Source: Malacoraja senta (lineage: Eukaryota). From it: a stretch of DNA of 64,000 nucleotides. The stretch lies in contig CM075987.1 of NCBI GenBank assembly GCA_038087875.1, positions 25,484,001 through 25,548,000 of the forward strand, in the 5' to 3' direction. Below are positions 1 to 64,000 of the stretch, in pieces (the first letter of the stretch is position 1; the number at the start of each line of letters is the position of its first letter). Position numbers and translations under genes: made by a program. The notes beneath the pieces were generated by a model. That model was not told where the DNA came from, searched no databases, and saw nothing but the letters and a program-made list of their open reading frames with translations.

Positions 1-740
1 TGATGTGGACATATAAACCTTTTCATAAATTGTCTCCCGATTTTAAATGCAGTAAACAGACAAAACACTGTCTCATTATCTGATGCATCAAGACCTTCCC
101 GAGGATAATGCTTCATTCTAAACCCATTAATAGTGAGTTACGGTTATTTTAAGAAGGACATTTGCAAATTCATGAACAGTTTGTGAAAGGAAGGTTATTT
201 GAAAGAGGCCTTTTGCGACGTACAATCAAAACAACGTTTTTATTTGGCTTTTTTAACTTTACGATTAGAGCGAGCTGTCTGTTATTTGGTTGCTGAGAGA
301 CATTCGTCATCCTTTTATTAGTTTTTATAGCAGATTTGTATTTGTGCAATGGAACATTGTCATCAGAATGTTAAAAAAAAAAAGCCTTTGAAGTGCAAGG
401 TATGAATAGACCCTGGAGAGGTAATTGATGAAGCAAAAGATTTGTAACGATCCGCTGGCACTGTACTGAAGGATAATATATTCCCCATTTTAACTCTATA
501 TTTTTGTTTCAGATGAATGATAGTACTGAATGATTCTGTGGTGGCTTCAGATTTGCAGAGATTAATGGATCTGGAAGCAAAGCTAGACACGGGAAAGAAA
601 AATTATTGGGCTGGCATTTACTGGCGGCATTGAGTTGTTACTCGACTCACCTGTTGTGAACAGGCTTGGCTTTTTTGTGGATCAACGAACAATATGTTGC
701 TCAAAGTCACCACGATGCAAAATGGAGTGTACTCTGGGTA

Positions 741-1043
741 TAGTTTAGTTTGGAGATACAGTGCGGAAACAGGCACTTCGGCCCACCGGGTCCGCAACGA
801 CCAGCCATCCCTCTGCACTAACACTATCCTACACACACTAGGGACAATTTACAATGACACCCAAGCCAATTTACCTACAAGCCTTTGGAGTGTGGGAGGA
901 AACTGGAGCACCCGGGGAAAGCCCACGCAGGTCACGGGGAGAACGTACAAACTCTGTGCTGCAGGCAGCACCCGTGGTCAAGATCGGACCCGGGTCTCTG
1001 CCGCTGTAAGGTAGCAAATCTACCGCTGCGCCACTGTGCCACC
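741..1043 (-). mobile_element. tRNA-derived V-SINE (HE1-like), near full length
   Basis: Reverse strand reads GTGGCACAGTGGCGCAGCGGTAGA (Pol III A box), then a B-box-like GGGTCCGATC, the V-domain-like core GTTTGTACGTTCTCCCCGTGACCTGCGTGGG...CCTCCCACACTCCAAAG, and a GGGCCGAAG..CCTGTTTCC..(AAACT) tail. Confidence 0.85.
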
Positions 1044-1567
1044 CCCCCCCCCCCCCAAAGTTCTGTCAGGCTAAGATCAATCCTTGGAATCCTGGTCACA
1101 ATCTAAACCATTCCCCGGTGTCTATTTTTGGATGGGGGCCCAAAAATGATATTTTATTCTGTTTATGAAAGTGCGTCACAGTGAGCCAAAACAAAAATAA
1201 GATGAATGATTGGTTTCTAAAACAGTGACGGAAGTCCTAGTGACAGAAAAATTAGCATCTAAAAGGAATTGCAGGCGCAGGAAATCTGAAATAAAACCAG
1301 ACAATGCTGGAAACATATAACAGTTCAGGTCCATGTCTCTTCATCCAGTCACAGAGTGAAATCAATGTCTCAAGCAAGGTCTTGACCAGCAACGTCATCT
1401 ATCCATGTTCTCCAGAGATGTTGCCTGACCTGCTGTGTTACTCCAGCAGTTTATGTCCTTTTATCATTACCTCAGTCACTCAGGCATGTTCCAGTTTTAG
1501 TTTATTGTCACGTGTACCGAGGCACAGTGAAAAGCTTTTGTGGGAGATAGCTGGTAATTTAAACAAT

Positions 1568-2147
1568 TTGGCCTGTCCCACTTAGGCGATTTTTTAGGCG
1601 ACTACAGGCGACTAGGCTGTCGCCACATGGTCGTGGGGGTGTAGTGTATGGTCGTGAGTCGTCTCCTCAGTCGCCCAAAGAATCGTAGCGTTTTTCTGGT
1701 GGCTGCTGGATTTTGAAATGTTCATAACCTTTCGACGACAGTTGGCTTGACGCCGATGAGCGTAGCTTGACTTCTCCTGACGTAGGTGCTGTCGTAGGTT
1801 GTCGCCAGGTGATGTAGGTTGTCGCCGGTGCTGACTTCGGTGAATTCCTTTGGCGACTACCTACGTTAATCTACGTCAACCGGTGACTGGTACCGGCGAC
1901 TGAATTGTCTTAAGTTGTCTTCTGTTGTCGCCGACTGGGTCGTGCCATGTCGTAGCTTGTCGCGGGTGGACGTAGGTTGTCGTAGGTGTGGTCATAGGTT
2001 GACGTCCTAACAATGGGTCGCCGGTTGTCGATAGCTTGCCGTCGACTAGGTGGTAGGTTGTTGTAGACATTGTCGAGGACATTGTCATAGGGGGGGTCCA
2101 GTCGCTGGCAGCCGCCGGAAAAAAACCGCCCAAGTGGGACAGGCTCA
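1568..2147. mobile_element. PIF/Harbinger-type MITE, family A (long form)
   Basis: TIRs GGCCTGTCCCACTTAGGCGATTTTT / AAAAAACCGCCCAAGTGGGACAGGC; TAA after the right end; interior of degenerate GTCGTAGGTT/GTCGCC repeats; no transposase ORF. Confidence 0.8.
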
Positions 2148-2619
2148 TAACATCGTGCATTATTGAACATAATGGGAGAAAAAAGGCATTGTCTATGATA
2201 TATGCTTGTTCACACATGCGGAACTAATGCTGCTCCATTCTGCAATGAAAAATCCCTCATAAGAAATAGATACAAGAGATGAACAATTGACTTGTTGAAC
2301 CTATTCCACCTCTCGATAAAATCCTGACTGATTTTTCCCAACATGTCACTTTTCTGCACCAACTAACTCTTAATGTCCTTAATAATCACAATTCTTGAAT
2401 GAGGTTCTTTGTGCATTTGGGGTAGAGAATTCTAAAGCTTCACTGCCTCAGCGGGGAAGAAATTCCTTATCTCGCTCTCGGCCAATTCCTTATTTTGAGA
2501 TTGTCTCACTAATTCTCGCCTCTTCAGCCAAGGTAAACTTCATCTCCGCATCTTCATCTACAATATGAAGCCCCATAAGAATTCAGTATGTTTTAAAGAA
2601 ATCGCCTCTCATTTTGCTA

Positions 2620-3590
2620 AATGCAGTGGAGTAAAAGCTCTCCGCCTTTCTCCGACCCTAGTCGTCCTGCCAGTTCCACTGTTCGCATCCAGACATCCCT
2701 TCGTTATCACCACTTCCTCAGCCAACAATGGACCATTGTGGGCTCCACCTTTTCTCGGTCATCGGTGCCGGCTCGGATTTGTGCTGAACCATATCAGACA
2801 TCCAATTTCTCCCTCCCCCCAAACTCGCGGTCTGAAGAAGGGTTGCGAATGGTATGTTGGCCTTCATAGCAAGAGGATTTGAGTATAGGAGCAGGGAGGT
2901 TCTACTGCAGTTGTACAGGGTCTTGGTGAGACCACACCTGGAGTATTGCGTACAGTTTTGGTCTCCAAATCTGAGGAAGGACATTATTGCCATAGAGGGA
3001 GTACAGAGAAGGTTCACCAGACTGATTCCTGGGATGTCAGGACTTTCATATGAAGAAAGACTGGATAGACTTGGCTTATACTCGCTAGAATTTAGGAGAT
3101 TGAGAGGGGATCTTATAGAAACGTACAAAATTCTTATGGGGTTGGACAGGCTAGATGCAGGAAGATTGTTCCCGATGTTGGGGAAGTCCAGGACAAGGGG
3201 TCACAGCTTAAGGATAAGGGGGAAATCCTTTAAGACCGAGATGAGGAAAAACTTTTTCACACAGAGAGTGGTGAATCTCTGGAACTCTCTGCCACAGAAG
3301 GTAGTTGAGGCCAGTTCATTGGCTATATTTAAGAGGGAGTTAGATGTGGCCCTTGTGGCTAAAGGGATCAGAGGGTATGGAGAGAAGGCAGGTACGGGAT
3401 ACTGAGTTGGATGATCAGCCATGATCATATTGATTGGCGGTGCAGGCTCGAAGGGCCGAATGGCCTACTCCTGCACCTATTTTCTATGTTTCTATGTTTC
3501 TATGACCCGAGACCATTCCTATTTATTTTTCCCAGAGATGCTGCCTGACCCGCTGAGTTGTATACTCCAGCATTTTGTGTCTACCTTCAA
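2620..3590 (+). mobile_element. PLE-derived 3' element interrupted by a CR1 fragment
   Basis: CTGAAGAAGGGTTGCGA at 2832-2848 resumes as GACCCGAGACCATTCC...AGAGATGCTGCCTGACCCGCTGAG at 3504-3590. Confidence 0.65.
2849..3503 (+). mobile_element. CR1-clade LINE 3' fragment (ORF2 C-terminus plus 3'UTR)
   Basis: ORF 2854-3405 with LYRVLVRPHLEYCVQFWSP...RRLRGDLIETYKI...FFTQRVVNLWNSLP; (TTTCTATG)n tail. Confidence 0.93.
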
Positions 3591-4255
3591 AGCATTTGAT
3601 CAGTTGCGTCCGTCCCTCTAGACTGAGCCATTGATTGCTTCCGCATCTTTGCACTTCATGCATGAGAAATCAAAATAGCTGCAACTCAATATGTAAACAG
3701 GGAAGCTAATCCCAAGAAGATTGTGGTCTTTGGTGGGATTTGACTTCATATTTTGATATAGTCAATGTCAGGAAGGATCAACTAAATCATGATACAATCT
3801 CAGTGCCACACTTCAGTCCTGCAATTAGTATGCGAAAGGGAACAATTAAAGTTTCTAATTAAATCCACCAATCTTGCAAAACATTAAAAATTAAACTCAG
3901 CCTTTATCAGGATGATATGACTATCTCTGAGACAACATTAATGAGGAATTTCCCAAGAAGTCAAACCAGAGGACGTGAGAAACAGGAAAGGTGTCTTATC
4001 CGCTTAATTTAGAAATTCAGCTTCAGTGGATGAGCAGTTGATGGAGAAATGTGCAGGAAGGAACTGCAGACGCTGGTTTAAACTGAAGATAGGCACAAAA
4101 AGCTGGAGTAACTCAGCGGGACAGGCAGCATCTCCCCATTTGTACGTTCTCCCCGTGACCTGCGTGGGTTTTTCTCTGGGTGCTCCGGTTTCCTCCCACA
4201 CTCCAAGAACGTACAGGTTTGTCGGTTAATTGGCTTTGGTAAATTGTAAATTGTC

Positions 4256-6190
4256 AGTAAAACTATAAAGGATAGTATTCGGCTGAAGGCAAGGGCATAT
4301 AAGGTAGCCAGAGATAGTGGGAGGGTAAAGGATTGGGAAGCATTTAAAGGTCAGCAAAAAATAACTAAGAGATTAATCAAGACGGGGAAAATAGACTATG
4401 AAAGGAATTTAGCGAACAACATAAAAACTAATAGTAAGAGTTTTTATAGCTATATAAAAAGAAAAAGGGTGGCTAAGGTGAACGTTGGTCCATTGGAGGG
4501 TGAGACTGGAGAGTTGTTGGTGGGGAACATGGAAATGGCAAAGGCATTAAACGAGTATTTTGTATCAGTCTTCACCATAGAAGACACAAAAAATATTCCA
4601 ACGCTGGATAAACAGGGGGCGGTAGGAATGGAGGAGCTAAATACTACTAAGATCACCAAGGAGGTGGTATTAGGGAAATTAATGAGACTGAAGGAGGATA
4701 AATCCCCTGGGCCTGATGGATTACATCCAAGGGTCTTGAGGGAGATAGCGGTGGGGATTGTGGATGCATTGGTGATAATTTTCCAAAACTCCCTGGAGGC
4801 AGGAACGGTCCCAGTGGATTGGAAAATGGCCAATGTAACACCTATATTTAAAAAAGGAAGTAAACAGAAGGCGGGTAACTATAGACCGGTTAGTCTAACA
4901 TCGGTGGTGGGTAAAATGTTAGAGACAATTATTAAAGAAACACTAACGGGGCACTTGGATAAACATGACTTCATCGGACAGAACCAGCATGGTTTTGTGA
5001 AGGGGAAGTCCTGTTTAACGAATCTGCTCGAATTCTTTGAGGAAGTAACAACCCGGGTGGATAAAGGGGAACCGGTGGATGTGGTATACTTGGACTTCCA
5101 AAAGGCTTTTGACAAGGTGCCACATAAGAGACTATTGCTAAAAATAAAAAAATTATGGGATTGGGGGTAATATATTAGCATGGGTAGAGGATTGGCTAAC
5201 AAATAGGAAGCAGAGAGTGGGGATAAATGGTTCATACTCGGGATGGCAACCGGTAACTAGCGGGGTTCCGCAAGGGTCGGTGCTGGGACCCCAGTTGTTC
5301 ACAATTTATATAAATGATTTGGAGGAGGGAACCAAGTGTAATATATCAAAATTTGCGGACGATACAAAAATGGGAGGAAAAGTAGGGGATGAGGAGGATA
5401 GGAAGAGTCTGCAAAAGGATATAGATAAGCTAGGTGAGTGGGCAACAACTTGGCAGATGAAATTTAATACTAATAAATGTGAAGTCATTCACTTTGGGAA
5501 AAAAATGATAGGGCAAGTTATTTTCTAAATGAGGTGGAGCTGCGTTGTAATGCAACGCAAAGGGATCTAGGGGTAGTAGTACATGAATCACTAAAAGTTA
5601 GTATGCAGGTGCAGCAAGCAATCAGGAAGGCCAATGGAGTTTTGGCCTTTATTGCTAGGGGGATTGAGTATAAAAACACGGAGGTCTTGCTGCAGCTGTA
5701 CACAGTATTAGTGAGACCACATTTGGAATACTGTGTACAGTTCTGGGGTCCATACTTAAGAAAGGATGTACTGGCCCTGGAGGCAGTGCAGCGAAGGTTT
5801 ACAAGATTAATTCCTGCAATGAGGGGATTGACATATGAGGAAAGGTTAAGTAGGCTGGAACTCTACTCTTTGGAGTTTAGAAGAATGAGAGGCGATCTCA
5901 TTGAAACATATAAGATCGTGAGGGGCCTTGATCGGGTGGATGCACCGAGGATGTTCCCAATGATCGGGGAAACTAGAACTAGGGGACATAGTTGTAGAAT
6001 AAGGGGGGGCTCTTTTAAAACTGAGATGAGGAAGAACTTCTTCACCCAGAGGGTGGTTAATTTATGGAATTCACTGCCCCAGGGAGCAGTGGAAGCAGAA
6101 ACATTAAATATATTTAAGTCTAAAATAGATGGTTTTTTAGCTGCCAAGGGGATAAGGGGCTACGGGGAGAGGGCAGGGATATGGACCTAG
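4256..6190 (+). pseudogene. CR1 ORF2 reverse transcriptase, 5'-truncated, two frameshifts
   Basis: ORFs 4469-5170, 5217-5528 and 5534-6190 join into one frame after removing one A near 5150 and adding one A near 5500; the frame is open back to 4256; no APE endonuclease domain. Confidence 0.9.
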
Positions 6191-6523
6191 GTATGGTTAG
6201 TATAGTAAGACCTGAGTGATCTCCTGGACAAGTGTCGATCGCCTGGATTGGGGTCGGAGAGGAATTTCCCGGATTTTTTTCCCGAATTGGACCTGGGTTT
6301 TTATCCGGTTTTTTGCCTCCCCCAGGAGATCAAGCGGTTCTTGGGGTGGAGAGGGGTGATAGCGGTATAAAGGGAAGGGTAGTGTCTTGTGTTCTGTGTC
6401 TTGTGTCTACTGTTTGTGGGTAAGGGTGTCTGTTTAGTGTTCAGCCATGAGCGAATGGCGGTGCGGGCTCGATGGGCCTGGTGGTCTACTCTCGCACCTA
6501 CTTTCTATGTTTCTATGTTTCTA
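4256..6523 (+). mobile_element. Young 5'-truncated CR1-clade LINE (HER1-like), 2.27 kb
   Basis: RT motifs NYRPVSLTS, QHGF, LDFQKAFDKVPH, SGVPQGSVLGP, FADD; (TTTCTATG)n tail; 4-bp TGTC duplication at 4252-4255 and 6524-6527. Confidence 0.96.
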
Positions 6524-6849
6524 TGTCCCTAGTTTGTAGGATGGTGTTAGTGTAGAGGGTGGCCGATGGTCAGCATGGACTCTATGGGCCAAAGGGCCTG
6601 TTTCCATGCTCTATCTCTTAAAAAGCAAACCCCTGTTGTGGTTAGATATTACTGTCCTTTGTTGGCCAAAATTCCAGGGTACCACTGTGGTCTCCACCCA
6701 AAACGTTACCCATTCCTTCTCTCCAGAGATGCTGCCTGTCCCGCTGAGTTACTCCAGCTGATGGAGACTGTACTTTTACACCTCAGTCCCTGGCTAATCA
6801 ACTGTTGCGACATTAAAGTCGCTTTTAAATTTGTTTTCAAGCTAAGCTC

Positions 6850-7145
6850 ACTCATATCTCCCACTCCCTCTTCTCCCCTCTCCCATCGGGCAAGAGGAAC
6901 AGAAGTGTGAAAACGCACACCTCCAGATTCAGGGGCAGTTTCTTCCCAGCTGTTATCAGGCAACTGAATGGTCCTCTCATCAGTTGGAGTGCAGTCCTGA
7001 TCTTACAGGAGATCTTTGACATCTTTAATCGGAGCTCAATGTAATATCTTGAACTTTTTTGTGCCTTTATCATTTATCTGTATACTGTAGATGTCTTGAT
7101 TCTATTCATTTATAGTCTTTTCTTTGACTTAGATAACATGCAAAT
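6850..7145 (+). mobile_element. Rex1/Babar-like LINE 3' fragment
   Basis: Encodes remnant SPLSHRARGTEV / RFRGSFFPAVIRQLN; same 3'UTR family as 16825-17410. Confidence 0.65.
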
Positions 7146-7185
7146 TTGCAAATGTCCCCTTCAACCACACTTCCAATTGCCTTCA

Positions 7186-7625
7186 TAGGTTCATAAGGTC
7201 ATAAGTGATAAGAGCAGAATTAGGCCATTTGACCCATCAAGTCTACTCCGCCATTCAATCATGGCTGATCTATCTCTCCCTCCTAACCCCATTCTCCTGC
7301 CTTCTCCCCATAACCCCTGACACCCGTGCTAATCAAGAATCTATCTATCTCTGCCTTAAAAATATCCACTGATTGGCCTCCACAGCCCTCAGTGGCAATG
7401 AATTCCAGAGATTCACCACCATTCTGACTAAAGGAATTACTTCTCATCTCCTTTCTAAAGGAACGTCCTTTAATTCTGAGGCTATGACCTCTGGTCCTCT
7501 CCACATCCACTCTATCCAAGCCTTTCACTATTCTGTACGCTTTGATGAAGTTTCCCCTCATCCTTCTAATCTCCAGCGAGTACAGGCCCAGTGCCGTCAA
7601 ACGCTCATCATATGTTAACCTTCTC
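7186..7625 (-). mobile_element. CR1 3' fragment, (CTTATGAC) tail subfamily
   Basis: ORF 7283-7699(-) LTYDERLTALGLYSLE..RTRGHSLRIKG; CR1 3'UTR GATCAGCCATGATTGAATGGCGGAGTAGAC. Confidence 0.85.
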
Positions 7626-9825
7626 TTCATGTGCAGAGGCCGATATTTTGTGCTTCTGAAGATGACGAATTTCTGAGGTAACGAGAGTGAATGATACACT
7701 TAAACCACTCCGTCTTTGTGTACTTTCCTCATGAGGACATAATCTTGGAACACAACTTGTTTCATTCCGAGAGACACAGGAAACTGCAGATGTTGGTCCT
7801 CTGGTCCTTTTTGAAGTTCTTTTGAAATCTACTATTTCCATTGCTTCCTCTTTTCTGGGTGGCAGTGGGAGGAGGGGAGAAAATAATGGAAGTCATAGAT
7901 TCCAAAGGAATCTTTTAAATGCCTTTAGATTTGCTCCCCCATCTTGTCAGTTCTTTGCGGTTCACATCAAGCTCTCAGCAATGTGACAGTTCATCATTTT
8001 CTCATTTTAATCTCCTTCAATCCTAAACTCTCCAGTACATCTTTCCTCCATGGAACAGTGATATTATCCTTGTTCAATACCTAGCATCATTTTTCATTAA
8101 AAATAAAAATCTGCCATCCTAAAGGACCCATTTTTGAAAGGTATCGATCAATAAACGCTGGCGCGACCTGTGATCCCAAGAATACATGTTTAGCCCATCT
8201 TTATTTCCGAGTGAAATCCTTATCGACAGAAGCAAAACTCTCCGAGGTACAAACTCGATATCAAAATGGTGTTAACCATGCAGGAATTGGTTTGATGATT
8301 GCAGTATACATGCCAGTCCATGTCAAGAAAGCAAATCAATGCAAAAACAACAAAAATATAATTAAAATCACTTTAAGCTGCTTTGTCACCTGCTGTGAAG
8401 ATGAATCATCTTTCTCTCTGAAGAAAAATTGGTGCTCTATCATCTCTGAAAGAAAATAAATTAGTCTACAATTGTCTGCAGATCAGTGATTTGTGATGGA
8501 GCTGCTATGGGAGTGGGTATTGGAAGAATTGACTGTTTTTTCTGAACCATCTGATAGAATTGCAGGAATAGTTACATTCAATGAAAAAAAGTTATACGGG
8601 TCCACCATCGATTTTCCAGCACCCTTGGTTCCACAGCCTTCCTGGATTATCCTCTTTGCCGGACCAATGAAGGTCACGGCCTCCGAGAGGAGTCCAACGG
8701 TACTGGAACGGTCCACCTAGGCTGCCATGGGGCCGAGATACCGGCCCGCAAAGTCGGCCTTGGAAGTCGGCGGTGGGAACGGATCTGCCGATCCACAGCC
8801 CCGGCCACAGGGGGGCAAATTCGATCCGCCGATCGGCAGTGGAAGTCCCGTTGAGGTCTAGATTGGCCGCTTTACACGGCCGAGGTTGCTGTGCTGTAAA
8901 CTTCTAAATGAAATGAACATTCACAATGATAATGACAGTACTTAAGACAGAAAAGAAAATCTCCATTGCACACACATCCAACGTTTGCTCACTGCCTTAT
9001 ATATTCAATGTGAAAGATTGGAATCTTATTGGGATAAATGAATTTGCCGCGTTACCTCTTCAGCATTGTTCATTCAATTCAATTTACTGGAGAAAGAAAG
9101 ACTATTCATTGGAGTTATCTTCAGGGATGTTTCAACAATTTCCACACACAAAAAAAAGATTTAAAAGCTAGAGTTGTGTTTTTAATTTTGATAAAAAGGC
9201 TGAAGTGTATTTTCATAAATGTTACTAAAGGAACAACTAGACAGAAGGCAGTTAATTTGCAAAATGGAGTTTGATTTCTACAGAGGCCAAGTAATAGTTA
9301 GTTCATTAGTTTGGCTTGGCTAATCATATTGGCACTACACTTCACGGTTTGGGAAACGCTTTGATCTTTGCTTCTTATGATGCATGTATGGTGGAGTGGG
9401 TTGCTGCAAGAAAGGTGGTTCAAGAAAGTCTTGGTTTTAAAACAGGAACATGTGAAAGCATTGGGTTTACTTAAGATTATTTTCTCACGCATCTCTATGA
9501 GAAACATAGAAACGTAGAAACATAGAAAATAAGTGCAGGAGTAGGCCATTTGCCCCTTTAAGCCAGCACCGCCATTCAATATGATCATGGCTGATCATTG
9601 GCCTCCACTGCCCTCTGTGGCAGAGGCCAGTTCACTGGATGTTTTCAAGAGAGAGTTAGATATAGTTCTTAGGGCTAATGGTTAGCTTAAAGTTAAGGAT
9701 GCTTGGAGTACAGACACAATATTATTTAACCACCGAACCCAAACATTTGTGTGACAGGTTAAACAACAGTTAAATCCCAAATATAGAACATTGTAAAAAA
9801 ATAACCTCGAGGACCAACGCCATTT

Positions 9826-10131
9826 TGTTTAGTTAAGAGGTACAACGCAGCAACAGGCCCTTCGGCCCTCTAAGTTTATGCTGACCGGTGATCCCCGTAC
9901 ACTAGCACTATCCTACACACTTGGGACAATTTCACATTTTTACCAAAGCCAATTACCCTACAAAACTGTACGTCTTTGGAGTGTGGGAGGAAACCGGAGC
10001 ACCCAGAGAAAACCCACGCGGTCACGGGGAGAACGTAGAAACTTCATACAGGCAAACACCCGGTGACAAGATCAAACCCGGGTCTCTGGCGCTGCCAGGC
10101 AGCGACTCTACGGTTGCGCCAACGTGCCGCC
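9826..10131 (-). mobile_element. V-SINE, near full length
   Basis: Same head, V-domain and tail as the other copies. Confidence 0.85.
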
Positions 10132-10669
10132 CGTACCATTTGTGCAAAGTAAATGGTTGTGTGAAGTAAATTAATTTTGGGACTCACAAATGACGGCACA
10201 CCTTAATTCCCTGAAAGTGTTTGCTAATTTGCACACTAATAACAACAAATAGTCCATTATTTTTCCAACCACATTTGGTCTGATGTCCTCTGACACAGTG
10301 TCTGACTTCCATGCACCCTTATCTCATACAGATGCCTTCTACCCTTCTGGATGGAACTTATGTATTCACCCTATCTATGATATTATACACCTCTGCAAGA
10401 TCACCCCTCATCACCCTGCGCTCCAAGGAATAAAGTCCTAGCCTGCCCAATCTTTCCCAATAGCTCAGGCCCTCAAGTCACAAGACCTTCTCTGCACCCT
10501 TTTCAATGAACAACATCCACCCTGTAGCAGGCGTCAACATTGTAATTTTAATTTCACAGAGAGAACTTCAGTCAATGTGACCTTTATATATTTGTCTCAT
10601 CATTTCCAGGCACCATCAGCCAAGCTGTTTCATCCAGTCAGCCCATGAAGCCAGACAGAAGTTAAATAT

Positions 10670-10915
10670 TTAAGAAGGAACTGCAGATGCTGGAAAATCG
10701 AAGGTAGACAAAAGTGCTGGAGAAACTCAGCGGGTGCAGCAGCAGCATCTATGGAGCGAAGGAAATAGGCAACGTTTCGGGTCCGAAACCCGGAAGGGTT
10801 TCGGCCCGAAACGTTGCCTATTTCCAGAAGGGTTTCGGCCCGAAAGGTTGCCTATTTCCTTCGCTCCATAGATGCTGCTGCACCCGCTGAGTTTCTCCAG
10901 CACTTTTGTCCACCT
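10670..10915. mobile_element. Palindromic PLE-derived short element with TSD
   Basis: Inverted arms of about 90 bp; 14-bp TSD CAGAAGT(T/A)AAATAT at 10656-10669 and 10916-10929. Confidence 0.85.
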
Positions 10916-11315
10916 CAGAAGTAAAATATAATCACTTTATTGATTTAATTTTTAGTTTATAGAGATACGGCACTCTTATGGGACTTGCAAGGGACTTCAT
11001 TACTCAACACTGAGGTATAAACAAATTCAAAGACAATAGACAATAGGTGCAGGAGTAGGCCATTCGGCCCTGCGAGATCCCAAATTGTCAATAACTTAAC
11101 AGAGCGTCTATTAGAAAGCTAAAATGAATCTGTGGAACTGTGCAAGTAGACTTTTTTTTTCAAACATGCCATTTTTATTGTGCAAATATCCGAATAATAG
11201 CACACAGAGCAAGGACAAGAATAAATATATTTTATTGTAAGCAAATAAATTGTGGCATATTTACTTTAATTGCAGTCTATTTTGTTGATTCTGATAAAGA
11301 TTCTTGTTGTTTAAC

Positions 11316-11640
11316 TTAGTTTAGTTTAGTTTAGTGATACAGCGTGGAAACAGGCCCTTCGGCCCACCGGGTCCGCGCCGACCAGCGATCCCCGCACATT
11401 GACACTATCCTACACGCACTGGGGACAATTTTACATTTACACCAAGTCAATTAAGCGACGAACCTGCACGACTTTGGAGTGTGGGAGGAAACCGAGGATC
11501 TCGGAGAAAACCCACGCTGGTCACGGGGAGAACGTACAAACTCCATACAGACAGCGCCCGTAGACGGGATCGAACCCGGGTCTTCGGCGCTGCATTCGCT
11601 GTAAGGCAGCAACTCTACCGCTGCGCCACCGTGACCGCCC
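11316..11640 (-). mobile_element. V-SINE, full length, +9-nt head variant
   Basis: A box TGGCGCAGCGG, B box GGTTCGATCC, head reads TTACAGCGAATGCAGCGCC, (AAACT)n tail. Confidence 0.9.
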
Positions 11641-12259
11641 AAATATCTCTACAGTAACCTAAACTAAACTAAACCAGTTTACCAACTTGGCACCTCACAG
11701 GTACTGAAATTCCTTCTCATTACTTCTTCATTTCTCACCAGCCCCAGATATCAACAAGAACAAATCTCCAAGTGCTTATTGACCTTAACAAACCAGAAAA
11801 ACACTGGTCATTTGTTAAGATTAAGTTAGTTTAGAGGTACAGCGCAGAAGCAGGCCGTTTGGCCCACCGTTTCCGCGCCGACCAGCGATCCCCATACACT
11901 AACAATATCCTACACTGTAGAGACAATTTACAATTTTACCAAAGCCAATTAATCTACAAACCTGTATGGTTTTGAAGCGCGGGAGGAAACTGGAGCACCT
12001 CAAGAAAACCCACGCAGGTCACGGGGAGAATGTAAATGAAAACTACGTGACATTCATCCAACAGACAGTGTTGCCAGATATAAGAACACAGATGCCCAAG
12101 AGAAGTATTTTAAAATCCATTCAAAATGGCTTCTATATTTCACAGATCGGCACAAAGTGCTGGAGAAACTCGTCGGGCAGGCAGCAGCTCTGGAGAAAAA
12201 GGATGGGTGACGTTTCAGGTCTTCTTCAGGCTTCAATTGTTGTACCTTTTCATATCCCT

Positions 12260-12890
12260 CGTTTCCCATAACACTTAACACCAGTACTAATCAAAAATCT
12301 ATCTCCGCCTTAAAAAATATCCATTGACTTGGCCTCCGCAGCCGTCTGTTGCAAAGAATTCCACAGATTCACCACCCACTGATGAAATAAATTCCTCCTC
12401 ATTACCTTCCTACTGGAATGTCCTTTAATTCTCAGGCTGTGACCTCGAGTCCTAGACTCTCCCACTCATGGAAACATCGTCTCCACAGTTTAAGAATAAG
12501 GAGTAAGCCATTTAGAACGGAGACGAGGAAACACTTTTTCTCACAGAGAGTGGTGAGTCTGTGGAATTCTCTGCCTCAGAGGGCGGTGGAGGCAGGTTCT
12601 CTGGATGCTTTCAAGAGAGAGCTAGATAGGGCTCTTTAAAATAGCAGAGTCAGGGGATATGGGGAGAAGGCAGGAACGGGGTACTGATTGGGGACGATCA
12701 GCCATGATCACATTGAATGGCGGTGCTGGCTCGAAGGGCCGAATGGCCTACTCCTGCACCTATTGTCTATTGTCTCCACATCCACTCTATCCATGGCTTT
12801 CACTATTTGGTAAGTTTCAATGGTGTCCCCCCTCATCCTTCTAAATTCCAGTGAGTACAGGCCCAGTGCCTTCAAAAGCCCATCATTATC
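12260..12890 (-). mobile_element. Older CR1 3' fragment interrupted by a younger + strand CR1 tail
   Basis: Inner element 12488-12771 with (ATTGTCT) tail is flanked by the 9-bp duplication GTCTCCACA at 12479-12487 and 12772-12780. Confidence 0.8.
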
Positions 12891-13600
12891 CTTGCTGTGT
12901 GCTTTAAGTTTGACTAGATCCTAAATTCTGTGTGTAGCTGATAAGCATCACTTGCCTTTGAGAATAGCGCTTGTTTGAAGTCATCCATTGAGCAACCTTG
13001 ACTTACGAGTTCCTTTATTAAGTATCACAGGCACATTTGTTCAAGTTAAGATGCAAATTGCTGTTAACATTGGATTGGTAAGTAGCCTGGGCATTTGCAG
13101 ATTCAACGCTGCATTATTTATTTGATCTCTGCGGTATATATTCCACAAGAGCTGGAAAAGGTCAGAGAGAATGGAAAAAAAATGTTTTGGAAAGAGCTGT
13201 GTAAGTCAACCTGCATTTTGTGATAAAATAAGCACATTCATCATTATTAATACTTCAAGACACTTTTCATTGTATTTGTAAATAAAAACAATTTGAGGCA
13301 GTTACAGTTGATTTAGCAGGCAACTTGAATTGATTGTTTTCAGTGGTGACCTGTTAGATCTTACCTGCGTAGCTATGGGGTAAGATGTGTGTGTAGTTGT
13401 AATGAGAAGTGACTGAGACACATGCAGAAGCGGTTTAATCACTTAAAATTATTAAATATTAAAGTAACGAGAGCCCACGGGACGAGTCAATGCGATGAGA
13501 TCAGATTTCAGTCATCAATCACAATCAGTCACATTCAAATAAACTTGGATAATTTAAGGAGCAAACAAGAAAAGAATGTAAATGATCTAATGACGGAATA

Positions 13601-14562
13601 GTCATAGAGTGATACAGTGTGGAAACAGGCCCAACTTGCCCACACCAACATGTGTAAGACTAGTGTAGGTGGCCAACATGTCCCACCTACACTAGTCCCA
13701 CCTGCCCGCGTTTGGTCCATATGCCTTCAAACCTGTCCCATCCATGTGCTTTAACTGTTTCTTAAACGTTGGGATAGTCCCTGCATCAACTCCCTACTCT
13801 GGCAGCTTGTTCCACACAAACGCCACCCTTTATGTGAAAAAGTTACCCCTCAGATTCCTATTAAATCTTTTCCCCTTCACCTTAAACCTGTGTCCTCTGG
13901 TCCTCGATTCACCTACTCCAAGCAAGAGACTCTGCGCATCTACCCGATCTATTCTTCTCATGATTTTAGATGCCTGATTCAAATCACCCCCTCATCCTCC
14001 TGCGCACCAAGGAATAGAGTCCCAGCCTGCTCAACCTCTCCCGATAACTCAGACTTTCCAGCCCTAGCAACATCCTTGTAAACTTTCTCTGTACCCTTTC
14101 AAGTTTCATAAAATCGTCCCTATAACATGGTGCCCAGAACTGAATACAATAATCTAACTGTGGCCTCATCAATGTTTTATACAACTGCAGCATGACCTCC
14201 CAACTTCTATACTCGCTACTCTGACTGACGAAGGCCAATGAGCCAAATGCCTTTTTGACCACCCTATCTACCTGCGACTCAACCTTCAAGGAAACATGCA
14301 CCTGTACTCCTAGATCCCTCTGCTCTACAACATGCCCCAGAGCCCTACCATTCACTGTGTGGGTCCTGTCCATGTTAGACTTCCCAAAATGCAGCACCTC
14401 ACATTTCTCTGTATTAAATTCCATCAACCATTCCTCAGCCCACCTGACCAATCGATCCAGATCCTGCTGCAATTTTTCACAACCATCTTCACTATCTGAA
14501 AAACCACCCACTTTTGCATCCTCTGCAAACTTGCTAATCCTGCCCTGTATGTTCTCATCCAA
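13601..14562 (-). mobile_element. CR1 3' fragment (about 960 bp), (CTATGACT) tail subfamily
   Basis: ORF 13984-14619(-) ISKFAEDAKVGG...LYKTLMRPQLDYCIQFW; about 32-bp TSD with 2 mismatches at 13569-13600 and 14777-14808. Confidence 0.92.
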
Positions 14563-14569
14563 TGAAAAT

Positions 14570-14775
14570 GTGTAGGAAGGAACTGCAGATGCTGGTTTAA
14601 ACCGAAGATAGACATGCAAAGCTGGAGTAACTCAGTGGGTCAGGCAGCATCTCTGGAGAAAAGGAATAGGTGACATTTCGGGTCTGAAGAAGGGTCTCGA
14701 CTCAAAACGTCACCCATTCCTTCTCTCCAGAGATGCTGCCTGACCTGCAGAGTTACTCCGGCATTTTGTGTCTAT
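14570..14775. mobile_element. Palindromic PLE-derived short element
   Basis: Inverted arms around a degenerate hammerhead-like core at 14684; TGAAAAT duplicated at 14563-14569 and 14776-14782. Confidence 0.8.
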
Positions 14776-14915
14776 TGAAAATAATGTAAATGATCTAATG
14801 AAGGAATATTCTTTGCAGATAGTTTAACTAGAGAGTAATATATTATAATGTTAAATATAAAGAATAATCATAAACTCTGTGATTTACAGTTGAATTAAAC
14901 TTTTTGCCCATAACA

Positions 14916-15588
14916 TTTAGTTTAGTTTAGAGATACAGCGTAAATTCAGAATCAGGCCCTTCGGCCCACAGAGTCCATGCCGACCAACAATTACCCATTC
15001 ACACTTCCTTGTTATCACACTTCCTCGCATCCTACACACCAGGGGCAATTTCCAGAAGCTGATTAACCTACAAACCTGCACGTCTTTGGAATGTGGGAGG
15101 AAACCTGAGCACCCAGAGAAAACCCACACGGTCACAGGGAGAACATGGGGTTGGGCAGGCTAGATGCAGGAAGATTGTTCCCGATGTTGGGGAAGTCCAG
15201 GACAAGGGGTCACAGCTTAAGGATAAGGGGGAAATCCTTTAAGACCGAGATGAGGAAAAACTTTTTCACACAGAGAGTGGTGAATCTCTGGAACTCTCTG
15301 CCACAGAGGGTAGTTGAGGCCAGTTCATTGGCTATATATAAGAGGGAGTTAGATGTGGCCCTTGTGGCTAAGGGGATCAGGGGGTATGGAGAGAAGGCAG
15401 GTACGGGATACTGAGTTGGATGATCAGCCATGATCATATTGAATGGCGGTGCAGGCTCGAAGGGCCGAATGGCCTACTCCTGCACCTATTTTCTATGTAT
15501 CTATGTATCTAGCATACAAACTCCGTATAAACAGCACCCGTAGTCAGGATCGAACCTGGATCTGCGGCAGCAACTCTTCCGCTGCGCC
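14916..15588 (-). mobile_element. V-SINE interrupted by a + strand CR1 3' fragment (15145-15509)
   Basis: SINE ...GTCACAGGGAGAAC stops at 15144 and resumes CATACAAACTCCG near 15513; inner ORF 15145-15414 is nearly identical to the C-terminus of ORF 2854-3405. Confidence 0.85.
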
Positions 15589-16824
15589 CCATGATGGATT
15601 CTTGGGTTGGGTAGTGTAGATGGTTTATGCATGCAACCAATCACATAGCTACCTCACCACTACTAACCCCGCCTTAAGTATCATTTATAATAACGCCTGT
15701 TTCTCCTTCTGCGCAGTACAGTAGCAGACTGGAGTCAGTGACTACTCATGTATTGCTTAACTCTGTATACTTATTAAAGACAGGTAGTAAACCACCAGAT
15801 AGTGTGCAATCTGCTCACGAGCGTGCTCTAGATAGCACAGGCCTCGTTTCCCTGAGATACCAAAACCGATGGTTGATTGCTTTAGACAAAATGAGCTTGA
15901 ACAGACTGCAATCAATTAGCTTTCAGCAAAGAGCCAAATTATTTATTCCGTAAAATTACTCAGCTGGAAGGTAGAATATGTTAAAGTGTGAAAAAAAATA
16001 ACAGATAAGGATTCATCAATCAGCCATAATTGGGAAAGTCTACAGAAGATCAAAGGCAAACTGTTGGGGGAAGTAATGTTAAAAATCATTAATGTTCTCG
16101 TGAACATGCAGTGATAATGCATTGCAACTAGTTGGTCCAAAAGGAATATTTGATTTGATCTGTACCTTATCTCCCCGTAATCTCCAACTGCAGCCCATTG
16201 ATTATCAATTCCTGTGTAGGAGGAAACTACAGATGCTGGCTTACACCGAGGATAGACACAAAATGCCGGAGTAACTCAACGAGACAATTACTCCAGCATT
16301 GTGTATAAACTAACCTGCTGAGTTCTTTAGTTGTCTGAGTGACCCGGACAGAACAATGCAATTCTTACTTGCAGCACAACAGAACATGTAAATATAGTAC
16401 ACTGCCAACAATATAATAAACAAAGTTAGAAGAAGTTTTAGTTTAGTCTGTTATCACGTGTACCGAGGTACAGTGAAAAGCTTTTGTTGAGTGCTAACCG
16501 GTCAGCGGAAAGACAATACGTCATTCCAAACGAGCCATTTACAGTGTATAGATACATGATAAGGGAATAACATTATCAATGACTCTATGATCTGATTACC
16601 CCAACCCTCCCAGTTGTTTCAGATTCACAGTCTTGGAAACAGGTTGAACACCATCCACTATGGGTGGATCCAACAGACTGGTTCTACCTACAGTACATAC
16701 AGCACAGAACGCCACAGGAGATCCTTCTTCCCTGTGGCTATCAAACTCTACAACTCCTCCCCCTTCTGTCGTGGGCTAGACTGACTCTCTTTAGCGGTCA
16801 GAGGAACATCCTTGCATGAAGTAG

Positions 16825-17410
16825 TTGTTTAGTTTGGTTTAGTCTATTGTCACGTGCACCGAGGTACAGTGAAAAGCTTACGTTGCGCGCTAACCAGTCA
16901 GCGGAAAGACAATACATGATTACAATCGAGCCACATACAGTGTATCAATACATGATATGGGAATACCGTTTAGTGCAAGGTAAAGCCAGCAAAGTTCGAT
17001 CAAGGATAGACCGAGGGTCACCAAAGAGGTAGATAGTGGTTCAGCACTGCTCTCTGGTTGTGGTAGGATGATTCAGTTGCCTGGTAACAGCTGGGAAGAA
17101 ACTGTCCCTGAATCTGGAGGTAGACAAAAATCAAACTGATGCTGCCTCACCCGCTGAGTTTCTCCAGCATTTTTGTCTACCTTCGATTTTTCCTGCATCT
17201 GCAGTTCTTTCTTAAACTGAATCTGGAGATGTGCGTTTTCACACTTCTGTACTTTTGCCTAATGAGAGAGGGGAGAAGAGGGAGTGGCCGGGGCGCGACT
17301 CATCCTTGATTCTGTTGCTGGCCTTGCCGAGGCAGCGCGAGGTATAAATGGAGTCAATGGAAGGGAGGTTGGTTTGTGTGATGGTCTGGGCTGCGTCCAC
17401 AATTCTCTGC
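16825..17410 (-). mobile_element. Rex1/Babar-like LINE 3' fragment with nested PLE-derived element
   Basis: QRIVDAAQTITQTNLPSIDSIYTSRCLGKA in ORF 17239-17556(-); (AAACT)-type tail; the PLE insert 17120-17216 has a perfect 12-bp TSD CTGAATCTGGAG at 17108-17119 and 17217-17228. Confidence 0.85.
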
Positions 17411-17859
17411 ACAGTACATTGTATGGTTAGTATATGCGATTCAGGACAAAGACACATTGCATTTGTTCGTTCATTCAGCACTGCTCTCTGGTTGTGGTAG
17501 GATGGTAGGAAGAAATGAAAGAGGAAAGAGAAAAAAACATATTGCCAGATGATCAAGGATGGTGTGGGATGAGCATTGGGCCAGAAAATTCATTAGGTCG
17601 AGATTGGTCCCAACTTCTATGGGAGAAGCATTTCATTCACCAAGGTTGATTTCCCTGGATGATATTTTTGATCATTTCGAGAGCAAACAAAGAATGTTTG
17701 CAAACAGCTGGTGATTCTCAGGAAGATTTTCCAGCATCAACCATCAGGATTAGTTTCTCCTTCGTGAATAAATAAGGACTGATTAGGCTCGTGATACATA
17801 TCATTGCAAAGTAATTGCTCCTTGAAAATTGCTGGAAAATCTCACTGGGAACTCGACAC

Positions 17860-18185
17860 CTCGTACAGGTGTACAGTAGAGAGCATAGTGACTGGTTGCA
17901 TCACCGCCTGGGTTCGGCAACTTGAACGCCCAGGAGCGAAGAAGACTGCAAAAAGTTGTGAACCCTGCCCAGTCCATCACCGGCTCTGACCTCCCCACCG
18001 TCGAAGAGATTTATCGGAGTCGCTGCCTCATCATCAAAGACCCACACCACCCTGGCCACACACTCACTTCACCCCTACCATCGAGAAGAAGGTACAGGAG
18101 CCTGAAAACTGTAACGTCCACATTGAGGAACAGCTTCTTCCCCCACAGCCATCAGGCTATTAAACACTACAACCTCCAATAAGCT
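17860..18185 (+). mobile_element. Rex1/Babar-like LINE ORF C-terminal fragment
   Basis: YRCTVESIVTGCITAW.. / RRRLQKVVNPAQSITGSDLP..IIKDPHHPGH..RRYRSLKT. Confidence 0.85.
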
Positions 18186-18642
18186 CCGAACATTCTTCAG
18201 TCCGAAGAAGGGTCTCGACCCGAAACGTCACCCATTCCTTCTCCCCACAGATGCTGCCTGTCCCGCTGAGTTACTCCAGCATTTTGTGTCTATCTTCAGT
18301 TTAAACCAGCATCTGCAGTTCCTTCTACACATTGAAAGTTTCCATAGTGACATTGGTATCTCGCTTCCTAGACCTTGTTGTCGGTTTCTCAAAATCCCAC
18401 CTGAAGTTATTACAAAAGAATTGAAGAGCAGTATTTTTTGGCACTACTGATATGATTTTGCTTGCCGTCTTGCTGGCAGGTCACAATCGCACCACAGTAG
18501 TGAGCTCACACTTACACTTAAGCTTATATATGTGGACCCAAGTATAAAGCGGAGAGAAACGGATCATCCCTATGTAATACTACTTTTATGTCCTTGCAAA
18601 CTGTGAACCATTGTCAGAATATGTACCATTGATACATTTTTA

Positions 18643-19047
18643 GTAGACACAAAATGCTGGAGTAACTCAGCGGGTCAGGCAGCATCTGTGGAGAGAAGGA
18701 ACGGGCGACGTTTCGGGTCGAGACCCTTCTTCAGACTGAAGAAGGGTCTCCCAAGGGAGGGTGCAGAACAAAGATATAATGTAGGCAGAGACAGGGATAC
18801 TGGTGGGAGAACTGGGAAGGGGGAGGGAATGGAGAGAGAAAGCAAGGGCTATCTGAAGTTAGGGAAGTCAATGTTCATACCGCTGGGGTGTACACTACCC
18901 AAGCAAAATATGAGGTGCTGTTCCTCCAATTTGCGCTGGGCAACTTGTCCCATTCCTTCTCTCCAGTGATGCTGCCTCACCCACTGAGTTACTCCAGCAT
19001 TTTTGTGTCTACCATCGATTTGCATCTGCAGTTCTTTTCTTACACAT
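18643..19047. mobile_element. PLE-derived element with inverted arm and GIY-YIG C-terminal remnant
   Basis: Minus strand 18850-18940 encodes AQRKLEEQHLIFCLGSVHPSGMNIDF; inverted 3'-end copies at both sides. Confidence 0.8.
18707..18734 (-). ncRNA. Minimal hammerhead ribozyme-like core (PLE-associated)
   Basis: Reverse complement is CTGAAGA-A-GGGT(CTCG)ACCC-GAAACGTC. Confidence 0.65.
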
Positions 19048-19056
19048 TGAGAAATT

Positions 19057-19350
19057 TTAGTTTAGCTCAGAGATACAGCGCGGAAACAAGCCCTCAGCCC
19101 ACTGAATCCGCGCCGACCAGTGATCCCTGCACACTGGCACTATCCTACACACACTACGGACAGTTTACTATCTTTACCAAAGCCAAACCTGTACATCTGA
19201 GTGTGGGAGAAAACTGGAGCACCCGGAGGAAACCCACGTGGGTCACGGGGTGAACGTGCAAACTCCGCACAGACAGCGCCCGCAGTCGGGATCGAACCTG
19301 GGTCTCTGGCGCTGTGAGGCAGCAACTCTACCGCTGCTCCACCGCTGCCG
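19057..19350 (-). mobile_element. V-SINE
   Basis: Head, V-domain and tail recognisable. Confidence 0.8.
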
Positions 19351-19971
19351 ACCTTCTTGAGGTTGACTGGACTGACATGTTGGGGAGATTCTGAACCATG
19401 CTCCAGTGATGCTGGAGACTTTGACCTATCGCCTTCTACATCATACTAGGAGGACCTACAAGCGTTTACATGGCGGTGAGCAGCATTGAAAAGTACGGCT
19501 CCTGTTTCGTTGCAACATTTTATGAGCGGAATAACTTATTCTCCTTGATTTTCACATAGGATTTCCAGCAGGTTTGTTCTTGCAACAGGAATTCCGTTGC
19601 TCAAACCCCTGAGGTTTCATCTACAGGCTATCGTTTTGAAGTCCCCCATCCCAGTCCTCTGCAGCCCATCCTTTGTGCAACAATGTCCTCTAAAGAGCGG
19701 GCAAATGAATCCTCCCACCACAGGCCACTGCAGGTGATATCTGCGGCTCAGAGAATAACGTCTTTTCAACTGCTGCCTCTACCTTCTGTTGATTCCCTGG
19801 TTGCTTAGTAACTGGGGGACGGACACATGAGATGGGAGTCTATCGCTCTCTGAAAGAAATAATGCATGATGATGTGGTGATGGTGGGAAGAGAGAGAAAG
19901 AGAGAGGTGGGAGGTGGTCCCCCATGGTGCGGATGAGACAGTGGATGAAAAGGATGTGGGCTCGGTGAAAT

Positions 19972-20160
19972 GTGTATGAAAGAACTGCAGATGCTGGATA
20001 AAACAGAAGATCGACACAAAAAGCTGGAGTCACTCAGCGGGACAGACAGCATCTCTGGGGAGAAGGAATAAGTCTGAAGAAGGGTCTCGACCCGAAACAT
20101 CACCCATTCTTTTCTCCAGAGAAGCTGCCTGACCCCGCTGAGTTACTCCAGCATTTTGTG
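19972..20160. mobile_element. Palindromic PLE-derived short element
   Basis: Minus-strand complete 3' end joined to a plus-strand arm that starts at the hammerhead-like core 20074-20101. Confidence 0.8.
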
Positions 20161-20404
20161 ACTGTCTGACGCGAGGCGAGATTGCATCACATATAAATGC
20201 AATAGACAATAGACAGGAGTAGGCCATTCGGCCCTTCCAGACAGCACCGCCATTCAATGTGATCATGGCTGATCATCCCCAATCAGTACCCCGTTCCTGC
20301 CTTCTCCCCATATCCCCTGACTCCGCTATCTTTAAGAGCCCCATCTAGCTCTCTCTTGAAAGAAAGAATGTTTTCATCAGCAATCTCTTTGTTCTTTCTA
20401 ACCA

Positions 20405-20677
20405 GGGCGGCAGAGCGGTGGAGTTGCTGCCTTACAGCGGCAGAGACCCGGGTTCGATCCTGACTAGCAGTGCTGGCTGTACGGAGTTTGTACATTTTTC
20501 TCCGAGATCGCCGGCTTCCTCCCACACTCCAAAGACGTACAGGTTTGTAGGCTAATTGACTTTGGTAAAATTTCCCAAGTGTGTAGGACGGTGTTCGTGT
20601 ATGGGGGGGGGGGGGGCGATCGCTGGTCGGCGCGGATTCAGTGGGCCGAAGGGCCAGCTTTCATGCTGTATCTCTAA
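20405..20677 (+). mobile_element. V-SINE with internal deletion
   Basis: GGGCGGCAGAGCGGTGGAGTTGCTGCCTTACAGC..GGGTTCGATCC..GGGCCGAAGGGCC. Confidence 0.8.
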
Positions 20678-21204
20678 AAAGTGGAGAAAAATCAGAACCT
20701 TCAGCTGATGTTATCAACTCCTGCAATTGGATGCTGTGGATGCAGACTACTGCAATCTATAGCTGACTAAACACACAATCCTGATGATAGACACAACGTG
20801 CTGGAGTAACACAGCGGGTCAGGCGGCATCTCTGGAGAAAATAGATGGGTGAGGTTTTGGGACAGCATCCTCCTTCAGACACATAATGAGTTTTGGCATG
20901 AATCTCAAGAACAAGCGCAGTTCATGTGTCATATTTCCATTGATTAGAGAGCATTGTTTTCACGTGAAAGGGTCAATATGTGAAGTAGGAGCATTTTTTT
21001 TTTTTACACAGAGGGTGGTGAGTACCTGGACTTGCACGTCTTTGTAGTGTGGGAGGAAACCGGAGCACCCGGAGAAAACCCACACGGTCACAGGGGGAAC
21101 GTACAAACTCCGTACAGACAGCATCCGTGGTCAGTATTGAACGTGGACCTCTCTCGCTGTAAGAAGAATATACTGTTTCACTGACAGGTTATGGAATGAA
21201 TAGA

Positions 21205-21520
21205 CTCACTACTAGTGGGAGAGTCTAAGACCAGAGGTCATAGCCTCAGAATTAAAGGACGTTCCTTTAGGAAGGAGATGAGGAGGAATTTATTTTGTCA
21301 GAGGGTGGTGAATCTGTAGAATTCTTTGCCGCAGAAGGCTGTGGAGGCCAAGTCATTGGGTATTTTTAAGGCAGAGATTGATAGATTCTTGATTGGTACG
21401 GGTGTCCGAGGTTATGGGGAGAAGGCAGGAGAATGGGGTTAGGAGGGAGAGATAGATCAGAGTAGACTTGACGGGCCGAATGGCCTAATTCGGCCCCTAT
21501 CACATGAGCATGAACTTATG
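21205..21520 (+). mobile_element. CR1 3' fragment
   Basis: GGAGAGTCTAAGACCAGAGGTCATAGCCTCAGAATTAAAGG... followed by the CR1 3'UTR. Confidence 0.8.
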
Positions 21521-22477
21521 AAGGGAAAGGAGGCTTCCTCTAAATGTCTGCTTTCAACCCATGAAGATAATCAATGGTCATACTCATCCACGCCCTGTTC
21601 AGATCAGAATGGCGGTGGTCAGGTCATTAATTAGTTCTCTCGTTTGTTACATTACACAAAGACACACATCAAAGCATCAGCCTTTTATGTCTGGCCTGAA
21701 ATATCTAATGCTTTATATAATTTTCATCCATTTGAAGTGCCATCTCTCAGTCATCCCTCTGGGTTCCGTTAAAGACCCTTTAAACCACAGGAGAAAAAGC
21801 AAACATAGGATTCAAGAGACTTATACCATTATTATTTTTAAAGCAAACTGCTCAGAAAATCTGGATCAAGATAAATTAAATCTGTGAAATAATAAATGCC
21901 TGGGCAAAGAATTGGAAACAAGAACAAAGGCAAACACAATTTAAGTACCTTCAATCAAACTAATGTTTTAAGCCTATAGTTTGGATTCAGCGTGTTCATT
22001 TGACAGTAATAAGATTATTTCTGGTATTTGATTGGAGTTATCATTTTAATGGAAGAATTATGTTTAATAGCTTAATAACTCAAAGTACAAAAAAGTGAAA
22101 CAAAGTTATTTAATCAAGAAAATAAACATGTGAATTTAATTTTTCAATGTCTGAGGAAACAAAATTTAGTATAATTCTTTCGGAATTACTTTTCTGAGTT
22201 TACTTACTATCACTAATTGACTGGGGGGCGGTGGCTGCTCATTGGCTGGGGCGCGTGTTGCTGCCTTACAGTGTCGGAGACACGGGTGCTCCAGTTTTCT
22301 CCCGCACTCCAAAGACGTACAGGTCTCTACGTTAATTGGCTTGTTATAATTATAACTTGTCCCTCGTGTGTGTAGGATAGCGCTTGTGTGCGGGGGTCGC
22401 TGGTTGGTGCGGACTCGATGGGCCGAAGGGCATGTTTCCTCACTGTATCTCTAAAACTAAAACTAAACTTAATACTT

Positions 22478-22915
22478 ATAGAAATGTAGAAAATAGGTGC
22501 AGGAGTAGGCCGTTCGGCCCTTCGTAACAGCACCGCCATTCAATATGATCCTGGCAGATCATTCAAAATAAGTACCCCGTTCCTGCTTTCTCCCCATATC
22601 CCTTGATTCCGTTAGGCCTAAGAGCTAAATCTAACTCCCTCTTGAAAACATCCAGTGGATTGGCCTCCACTGCCTTCTGTGGCAGAGAATTCCACAGATT
22701 CACAACTCTCTGGGTGAAATCGTTTTTCCTCATCTCAGTCTTAAATGGCCTACCCCTTATTCTTAAACTGTGACCCCTGGTTCTGGACTCCCCCGACATC
22801 AGGAACATTGTTCCTGCATCTGGCCTGTCCAATCCCTTAAGAATTTGATATGTTTCTATAAGAAACATCCTTCTAAATTCCAGTGAATAAATGCCCAGTC
22901 GAACCATTCTTTAAT
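22478..22915 (-). mobile_element. CR1 3' fragment
   Basis: ORF 22563-22907(-) LGIYSLEFRR..RTRGHSLRIRG..VVNLWNSLP. Confidence 0.88.
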
Positions 22916-23541
22916 ATAAGCCCAGTCGATCCATTTTTTGGAACTGTGCAAAATTATGAACTTATAACAATGACCCTTACTCTACCCTTTTAACTATAAC
23001 TCAGTACACCTGACAATAAACTAAACTCAAAACACAAACTTCTAACCTGAGGAAACAGCCTCTGTTTACTTACCCGAGCAATCATTTCTAGAATCTTCTG
23101 TTTATCAATGAGATCATCCCTTATTCCTTTAAGCTCCATTGAATGATGGCCTGCCATACCCAATCTCATCTAAGGAGTCAATATCCTCTCATGCAATAAT
23201 TAATCAAGGAATGGAATTGGACATTAACTCCAAGGCAAATATATCCTGACTGGGGGAAGGGATTCTGCACGCAACTCGACAAATGTGGTCTTAATGAGGC
23301 TCTGCAAAGTTTTAGCTGACTTCTTCACATTTGTACCTCACCTTTCCCATAATAAAATCCAAATACATGTGGCCTATTGAATTGCTTGCTGTATCTCTAT
23401 GCTGCCTCTGTCTCTCTAGTTTTACACAATGTATTAAGTTATGGGATAATTCTTCTGCCTGGATATCGCATTGAGCATCCACGGGAACCCAACTTTTCTT
23501 GATTAGTACGGGTGTCAGGAGTTATGGGGAGAAGGGGGTAA

Positions 23542-23862
23542 TAGCCCTGTCCCACGGTGCGAGTTCATTCCAAGAGCTCTCCCGAGTTAAAAAAAAAATC
23601 AAACTCGTGGTAAGCACGGAGAATGAACGTAGCGGGTACGTCAGAGCTCGGGGACGTCTCTTAGCGCTAACGGCAGGTACTCGGGAAGACTCGCTAACGG
23701 CAGGTAAGCACAGGAAGACTCGTGAAGATTTTTCAACATGATGAAAAATGTCCACAAGAGCCCCGAGTACCGACGAGCGGCCATTACTGTAACTCTCCGA
23801 GTTTGAATCAGGTCAAACTCGGGAGAACTCGTGGAATGAACTTGTACCGTGGGACAGGGGTT
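23542..23862. mobile_element. PIF/Harbinger-type MITE, family B, inserted in a CR1 3'UTR
   Basis: About 45-bp imperfect TIRs CCCTGTCCCACGGT(G/A)C(G/A)AGTTCATTCCA..TCTCCCGAGTT; TAA on both sides (23539-23541 and 23863-23865); CR1 tail continues across the site. Confidence 0.88.
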
Positions 23863-24519
23863 TAAGGAGGAAGAGATAGATCAGCCATGATTGAATGGTG
23901 GAGTAAACTTGATGGGCCGAATGGCCTAATTCTGCTCCCATCGCTTAAGATCATATGTCCTTATGACGGGTGGGTGAGCAGACCGGCAAGAAGGGGTGCA
24001 CGGCCTCGATTGGGGGAGTGGGCCGCTGGAGGCCCTGCAGCAGCCTGGGGCTGGGGCTGGACCGGGTGCCGCTCCAAGAGGCCGAGCAGGTGGACCGGAC
24101 GCGGCCGACAGCGGTGGAGCAGCGGCGGAGGACACCCTGGCTACGCTTGGCCGGGCCGACCCTGCAACGTTGCCATGACAACGGGCCTTCGTGGTCAGAT
24201 GAAAATCCCTGCACTTACAACAACTGGGACTTGAAAATAGCGCCAAACTGGTGATTCTGTACTCTGTCTCAATGTACTACTGCTACACACTTGTACTGGA
24301 TCTGAGATACTTATCTAATATGTCTAAGTGCTTATGTACAGCCACACTTGTACTGAACTGTGTACAAAAATGAATTTCACTGTACCTACAAATAAAGCTC
24401 CGCACCATACCACACTTCTGCTTCTGTTGTGACGTTTACAGAAATTAGAACTTAGCACAGTACCGCACAGGAAAAGGCCCTTCAGCCCACAATGTTTGTG
24501 CTGAACATGATGGCAGGAT

Positions 24520-24820
24520 GGACCAACTTCAAGTAACCCCTGCATTCCCTCTCTCTCTATCCCTCCCCCACCCAAGTCGCACCAGCTTCTCGTTCTCAAC
24601 CAACAAACAGCTAACATCGGTTATCTTTATCATCGTCACTTTTTGCACATCTTTCATTCATTGTTCTTTATCTCTCTACATCATCGTCTCTATCTCTTGA
24701 TTCCCTTATCCCTAACAAGTTTGAAGAAGGGTGTCGACCTGAAACGTCACCCATTGCTTCTCTCCAGAGATGCTGCCTGTCCCGCTGAGTTACTCAAGCA
24801 TTTTGTGTCTATCTTCAGCA
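24520..24820 (+). mobile_element. PLE-derived 3' element
   Basis: AACTTCAAGTAA (end of the GIY-YIG frame), pyrimidine-rich UTR, degenerate hammerhead-like core at 24721, conserved GATGCTGCCTGTCCCGCTGAGTTACTC end. Confidence 0.75.
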
Positions 24821-25218
24821 TGATAGACTAATCCCATCTGCCTGCACGTGATCCATGTTCCTCCATCCCCCACATATCCATGTGCCTATTTGGACACCAA
24901 TCTCATATCTTCCGCTCATCACCATCACTGACAGTGCATTCCTGGCACCCACCACCTACTGTGTTTAGTTTCGTTTTTTAGATTGGTTTAGAGAATTTAA
25001 TTTAAATTTTTTATTTTTTATCAACAACTTCTCTTTTGAGAAGCAAGGAGAGGGAAGAATCACATTTCATGGTTTTCATCACTCCTTACAATGCTATGTA
25101 CGACAGTGATCGCAACTTCTACTGAAGTGTGGATGGCCGTTGGCTCGCTAGAAGCTCATCCACCCTTTGACAGGTCTTGTTTTTGGTCCTGCTGGGGGTC
25201 CACCGCCCCCCTCCTCAC

Positions 25219-25690
25219 CTAGAGAAACAGTGTGGAAACATGCCCTTTGGCTCACCAAGTCCATGCCGACCAATGATCACCTCTACACTAGTTCTATATT
25301 ATACGCTAAGGGCAATATACAGAAGCCAATTAACCTACAAACCCGAAGATAGTCACAAAATGCTGGAGTAACTCAGCGGGTCAGGCAGCATCGCTGGAGA
25401 AAAGGAATAGGTGGTGTTCGAGTCGAGACCCATCGTCGACCCGCTGAGTTACTCCAACATTTTATGTCAATCTTCGGTGTAAACCAGCATCTGTCGTTCT
25501 TTCTTACACAACCTACGGACCCGTACGTTCTTTGGAGTGTGGGAGGAAACCGGAGCACCCGCAGAAAAATCCACACAGGTCACGGGGAGAATGTACACAC
25601 TCTGTCCAGACAAGCACCCGTAGTCAGGATCGAACCTGGGTCTCTGGAGATGTAAGGCAGCGACTCTACCACTGTGCCACCATGACGCCC
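25219..25690 (-). mobile_element. V-SINE interrupted by a palindromic PLE-derived element (about 25345-25510)
   Basis: SINE stops at TAACCTACAAACC and resumes ACAACCTACGGACCCGTACG. Confidence 0.75.
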
Positions 25691-26122
25691 ATAAGAAAAC
25701 CGTGCAAAATCGTGTAAAAAAACTGAATTCATCGCAGAATTCCCAATTGCTGTTGATGCATCGAAACAATACCAGTATCTGTGGCTCTGTTGACTCTGCT
25801 TCTGGCTATCATCTTCAGTGGAGCTAATCACTGGAGTCCCCATCAGGTAAAATAGGGCTGAGAGAACATTATTATATCTTCCAGCCATCAGGCGGGAGAG
25901 GTCTAGCCTGTGCCAGTGCAGCAACCCCATAGAAATTAATAGGCAGAAAGATCTGTCACGAAAACCATGAAGATTCTCCACTTACAGACACAAGATGCTG
26001 GAGTAAATCTGCGGGTCAGGCAGCATCTCCGGAGAGAAGGAAGAGGCCACGTCGCCATTTATCTGGTTTAACTCGATAAGTTTACATGCATTTATTTTTT
26101 GTTGTGTGCATGAGTTTAGAGA

Positions 26123-26387
26123 TAAGTAAGTAAGTAAGTTTAATTGGCCAAGTATTCACATACAAGGAATTTGCCTTGGTGCTCCGCCCACAAGTAACAA
26201 CATGACATACAGTGACAGTTACGAATGACTCAGAAAACACTAAACATGAATAATAATAAGACATTAATGATAAAACACCATTGATCAGGCACGCGAACCA
26301 ACAAAATACCAGATCAAAGGGAGGCTACAGATATTTGGCTGTTGAGTAGAGCAACTACTCGTGGATGAAAACTGTTTTTATGTCTGG
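26123..26387 (-). mobile_element. Rex1-like LINE 3' end with (TTAC)n tail
   Basis: Minus strand encodes RHKNSFHPRVVALLN and ends TTCCTTGTATGTGAATACTTGGCCAATTAAACTTACTTACTTAC. Confidence 0.7.
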
Positions 26388-26450
26388 AGCGGGGAGACAG
26401 GCCCTTCGGCGCACCGAGTCCGCGGCGACCAGCGATCCCTGCACACTTAA

Positions 26451-26633
26451 TGGGCCTGTCCCACTTGGGCAACTACAGGCGACTGCTGCAAAATATTCAA
26501 CATGTTGAAAAAGTTTTGGCGACAGTGGTGACAATGTTTGTTGTCGTAGGTTGTCTCCAGGTGTCGTAGGTGAATTCCATTAAAACTAGTCCCTGGCAGT
26601 CGCCTAAAGAGTCGCCTAAGTGGGACAGGTCCA
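26451..26633. mobile_element. PIF/Harbinger-type MITE, family A (short form)
   Basis: TIRs TGGGCCTGTCCCACTT / AAGTGGGACAGGTCCA; TAA TSD at 26448-26450 and 26634-26636; removing it restores the SINE sequence ..CAC(T)TAACACTATCC. Confidence 0.9.
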
Positions 26634-27426
26634 TAACACTATCCTACACACTGGGGACAATTTACATATGTCACCGAAGAAGATTAACCTGTACGTCTTT
26701 GGAGCCTGGGAGGAAACCGGACATCCCGGAGAAAACCCACGCAGGTAACGGGGAGAACGTGCAAACTCCGTACAGTCAGCACCTGCGCTCATGATTGAAC
26801 GCTGGTCTTTGGCGCTGTGAGGCAGCAGTTCTACCGCTTCGCCACCGTGCCGCCCATAGTCTTTTAATGATTTTGTGTTTCAGTTATTTTTTAAGAAACT
26901 TCAAGTTAAGTTTAATTTTCTTTACTACTCAGTGCAATTATTAAATGTCAAAGACACTTTCACGGCAGCGTGGTGGCGCAGCGGTAGAGTTGCTACTTAA
27001 CAGTGGCAGAGACCCGGGTTCGATCCTGACTACGGGTGCTGTCTGTACAGAGTTTCTATGTTCTCCCCGTGACCTGCGTGGGTTTTCTCTGGGTGCTCCG
27101 GTTTCCTCCCACACTCCAAAGATGTACAGGTTTGTAGAGTCATATCATCATAGTGTGGAAACAGGCCCTTTGGTGCAACTTGCCCCATCTACACTAGTCC
27201 CACCTGCCCGCGTTTGTAGTTTGAAGATTGACACAAAATGCTGGAGGAACTCAGCAGGTCCGGCAACATCTCTGTATAAAATAAATGGGTGACGTTTCGG
27301 GTCGAGACTCTTCTTCAGACAGAATGGGCGGAGAGGGAGATATAGAGATAAGGAAGTGTTAGGTGTGAAAATGAGACAAAGGGGATAGCGATCAAGGAAA
27401 ATGTAGAATAGATTCTATCTCCCCCC

Positions 27427-28044
27427 ATGTCTGCCTTCCGCAAAGACCGCTCCCTCCGTAGCTCCCTTGTCAATTCTTCCCTTCCCTCCCATACCACCCC
27501 CTCCCCTGGTACTTTCCCTTGCAACCGCAAGAGATGCAACACTTGTCCCTTCACCTCCCCCCTCCACTCCATTCAAGGACCCAAGCAGTCGTTCCAGGTG
27601 CGACAGAGGTTCACCTGCATCTCCTCCAACCTCATCTATTGCATCCGCTGCTCTAGATGCCAGCTGATCTACATCGGTGAGACCAAGCGAAGGCTTGGCG
27701 ATCGTTTCGCCGAACACCTCCGGTCGGTCCGCAATAACCAACCTGAACTCCCGGTGGCTCAGCACTTCAACTCCCCCTCCCATTCCATATCTGACCTCTC
27801 TGTCCTGGGTCTCCTCCATGGCCACAGCGAGCAACACCGTAAATTGGAGGAAATGCACCTCATATTCCGCTTGGGCAGTCTACATCCTGGTGGCCTGAAC
27901 ATTGAATTCTCCCAATTCTGCTGGCCCTGGCTGCCCCCTCCCCTTCATCAGCCATCTGGTTGTCTCCTCCCCTCCCCCAGCCCTCGGGCTCCTCCTCCGC
28001 CTTTTCCTTTTTTCCTTTCTTCTCCCCACCCCCTATCAGTCTGA
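27427..28044 (+). pseudogene. PLE C-terminal fragment: Cys-rich linker plus GIY-YIG endonuclease (no RT)
   Basis: CNRKRCNTC linker; FTC-SSNLIYCIRCSRCQLIYIGETKRRLGDRFAEH...VAQHF...RKLEE...GLN; uninterrupted frame. Confidence 0.9.
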
Positions 28045-28068
28045 AGAAGGGTTTCGGCCCGAAACGTT
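28041..28068 (+). ncRNA. Minimal hammerhead ribozyme-like core at the 3' end of the GIY-YIG PLE
   Basis: CTGAAGA-A-GGGT(TTCG)GCCC-GAAACGTT: CUGANGA and GAAA boxes, stem II with a U-G wobble, palindromic AACGTT in place of stem III. Confidence 0.7.
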
Positions 28069-28595
28069 GCCTATTTCCTTCGCTCCATAGATGCTGCTGC
28101 ACCCGCTGAGTTTCTCCAGCATTTTTGTGTACCATGTAGAATAGATTGTTAGATCTGCATTTGTAGTTTAATTGGCTTTGGCAAAATTTGTAAATTGCCC
28201 CCAGTGTGTGTGTGATAGTGCCAGTGTAAGGGGTGATCGCTGGTCGGCACAGACTCGGTGGGCCGAAGGGCCTGTTTCCATGCTGCATCTCTACATTGTA
28301 CTAAACCAGACGGCCAAAAATTCAGAAGATTCCTTCGGCATAAATAAGCAAAACTTCTTTAGTTTTCCTTCACTCTGCTGCCCTCTATGGACGAACCCTT
28401 GTTATGGGAATCGATCGACAGAGAATAGGGATTGCCACTGTCATGTGGAGGAGAACATACAACAAGGTTCTGCTACTGACTGATCTTAAGGAAAGCACAA
28501 TAGAAAACTGCTTCTATAACATCCTAATCACTTCCGTGAGAAATGACAACGCAAATGAAACTCACGGAAAGGAAAACACACGTCAGATACTATTT

Positions 28596-29120
28596 GGGGT
28601 GGCACGGTGGCTCCGCAGTAGAGTTGCTGCCTTACAGCGTTTGCAGCGCCGGAGACCCGGGTTCGATCCCGACTACGGGTGCTGTCTGTACGGAGTTTGT
28701 ACGTTCTCCCCGTGGGTTTTCTCCGAGATCTTCGGTTTTCTCCCACACTCCAAAGACGTACAGGTTTGTGGATTAATTGGCTTGGTGTAAATGTAAAATT
28801 GTCTCTCGTGTGTGTAGGATCGTGTTAACGTGCGGGGATCGCTGGTTGGCGCGGACTCGGTGGGCCGACAGGCCTGTTTCCGTGCTGTATCACTAGAATA
28901 TGGTGGTCATGGTGGCACAGCGGTAGAGTTGCTGCCTTACAGCAAAATGCAGCGCCAGAGACCCGGGTTCGATCCCGACTACGGGTGCTGTCTGTATGGA
29001 GTTTGTACGTTCTCCCCGCGATCTGCGTGGGTTTTCTCCGAGATCTTCGGTTTCCTCCCACACTCCAAAAATGTACAGGTTTGTAGGTTAATTGACTTAA
29101 TAAAAATGTGAAATTGTCCA
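28596..29120 (+). mobile_element. Two tandem V-SINEs (28596-28893 and 28901-29120)
   Basis: Two heads with B box GGTTCGATCC; both are +9-nt variants. Confidence 0.85.
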
Positions 29121-29770
29121 AGTTGGCGATATGTAGAGTACTGCCCTGCCGACTACAGAATTCAGAAGGTTCAGCAGGAATAAACTAAACCTCTTCACAG
29201 CCTTATTAAATGGAGGACTCTGTTAGGATAGTCAGCTGCTATTTTGCATAACTTAATCTACAAATCTGTTTGTGCCTGTTTATGCTGAGCACAATAAGTT
29301 TTCATCAAACCGCAGACTGCCAAGTTGCATCAACAAGACAAATCAAATGTCAGCGTGCAGGAAGGAACTACATGGAAGGAAGGAATCAAATGTCAGATGT
29401 ATTGAAGAGAGAGTTAGATTTAGCTCTTTGGGCTAACGCAATCAAGGGATATGGGGGGGGAAAGCAGTAACGGGGTACTGATTCTGGATGATCAGCCACG
29501 ATCATATTGAATGGCGGTGCTGGCTCGAAGGGCTGATTGGCCTACACCTGCACCTATCTTCAATGTTTCTAAACCGAAGATGGACACAAAACGCTGGAGC
29601 AACTCAGCGGGACAGGCAGCATCTCTGGAGAGAAGGAATGGATGACGTTTTGGGTCGAGACCTTTCTTCAGAGAGCGCTTTGCTCCAGCTTGAATGCGGT
29701 GAACTTTGTGTGTTGTATTATGAAGTTGCTGTCCGCTGCTTGACCTATTTACTTTCCAAATGTGATCATC

Positions 29771-30062
29771 AGCGGCACGGTGGAGCAGCGGTAGAGTTGC
29801 TGCCTTGCATCGCTTGCAGTGCCGGAGACCCGGGTTCCATCCCGACTGCTGTCTGTACAGAGTTTTATACCTTCTCCCCGTGACCGCGTGGGTTTTCTCC
29901 GAGATCTTCCCACACTCCAAAGACGTACATGTTTGTAGGCTAATTGGCTTGGTCTACGTGTAAATTGTCCCTTGTGTGTGTAAGATAATGTTAATGTGCG
30001 GGGATCGGTGCGGACTCGGTGGGCCGAAGGCCCTGTTTCCACGCTGCATCTCTAAACTAAAC
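29771..30062 (+). mobile_element. V-SINE
   Basis: Head to (AAACT) tail, with small deletions. Confidence 0.8.
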
Positions 30063-30355
30063 CAGCTGTAAGTTAAATATGACTTTCGCAAATGTCTCAG
30101 TGAAACACTCCCCACTTTTGTTTAATCAGCTATAAAAGTTGACTCCTTTCAAACTTCCTCCCCTTCTGCCAGAATCCACAACCCCCTCCACCTCTCCTTC
30201 CCCGATTACTCTTTTCCTCCTCCACCCCTCTATCACTCGCTCATCTGCAATCTGTCCTCCAATGCCTCCTTCTCCCTACATGGTAAAGTGCCCCATCTAC
30301 TGGCCTTAGCGATAACTGATGAATATCATAGCAAAGGAATAAATGTATTCAAAAT

Positions 30356-30800
30356 TCAGAATCAGAATCAGAATGAATTTATGAGCCAAGTATGTGTACA
30401 TACAAGGACTTGGTGCATATTCCACCGCCTCTTGATTTCTCTGCTACCTCCACTTCGCGGTCCGCTCCGTGTAGTTGAAAGCCAGCCAGCTGCAGCGCAT
30501 TGTCCGGGATCGACACACACAGCCAGCTCTCGGTGAAGTACAGGGCAGCGGCCCGAGAGAAGTCCTTGTTTGTTTGGGACAGGAGTCGCAGTTCGTCCAC
30601 TTTGTTGTTGAGAGAACGTAGATTTACAAGGAATATAGTCATTGGCGGTGTGCGTAGTCCTCGTTGCCGGAGTCGGGCGAGTGCTCAGGAGCGCTCCTCC
30701 CCGGGTTCTCCTGCGCCCCACGGCCTTGGACATAAGCACAGCCCCGCTGACAAGTATGTCCGAATTCAAAGAGATTCGTGATACAGAAATCCACACTCTG
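30356..30800 (-). mobile_element. Internally deleted Rex1/Babar-like element: 5' APE endonuclease start fused to the 3' tail
   Basis: ORF 30379-30642(-) IFLVNLRSLNNKVDEL..FTESWL..GFQLHGADR..RGGGIC, joined directly to TCCTTGTATGTACACATACTTGGC..(ATTCTG)n. Confidence 0.8.
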
Positions 30801-31350
30801 AGCTCAAACCTCAACGTTGAAGGGTGAAAGGCCTGAATTATAAGCCAGCTCTCGTTCTTGCACAGATCAGATTATTAAGTGCACGGATACCCTCTGGAAA
30901 AGGGTTAAGGTCTTGGACTGCCATCATAAACTTCAGATATGCAACCTTTTCGAAATTGCCTCTTAAGCTGTTTCAGCAGACTTACTAACTCATCTGTTTA
31001 AATTGATTTCTTCCTCTGTCAGAGAGTGGAATTTCACTCGGTACGTTTATCCTTTCTTGCCTCAAGATCCAATATATAGTCGTAGAGTGATACTGTGTGG
31101 AGAAAGGCCCTTCAGTCCAACTTGCCAACACCGACCAGCATGCTCCATCCACACTAGTCCCACCTGCCTGTGTGTGGGTCATGTCCTTCTAAACCTATCC
31201 TATCCACGTACCTGTCTAAATGTCTCTTAAACATTGCGTTAGTTCTTAACTGCCTTAACTACCTCCTCCAGCAAATATTAGCATCACATTTGTATCATTC
31301 AAATGGGGTTTTATACTTGGCAAAAATGTATTGGGGAACTTGGAGAAATC

Positions 31351-31972
31351 AGTCACGGTGGCACTGCGGTAGAGTTGCTGCCTCACAGCGTCAGAGACCC
31401 GGGTTCGATCCTTACTGCGTGCGCTGTCTGTGTAGAGTTTGTACGTTCTCCCCGTGACCTGCATGGGTTTTCTCCGGGATCTCTGGTTTCCTCCCACACT
31501 CCAAAGACGTACAGGTTTGTAGGTTTATTGGCTTGGTATAATTGTACATTGTCCCAATGGGGAGAAAGCAGGAAAATTGGATTAGGAGGCAGAGATCAGC
31601 CATGATTGAATGGCGGAGTAGACTCGATGGGCGGAATGGCCTACTGCTACTCTTATAACTTGTGAACCTATGAACATGTGTGTGTGTGTGTAGGACACAC
31701 ACTAGCCAATACTGTTATTTGCACTTTATCCGTATATTGACCATTGTGTATATATTTATAGAATGCCTTGTAGTCAATGCCTACTATGTTCTGTTGTGCT
31801 CAAGCAAAGCAAGAATTTCATTGTCGTACCAGGGACACATGACAATAAACTCACTTGACTTGACTTGACTTGACTTGACAGTGTTAGTGAGTGGGAATCA
31901 CTGGTCAGAGCGGTCTCAGTGGGCCGAAGGGCCCGTTTCCGCGCTGCATCTCTAATCTAAACTAAACTAAAC
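31351..31972 (+). mobile_element. V-SINE interrupted by a CR1 tail and a Rex1-like tail with (CTTGA)n (about 31700-31878)
   Basis: SINE pieces at 31351-31555 and 31879-31972; the Rex1-like tail is nearly identical to the reverse complement of 44307-44480. Confidence 0.75.
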
Positions 31973-34353
31973 TATAATAACCTGCCCTTTCTTCCATTAT
32001 CTACACAGCGATGATAATCAAAGTGAGTAGTTGTTCCCACCCTATTTTCTCAGTTCAATTGGAACAATGTGTTGGGTTTCTGGTCCATTGAGTTTATGAA
32101 CCTGTTCAGAGGGAAAATGACCCCAAATAACTGAGATTGGCTTTGGAGCATCCAAATACCTGATGTTGGATGGTCTTGTTGCCATTCTGTGGCTAATGAT
32201 CAGATGTTTTAGCTAACAGGCAATCAACGAAGGCAATCTAATTATATTAATTGGGCCCATATGTGCTATTGCACTGTTTGCCAATGGTGAATTGAACATC
32301 AGAGAACAAAAAAAAACCTCTTTGATTTATCCCTATTTTGCCGTGTGCCATCTTGCTAATAGGCTCAAACAATCCATGGCTTTGATGAAGAACCTTCTGA
32401 AGAAGGATCTCGACCCGAAACGTCACCTATTCCTTTTCTCCAGAGATGCTGCCTGTCCCGCTGAGTTTTTTCTCCCGCCTTTTGTGCCTGTCTTGTCAAA
32501 CATTTTAGACACAAATTGCTGGAGTAACTGAGCGGAACAGGAAGCATCTCTGGATGGAAGGAATGGGTGACGTTTCGGGTCGAGACCCTTATTGAAAGGC
32601 AAATTCTCCGGGTCATGGGGAGAACGTACAAACTCCATACAGACAGCACCCATAGTCAGGATTGAACCCGGGTCACTGGCGCTGCAAGGCAGCAATCCAC
32701 CGCTGCACTACCGTATTAAATGTCTGAACAGGGTTCAAGTGTCGAATGGCCTTCGCCCTTTAATTCCTATGTTTATTCATTTTGCCGGATCAATCCCTGC
32801 ATACTCTGGACAGTTCTGATCGCGAATACATTAAGGGATCACTCAAGCATTGGATGCTGTGAAGAGAAACGCAGTATAACTGATTCAGGTCCCAGGGACC
32901 ATCAAAGGTCCGAATTCATGGAATCAACTTACATTTTTCACCCTTATTGGCGGACATCCCGTACAGAATAGCAAATGTTATAAATGAAGTGGGAAGGAGT
33001 GGATCAGAGCAATGAGAAATACTGCAGAATCAAAAACCCAAAATACAGACAACGCAGTGTCCTAAATGTACCTGTATCTCCAAATAGAGGCACAAAGTGA
33101 TAGAGTGATACAGTGTGGAAACAGGCCCCTCAGCCCAACTTGCCCACACCGAGATCTTCGGTTTCCTCCCACACTCCAAAGACGTACAGGTTTGTAGGTT
33201 AAGTGGCTTGGTATAAATGTAAATTGTCCCTAGTGTGTGTAGGTTAGTGTTAATGTGCGGGGATCGCTGGTCAGTGCCGGTCAATGGGCCGAAGAGCTTG
33301 TTTTTATGCTGCAACTCTGGACTAAAGTAAACTAAACTGGATGGAGGGGGGGGGGGGAAACAAAACAGCATGATTTATCTCGTCTCTGCACATCTTTCAA
33401 TCGAAAACCTAATTATACAATTCTCTGCATAATCACTAACTCTGTAAGAACCTCCAGTGACAAATGTCCCTCCTGGAATACCTTGCTACATTCTCCTTAT
33501 CATCTTTCATCAAGAAACAAAATGCATTTAATTTCCGTCTCCCCACACACCTTCGATGCGCTCTCTGTCCCTCAAATTCTAGAGGACATATTGATGCATC
33601 TTTCACTCTCGTACATAAAATGAAGGTGTAAGGAAGCAAGAGCAACCGTTTATGTTTACAGGAAGTATTCTTGCATCACCGATTAGTGAAAGGCCTGGAT
33701 GGAGTGGATGTGAGGAGGATGTTTCCACTAGTGGGAGAGTCTAGGACCAGAGGCTACAGCCTCAGAATAAAAGGACGAACCTTTATTAGAAAGGAGATGA
33801 GGAGGAATTTCTTTAGTCAGAGGTCTGGTGGTGAATCTGTGGAACTAATTGCCACAAAGGGCTGTGGGGGCCAAGTCAATGGTTATTTTTAAGGTGGAGA
33901 CTCTGTGCGTCTACCCGATTTATTCCTCTGATGGTTTTGTACACTTCTAAAAGATAACCCCTCATCCTCCTGCACTTCAGGGAATAGAGTCCCAGCCTGC
34001 TCAACCTCTCCCTATAGCTCAGGCCATCGAATCCTGGCAACATCCTCGTAAATCTTCTCTACACCCATTCCAGCTTGACAACATCTTTCCTGTAACATGG
34101 TTTCATATTTTCTCTTGTAGGAGTTGTGAAATGTTGAAATGTTAAGGGATGTTGTTGACATGAAGGTGGTATTTTCTGAAAAGCTGTGTTTAGAGATGTA
34201 TATATAATTGTGTGAAGTGAAATCCTGGCCTTAAAGATGGAGCCAGATAATGTCTGAATGTCTTCATTTTGTGTTTTAATCTTCGATTGATTGAACGACA
34301 CAGCATGGAAACGGGCCCTTCAGCCCACCGAGTCCACGCCAGCCTTCGATCGG

Positions 34354-35168
34354 AGTGGCACGGTGGCGCTGCGGTACAGTTACCGTCTAAAGGCTCTGTC
34401 TTACGGTGTTGCGGTCATCGGTGGTGAAGCGCGGCTTCGCCTGTAGAGTGGACCGCACGGCAACGGCGAGAGCGCCGAGCCTATGCCACGGGAGCGGCGC
34501 ACGGATGCTGCGCGGGGGCCAAGTGATTCAAATACGGCGGGTCCCACGTGCTTGCGGTAAGTAAAAAAAAGGGCGGGCCGACTGCGATGACGTCGGCCCG
34601 CCGCACGTGACTCACTAGCGGCGGCTGAGGCGGCGGCCGTCCTGATCGCGGCGCTGTAGCGGTGGCTGTGCCTGCGGCCGTGCAGCACACGTGCCTCACT
34701 GGCGGAGGCTGTGGCGGTGCAAGTTCGACGCACGGCGCTCGAGCCAAACTGGAAGCGGCTGTGGCGGCGGCCGTGCCGCACTCGTGCATCACTGGCGGAG
34801 GCTGTGTGGTAGGAAAATATTTTTCAACAGTGTAGATTTTATTTTAGCACCGTGCGGTGTTGGGAACACCGCCGCACGGCCCCGGAATTGTGCGTTCTCA
34901 CGAGTGCGCGGTCTATGGCGGCAGATTCTTCCCGTTTCGCCGCCAATGACCGCAGACTCGTGAGACAGGCCTTTTACAGCGCCAGAGACCCGGGTTCGAT
35001 CCTGACTATGGGTGCTGTCTGTACGGAGTTCGTACATTCTCCCCGTAACCTGCGTGGGTTTCCTCGAAGTGTGTGTTGGGTAATCTTAATGTGCGTGATT
35101 TGCAGGTCGGTGCAGACTCGGTGGGCCGAAGGTCCTTTTTCCGTGCTGTATCTCTAAATCAAACTAAG
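34354..35168 (+). mobile_element. V-SINE split in its head by a MITE
   Basis: Head GTGGCACGGTGGCGCTGCGG at 34355; resumes TTACAGCGCCAGAGACCCGGG at 34974. Confidence 0.8.
34391..34973. mobile_element. GC-rich PIF/Harbinger-type MITE, family C
   Basis: About 40-bp imperfect TIRs AGGCTCTGTCTTACGGTGTTGCGGTCATCGGTGGTGAA / TTCGCCGCCAATGACCGCAGACTCGTGAGACAGGCCTT; TAA and TTA flanks at the SINE's TTA site; internal repeats CACTGGCGGAGGCTGTG. Confidence 0.8.
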
Positions 35169-35190
35169 CTGTCCACACAAGATCACACTT

Positions 35191-36193
35191 TTGGATAGCA
35201 AATTGGCTCCATGGAAGGAAGCAGAGGGTGATGGTGGAAGGTTGCTTCTCAGAATGGATGCCTGTGACTAGTGGTGTGCCTCAGGGTTCGGTGCTGGGCC
35301 CGTTACTGTTTGTCATCTACATCAATGATTTGGATGAGAACATACAGGGCAAGATTAGCAAGTTTGCTGATGATACAAAAGTTAGTGGTTTTGAAGATAG
35401 TGCAGATGGTTGTGAACGATTGCAGCAGGATCTGGATCAATTGGCCAGGTGGACAGAGGAATGGTTGATGGAATCTAATACAGAGAAGTGGGAAGTGTTG
35501 CATTTTGGGATGTCGAACAAGGACAGGATCGACACAGTAAATGGGCCTCTGGGTAGTGTTGTAGAGCAGAGGGGTCTAGGAGTACAAGTGCATGGTTCCT
35601 TGAAGGTCGAGTCGCAGGTAGATAAGGTGGTCAAAAAGGCTTTTGGCACTTTGGCCTTCATCAGTCAGAGTATTGAGTATAGAAGTTGGGAGGTCATGTT
35701 GCAGTTGTATAAGACGTTGGTGAGGCCGCATTTAGAATATTGTGTTCAGTTCTGGGCTAGAGGGTGTGAGCTACAGGGAGAGGTTGAGCAGGCTGGGTCT
35801 CTATTCCATGGAGCGTAGGAGGATGAGGGGAGATCTTATAGAGGTGTACAAAGTCATGAGGAATAGATCGGGTAGATGCACAGAGACTTTTACCCAGAGT
35901 AGGGGAATCGAGGACCAGACGACATAGGTTCAAGGTAAAGGTGAAAAGGTTTAATAGGAATCCGAGCACACAGAGGGTGGTGGGTGTATGGAACAAGCTG
36001 CAAGAGAAAGTAGTTGAGGCTGAGACTATCCCAATGTTTAAGAAACAGTTGGACAGGTACATGGATAGGACAGGTTTGGAGGGTTATGGACCAAGCGCAG
36101 GCAGGTGGGACTAGTGTAGCTGGACATTGTTTGCCGGTGTGGGCGAGTTGGGCCAAAGGGCCTGTGTCCACACTGTATCACTCTATGACTATG
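35191..36193 (+). mobile_element. CR1 3' fragment with RT C-terminal half
   Basis: ORF 35228-35818 TSGVPQGSVLGPLLFVIYINDL..KFADDTK..LVRPHLEYCVQFW; CTATGACT tail. Confidence 0.93.
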
Positions 36194-36399
36194 TTATCCC
36201 ACTTTCGGATCCTACACATTAGGAGAAATTTCTACTGAGGCCAATTATCCATCAATCCTGCACGTCTTAGGGATATGGGAGGAAACCGGAGCGAACCCAG
36301 AGGAAATCGCTCACATAGCAACCAAGCTCGGGATCAAACCCGCATCTCCGATGCTGTGAATCTGTGGCTCTATCAGCTGAGCCACTGAGCATAAAGACA

Positions 36400-36625
36400 C
36401 GTGTAGGAAGGAACTGCAGATGCTGCTTTACACTGAAGATAGACACAATGCTGGAGTAACTCAGCGGGACAGGCAGCATCTCTAAGGTTTTCTTGTCCTT
36501 ATCTCTGTAACTCCCTCTCCCCTGACGCTCAGTCTGAAGAAAGGTCTCGACCTGGACCCATTCCTTCTCTCCAGAGATGCTGCCTGTCCCGCTGAGTTAC
36601 TCCAGCATTTAGTGTCTATCTTCGT
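36400..36625. mobile_element. Palindromic PLE-derived short element
   Basis: Inverted 3'-end arms; partial hammerhead-like core at 36534. Confidence 0.75.
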
Positions 36626-37068
36626 ACATAACGATACTTCAACTCATTATCACGACACTGCCTCAGGCTAAAAGGAATAAAAACCTCTTAGGATTGTCCA
36701 TGTTCAGCTGTTCCTCCTTCCCCACTTCTGCCTTTCATAATTATTCAGGACATGTTTACGACTACCAACAAGAATTAATTCCAAGAAATACTATTTGCTG
36801 CAATTATGTTGGTTTAAATCAGATTTAAAATTAAGACTGGAATTTATAACACAGCATTTTCCTCCTGTTCCATTATGAATGCTAACCTTTTGATTTGTAT
36901 TTTCTGAATACAACTTGTTTGCCTTTGGATGAGTCGTAATAAATAATTGTATCGCAGTTTCTTCAACATGATTAACAAGCCTCAGAATTAAAGGGCGTTC
37001 CTTCAGGAAGGAGATGAGGAGGAATTTATTTAGTCAGAGGGTGGTGAATCTGTGGAATGCCCTTCCCG

Positions 37069-37292
37069 ACACACTCTAGGGACAACTTACATTTATACCA
37101 AGCCAATTAACCTACAATCCAGTACGTCTTTGGAGTGTGGGAGGAAACCGAGATTTCGGAGAAAACCTACGTGGTCACATGGAGAGCGTACAAACCCCGT
37201 ACAGACAGCACCCGTAGTCGGGATCGAACCCGGGTCTCTGGCGCTGTAAGCGCTGTAAGGCAGCGACTCTACCACTGCGCCACTGTGCTGCC
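37069..37292 (-). mobile_element. V-SINE with a perfect 9-bp tandem duplication in the head
   Basis: GCGCTGTAAGCGCTGTAAGG at 37241-37260. Confidence 0.85.
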
Positions 37293-37766
37293 CTCTATTC
37301 CCACTGCATATTTTACCCTGCTCACTGTACTGATGAACGAAAGTGATCTCTTGTGTGCTTATCAATTAGTAAGGATTTTGAGATTGTTTGAGACTAAGTG
37401 CAGACAGGTCAAGTCAAAGTCGAAGATTCCAGGCAAGAATCTTCACATTAAATATTGAAGGAAACAAGACTCTTCAAGTTGGCAAAAATCAAGGCCCATA
37501 ATGAATTTGAAAGCACTTTCAGAGTGGCTCAGTACCGCTGTGAAAGGTGAAACAAATGCGTTTGCTGGTGATGGGTTATTGAGCTGTTCTAAGTGGAAAG
37601 ACAATGATGTCTATAGCCCTGAACACTACACTCTGAGAGAACAAAGATGGTTTTCATCTTGTACGTCTTTTGTTAATTTCAATCACCTTGAGTTGCTGAT
37701 TAGTAATTCTGCCGCCATACACCTCCACATACACCAACGCAACAAAACTCTCCCATAGCTCTGTAA

Positions 37767-38085
37767 CACGGTGGCGCTGCGGTAGAGTTGCTGCCTCACA
37801 GCGCCAGTGACCCGGGTTCGATCCTGACTACGGGTGCTGTCTGGACAGAGTTTGTACGTTCACCCCGTGAATAGTGTCGCGTGGGTTTTCTCAGGGATCT
37901 CCGGTCTCCTCCCACACTCCAAAATCGTACAGGTTTGTAGGTTATTTAATCTCTGTAGATTGTTCCTCGTGTGTCGAGAATGGATGTGAAAGTGGTATAA
38001 CGGAGAACTGGTATGAATGGGTGATCGATGGTTGGCGAGGACTAGGTGGGCCGGAGATATGCTGTATCTTTCAATTGATTACTTT
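37767..38085 (+). mobile_element. V-SINE
   Basis: A and B boxes plus V-domain. Confidence 0.8.
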
Positions 38086-38126
38086 AGACTTTAGAGATAC
38101 TGCGCAGAAACAGCCCCTTTGGCCTT

Positions 38127-38550
38127 ACATAGATACATAGAAACATAGAAAATAGGTGCAGGAGTAGGCCATTCGGCCCTTCGAGCCTGCATTGCCATTC
38201 AATATGATCATGGCTGATCATCCAACTCAGTATCCCGTACCTGCCTTCTCTCCATACCCCCTGATCCCTTTAGCCACATGGGCCACATCTAACTCCCTCT
38301 TAAATATAACCAATGAACTGTCCTCAACTACCTTCTGTGGCAGAGAATTCCAGAGATTCACCACTCTCTGTGTGAAAAATGTTTTTCTCATCTCGGTCCT
38401 AAAAGACTTCCCCCTTATACTTAAACTGTGACCCCCTGTTCTGGACTTCCCCAACATCGGGAACAATCTTCCTGCATCTTGCCTGTCCAACAACCACTTA
38501 AGAATTTTGTAAGTTTCTATAAGATCCCCCCTCAATCTTCTAAATCTTCT
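38127..38550 (-). mobile_element. CR1 3' fragment inserted in a minus-strand V-SINE (38083-38790)
   Basis: RRLRGDLIETYKIL..FFTQRVVNLWNSLP; (TTTCTATG) tail. Confidence 0.88.
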
Positions 38551-39316
38551 AACGAGTCTGCACCGGCCAAAGGTCACCCTGAACTCTATCCAACACACAC
38601 TAGGGACAGTTTCACAACAACCCAAAGCCATTTAATCTACAAACCTGTACGTCTTTGGAGTGTGGGAGGAAACCGGAGCACCCGGAGAAAACCCACGCAG
38701 GTCACGGTGGAGATCGTACAAACTCCGTACAGACAGTGCCCGTAGTTAGGATCGAACCGGGTCTCTACCGCTGAGCCACCGTGCCGCCCTCTGAATTCAA
38801 ATCAGTTCAACTTTTGTGGAGTGTGTTCATGTGATCTTGACTAAAGATGCATGGAAATGTTGAAGGCATTAACATTTTGATGAGCTATTCCTCTGTGCTT
38901 GTGAAAAATAATCAACAGAATATCTAAACACGACATTTTTTACCTCCCACATTTAAGAATGTCCTATCAATGTACACAGTGTTAAAATACATCCATCAAA
39001 TTCACGCCTTACAGGTACAAAGATTCTTCAGCTGTAAACAGCGACTCGCTTCATAGTCATCATGAATAAAATTGAGAATGTGACAGAAGGATTTTTTTCC
39101 CTCTCAATTATTATATAAAATTGTGCCATTTCACTGGGGTTTAATCATAACAGAAAGTCTTTTAATAACTTGCGTTTCTGTAAAATTGCATTGCTTTAAG
39201 ACGCATACTCTTTATATTGTACGTGTTTCATTGATTATCTCTGCAGCAGAATAAATCAGGCTTCACACCGACCGCTGTGACAATCGAGCAGAGAGACAAG
39301 ACCTATAAAGGAACCG

Positions 39317-40015
39317 TGTAGGGAAGAACTGCAAATGCCGGTTTAAATCGAAGGTAGACACAAAATGCTGGAGTAACTCAGCGGGACAGGCAGCATCTCT
39401 GGAGAGAAGGAATGTGGAATTCTGGAATGTGGGCAGTGGAGGCAGGTTCTCTGGATGCTTTCAAGAGAGAGCTAGATAGGGCTCTTAAAAATAGCGGAGT
39501 CAGGGGATATGGGGAGAAGGCAGGAACGGGGTACTGATTGGGGATGATCAGCCATGATCACATGAATGGCAGTGCTGGCTCGAAGGGCCAAATGGCCTAC
39601 TCCTGCACCTATTGTCTATTGTCTATTGAATGTGTGGTGATGTTTCGGGTCGAGACCCTTCTTCAGACTGATGTCCGGGGAGGGAGCGGGACACAGATAG
39701 AATGTAGTCGGAGACGGTAAGACTGGTGGGAGAACTGGGAAGGGGGAGAGAGAGGGAAAGCAAGGGTTACTTGAAGTTAGAGAAGTCAATGTTCATACCG
39801 CTGGGGTGTAAGCTGCCCAAGTGAAATATGAGGTGCTGTTCCTCCAATTTGCACTGGGCCTCACTCTGACAATGGAGGAGGCCCAGGGCAGAAAGGTCAG
39901 ATTGGGAATGGGAGGGGGAGTTAAAGTGCGGAGCCACCAGGAGATCAGGTAGGTTTAGGTGGACTGAGCAGAGGTGTTCAGCGAAACGATCGCCGAGCCT
40001 GCGGTTGGTCTCGCA
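39317..40015 (-). mobile_element. 5'-truncated PLE with GIY-YIG C-terminal remnant and a nested CR1 tail (about 39417-39627)
   Basis: Minus strand ETNRRLGDRFAEHL..HFNSPSHS..KLEEQHLIFHLGSLHPSGMNIDFSNFK; hammerhead-like core 39639-39666. Confidence 0.88.
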
Positions 40016-40225
40016 GATAAAGGAACTGGCTCGAAAAGGGCTGTAACATTTCTCAATTCCCAGATAGATTGACAGAAGCAGTCAGGCACTACAGACATGG
40101 ACTTTGAACATTCAACCGGAATCAAACACAGCTCGTGTAGTCATTTGTATTCATATCTTTGTTGCAATTATTCAATGAACACTTAAGATAAACTCTAACA
40201 AGAGGAATAAAACAAAAACATATTC

Positions 40226-40736
40226 TGGCCAAACGCAAATTTGAGGAACAGCACCTCATATTCCACTTGGGCAGCTTACACCCCAGTGGAATGAATATTG
40301 ATTTCCCTAACTACAAGTAACACTTGCATCCCCTCCTCCATCTGTCCCTTCCCAACCCAGGTTGTTGTACCAGCTTCAAAGTCTTCTTGTCGAGTCTCAT
40401 TGTCTGCAACTAGTTTTCATCTAGGCCACAGCTAACAATGGCCTGTTTCCTTTATCACCATTACTTTTTTGCATATCTTTCATTCATTTGTTCTTTTTCT
40501 CTCCACATCACCGTCTGTATCTGACGTTTCCCAATCCCCTGACTCTCAGGCTGAAGTAGGGTCTCGACCCAAAACATCGTCCATTCCTTTTCTCCACAGA
40601 TGCTGTATGAGGAAGGAACTGCAGATGTTGGTTTCAACCAAAGATAGATACAAAATGCCGGAGTAACTCAACGGGACAGGCAGCGTCTCTGGAGAGAAGG
40701 AATGGGTGATGTTTCGGGTCGAGACCCTTCTTCAGA
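40226..40736 (+). mobile_element. PLE 3' fragment plus an adjacent minus-strand short copy
   Basis: RKFEEQHLIFHLGSLHPSGMNIDF remnant; degenerate core at 40551 (+) and core at 40708-40735 (-). Confidence 0.8.
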
Positions 40737-41310
40737 TTTGCTGCTTGCTGCTGTCCATGTTAACACACATTTACGAGGATGTTGCCAGGATTCGGGTCCG
40801 AGCTAAATGGAGAGGTTGATGAGGCTGGGACTCTATTCCTTGGAGCGCGGGAGGATGAGGGATGATCTAATCAATAGATCAGTAGATGCACAGCGTCTCT
40901 TGCCCAGAGTATGTTGAATCGAGGTCCAGAGGACATAGGTTTAAGGTGAAGGGGAGAAAAAAATTAATAGGAATTTGAGGGGTAACTTTTTCACACAAAG
41001 GATGGTGGGTGGGGGCCGCGCCGAGAGAACAGGGAGGGACTGTGGGGTGGGGGGGAAGGGGGAAGGAAGCAGGACTATATTGAATACTTTTGGAACTATA
41101 AGTGGCGACTCTTTGCATACTTGTGTGCTGTATGGAAAAGAACGAATTTCACCGTGACCAGAGCACCCGGAGATGACCCACGTGGTCATAGGAAGAAGGT
41201 ACAAACTCCGTACAGACAGCACCCGTGGTCAGGATCGAACCCCCGTCTCTGGCGCTGTAGCAACTCTACTTCTGAGCCACCATGCCGCCCCTGGTACGAC
41301 AATGTTCAAT

Positions 41311-41554
41311 AATCCTCCCATCAGAACTGCCCCCTCCATCAACTCTTTTAAGTCTAGACTTAAAACTTATTTCTACTCTCAAGCCTTTCTTGAGGTCCTC
41401 TGAGGGAGCGCTGTATGTATGTATGTATGTATGTATTGTTGATCTATGTACCACTGTATGTAGCAAGTTAGTACCTGCACTGATGTAAAGCACTTTGGTC
41501 AACGAGAGTTGTTTTTAAATGTGCTATAGAAATAAAATTGACTTGGCTTGACTT
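41311..41554 (+). mobile_element. L2-clade LINE 3' end
   Basis: PPIRTAPSINSFKSRLKTYFYSQAF remnant; tail TGTAAAGCACTTTGG..AAATGTGCTATAGAAATAAAATTGACTT. Confidence 0.7.
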
Positions 41555-41586
41555 TAATAATCCTTCTGAGATGTGAAGTACTGTAA

Positions 41587-41848
41587 GCAATAGACAATAG
41601 GTGCACGAGTAGGCCATTCGGCCCTTCGAGCCAGCACCGCCATTCATTGTGATCATGGCTGATCATCCCCAATCAGTACCCCGTTCCTGCCTTCTCCCCA
41701 TATACCCTGACTCCGCTATTTTTAAGAACCCTTTCTAGCTCTCTCTTGAAAGCATCCAGCGAACCTGCCTCCATCGCCCTCTGAGGCAGAGAATTCCACG
41801 GACTCACCACTCTCTGTGAGAAAAAGTGTTTCCTCGTCTCCGTTCTAA
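41587..41848 (-). mobile_element. CR1 3' fragment, (ATTGTCT) tail subfamily
   Basis: FRTETRKHFFSQRVVSPWNSLPQRA. Confidence 0.85.
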
Positions 41849-42356
41849 AGCACATAGTTCAATTCTCCATTCCCATACTACATAAGCCCACGACATGAAT
41901 CTATCGTGCCCTTTGAGAGATGCCACTTTAATGTAAATATATGCTGTGCTTCCAGCAGGACGGCAGTAATTAGGCATTATTCCTGTACACAATTATACTG
42001 ACCGCTTGGGAATCAGGCTGCTAGAATCACATGGGTGTATAAGAAAATCTCTTTACTCCCTTCAGGCCGTGGATCAAATTGGCATGAATTCCCTATGCAG
42101 AAACATTAAAGCATGCATTTCTGCACCCATCAAAATATATGGCCTCGTTGGTCTTTATTGGGCAGCATTGATAAAACTGTTATAAGTTCACACCTTGTGT
42201 GATGTAAGCCTTGGTGGAATTTGGCAACTTATTTGTTGCTGATAACATATTTTCTTCAAGGAGTAAATCAACATTAACTTTTGTTTTTGGTTTTCAGTAA
42301 CTTTATCTTTTCAGTATCTTTTAAGTATGTTCTCAAACATAGGAACAATTCCTTCG

Positions 42357-42479
42357 AAGAAGGGTCTCGACCTGAAATGTCGCCAATTCCTTCTCTCCAT
42401 AGATGCTGCCTCACCCGCTGAGTTTCTCCAGCATTTTTTGTCTACCTTCGATCTTACCAGCATCTGCAGTTCTTTCTTA
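42357..42479 (+). mobile_element. Solo 123-bp PLE 3'-end insertion starting inside the hammerhead-like core
   Basis: Perfect 13-bp TSD AACAATTCCTTCG at 42344-42356 and 42480-42492. Confidence 0.85.
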
Positions 42480-42642
42480 AACAATTCCTTCGTATTCAGC
42501 TAATGGAGAGTTTCTTGATCAATATTTACCTCAGTGATGTTCAAATTAGCTCCCAGGAAAGTGTGGACACCGGGTGTAATGAACTCCTGATTCTGCATAA
42601 AACTTTCAGTCATTATACTTTATTTTATCCTGCTCCTAATGA

Positions 42643-42953
42643 AGCACGGCGGTAGAGTTGCTGCCTTACAGTGCCGGGGACCCGGGTCCGATCCTGTCTA
42701 CGGGTGCTGCCTGTACGGAGTTTGCACGTTCTCCCCGTTACCTGCATGGGTTTTCTCCGGTTGCTCCGGTTTCCTCCCACATTCCAAAGACGTACAGGTT
42801 TGTGGGTTAACCAGCTTTGGCATATATTGAAAATTGTCCCTCTTGTGTGAGGGACAGGGCTAGTATACGGGTTGATCGCTGGACAGTGAGGTTACAGTGG
42901 GCCGAAGGGCCTGTTTCCGCGCTGTATCTCTAAATTAAACTAAACTAAGCTAA
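42643..42953 (+). mobile_element. V-SINE
   Basis: Head, V-domain and AAACT tail. Confidence 0.85.
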
Positions 42954-43679
42954 ATGGAACAGACTTGAAGCAAACAGAATCCGTCTGTGAAAATCTAACT
43001 GCGTTAAACACAAGGAAAGATTAATAGGTGACTTCAAGAAATTGACTGTGAAATAAATAGTGATTTATTCAAAACGCAACTGGCACCTGAAGATATGCTT
43101 ATTGGTATAATTTGTGTAGCATTGCATAATGTTCATTTAGAAATGATTTCTTTGTTCAACTCGTAGATACTGAAAATGAATAAAAACTGCTATTGGATAT
43201 TGGCTCAATACGATTTTACCCTTGAATCGCCCACAGGTAAAATTCCAAGTGTTCTGAATGCAGTGGTTGACTAGTTTATATTCTGTGGAATTCTGTGGAA
43301 TTCTCTGCCTCAGAGGGCGGTGGAGGCCGGTTCTCTGGATACTTTCAAGAGAGAGCTAGATAGGGCTCTTAAAGATAGCGGAGTCAGGGGATATGGGGAG
43401 AAGGCAGGAACGGGGTACTGATTGGGGATGATCAGCCATGATCACATTGAATGGAGGTGCTGGCTCGAAGGGCCGAATGGCCTACTCCTGCACCTATTGT
43501 CCATTGTCTTTAATTGAGCCAAAAGGGCATTTGGTTAAAATATGATATCTTTTTGTTCCTTTGCACATGAGCTGCCTGAAAACCAGTTTTGTACATTTGT
43601 ATTTATATCTCAGCTGCGATTATTAATCAAACACTTAAGAAAAACTCTGACAAGAGGAATAAAACAAAAATATATTCTA

Positions 43680-44297
43680 ACCAAATGCAAATTGGAGGAA
43701 CAGCACCTCATATTTCGCTTGGGCAACATACAACCCAATGGTGTGACTTTTGTTTTTTCTAACTTCAAGTAACCCTTGCATCCCCTCTCTCTCCATCCCT
43801 CCCCCACCCAAGTCATTGTACGAGCTTCAAAGCAGTCTTGTTGTGAGTCATTGTCTGTGACTCATTTTCACCTGAGCCACAGGGGTCAAGGAAAAGAGCG
43901 CTCACGTCGCGGCCCTGTTCCCACCAATCTTTCCACCACCACGCACAAGAAGCGACAAGACAGACACCATTGTATTCAGATGCTGAGAAGTGTGTTCAGC
44001 TCTGGCTGAACAACTTCTAATCTTGTGGGTGGACTCGTTAAGCCACAGCTGACAGTGGCCTGTTTCCTTTACCATCGTTATTTTTTTGCATGTCGTTCAT
44101 TCATTTGTTCCTTTCTCCCGACATCACCGTCTATAACTCTCGTTTCCCTCTCCCCTGACTCTCAGTCTGAAGAAGGGTCACGACCCGAAACGCAACCTAT
44201 TCCTTTTCTCCAGAGATGCTGCCTGTCCCGCCGAGTTACTCCAGCATTTTGTGTCTACCTTCGGTTTAAACCAGCATCTGCAGTTCCTTCATACACT
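43680..44297 (+). mobile_element. PLE 3' fragment with GIY-YIG C-terminal remnant
   Basis: KCKLEEQHLIFRLGNIQPNG..FSNFK; core at 44167; complete 3' end GCAGTTCCTTCATACAC. Confidence 0.85.
43883..44040. other. Unclassified 158-bp insertion with 8-bp TSD
   Basis: AGCCACAG at 43875-43882 and 44041-44048; absent from the paralogous PLE copy near 40425. Confidence 0.7.
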
Positions 44298-44306
44298 TGT
44301 GGAAAA

Positions 44307-44787
44307 TCAAGTCAAGTCAAGTCAAGTGAGTTTATTGTCATGTGTCCCTGGTAGGACAATGAAATTCTTGCTTTGCTTCAGCACAACAGAACATAGTAGG
44401 CATTTACTACAAGGCATTCTATAAATATATACACAATGGTCAATATACAGATAAAGTGCAAATAACAGTATTGGCTAGTAAAGTTCAGTGTTATGTCCGA
44501 GCCAGGTTTAATAGCCTGATGGCTGTGGGGAAGTAGCTGTTCCTGAACCTGGTCGTTGCAGTCTTCAGGCTCCTGTACCTTCTACCTGAAGGTAGTAGGG
44601 AGATGAGTGTGTGGCCAGGATGGTGTGGGTCCTTGATGATGCTGCCAGCCTTTTTGAGGCAGCGACTGTGGTAGATCCCCTCGATGGAAGGGAGGTCAGA
44701 GCCGATGATGGACTGGGCAGTGTTTACTACTTTTTGTAGTCTTTTCCTCTCCAGGGCACTCAAGTTGCCGAACCAAGCCATGATGCA
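44307..44787 (-). mobile_element. Rex1/Babar-like LINE 3' fragment with (CTTGA)n tail
   Basis: CIMAWFGNLSALERKRLQKVVNTAQSIIG..IIKDPHHPGH..LLPSGRRYRS..RFRNSYFPTAIRLLN. Confidence 0.9.
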
Positions 44788-45066
44788 AAATCTAAGCAGG
44801 TCATGTGCAAAGACTGTATTTTTGAGATTCAATTGCATTTTGCACATATTGATATCATACATGTTATAGGCCAGTTAATTATTCTGCGTGATTGAAAATA
44901 TTATTGAACAAACACTCCATTTAAAGATTCGCTTCATTGTAACTTCTTGAGGTAGAATTCTTTCCAGCTTTAGGCACCAATTTCAAGCTGCTCAGAAATG
45001 ATCATTTGCTTGACATGCTGCGTAGTTGCCAGCTGTTTGTAATCCTAGTCTTTAAATAAGGGGTCA

Positions 45067-45342
45067 CAGTTTAGAGATACAGCACGGAAACAGGGACTTT
45101 GGCCCACCGGGTCATCGATCACCAGTTCATACTAGTTCTATCCCACACACTTGGGGCAATTTACAGAAGCCAATTAACCTACAAACCTGTACTTCTTCTG
45201 AGTGTGGGAGGAAACCGGAGCACCCGGAGAAAACCCACGCAGGTCACTGGGAGAACGTACAAACTCCGTACATACAGCACCCGTGGTCAGGATCGAACCC
45301 GGGTCTCTGGCGCTGTGAGGCAGCAATTCTACAGCTGCGCCA
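45067..45342 (-). mobile_element. V-SINE
   Basis: Consensus match. Confidence 0.8.
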
Positions 45343-47463
45343 TAGTTCATGCAAGTTACTCATTCTTAGAGAATGCACAATTGGTATTAATGAATCCTAC
45401 CATCTGGAAGGACATGGACAGCAAATAAATGTCTTCAGTCTTTAGCCAGAATCTGTGGAATTCATTGCCTCAGAAGGCTGTGGAGACCCTCAATGACCAA
45501 GCTAATAGTCATTCTCAACCCCATTCTCCTGCCTTCTCCCCATAACCCCTGACACCCGTACTAATCAATGACTCCTGGTCTCAACACCAAAGATTGAACA
45601 ACATACAATGGACATTTGTAGATGGCAGATTACATTACTAGTCGTTGAAGGATAATTGGAAATTCACAGCAATGAGCTATAAAGGAAACTGAGGGCAAAA
45701 TGTTTCACTTGGTCCAAATTTGTCATTGACTTGTCACTAAACAAGTTGAAGGCCTGAGCATTCCTGATGTTCAGCAGGTGCAATGAATTATTTGGGTAAA
45801 ATGTGGATTTGTCTGCCAAACTACTTTACTTGTCAGGCAACTGAACCATCCTCCCTCAACCACAACCAGTCCTGAACTACTATCTACCTTTGTGACCCTC
45901 CGACGAGCTTATCCTTGATCGGACTTTGCCGGCTTTACCTTGCACTAAAACGTTATTCCCTTATCATGTATCGGTACAGTGTGAATGGCTCGATTGTAAT
46001 CATGCATTGTCTTTCCGCTGACTGGTTAGCCTTTTACTGCACTTCGGTACACGTGACAATAAACTAAACTAAACTCAACTCAACTACTTTATGCAAGGAA
46101 GTTCCTCTGACCTCTATTCATGTACCTGTCCAAATTTTAATCTTTTCCGAGTCCCAGCCTCAACTACATCCTGCGGCAGCACGTTCCATATACCCACCAC
46201 CCTTTGTGTTAAAAAGTTGCCCCTCAGGTTCCTATTAAATCTTTCCTTCTCACTTTAAACCTATGTCCACTTGTTCTTGATTCCCCTACTCTGGGCAAAA
46301 GACTGTGCATTTACCATGTCTATTCCGCTCAAGATCTTATGCATCTCCAAAAAGATCACACCTCATCCTGTTGTGCTCTAAGGAAGAGAGTCCTCGGGGC
46401 AAATTATATCTCACTAATTTACCAACAATACTGAGATAAAGTAATAGAGAATATTGATTAAGGTAGTGCAGTAAATGAAAAATACATGCACTTCCCAAAG
46501 ACACCTGATAAAATACCACACAGCGGACCTATTTGTAGATTTAGTTTAGTTTAGAGATACAGTGCGGAAATAGGCACTTTGGCCCACCAACTCCGCGCCT
46601 ACCAGCAATCCCCGCACATCAACACTACCCTACAGACATTTTACATTTGTACCAAGACAATTAAGCTACAAACCTGTACGTCTTTGGACTGTGGGAGGAA
46701 ACCGGAGATCTCAGTGAAAACCCACACCTGGTCACGGGGAGAACGTACAGACTCCGTACAGCCAGCACATCACAGCACAGGAGGAGATCTTTCAACCGAT
46801 TGAGTCCATGCTAGCTTTCTGTGGGACAATCCAGTCTGGCGTGTTCAGTCGGGCGGCACGGTGGCGCAGCGTTGGAGTTGCTGCCGCACAGCGCCGGAGA
46901 CCCGGGTTCGATCTTGACTACGGGCGCTGTTTTTAAGCGGAATACAAAATAGAAAAGAAAACATTTATTGCTCAGTCAATCTCATAACCAGTTTTCTATT
47001 ACACTTCTAAACTGTTTATGAAATTGACTGACCGATTATTTTGGGGAGAAATAGGCAGTGATTATCTCGATTGGCTTGGATCATTGCTTGTTACAACTGA
47101 TCGGGACCGGCAATAAAAAGTGAAAATTCATGATATACGCTGATGACAGAAGCTATCTCCACTTAGTAATTAGGGAATACAAAGACAGGACTGGAGCGAT
47201 GCGCAGGCACCTGGCAAGTTAATATGGATAAGCAGTGAGGAGAGCACATTGGGAGAAGTAACATTATATGACACTTTAATTTCAATGATATTATTCTGAA
47301 AGGTCTCAGTGGATGGACCGGGAAGACTTGCAATGACAAATCCTTAAATGTGGCAGAACAAATTGAGAAGGGATTTCAAGAAGTGAAAATACTTGGTACA
47401 CCGAGTGTTCTGAATATGAAAATAGTCAAGTCACGTTGAAATTTTTTACCAATCTATGGTGCG

Positions 47464-48032
47464 GTTTAGTATCGTTTAGTTTAGAGATACAGTGCGGATG
47501 CAGACCAGCGATCACCCTGCACACTCGCACTATCCAACGCACTAGGGACAATTTGTAATCTTCACTGGAGCGAATTAACCTGCAAACCTGTACGTCTTTG
47601 GAATGTGGGAGGAAACCGGAGCACCCGGAGAAAAAAATCCACGCTGTCACCGGGAGAATGTGCAAACTCCGTACAGACAGCAAGGGCGGCACGGTGGCAC
47701 AGTAGTAGAGTTGCTGCCCAAAAGCACTAGTAGACCCGGGTTCCATCCCGACTGCGGGTGCTGTCTGTACGGAGTTTGTACGTTCCCCTTGTGACCGCGT
47801 GGGATTTCTTCGAATTCTTCGGTTTCCTCCCACATTCCAAAGACATACAGGTTTGTAGGTTAATTGGCTTGGTGTATGTGTAAATTGTACCTAGTGTGTG
47901 TAGGATGGTGTTAATGTGCGGGGATCGCTGGTCAGTGCGGACTCGGTGGGCCGAAGTGCCGGATTCCTCACTGTATCTCTAAACTAAACTAAAATCTGTA
48001 GTTGGGATCAAACCCGTGTCTCTGGTGCTGTA
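47464..48032. mobile_element. Full-length + strand V-SINE (47684-47993) inserted antisense into a - strand V-SINE
   Basis: The minus copy stops at GTACAGACAGCA (47682) and its head resumes at about 47998 (GTAGTTGGGATCAAACCCG). Confidence 0.8.
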
Positions 48033-48319
48033 CATACATACATATCTTTCATTCATTTTTTTTTTGTTGCCGTCTTTTTCTCCCGTTTCCCTTTCCCCTG
48101 ACTCTCAGTCTGAAGAAGGGTCTTGACCCAAAACGTCACCTATTCCTTTTCTCCAGCGATGCTGCCCGTCCCGCTGAGTTACTCCAGCTTTTTGTTTCTG
48201 TCCTCCGTCTCTTTTCATTGTGTGACTCAAGTGGCCAGCAAGACCTAGTTGGTGTGGGATTAAAAAAGCTGTGGCATGCAAACAAAGGCAATAATTGAAA
48301 AGGCATTTGGAAACTCCCC

Positions 48320-48805
48320 CCCCCCTACCCCCCTCCCTGCAGGATCTATACACCAGGAGATACAGATCCAGAGCCAGCAACATTATGGGGGACCCCTACC
48401 ACCCCAGCAACGGACTGTTCCAGCTGCTACGGTCAGGCAAACGCCTCCGCTGTCACGCTGTGAAAACAGAGAGGATGAGACGGAGCTTCTTCCCACAATC
48501 CATCAGGACTGTAAACTCTGATCTCACCAGGGTTTCGGCCCGAAAAACGTTGCCTATTTCCTTCGCTCCATAGATGCTGCGTCACCTGCTGAGTTTCTCC
48601 AGCATTTTTGTCTACCTTTGATTTTCCAGCATCTGCAGTTCCTTCTTAAACAACAGGGCATTATTATTGTTGTCTTTTTAAAAAAAAATGTAAATACTGG
48701 TTCTGTTCTGTTGTTCTGTTGTTTTTGCACAATCCTGCAGGCATTGCCACTTTCATTTCACTGTACATCTTGTATGTGCATGTGACAAATAAAATTGACT
48801 TGACA
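48320..48805 (+). mobile_element. Rex1-like LINE 3' fragment interrupted by a PLE 3' end (about 48530-48650)
   Basis: LPPSLQDLYTRR..IMGDPYHPSNGLFQLLRSGKRLR..RMRRSFFPQSIRTVN; tail GTGACAAATAAAATTGACTTGAC. Confidence 0.8.
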
Positions 48806-49172
48806 TGAAAGTAACCAGGGGAAAAATTTAGGTAACTGAGGGGTAATATTTTTGCACAGAGGGTGGCGGGCAAATGGAACGAGCTGCCGGAAGACATTTG
48901 CTTTAGTTTAAAGATACAGCGCGGAAACAACAGGCCCTTCGGCCCACCCAGTCCACACCGACCAGCGATCCCCGTACAATTTTATCAAACCAATTAACCT
49001 ACAAACCTGCACTCTTTTGGAGTGTGGGAGGAAACCAGAGCTCTCGGAGAAAACCACCCGATCACGGGGAGAGCGTACAAACTCCATTCAGACAGAACCC
49101 GCAGTCAGGATCGAACCCGGGACGCGAGCGCTGTAAGGCAGCAATTCTACTGCCGCTCCACCATGCCGCCCT

Positions 49173-49980
49173 TGAGGCAGATACTAGAACAATATTTAAA
49201 AGACATTTGGACAGGTACATGGATATCCAAATGCCTGTTTAATTGAAATAAGCTTCCAAATTATACAGCAGATTGAAAACCGATGTTTAATGAGGTCTTG
49301 CTGCTCCGAAATAGATTGTTTCTCCGTGTATAAAATCCTGAGAGGAATAGATTGGGTTGATGCACAGAGTCTCTTGCCCAGAGTAGCAGAATCGAGAGCC
49401 AGAAGACATAGGTTTAAGATGAAGGAGAAAAGATTTAATAGGAATAGGAGGGATAACTTCTTCACACAAAAGGTGGTGGGTGTATGGAACAAGCTGCCAG
49501 AGGAGGTAGTTGAGGCTGGGACTATCCCAACATTTAAGAAACAGTTAGACAGGTACCTGGATAGGACAGGTTTGGAGGGATATGGACCAAAAGCGGCCAG
49601 GTTTAGTTTAGAGATATAGCACGGAAACAGGCCCTTCGGCCCACCGGGTCCGCGCCGACCAGCGATCCCCGCACATTAACACTATCCTACACCCACTAGG
49701 GACAAATTTTACATTTACCAAGCCAATTAACCTACAAACCTGTACGTCTTTTGGAGTGTGCAAAGATACCGAAGATCTTGGAGGAAACCCACGCAGGTCA
49801 CGGGGAGAACGTACAAACTCCGTACAGACAGCACCCGTAGTCAGGATCGAACCCGGGTCACCGGCGCTGCATTCGCTGTAAGGCAGCAACTCTACCGCTG
49901 CGCCACCGTGACTGCCCGGTGGGACGAGTGTAGCTGTGACATGTTGGCCGGTGTGGGCAAGTAGGGCTTGTCTCCACACT
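49173..49980 (+). mobile_element. CR1 3' fragments with a full-length minus-strand V-SINE (49601-49917) in the tail
   Basis: VYKILRGIDWVDAQSLLPRV..FFTQKVVGVWNKLPEEVVEA; the CR1 tail resumes at 49918. Confidence 0.85.
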
Positions 49981-51057
49981 GTAGAGACAGGCCCTTCAGC
50001 CTGTCTCTACACTCCATGACACTGTACTGTTCACTTGGCTTCTTATTTTAGTGCCTTTTGTTGCTTAACTGGCAGGAAGATGCCGAACCAGCCCAGACAG
50101 CTTCAGTTTCAGTTTTAGTTTATTGTCACGTGTACCGAGGTGCAGTGAAAAGCTTTTGTTGCGTGCTAACCAGTCAGCGGGATGTTTACAATCGAGCCAT
50201 CCACAGTGTACAGATACACGATAAGGGAATAACGTTTTGTGCAAGGTAAAGTCCGGTAAAGTCCAATCAAACATGATCTGAGGATCTAAGGTAGATAGCA
50301 GTTCAGGACTGCTCTTTAGTTGCAATTTGTAGATTAATTGGCTTCTGTAAATTGTAAATTGTCCCTAGTGTGTAGTAGTATAGTGTTAGTGTACGGGGTG
50401 ATTGCTGGTCGGTACGGACTCGGTGGGCTGGAGGGCCTGTTTCTGCGCTGTATCTCGAAAGAGAGATGCCTTCAACGAAGCATACAAGATGCTGAAGAGG
50501 GCTTGATTGATTAGATCCTGAGGGACTGCTTCGTCAAGTTTGACAGTACAAAGCCAGAGGCTGTGGGGAGAATCAGGATTCCAATGTATGCAAGGCTGAA
50601 TCTGATAGATTTGGGGAACTGAGAGAATTAGAGGACATGATCATTGGGTGCTAAAGTGGATTTGATTCACAGGATCAGGCAGGATGTAATTAAATGTCAG
50701 AAATGTCCTGAGAGGCCGTTTGACCTACTCTCATTTCTATTTCTGAAGTTCTTATGATTTTTAAATTTGTGATTTTTCCCCCAAAAATATGTTCCCAATA
50801 ATTTTTTGCATGTTGGTACATTAAAAATAATTGCATCTGTTTGATCAATTCATTCATCTTTTACTCTTTCATATATCGTATGAATTATATTTACAGTAAA
50901 AAACCTCAAAATATTTTTTGAATTAAATAACAAATTTAGGAATGTCTTTTGAAGATAGTAGAGATGCAAGGTTCAACTCAATTAATTTTAAACACAAACT
51001 ACCATTAGGTATTGGCTTTTGGCCTTTTGATCTGTTTAGCTATTGCTTTCCCTTCAA

Positions 51058-51343
51058 AGCGGTAGAGTTGCTGCCTCCCAGCGCCAGAGACCCGGGTTCC
51101 ATCGTGACTCCGTGTGCTGTCTGTACGGAGTTTGTTCGTTCTCCCCGTGACCTGCGTGGGTTTTCTCCGGGTGCTCCGGATTCCTCCCCACACTCCAAAG
51201 ACGTACAAGTTAGTAGGTTAATTGACTTCGGTAAATTGTAACTTGTCCCTAGTGTGTGTGTAGGATGGGGCTAGTGTGTGGGGATCGCTGGTCGGCAAGG
51301 ACTCGGTGGGCTGCAGGGCCTGCTTCCTGCTAAACTAAACCAA
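51058..51343 (+). mobile_element. V-SINE
   Basis: Consensus match. Confidence 0.8.
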
Positions 51344-52828
51344 AATGGAGTTCAGGAGACATCTTTGCTTGGTAGAAATATCATCCCTTTAGATATCCAC
51401 CATCTCAGTATATCCCTGACAAAGAGTAACTTAGTTGGATAATTTTCTCCCAGCTGTTATCAGGCAACTGAACCATCCTACCACAACCAGAAAACAGTGC
51501 TGAACTCCTATCTACCTCATTGGTGACCCTCAGACTATCCATGATCGGACTTTGCTGGCTTTAACCGTGCACTAAACGTTATTCCCTTATCATGTATCTA
51601 TACACTGTAAACGGCTGGATTGTAATCATGTATTGTCTTTCCGCTGACAGGTCAGCATGCAACAAAAGCCTTTCCCTGTACCTCGGTACACGTGACAATA
51701 AACAAAACTAATGGGTGCTGATATCCAATATTGGATGAAGAGTGCCAGCAGTTCAATGAGAATCCCACACAAGTGATGTTATATCACCATCAAGTCTTTG
51801 GGCGGCACGATGGTGTCGTTAGTAGAATTGTTGCTTCCCTGCTCCAGAGAAAATAATATGGGATTAGTGTGGGTTAAAACTTTTGGCTTTGTAAACATAA
51901 AATGGCTTTGCAAAAGCATAAATCAGCCTCCAGTTCGTAAACAAACCTCTGTCTCTTATCATTGCATGACCCAAATGGCCAGCAAGACTTAGGTATAGTG
52001 TCATATAGTCATACAGCGTGGAAACAGCCCCTTCTTAGTTCAGTTTATAAATTCATATTCGTAAGTACTAGGAGCAGAATTAGGCCATTCGGCCCATCGT
52101 CTACTCCGCCATTCAATCGTGGCTGATCTATCTCTCCATCCTACCCCCACTCTCCTGCCTTCTCCCCATAACCCCTGACACCCGTACTAATCAAGAATCT
52201 ATCTATCTATCTCTGATTTTAAAATATCCATTGACTTGGCCTCCACAGTTTAGTTTAGTTTATTGTCACGTGTACCGAGGTACAGTGAAAAGCTTTTGTT
52301 GCGTGCTATCCAGTCAGCGGAAAGACAATACATGATTACAATCGAGCCATTCACAGTGCACAGATACATGATCTGCCCGACTGGCCACACCAACCAACAT
52401 GCCCCACCTACACTGGGCATTTGACCTGCTGCGTTACTCCAGCACTGTGTGTCATCTCGTGTATTAACCAGCATCTGCAGCATCCTTGGTTCTACACAGT
52501 TATTTCTGTTAATTTATTTATTCACAGGTTATGAAAGTCACCGGCATTTGTTGTTTATCTTCGAACAAAGCAGCCTATTAAGCATTTTCCACAACATGGT
52601 TTGTGGAGCTGCAGTTTACAGTTTAGTTTATTGTCACATGTACCGAGGTACAGCAAAAAGCTTTTGTTGAGCGCTAACCAGTCAGCAGAAAAAGAATGCA
52701 TGATTACAATCGAGCCATTCATATACAGATACATGATAAGCGAATAATGTTTAGGGCAAAGTTAAGCCAGCAAAGTCCGATCAAGGATAGTCCAAGGGTC
52801 ACTAATGAGGTAGATAGTAGTTCAGCAC

Positions 52829-53233
52829 CAAAGACCCTACAGCGAGCAAGATGGTCCACTCGACGAAAAAGACGTAGTACGGTCATGGGCAGATTCGTGG
52901 GTAATTTTTGGCCCCATTTCCGTAACCGGCTTCCGTCTCCGCACCAAAGATCCCGTAGCGGAGCAAAGATACTAGTGCGGGGACGGAAGCCGGTTACGGA
53001 AACATCCTCGAAAAAAAGAAAAGTTCTTTGGGAAAAATCTTCTCCTCATTTTCAGAATTATAATTTATTAACACAAACTGTTCCCCCGCAACGTTGATTA
53101 CACTGCGAGTCAGGTTGGGTCGGGTTACGGAAATGGATGAAAAAAAGGCCCACGTTCCGCTCCGTTGCGTACTACACATCAGCCCATTGCATTTAGAAGG
53201 AGTGGTCTATCTTGCTCCGCTATAGGATCTTTG
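52829..53233. mobile_element. Non-autonomous TIR DNA transposon with 8-bp TSD (P-like termini; hAT not excluded)
   Basis: About 33-bp imperfect TIRs CAAAGA(C/T)CCTA(C/T)AGCG(G)AGCAAGAT...CCACTC; perfect TSD TTCAGCAC at 52821-52828 and 53234-53241; interrupts a Rex1-like 3'UTR (52615-53310). Confidence 0.85.
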
Positions 53234-53334
53234 TTCAGCACTGCTCTCTGGTTGGGGTAGGATGGTTCAGTTGCCTGATAACAGCTGGGAAGAAACTGTC
53301 CCTGAATCTGGAAGGATAGAGCAGGTCACCACAG

Positions 53335-53520
53335 CAAATGTCCTTCCCTGTACAACATCTGTGAGCCGGATGGATACATTAGTGCTACGAGTTGTTTAAT
53401 TCCTGATTTATTTAACTATTTGACTTTAAGTTCCCTCGCTGCCATGCTGGGATTCCAATCAATGTCACCGAGTCGATAATCTTGCCTCCAGATACCACTC
53501 ACGCAGTAAGTTTACCATTG
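53335..53520. repeat. Highly diverged ancient interspersed repeat (SINE/L2-like remnant)
   Basis: Resembles from memory a chondrichthyan repeat (CCTTCCCT..ACATCTGTGAGCCGGATGG..TTTAATTCCTGATTTATT..GCTGCCATGCTGGGATT); not verifiable here. Confidence 0.35.
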
Positions 53521-55390
53521 AGTTGGAACAGTACGAAGCAGAACACAAATATGGAATAAAATCACAGAGCACTCAAGTGATTTGGAATTAAATAAAGCAT
53601 AGAAATGAGCAAGGATTTCAGGCAGCTGGATTTTTTAATTAGATTTTTGGATAACATTTGTATTCAGAATTGTTCTGTTCTGAACAATTTAATCTCCTTT
53701 CTGCAGGTACAACGTTAATTCCATTTGCACAAAATTACTGTTTGATGCTGGAGAATTTGTTTCACCGTTAAAAGATTAAATATACTAGTTTACGTTTTTT
53801 GCATATCTTTCATTCATTTGTTCCCTATCTCTCTGTATCTCTCATTTCCCTCTCAGTCTGGAGAAGGGTCCCCTGTTCTTTTTCATCAGAGATGCTGTCT
53901 GACCCGCTGAGTTACTCCAGCTGTGTGTGTGTCTATCTACTAGTTTAGTTTAGAGATGCAGCAAACACGTCCACTGAGTCGGCGCTGACCAGTGCTCCCC
54001 GTACACTGGCCTATCTACTACCCCACACACACACACTAGGGACAATTTACAATCTTTACTGAAGCCAATTAACCTACAAATGTGTACGTCTTTGGAGAGT
54101 GGGAGGAAACCGGAGCACCCGGGGAAAACTCACGCAGGCCTCAGGGAGAATGCACATACTATGTACAGACAGCACCCGTGGTCAGGATCGAACCCGGGTC
54201 TCTAAGGCAGCAACTAACTTTTTTTGCCGGCCCATTAAGTCTACTCCTTGTAAGTGCTGAAACTTTCTCAATGAGATGGTGTGTAGAACAGCTTGTGAAA
54301 GAACAGAACAAGTCCGAGAGTATTTACATGCATATGTGTGATTATCAGAAATTATTAATTAATTTGCCTTCTAATAATAGTCACTGCTGGAACTGCTGTA
54401 AAAATTCAGCCCAATATCTTTTTCCTTCATTTACTGCTTAGTTTAGTTTAGAGATGCAGCACGGCAACAGGCCCTTCGGCCCACCGACTCTGCGATCCCC
54501 ATACACCAACACTACCCTACACACACTAGGGACAATTTACATTTTTACCAAGCCAATTAACCTACAAACCTGTACGTCTTTGGAGCATGGGATGAAAACG
54601 GACATCTCATGGATACATGGATTTACTGCACATGGATAGGGCAGGTTTGGAGAGGTATGGACCAAACGTAGGCAGGTGTGACTATTGCAGCTGGGACATG
54701 TTGGCAGGTGTGGGCAAGTTGGGCCAAAGGGCCTGTTTCCACACCATATCATTTTATGACTATCTTGGAGAAAACCCACACAGGTACGGGCAGAATGACA
54801 GAACGGACAAGTCAGGATCGAACCCGGGTATCTGGCGCTGTAAGGCAGCAGCTCTACCGCTGCGACACTAATATCTTTCTCCTTCATTTACTGTGTAATG
54901 GAATAATCCATCATATACCACGGTGCAGGTATTCAGCTAAAAATCAGGCATCTACTGCAGAACCTCAGTTAAATGTTTCCACTATATACCAAAAATCATT
55001 TTGCCATTCATTACAATACCTCAAAGGGCATGGCTATATTGGGCTTTATTATTTTAATCTTCAGGGGAATGTACTTTGTTATACCAGGTATATCATTTTC
55101 AAAGTGTGCATTTAAAACACATTTTTCATTTCACTGTTCTTTTGTTAATCAGGGTCATTATTTTAGTTCAGAGGGCAGTTTAATCCATATTACATTCAAC
55201 TCCACTCTTTTAGTTCCTGTCAATTGAAATTGGATTAAAATATGAATCATTGAAGTTAAAAATGAAATGGTATGGGGTTCACGGTGACACTCTTATCTGA
55301 GGTGGGCAGAATAAATGTGTTTCGTTTTTTTTTAAGTTTAGAGATACAGCGTGGAAACAGGCCCTTCGGCCCACCGAGTCCGCACCGGTC

Positions 55391-55574
55391 ACCGAAAAAG
55401 CCGCAGCGTGACGCGGCGTGATGACGTATTGACGCGCGGTGTTTCCTCAAGTGTCGCAACATTATTTTTGTCGCCGCTGGATTTTGAAATGTTCAAAATC
55501 TTTCACCGACCCTGATACGGCAGTCAATGAGACCGGCAGTCACTTAAAAACAATCGGCAAGTGGGACAGGCCCT
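55391..55574. mobile_element. One-ended Harbinger-type MITE fragment related to family A
   Basis: Right TIR AAGTGGGACAGGCCC; shares GCTGGATTTTGAAATGTTCA with the copy near 1706. Confidence 0.65.
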
Positions 55575-55614
55575 TCAGTGGGGCAGGCAGCACCTCCGGA
55601 GAGAAGGAATGGGT

Positions 55615-55642
55615 GACGTTTCAGGTCGAGACCTTTCTTCAG
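55615..55642 (-). ncRNA. Hammerhead-like core with an A-U variant at the base of stem II
   Basis: Reverse complement is GGT-CTGAAGA-A-AGGT(CTCG)ACCT-GAAACGTC-ACC. Confidence 0.55.
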
Positions 55643-56794
55643 ACCGATCTTGTTACCGGTCCATGATTAAAGGAAAGGATGTTAATGGTATCATGAGAGT
55701 GAAATTAGGATGTTCTTTTAGGAAGGAGAGGAGGAGGAATTCCTTTAGTCAACATGGTGGTGAATCTGTGGAATTCTTTGTCACAGATAGTTGTGGAGGC
55801 CAAGTCAGTGGATATGTTTAAGGCAGAGATAGATAGATTCTTGACTAGTATGGGTGTCAGGGGCTATAAGAAGAAGGCAGGAGAATGGGGCTGGGAGGGA
55901 GAGATAGATCAGCCATGATTGAATGGTGGAATAGACTTGATGGGCCAAATGACCTAATTCTGCTCCTATCACTTATGACCTATGACCTTAAATGTAAATT
56001 GATTGAATGAACATTTTTTAATTTCCTTAATGCATTTTTATTCTGTATAATTTAGCCTAATTCTTTTTTCTTATTACTCAATAATAATAATAATAGATTG
56101 TATTCATGGGCGCCTTTCACAAAGTCTCAAGGACACCTTACAAAGTTTAACAATTGCAATTCTATTGGTTCTATTTTTATTTATGTTTGAAGATGCAACA
56201 AAAATCTTGGCCATATTGAATAAATTACACTATTTTTATGTTTTCTCGGTTGAATTTCAGGAAAAGCATCACTGTTCTGTATTTTTTGGATGTTGAGATA
56301 TATATAGCTTAATCCCTCATAGCAATGAACAGAAAAGAGTTAAATTACTACATAACTAACCTTGCGTTAGACTCCCCCAAAGTCACAGCAATAACAATGC
56401 GTGCAATAAATCAAGTATTCATCTCTGCAAATAATTATGTTGACATTATTGGGATTTGTGCGGTAATTGAAGAATGGGCTTCTCGCAAAACAGTCATTTC
56501 ATCCCGCTGTTCTATTGAGGTTCATAGGCCGCTCAATGTCCATCTCTCAGCTTCATAGCGTCAACAGAATTACTGCCTTGAAGCCGGCTGCCAGACAGAT
56601 ATTGCCTGACACGTGTCTCGCGAGGGAAAGCTGTAGAGCTTCCAATTTTTTGTTTATACATGGACACAAAATGCTGGAGTAACTCAGCGGGTCAGGCAGC
56701 ATCTCTGGAGAAAAGGAATGGGTGACGTTTCGGATCGAGACCCTTCTTCAGACTGAATTTCTGAAATTGATTCTACGAAACGATACGAAACACT

Positions 56795-57095
56795 AGACTT
56801 TATTTATCCCAGGAGGGATATTGGTCTGCCAATAGTCATAAAATACAAGATACGTGAAACTGGAATATAAAGTGATGAGTGGAAAGGATTGGGGATGTGC
56901 AAAGATTGGGGAGGGGGGGGGGTAGGGGGAAGGGGAGTCAGTCTACCCCACGACAGAAGGGGGAGGGGTTGTACAGTTTGATAGCCATAGTGAAGCAGGA
57001 TCTCCTGTGGCGTTCTGTGCTGCATCTTGGTGGAACCAGTCTGTTGCTGAAGGTGCTCCTCAGGTTGACCAGTGTGTCACGGAGATCAGCTGTAT
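56795..57095 (-). mobile_element. Rex1-like LINE 3' fragment
   Basis: Minus strand DTLVNLRSTFSNRLVPPRCSTERHRRSCFTMAIKLYN; related to 16640-16790 (+). Confidence 0.7.
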
Positions 57096-57099
57096 TAGA

Positions 57100-57470
57100 T
57101 AACAATAGACATTAGGTGCAGGAGTAGGCCATTCGGCCCTTTCAGCCAGCACCGCCATTCAATGTGATCATGGCTGATCATCCCCAATCAGTACCCCGTT
57201 TCTGCCTTCTCCCCATATCCCCTGACTCCACTATCTTTAAGAGCCCAATCTAGCTCTCTCTTGAAAGCATCCAGAGAACTGGCCTCCACCGCCCTCTGAG
57301 GTAGAGAATTCCACAGACTCACAACTCTCTGTGTGAAAAAGTGTTTCCTCATCTCTGTTCTAAATGACTTACCCCTTATCCTTAAACTGTGGCCCCTGGT
57401 TCTGGACTCCCCCAACATCGGGAACATTTTTCCTGCCTCTAGCGTGTCCAAACCCTTAATAATCTTATAT
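57100..57470 (-). mobile_element. CR1 3' fragment
   Basis: ORF 57188-57451(-), CR1 ORF2 C-terminus. Confidence 0.88.
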
Positions 57471-57818
57471 CATCCAAGATTCCGTTGTACATAATGGTTG
57501 TGATGCTCTTCCTCTGGCTTGATCAACATTTGCTATGATCTGTCGTTTTCACACCTTACCCTTCTATAGTCTCCCTCTCCCCTGACTCTTAGTCTGAAGA
57601 AGGATCTCAACCCAAAACGTCACCCATTCCTTCTCTCCAGAGATACTGCCTGTCCCGCTGAGTTACTCTAGCATTTTGTATCTAACTTTGGTGTAAACCA
57701 GCATCTGCAATTCCTTCCTACACATTCCAATTTTTTATGTTGCCTGTAAAAAAGATGGGGTTACTTTTGGTCATTTCCTCAGCAGGTTTTACTTCTGTAA
57801 ATATTTTATAAATTACTT

Positions 57819-58450
57819 TTACGAGGATGTTGCCAGGACTCGAGGTCCTGAGCTATAGCGAGAGGTTGAGTCGGCTAGAATTCTATTCCTTGGAGCGCAG
57901 AAGGATGTGGGGTGATCTTATAGTGGTGTATAAAATCATGAGAGGAATAGATCGGGTAGATGCACAGAGTCTCTTGCCCAGAGTAGGTGATTCGAGGACC
58001 AGAGGACATAGGTTTAAGGTGAAGAGGAAAAGATTTAATAGGAATCAGAGGGGTAACTTCTTCACACTAAGGGTGATGGGTGTATGGAACAAGCTGCCAG
58101 AGGAGGTAGTTGAGGTTGGGACTATCCCAATGTTTAAAAAACAGTTAGACAGGTACATGGATAGGAAGGTTTGGAGGGATATGGGCCAAACGCAGGCAGT
58201 TGGGACTAGTGTTGATGGGACATGTTGGCTGGTGTGGGTGAGTTGGGCCAAAGGGCCTGTTTCCATGCTGTATCACTCAATGACTAGCTGTCCAAAAGTT
58301 AGATCTAAAAGCTCTTAAAGATAGCGGAGTTAAGGGATATGGGGAGAAGGCAGGAACGGGCTTCTGATTGGGGATGATCAGCCATGATCACATTGAATGG
58401 CAGTGTTGGCTTGAAGGGCCGAATGGCCTACTCCTGCACCTATTGTCTAT
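57819..58450 (+). mobile_element. Two adjacent CR1 3' fragments (57819-58285 and 58310-58450)
   Basis: ORF 57827-58318 LSYSERLSRLEFYSLERRRMWGDLIVVYKI; two distinct 3'UTRs. Confidence 0.88.
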
Positions 58451-58536
58451 CTAGTTCACCCTATGCGAGTCCTCTGTTTCTCATAAAACAAGACAGTTCT
58501 GTGACCGCTAGGAGTTATGTATTCTTCATTTCTGGG

Positions 58537-59034
58537 CAGGGTTGCCAACTTTCTAACTCCTAAATAAGGGACAAAAGGTCAAAATACGGGACAAATTCCC
58601 GATGGCAATTTGTTGACCAACTCGGCCTTGGTTGGGTGAATGATGAGTTGGCCCGGGTGCTGTACTGCACACAAAGCCCAGCCGGCGGGCCAGCTGAAGA
58701 GTATTAGTCCGGCACCCCATCCAACTCATGAACCCATGATCGGCCACGAGGAGGGGTGGTGGTGTCGTCGGTAAGCGAAGGCCCGAAGGTCGGACAGCTG
58801 GCCGGGCCGCTGCCCGACGGGGCCACGGGCGAGGCGCTGCTGCTGCTGCACTCCCTGGGCTGCACTACGTCGGGACGGGTGAGGCGGGGCCGGACGCGGC
58901 GCTCCGACCCGACAGTCCCCCCGACCCGTGTAGTAGCAGTCAAATACGGGACAAGGGCGGTCCCGTACGGGACAAACCAAATTTAGCCCAATATACGGGA
59001 TGTCCCGGCTAATACGGGACAGTTGGCAACCCTA
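58537..59034. mobile_element. Non-autonomous hAT-like element (Tip100-type termini)
   Basis: TIRs CAGGGTTGCCAACT / AGTTGGCAACCCTA; degenerate 8-bp TSD TTTCTGGG / TGGCTGGG; subterminal TACGGGAC repeats at both ends; GC-rich interior. Confidence 0.82.
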
Positions 59035-59523
59035 TGGCTGGGTGTCAGCTCCAGTATTTATAAGCCGTAAGGACCAGGCACGTGCTCCCAGCGCAAACTA
59101 CATCGCTGATGGAGAAACCTGGATTCATTTATTTCCTGACAGTACAAGTAACGTGTTGTACAGCTCCCCCACCGGTACAGAGTAGCTCTCCTTTACAAAT
59201 AACGCGCGACTACTGTGTGATTCATGTACCACATCCAGGTTTAAAGTACATTCCCTGCTTCACATTACTTTAAACAAAGATGTCCCGTCGTGATTTCATT
59301 ATAGCCCAGGATGATTAACATTTAGTTGCTCACTGCTACATCGGACCAGTACCAAGTAACCTGACAATTGTAGTAACATTGCAGACTAACCTCCAGCTTA
59401 TTAGTCGAATGATGCAAGCTGAACGAAGAGAGATGGGTGAAAGAAAGGTCTACTCTACAGCAAGGTGGAAATAAATGATTTTACTTCAGAACTCCACCCC
59501 TCAGTCCCTGGGTATTTATAGAC

Positions 59524-59760
59524 CTACATGCACATGTACAAACACGCATGCATGCACATACGCACACGCATGCACATATGCACACGCATGCACAGACACA
59601 TACGCATACGCATGCACAGACACATACATGCACACGCATGCACAGACACATATGCACACGCATGCACAGACACATACGCACACGCACACACAGACACATA
59701 AGCACACGCATGCACAGACACATACGCACACGCATGCACAGACACATACATGCACACATC
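59524..59760. repeat. CA-rich compound minisatellite (about 24-bp unit CACACGCATGCACAGACACATACG)
   Basis: Visible tandem array; explains the HT/CV-rich ORFs. Confidence 0.92.
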
Positions 59761-59784
59761 TCTACAGGAACACATATATTTAAA

Positions 59785-60060
59785 ATAGAGTCATAGAGTC
59801 TTACAGCTTGGAAACAGTCTCTTTAGCCCAACTTGCCCACACCATCCAACATGTCCCAGCTACACTAGTCCCACCTGCCTGCGCTTGGTCCTTATCCCTC
59901 CAAACCTGTCCTATCCATGTACCTTTCTAAATGTTTCTTAAACGTTGGGATAGTCCCAGCCTCAACTACCTCTTCTGGCAGCTCGTTCCATACACCCACC
60001 ACCCTTTGCGTGAAAAAAATTAACCCTCAGATTCCTGTTAGATCTTTCCCCCCCTTACCT
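59785..60060 (-). mobile_element. CR1 3' fragment, (CTATGACT) tail
   Basis: Same 3'UTR as 13601-13900. Confidence 0.85.
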
Positions 60061-61106
60061 TATCTTCGGATTCATACTTTGAAAGGCTCTTGACATTTTT
60101 TGTCCAATTCAGTTATTGTCTAATTCATGTACAGTGGTGTAGCCTCACAGCCTTGGAGACCCGGGTTCAAACCTCTTGTGCTGTATGTGTGGAGTTTGCA
60201 TGTTTCTCCCTGTGAACATGTGGGTTTCCTCCCCACATCCCAGAGATGTGCAGGTTTGAAGGTTAATTGGCCTTCTGTAGATTGCCCCTAGTTTGTAGGA
60301 ACGGAATAACATAGAACTAGTGTGAATGAGTACACACAAATGCTGGAGTAACTCAGCGGATCAGGCAGCATCTCTGGAGAAAAGGAATAGGTGACAGTTT
60401 TGGGTCAAGACCATTCTTCAGACTCGAAGGCCATCACGGACTCAGTGGGCTGAAGGGCCTGTTTCTATGCTTTATCTCTAAACTGAACTAAAGTCTACCA
60501 TAACAAATATTTGATATAGAGTGTCGAGGAAATCGACATATTTGCACAATTTATATTATTTTTGCAAAACCCTTTCTCCATCTGAAGAGGGAGCCATGTA
60601 CTCGTTGATCTTGAAACATCCATCAAAGTAACAACATCTCTCTCCGCTAAAGGAGCAGAAGTTAAGGAATGAAATGCGTAGGAAGGAACTGCAGGTGCTG
60701 GTTTAAACCGAAGATAGACACAAAATGCTGGAGTAACTCAGCGGGTCAGACAGCATCTGTGGAGAGAAGGAATGGGTGACGTTTCGGGTTGAGACGTTTC
60801 CCTAGTGTGTAGGATAGTGCTAAGTGTATGGGGTGATTGCTGGTTGGCGTGAACCCGGTGGGCCGAAGAGCATGTTTCGACACCGTTTCTCAAAATTCTA
60901 AAGTCGAAACTCAACAAACAAATTCTCCTGATGCAGATTGTACAGTGTAGGATTTAAAATATACCTGGGTCCTAATTGTGCGGCACCTAGATAATTTTAC
61001 AATAACATTGAGCTTCATCCTCTCAAGGATTCTTATAGAGTCATACAGTGCAGAAACAGGCCCTTCGCCCCAACTTGCCTACACCGACCAACAGGTCCCA
61101 ACTAAT

Positions 61107-61134
61107 CTGAAGAAGGGTCTCGACCCGAAACGTC
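61107..61134 (+). ncRNA. Minimal hammerhead ribozyme-like core, consensus-perfect
   Basis: CTGAAGA-A-GGGT(CTCG)ACCC-GAAACGTC. Confidence 0.65.
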
Positions 61135-61149
61135 AACCATTCCTTCTTA

Positions 61150-61446
61150 AGGCCCTGTCCCATGAAGTGAGTTTACCCAAGAGCTCTCCCGTGTTTTAAC
61201 AAAAATCAAACTCGTGGTAAGTACGTAGAATGTACGTAGCGGGTACGTCGGAGCTCGTGGGTGTCTCGTAGCGACTCGTAATGCTAACGGCAGGTACTCG
61301 TGAAACGCGGAAACTCGTGAAGTTTTTTCAACAGTGTGAAAAATTTCCAAGAGTAAAAAAAATACTCGTGATGAAGCACCACGAGTTTGATTTTTTATTA
61401 AACTCGGGAGAGTTCTTGGGTAAACTCACATAGTGGGACAGGGGCT
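61150..61446. mobile_element. PIF/Harbinger-type MITE, family B variant
   Basis: TIRs AGGCCCTGTCCCA..GTGAGTTTACCCAAGA(G/A)CTCTCCCG; TTA TSD at 61147-61149 and 61447-61449; interior homologous to 23542-23862. Confidence 0.86.
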
Positions 61447-61751
61447 TTAGTTTTGAGATACAGCACGGAAACAGGCCCTTCAGCCCATTGGGTCCGCGCT
61501 GACCAGAAATCCCCGCACATTAACACCCACCAGGGACAATTTTTACATTTACCAAGCCAATTAACCTACAAACCTGTACGTCTTTGGAATGTGGGAGGAA
61601 ACCGAAGATCTTGGAGAAAATCCACGCAGGTCACGGGGAGAACGCACAAACTCCGTACAGACAGCACCCGCGTAATCGGGATGGAACCTGGGTCTCTGGT
61701 GCTGCATTCGCTGTAAGGCAGCAACTCTACCGCTGCGCCACCGTGACTGCC
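61447..61751 (-). mobile_element. V-SINE, +9-nt head variant
   Basis: Consensus match. Confidence 0.87.
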
Positions 61752-62318
61752 TGGAGACCATTCTCCAGAGATGCTGCAACATTTTGTGTCTATCTTCATT
61801 GTCCCAGCTACGCTAGTCCCACCTGCCTGCGTTTGGCCCATATCCCACAACACCCGTCCTATCCATGTACCCGTTTAAATGTTTCTTAAACGTTGCGGTA
61901 ACAACTATCCAGTAACTAAATCTGCCAGTTCTTAAACTGAACCCAAACCCTTCCATCTGCCATCTCTTTAATACAGAAATAAAGGCTTACTTCAGTTAAA
62001 TGTTCCTGTTTCCTTCAGACCGATGATTGAGTTTTCCATCCCTTGAGGAACAGCTGCCAAGCGCTCCTTTGCATCTGATCGCTCAGAGCCCACAGTCAAC
62101 TGCTGTGTAAGACGGATTGCACCTGATAAACATCACCTTAAAGGCTAATTTAAAATTTAGCCGTATGACATTTTTTCATAACCGTTTTTATATTATTTGC
62201 TACTTTCCATTTATTTTTCATCTCCCCTAACCTGGCAGCGAGCTAAAAGATCCCACGGGGTGTGGTGTTGGCGTACCCTGCTGTTCCACGCACCCTACCT
62301 TGCTGGACAGAAAGCAGA

Positions 62319-62613
62319 GGCGGGCACGGTGGCGCAGCGGTAGAGATGCTGCCTCACAACGCCCAGAGTCCCAGGTTCGATCCTGATCACGGGTGCTGTC
62401 TGTGCGGAGCTCGTACGTTATCCCTGTGACCTGCGTGGGTTTTCTCTGGGTGCTCCGGTTACCTGCAACGCTCCAAAGGCGTACAGGATTGTAGGTTAAT
62501 GAGATTAGGCAAATTGTCCCTAGTGTGTTGGATAGTGTATGGCATGATCGCTGGTCGGCACGGACTCGGTGGGACTAAAAACCCTGTTTCCACACTGTAT
62601 CTCTAAAGTCTAA
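62319..62613 (+). mobile_element. V-SINE
   Basis: A box TGGCGCAGCGG, B box GGTTCGATCC. Confidence 0.87.
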
Positions 62614-63027
62614 AGAGAGAGAAGTCTCGCTGTGCTTGGAGTGAGAGACCAGCAATGATCAGGTACAGCGTGGGGAAGCAGAGTGGTTGAATGCATTTTA
62701 CAGTCAGCTTGCAAAACTAAATATGATGGAGAGGAAAATTCAAAGCTTCATTTCCAGACCCATATTCCCCCACTGGGCAACAATGTTATAACAAACTCAA
62801 AATAAACTGCCATTTCCATTCTATTTCCACGGGGAATTTTTAATTTCCGAAAGGCTTTGCATGACTCACGACATTTGCCGAATAGATTAAAGGAATTATT
62901 TCAGGGTTTGTGCCCTAGTTTTCCTTTGTATGAAAATATAACGCATTTCAATGAACGGAAACAAATAGATGCTGGAAAATATATATTATCCATTCTTTCC
63001 GGTTATGGATGTACACCTCACTCACGT

Positions 63028-63343
63028 GGGCGGCACGGTGGCACAGCGGTACAGTTGCTGCCTTCACACAGCGCCAGAGACCCGGGTTCAATTCCGACTA
63101 TGGGTGCTGTCTGTACGGAGTTTGTATGTTCTCCCCGTGACCGCGTGGGTTTTCCCCGGGTGCTCTGGGTTTCCTCCCACACTCCAACGACGTACAGGTT
63201 TGTAGGTTAATTGCGTTCGGTAAAGATTGCAAATTGTCCCCAGTGTGTGTAGGATAGCGATAATGTGCGGGGATCGCTGGTCGGCGCGGACTCGGTGGGC
63301 CGAAGGGCCTGTTTCCACGCTGTATCTCTAAACTAAACTAAAC
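63028..63343 (+). mobile_element. V-SINE, full length
   Basis: Head through the (AAACT)n tail. Confidence 0.9.
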
Positions 63344-63574
63344 CTCCTGTGGTCACCCTTTAATGGGTTGGTTAATTTGACAGGAGGGCCTCACTGATGA
63401 TGCAACTTTTCTACCTGATCGATCTCTGCTGGAGATCAGGTCAATGCCTCAACGAAGGACACCAACAAAGGAAGATCAAACCCAGTGTTGAATGAAGCAG
63501 AGGGTGAGACATTTCAAATGATTACAAGAAAGCACATCAAGCTGACTTGAAGCACTTTCCCAAACTGACATCAA

Positions 63575-63835
63575 CTGAAGGATCTGCAGATGCTGGTTTA
63601 CACCAAAGACAGACACAAAATGCTGGAGTAACTCAGCGGGTCAGGCAGCATCGCTGGAGAGAAGGAATGGGTGACGTTTTGGGTCGAGATCCTTCTTCAG
63701 ACTAAGAGTCAGGGGCGAGGGAGACGAGAGATATGAAATGGTACATGGAACAAATGAATAAAAGGTATGCAAAAGGACAAATCAAAGCCAGCAACGATGA
63801 TCAAGGAAATGTGGAGCCCATACTGGTCCATTGAC
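63575..63835 (-). mobile_element. PLE-derived 3' element
   Basis: Conserved 3' end and a degenerate hammerhead-like core at 63673-63700. Confidence 0.75.
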
Positions 63836-64000
63836 ACTGGAGAAATCGAGGCCACAACACTTGGAATGTTAATAACCATTGTATGAGTGTGTAAAATACC
63901 ATTTACTTTAGTTCAGTTTAGTCTGGAGATACAGCAGGGAAACAGGCCCTTCAGTCCACCAATTCCACGCCGACCAGTGATCACATCGTGCACTAGTTCT

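Follow-up and report, generated by a model that had tools for sequence, protein, structure and literature searches.

The closest described counterparts of the motif considered here are the minimal hammerheads (min-HHRs) in the terminal repeats of Penelope-like elements (PLEs), which share one architecture in PLEs across animals and cleave poorly in vitro (PMC4209133). Related work describes a hammerhead that is protein-assisted, unnecessary for insertion in vitro and without RNA-seq ends at its cut site (PMC11167929). PLE insertions are marked by 5' truncation, head-to-head inverted pairs, alternative 3' ends and target-site duplications (PMC8557442, in excerpt), and the Drosophila virilis Penelope promoter is described as internal and TATA-less (PMC2377424, in excerpt). 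The 64-kb window, meaning the whole stretch of DNA analysed, fits this picture: its recurring motif is very likely the helix-III-less min-HHR of the pLTR of canonical EN+ PLEs, with the dispersed copies being neutral, decaying relics.

Abundance of the motif and its place in PLEs

The initial annotation reported a 28-nt motif repeated across the window, and the repetition is real: allowing three mismatches, the 28-mer CTGAAGAAGGGTCTCGACCCGAAACGTC matches 20 times (11 on the plus strand and 9 on the minus strand; expected, 0), and CTGAAGA-N13-GAAAC occurs exactly 11 times, against 0 in each of 100 shuffles. All ten sites listed there as intact or nearly so (18707−, 20074+, 27291−, 28041+, 32397+, 39639−, 40708−, 55615−, 56724− and 61107+) are among the 20, as are nine of the 13 degenerate or partial ones (14684, 18202, 24721, 29644, 40551, 44167, 48110, 57594 and 63673); the remaining four (2832, 10793, 36536 and 42356) fall outside that list, yet are genuine partial copies. 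Sites absent from the annotation are 32569 (−), within three mismatches, and the more decayed 1372 (+), 20781 (−) and 60332 (−). The 1.94-Gb genome holds 201,852 copies at up to three mismatches and 18,728 exact copies, plus 32,434 of a young variant (at most one mismatch); a reversed-sequence control gave 0 matches genome-wide. The density of one motif per ~3 kb proposed for the window is correct; over the whole genome it is one per 9.6 kb.

The motif forms the start of the terminal repeat of PLEs, a conserved module of ~95 nt that reaches ~130 nt in copies with an optional tail. A comparison sample of 20 random 10-kb pieces (200 kb) is representative, since it holds 22 motif matches against 20.8 predicted from the genome count; it contains 94 modules covering 4.3% of its bases, while the window contains 46, and extrapolation from the sample gives roughly 0.9 million modules genome-wide.

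That the motif belongs to PLEs, as had been claimed, is established by young copies, which are tandem 3.9–4.05-kb units with one RT and GIY-YIG ORF each and the motif between units. At four fetched loci the motifs lie 3,889–4,055 nt apart on a single strand with a long ORF in between, and the module sits ~120 nt past the ORF stop and ~160 nt before the likely ATG of the next ORF. The only Pfam matches of this ORF are RVT_1 and GIY-YIG, both scoring under the curated cut-offs (25.7 versus 29.6 and 19.3–21.9 versus 22.6, respectively). The link drawn earlier through a GIY-YIG ORF also stands: ORF 27412–28044 ends in the motif at 28041 and matches GIY-YIG with E=2.2e-4 (21.9 bits, slightly below the cut-off of 22.6), while 27417–28133 is 98% identical to the final 717 nt of a young 3.9-kb unit. 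Ahead of the GIY-YIG domain lies a C-x4-C-x2-C linker, which suggests an element of the Neptune/Nematis type. As a genome query, this EN ORF returned 115,089 first-look candidates, and the 150 scored are 97–100% identical with open frames of up to 1,264 aa; young autonomous coding PLEs that bear the terminal module are thus present in great abundance. Four further window motifs have EN-coding remnants upstream.

Hammerhead architecture and the copies in the window

The motif carries the core boxes of a hammerhead, a GUC/GUU site and a stem II of 4 bp; where helix III would be, it has only an ACGU palindrome. It agrees with the published min-HHR in the unpaired A between 9 and 10.1, the G10.1–C11.1 pair, the palindromic C15.2–G16.2 and the pLTR location (PMC4209133), so that the minimal PLE hammerhead with a short palindrome (ACGT) for stem III was correctly recognized, as were the stem II variants GGGT/GCCC (28041) and AGGT/ACCT (55615 and 36536). 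Motifs that pass all hammerhead criteria, called complete below, number 9 among 77 full motifs, and 4 of the 46 window modules carry one. Helix I has 2 bp in 41 of the 77, 0–1 bp in 27 and at least 3 bp in only 9. Most cores are broken because of CpG decay, through which 34% of full motifs have lost G12. The window contains the following copies.

1372–1457 (+): old, decayed PLE terminal module (positions 4–89), core broken
2832–2848 (+): motif reduced to roughly its first 13 nt, preceded by a pyrimidine-rich PLE 3'UTR and interrupted on its downstream side
3504–3589 (+): module 5'-truncated at position 16, lacking the CUGA box
4048–4133 (−): tailed module, 5' truncation at position 48
6689–6758 (+): module 5'-truncated at position 10
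10664–10915 (10664–10791 −, 10826–10915 +): young-type head-to-head inverted pair, CUGA box missing or broken
12144–12221 (−): module 5'-truncated or with an indel
14567–14775 (14567–14684 −, 14686–14775 +): head-to-head inverted pair; plus arm with full motif, G12 lost (GAAA to AAAA, CpG decay)
16213–16286 (−): 3' part of module only (58–130)
17138–17217 (+): young-type module, 3' part only (50–128)
18202–18336 (+): module with tail (1–135), CCGA replacing CUGA
18644–18938 (−): 5'-truncated PLE with EN remnant (18801–18938), 3'UTR and module; motif 18707–18734 (−) complete, with a short inverted duplication at its 5' edge
18942–19050 (+): module 5'-truncated near position 23–30, with tail
19969–20167 (19969–20069 −, 20076–20167 +): head-to-head inverted pair; motif 20074 in the plus arm with intact core boxes, ACAU replacing ACGU
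20781–20876 (−): old decayed module, core broken
24723–24818 (+): module after PLE 3'UTR (lineage a), TTGA replacing CUGA
25340–25510 (25340–25438 −, 25440–25510 +): decayed head-to-head inverted pair
25986–26052 (−): module 5'-truncated near position 24–35
27222–27316 (−): module with intact core boxes and stem II 3/4, preceded by a PLE 3'UTR
27412–28133 (+): young 5'-truncated PLE with GIY-YIG EN ORF (27412–28044, C-x4-C-x2-C linker), 3'UTR and module (28041–28133); motif 28041 complete (GGGU-UUCG-GCCC, GUU site)
29570–29669 (−): module-only copy, G12 lost
32399–32593 (32399–32494 +, 32506–32593 −): tail-to-tail pair; plus motif with core intact and stem II 3/4, minus motif with CUGA box broken
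36401–36623 (36401–36481 −, 36536–36623 +): inverted pair; motif 36536 (+) with AGGT/ACCT stem II, GAAA box lost by deletion
39316–39414 (−): module 5'-truncated at ~position 32, with tail
39636–40021 (−): 5'-truncated PLE (lineage b) with EN remnant (39773–40021, 72% identical in amino acids to the EN of young units), 3'UTR and motif 39639–39666 (core intact, ACAU); module cut after position 31 by another insertion
40204–40605 (+): 5'-truncated PLE (lineage a) with EN remnant (40204–40314), 3'UTR and decayed motif (40551); module interrupted at position 55
40612–40733 (−): module-only copy with tail, core intact, ACAU; inserted tail-to-tail against the preceding PLE
42356–42486 (+): module with tail, 5'-truncated inside the CUGA box, flanked by a 13–15-nt target-site duplication, AACAATTCCTTCG
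43689–44296 (+): 5'-truncated PLE (lineage a) with EN remnant (43689–43796), 3'UTR holding an unrelated ~156-nt insertion (43883–44038), and module with tail; motif 44167 with GCA replacing GUC
48112–48208 (+): module, G12 lost, preceded by a PLE 3'UTR (lineage a)
48529–48652 (+): tailed young-type module, 5' truncation at position 8
52422–52498 (+): decayed 3' part of module (58–130)
53863–53947 (+): module 5'-truncated or decayed (21–102), after PLE 3'UTR
55575–55640 (−): module-only copy, 3'-interrupted, AGGU/ACCU (A-U at 10.1–11.1), core intact
56660–56749 (−): module-only copy, motif complete, one G-U pair in stem II
57596–57726 (+): module with tail after PLE 3'UTR, G12 lost
60332–60419 (−): decayed module-only copy, 1-nt insertion
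60673–60800 (−): module with tail, 5'-truncated at ~position 6–12
61109–61147 (+): module-only copy, motif 61107–61134 complete, cut after position 41
61768–61798 (+): small module fragment (67–97)
63577–63698 (−): tailed module, G12 lost, preceded by a PLE 3'UTR (lineage a)

Insertion structure and RNA ends

The 140 modules of the window (46) and the random pieces (94) share the PLE signatures listed in the excerpt of PMC8557442. Their 5' starts are scattered along the module, and heavy 5' truncation of the copies makes the terminal module much the most frequent PLE piece; 23 inverted head-to-head pairs account for 46 of the 140; and the 3' ends are bimodal (57 at 86–103, 61 at 118 or beyond), every insertion ending at either ~+93 to +99 or ~+123 to +135 relative to the motif. 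Some copies have target-site duplications, three of which abut −2/−3. The predicted cut is spanned by 83 of the 140 copies and only 8 start at +29 to +36, per position no more than elsewhere; PLE insertions therefore copy uncleaved RNA. In one polyA RNA run, read ends did not pile up at the predicted GUC/GUU cut, where mean depth was ~1,660 reads. Both results agree with PMC11167929. The module is abundant in these reads in both orientations, and 95% of placed reads run into unrelated sequence, showing that many different transcripts contain a copy.

The 5' boundary of the module is sharp but ragged, lying 1–5 nt upstream of CUGA at a conserved initiator-like TCAGT; upstream of the 18,728 perfect 28-mers, GT is kept in 14,344, AGT in 11,238 and TCAGT in 7,097. 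RNA reads switch to unrelated sequence at −6 and −2, and likewise at +93 to +95 and +129. This boundary may correspond to the 5' end of PLE RNA, transcribed from an internal TATA-less promoter. On that view, module-only copies, some of which have a sharp 5' end and target-site duplications, would be complete cDNAs of the short stretch from that end to the first reverse-transcription start site. Head-to-head pairs would form through priming by both target strands, the cDNA ends then being joined at the palindrome TCAG-T-CTGA. We give this set of proposals about an even chance. The two 3' ends would represent two reverse-transcription start sites, by analogy with Anolis PAc, whose RNA is reverse-transcribed from two neighbouring internal start points 3' of the hammerhead. 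The RNA run had no read-start pile-up at the boundary, and at least one full-length copy extends 5' of its first motif into a partial preceding unit, so not all template RNAs start there.

Alternative readings and the fate of the copies

The initial annotation saw a non-coding SINE- or retrozyme-like family, a reading that holds only in part. A ~100–130-nt module that propagates as its own lineage, with its own promoter, hammerhead and reverse-transcription start and with PLE protein acting in trans, would fit the sharp 5' boundary (TCAGT precedes only 38% of perfect motifs), the short copies directly flanked by target-site duplications, and the 37 of 77 full-motif copies with neither PLE 3'UTR nor inverted arm upstream, as well as the internal Penelope promoter (PMC2377424, in excerpt) and a preprint whose excerpt reports animal retrozymes as non-autonomous derivatives of PLE pLTRs (bioRxiv 10.64898/2026.07.22.740005). 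Module-only copies do exist, but coding PLEs share the module, and 27 of the 77 full-motif copies still have the PLE 3'UTR upstream. The variant mix at positions 14, 29, 32 and 35 is alike in module-only copies and in longer PLE-attached ones, with no private lineage in this small sample; same-strand neighbours within 300 nt form 9 pairs among 140 modules, whereas retrozymes are tandem arrays; and in contigs of a probable DNA run, module depth exceeds that of the young family's adjacent EN/3'UTR only ~2–10-fold. An ordinary PLE transcript is expected to yield these same copies as by-products when its 5'-proximal module serves as the start of reverse transcription. We regard such an independent element as rather unlikely.

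It is unlikely, too, that the sequence is kept as an internal DNA promoter or as an RNA site for PLE protein, cleavage having been lost in this lineage. A helix I of 2 bp, the poor in vitro cleavage of PLE min-HHRs (PMC4209133) and a hammerhead dispensable for in vitro insertion (PMC11167929) would suit such a role. Lineages with 3'UTRs too different to align still share the module over its full 130 nt, so its conservation is no specific sign of the ribozyme. TCAGT lies immediately 5' of the motif, and AAACGTCA, ~25–32 nt further 3', matches 5 of 8 positions, by eye, of RGACGTGY, the downstream element of Penelope and LINE promoters according to the excerpt of PMC2377424; this match, however, is ~3 nt off the usual place. 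Against a purely different role, all 11 core positions, the NUH site, G10.1–C11.1 and the ACGU palindrome are kept in old and young lineages, stem II is maintained while its loop varies (CUCG, UUCG, CCCG), and PLEs across animals conserve the identical architecture (PMC4209133). Several results weigh against the favoured hammerhead reading itself: no Rfam hammerhead model matched the motif at the gathering score or at E≤10, and no covariation was found among copies (paired cells 68.7% versus 68.2% shuffled; 125 of 500 shuffles score as high). Minimum-energy folding, whether of the monomer or of the dimer, predicts structures other than the hammerhead.

The suggestion that dispersed copies cleave the host pre-mRNAs containing them fared worst, and we consider it extremely improbable. 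The embedding of copies in many polyA transcripts, in both orientations, speaks for it, but the short helix I, the scarcity of complete motifs, the loss of G12 and the lack of both covariation and a read-end excess at the cut all oppose it; moreover, the monomer has no helix III, the same-strand complete motifs in the window are more than 30 kb apart, and motif counts are equal on the two genome strands.

On the favoured reading, a min-HHR of PLE pLTRs, the hammerhead, if active, would work as a dimer inside the multimeric transcript of the PLE itself, probably with protein help, and the dispersed genomic copies would be neutral decaying relics with no host function. The PLE-end motif is a known kind of element, unusual only in its abundance, and the very large PLE population of this genome consists mostly of short, decayed fragments that are probably inactive.

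Abundance of the motif and the element that carries it

The recurring 28-nt hammerhead-like motif (with CTGAAGA and GAAAC boxes; +1 is its first base) that was noticed in the initial annotation is real. Exact matches to CTGAAGA-N13-GAAAC number 11 in the 64-kb window, against none in 100 shuffles that preserve dinucleotides, and the full 28-mer, at up to three mismatches, has 20 matches (11 on the plus strand and 9 on the minus strand) where 0 are expected. These 20 take in all ten places that the annotation had called intact and 9 of the 13 that it had called degenerate, the other four (2832, 10793, 36534, and 42355) being genuine partial, deleted, or 5′-truncated copies; a minus-strand copy at 32569 and several older copies had been overlooked. 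The estimate of about one motif per 3 kb also held, with one per 3.2 kb in the window against one per 9.6 kb genome-wide at the same threshold. Across the 1.94-Gb assembly, in which the window occupies C11:25484001–25548000, the exact 28-mer occurs 18,728 times; at up to three mismatches there are 201,852 occurrences, equally divided between the strands, with 0 for the reversed control. The hammerhead variant of the younger elements (GGGU-UUCG-GCCC with a GUU site) accounts for 32,434 occurrences genome-wide at up to one mismatch.

Among the oriented flanks, similarity continues for ~65 nt past the 28-mer, to ...GCATTTTGTGTC, and for another ~35 nt in about half of the copies, delimiting a module of ~95 nt with an optional tail. 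A sensitive BLAST census, with one old and one young module as queries, counted 46 modules, covering 4,222 bp (6.6%), in the window and 94 (8,540 bp, 4.3%) in a random 200 kb, made up of twenty 10-kb pieces drawn from the ten largest contigs; this sample is representative, with 22 motif matches at up to three mismatches versus 20.8 predicted from the genome count. Extrapolated from these 200 kb, and scaling either way, modules number roughly 0.86–0.91 million genome-wide. Published figures for minimal hammerhead ribozymes, found by structure descriptor, are ~4,000 in coelacanth and ~9,000 in Xenopus (Cervera and de la Peña, 2014; PMC4209133), and retrozymes reach up to 120,000 copies in the 28-Gb axolotl genome (PMC7229834). 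Beside these figures the scale here is remarkable: ~202,000 sites in 1.94 Gb that nearly match a single 28-mer, far above the descriptor-based counts, and a module that occupies ~4% of a random genome sample.

The motif had been assigned to Penelope-like elements (PLEs), and rightly so. In all four loci fetched, motifs recur on one strand every 3,889–4,055 nt, in the repeats that flank an ORF encoding reverse transcriptase (RT) and GIY-YIG endonuclease (EN), ~120 nt past its stop and ~160 nt ahead of the next likely ATG; in L014, a genome piece from outside the window, the 3′ end of a previous unit is present upstream of the first motif as a partial tandem. This pLTR-ORF-pLTR layout is that of canonical EN+ PLEs. 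The sole Pfam matches of one of these ORFs, a 1,224-codon frame, are RVT_1 (residues 708–877) and GIY-YIG (1128–1161), both below the curated cut-offs. Within the window, the ORF at 27412–28044 runs into the motif at 28041; its GIY-YIG match, just under the Pfam cut-off, is preceded by a C-x4-C-x2-C linker (...FPCNRKRCNTCPF...), in keeping with the CX2-5CxxC motif before EN that PMC8557442 reports for Neptune/Nematis-type PLEs.

Searched against the whole genome, this EN ORF gave 115,089 first-look candidates, of which the 150 that were scored are 97–100% identical and lie in frames that stay open for up to 1,264 aa; it is also striking that a PLE family with copies 97–98% identical retains long open frames. 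The window itself holds a 5′-truncated copy of the young family at 27417–28133 (98% identical) and remnants of EN-coding sequence, from two or more older lineages, upstream of the motifs at 18707 (minus), 39639 (minus), 40551 (plus), and 44167 (plus). The module is 80–85% identical between lineages, whereas their 3′UTRs do not align with each other. The young lineage varies in the base that follows the cut site, with A in 8/8 motifs of the four fetched tandem loci (e.g., L013:4089-4093) and G in window copy 28041 and most reads and contigs (682/846 and 731/818 RNA reads), which suggests at least two young sub-lineages.

Other repeats accompany the modules. Stop-free frames within 25353–29953 (e.g., 26945–27292, 28344–28790, 28818–29111, and 29482–29883) translate to ...HGG(T/A)AVELLP...PGFDPDYG...CTFSP..., an indication of a further short repeat, very abundant and interleaved with PLE modules, its tRNA-like head being an impression only. 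Another repeat (..AGTTTAGAGATACAGC.CGGAAACAGGCCCTTCGGCCCA.. and ..ATAGACAATAGGTGCAGGAGTAGGCCAT..) often adjoins or interrupts PLE modules, as at ~19060, 39560–39636, 60430–60480, and 61050–61100.

Copy anatomy and the 5′ boundary

Copy anatomy was counted on the 46 modules of the window and the 94 of the random sample.

Starts and ends of 140 module copies, by position from the first base of the motif
Start at ≤5: 83/140 copies
Start at 6–12: 16/140 copies
Start at 13–28: 13/140 copies
Start at 29–36: 8/140 copies
Start at 37–60: 13/140 copies
Start at >60: 7/140 copies
End at <86 (cut short): 17/140 copies
End at 86–103: 57/140 copies
End at 104–117 (in between): 5/140 copies
End at ≥118: 61/140 copies

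The 3′ ends are bimodal, with peaks ~35 nt apart, as with the optional 30–40-bp tail of PLEs, and RNA reads break off at these two places as well. Head-to-head arrangement is common (23 pairs, taking in 46 of the 140 copies), next to five tail-to-tail pairs and nine same-strand neighbour pairs within 300 nt, and target-site duplications of 8–15 nt are visible at several short copies. Partial tandems, spread 5′ starts, and inverted pairs together are typical of canonical EN+ PLEs, whose insertion hallmarks, as published (PMC8557442), are heavy 5′ truncation, an adjacent inverted 5′-truncated copy, and an optional 30–40-nt tail. A second, young-type class of head-to-head junction (L033:3459-3651 and L026:3810-3997, both genome pieces from outside the window, and window 10664–10915) has its centre inside stem II/GAAAC (..GGCAACGTTTCGG / CCCGAAACGTTGCC.., the stroke marking the centre) and not at the 5′ motif edge, and its CUGA box is absent. 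Perfect motifs close together on the same strand are rare, with examples on contig C1 at G000:C1:3997405-3997475 (minus, 38 nt apart) and C1:3601827-3602032 (minus, 173 nt apart); copies so placed could build a dimeric hammerhead from a single RNA.

Upstream, the copies end sharply. Over the 77 copies whose motif is complete and ungapped, on which the core statistics are also based, conservation falls from 0.91 at −1 through 0.77 (−2), 0.56 (−3), and 0.51 (−4) to background by −6. Of the 18,728 perfect 28-mers, 14,344 keep GT upstream, 11,238 AGT, and 7,097 TCAGT; because these copies are unchanged over 28 nt, the loss of 12–22% per upstream position reflects junctions, not mutations. What lies upstream of the 77 copies is pyrimidine-rich PLE 3′UTR in 27, an inverted arm in 13 (by a strict test, some further inverted arms having fallen under "other"), and unrelated sequence in 37. 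Three target-site duplications directly adjoin −2/−3, and RNA reads on the unit junction switch to unrelated sequence at −6, −2, +93 to +95, and +129. The boundary carries TCAGT, conserved in all three lineages, which we take to be the initiator consensus of TATA-less promoters.

We give an even chance to the reading that the element's RNA begins at this boundary. On that reading, module-only copies would represent the whole cDNA between the RNA 5′ end and the first reverse-transcription start site, and head-to-head pairs would arise where both target strands prime and the cDNA ends join at the palindrome TCAG-T-CTGA. Perfect young head-to-head pairs with a single base between the two CTGA boxes do exist; read starts show no pile-up at the boundary in the RNA run. 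The pyrimidine tract and CAG just before the motif would also suit splicing, which we reject as the main cause of the boundary since the three target-site duplications adjoin −2/−3 directly. A second, non-canonical ribozyme cut at AUC/CUC just upstream of the motif is likewise rejected, 3 nt being too short for a helix I.

Hammerhead features and the search for cleavage

The commonest family sequence and both lineages have the core C3 U4 G5 A6 N7 G8 A9 ... G12 A13 A14 and an NUH cleavage triplet (U16.1, H17), for which the old lineage has GUC and the young one GUU. Stem II, closed by G10.1-C11.1 and preceded by an unpaired A (motif position 8) in 73/77 copies, has 4 bp (GGGU/ACCC) and a variable loop, and 87.7% of its cells are paired over the 77 copies. 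Between GAAA and H17 there is just A-CG-U, too short a stretch to fold into a hairpin; a single molecule has no helix III, and two copies are needed for the 4-bp helix that the sequence allows. The palindrome at 15.2–16.2 that makes a dimer possible is ACGU in both lineages and AACGUU in the young one, and ACGU is often lost (G16.2 is kept in 46/77, 60%). Helix I falls short of the several base pairs of type I hammerheads, with 2 contiguous pairs in 41/77 copies, 0–1 in 27, and 3–4 in 9; its pair 3 forms in 14/77 and its pair 4 in 16/77. Core and NUH triplet are intact in 26/77 copies, 20/77 when four stem II pairs are also required, and 9/77 with G10.1-C11.1 and ACGU added; these nine comprise four of the window's 46 modules and five of the sample's 94. 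The least conserved positions in the 77 copies are three CpGs (G12 is kept in 66%, G16.2 in 60%), a loss that is ordinary methylation decay.

The initial annotation had pointed to stem II variants that keep pairing, which across the 77 copies do not amount to covariation: the compensatory A-U occurs at 10.1-11.1 in only three, against G-U in 12 and no pair in 12 (A·C in five), the remaining 50 having G-C. Pairing over the 77 copies is no better than in shuffles (68.7% vs 68.2%; 125/500 shuffles as high), and neither is the covariation score (0.152 vs 0.142; 75/500 as high). Between the lineages, the only change in stem II is U-A to U-G at 10.4-11.4. Since genomic copies decay neutrally, covariation across them says little about master elements.

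Rfam has five hammerhead families (types I, II, and III, HH9, and HH10), which share the catalytic core and whose models require helices I and III, absent in the minimal form here. The Rfam search that had been proposed as a check gave, over the whole window, no match of any family at gathering score; at E ≤ 10 it gave 22 matches, none of them to a hammerhead. A form lacking helix III would be expected to escape these models, and the Rfam result does not decide the ribozyme question. All of the best sub-threshold matches in the window (sno_ZL1 and several mir families) come from a GT/GC-rich tandem array at 59519–59840 (minus), with units such as GTGCATGCGTGT, and look like low-complexity artefacts. 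A match to the CPEB3 (HDV-like) ribozyme at 43871–43934 (plus) was rejected at 22.5 bits against a cut-off of 35; identity in its P1/P3 region is ~20/22 nt, the match falls within an unrelated ~156-nt insertion (43883–44038) that interrupts a PLE 3′UTR, and it is absent from the sole related copy of the sample (L023:4498-4670, minus; another genome piece). The predicted minimum-energy folds of the monomer and of two strands are not the hammerhead, thermodynamic folding being ill suited to a ribozyme that depends on tertiary structure.

PLE hammerheads reportedly cleave as dimers, according to Lünse, Weinberg, and Breaker. Dimeric action was proposed for the minimal hammerheads of PLEs by Cervera and de la Peña, who found that they cleave poorly in vitro (PMC4209133), and according to a review, later work confirms the dimers (PMC6765202). 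In the present genome, the predicted cut lies inside 83 of the 140 insertions; starts at the cut (+29 to +36), sought as a footprint of cleaved templates, are not enriched (8/140). The template RNAs were therefore uncleaved, as reported for PAc, the Poseidon PLE of Anolis carolinensis (Frangieh et al., 2024; PMC11167929). RNA evidence comes from one polyA-selected raw run, of which only ~6% was read, and is accordingly weak. Coverage of the module is similar for its two orientations, reaching ~1,500 reads per bin at the deepest point, unrelated sequence follows in 95% of the reads, and read ends show no excess at any place on the module, the predicted cut at GUC/GUU included. These reads weakly suggest that copies are passive passengers of other transcripts, with no visible cutting; the cleavage of host pre-mRNA that had been envisaged has no support. 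No back-joints were reported among the reads designated X24, from an RNA mapping not designed to find circles.

Kinship with known elements and significance

The element is of a known kind, namely PLE terminal repeats with minimal hammerheads, and such repeats, their tails, truncation, and inverted copies have all been published. Like the minimal hammerheads of metazoan PLE pLTRs (Cervera and de la Peña, 2014; PMC4209133), those described here lie in both flanking repeats of an RT + GIY-YIG element, combine CUGANGA and GAAA with an unpaired nucleotide before stem II and G10.1-C11.1, lack helix III, with only a palindrome at 15.2–16.2, and have a short helix I; most are solitary, from truncated elements, and some lie close together on opposite strands. 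Stem II has 4 bp here versus 7–8 bp in the Schistosoma families, and the 2-bp helix I resembles that of the Drosophila virilis variant, not the families with 4–5 bp (PMC4209133). The "high heterogeneity with covariation" of that report is not seen here, where variation is mostly CpG decay.

PAc provides a comparable geometry for the 3′ ends (PMC11167929). It too forms tandem units with a hammerhead at the unit junction, its insertions derive from uncleaved RNA, and RNA-seq ends are absent at its cut site. PAc insertion ends are two adjacent internal reverse-transcription start sites ~65–105 nt downstream of the cut site, which the insertion ends here, ~65 and ~100 nt past the predicted cut, fit; insertion at two such sites would explain the 30–40-nt tail. 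Both target strands can prime in PAc, which fits the head-to-head pairs. The PAc hammerhead contains the start of the ORF, and reverse transcription begins 111–118 nt into that ORF (PMC11167929), whereas the module here is wholly upstream of the likely ATG (~160 nt after the motif start) and, unlike in PAc, the EN linker has the extra C-x4-C-x2-C of Neptune/Nematis-type PLEs.

Penelope of D. virilis offers a parallel for the 5′ end. This element was shown to use a promoter that is internal, LINE-like, and TATA-less and combines an initiator with the downstream element RGACGTGY (PMC2377424), for which the present module has a candidate counterpart. A pyrimidine tract and CAG stand directly before helix I in both elements; in D. 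virilis they are the 3′ end of a 75-nt intron between the hammerhead and a transcription start ~120 nt upstream of it (PMC2377424; PMC4209133), while here the initiator-like TCAGT adjoins the motif.

The initial annotation had seen in these copies a non-coding SINE- or retrozyme-like family. Short module-only copies with defined ends are indeed common, and non-LTR animal retrozymes are likewise short non-coding repeats, with type I hammerheads, that co-occur with PLEs, are related to PLE pLTRs, and include dispersed monomers (PMC7229834; bioRxiv 10.64898/2026.07.22.740005). Retrozymes are described there as tandem units of 170–400 nt, with canonical hammerheads that make loop-loop contacts and with abundant circRNAs, against which the units here measure 95–130 nt, are mostly solitary or head-to-head (nine same-strand pairs within 300 nt among 140 copies), and carry a minimal hammerhead without loop-loop partners. 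Module-only copies share their variants with longer copies and seldom occur in tandem; they are most simply read as by-products of the autonomous PLEs, which are very abundant. An unlikely possibility is that the module is a complete retro-unit, joining an initiator at its first bases, a minimal hammerhead (whose CUGA is half of the joining palindrome TCAG-T-CTGA), and an internal reverse-transcription start site at its end, so that solitary copies would be transcribed and re-copied by the PLE protein whatever lies downstream. Such a unit would account for a third of copies being head-to-head hairpins, and among hammerhead-bearing mobile units so far described it would be the smallest and, with ~0.9 million copies (~4% of the 1.9-Gb genome), also the most numerous.

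For annotation, the copies should be masked as PLE ends, not as ribozyme genes or a new SINE. For the biology of PLEs, this genome offers unusually good statistics on reverse-transcription start sites, template RNA starts, the formation of head-to-head copies, and whether the template is ever cut by the hammerhead.
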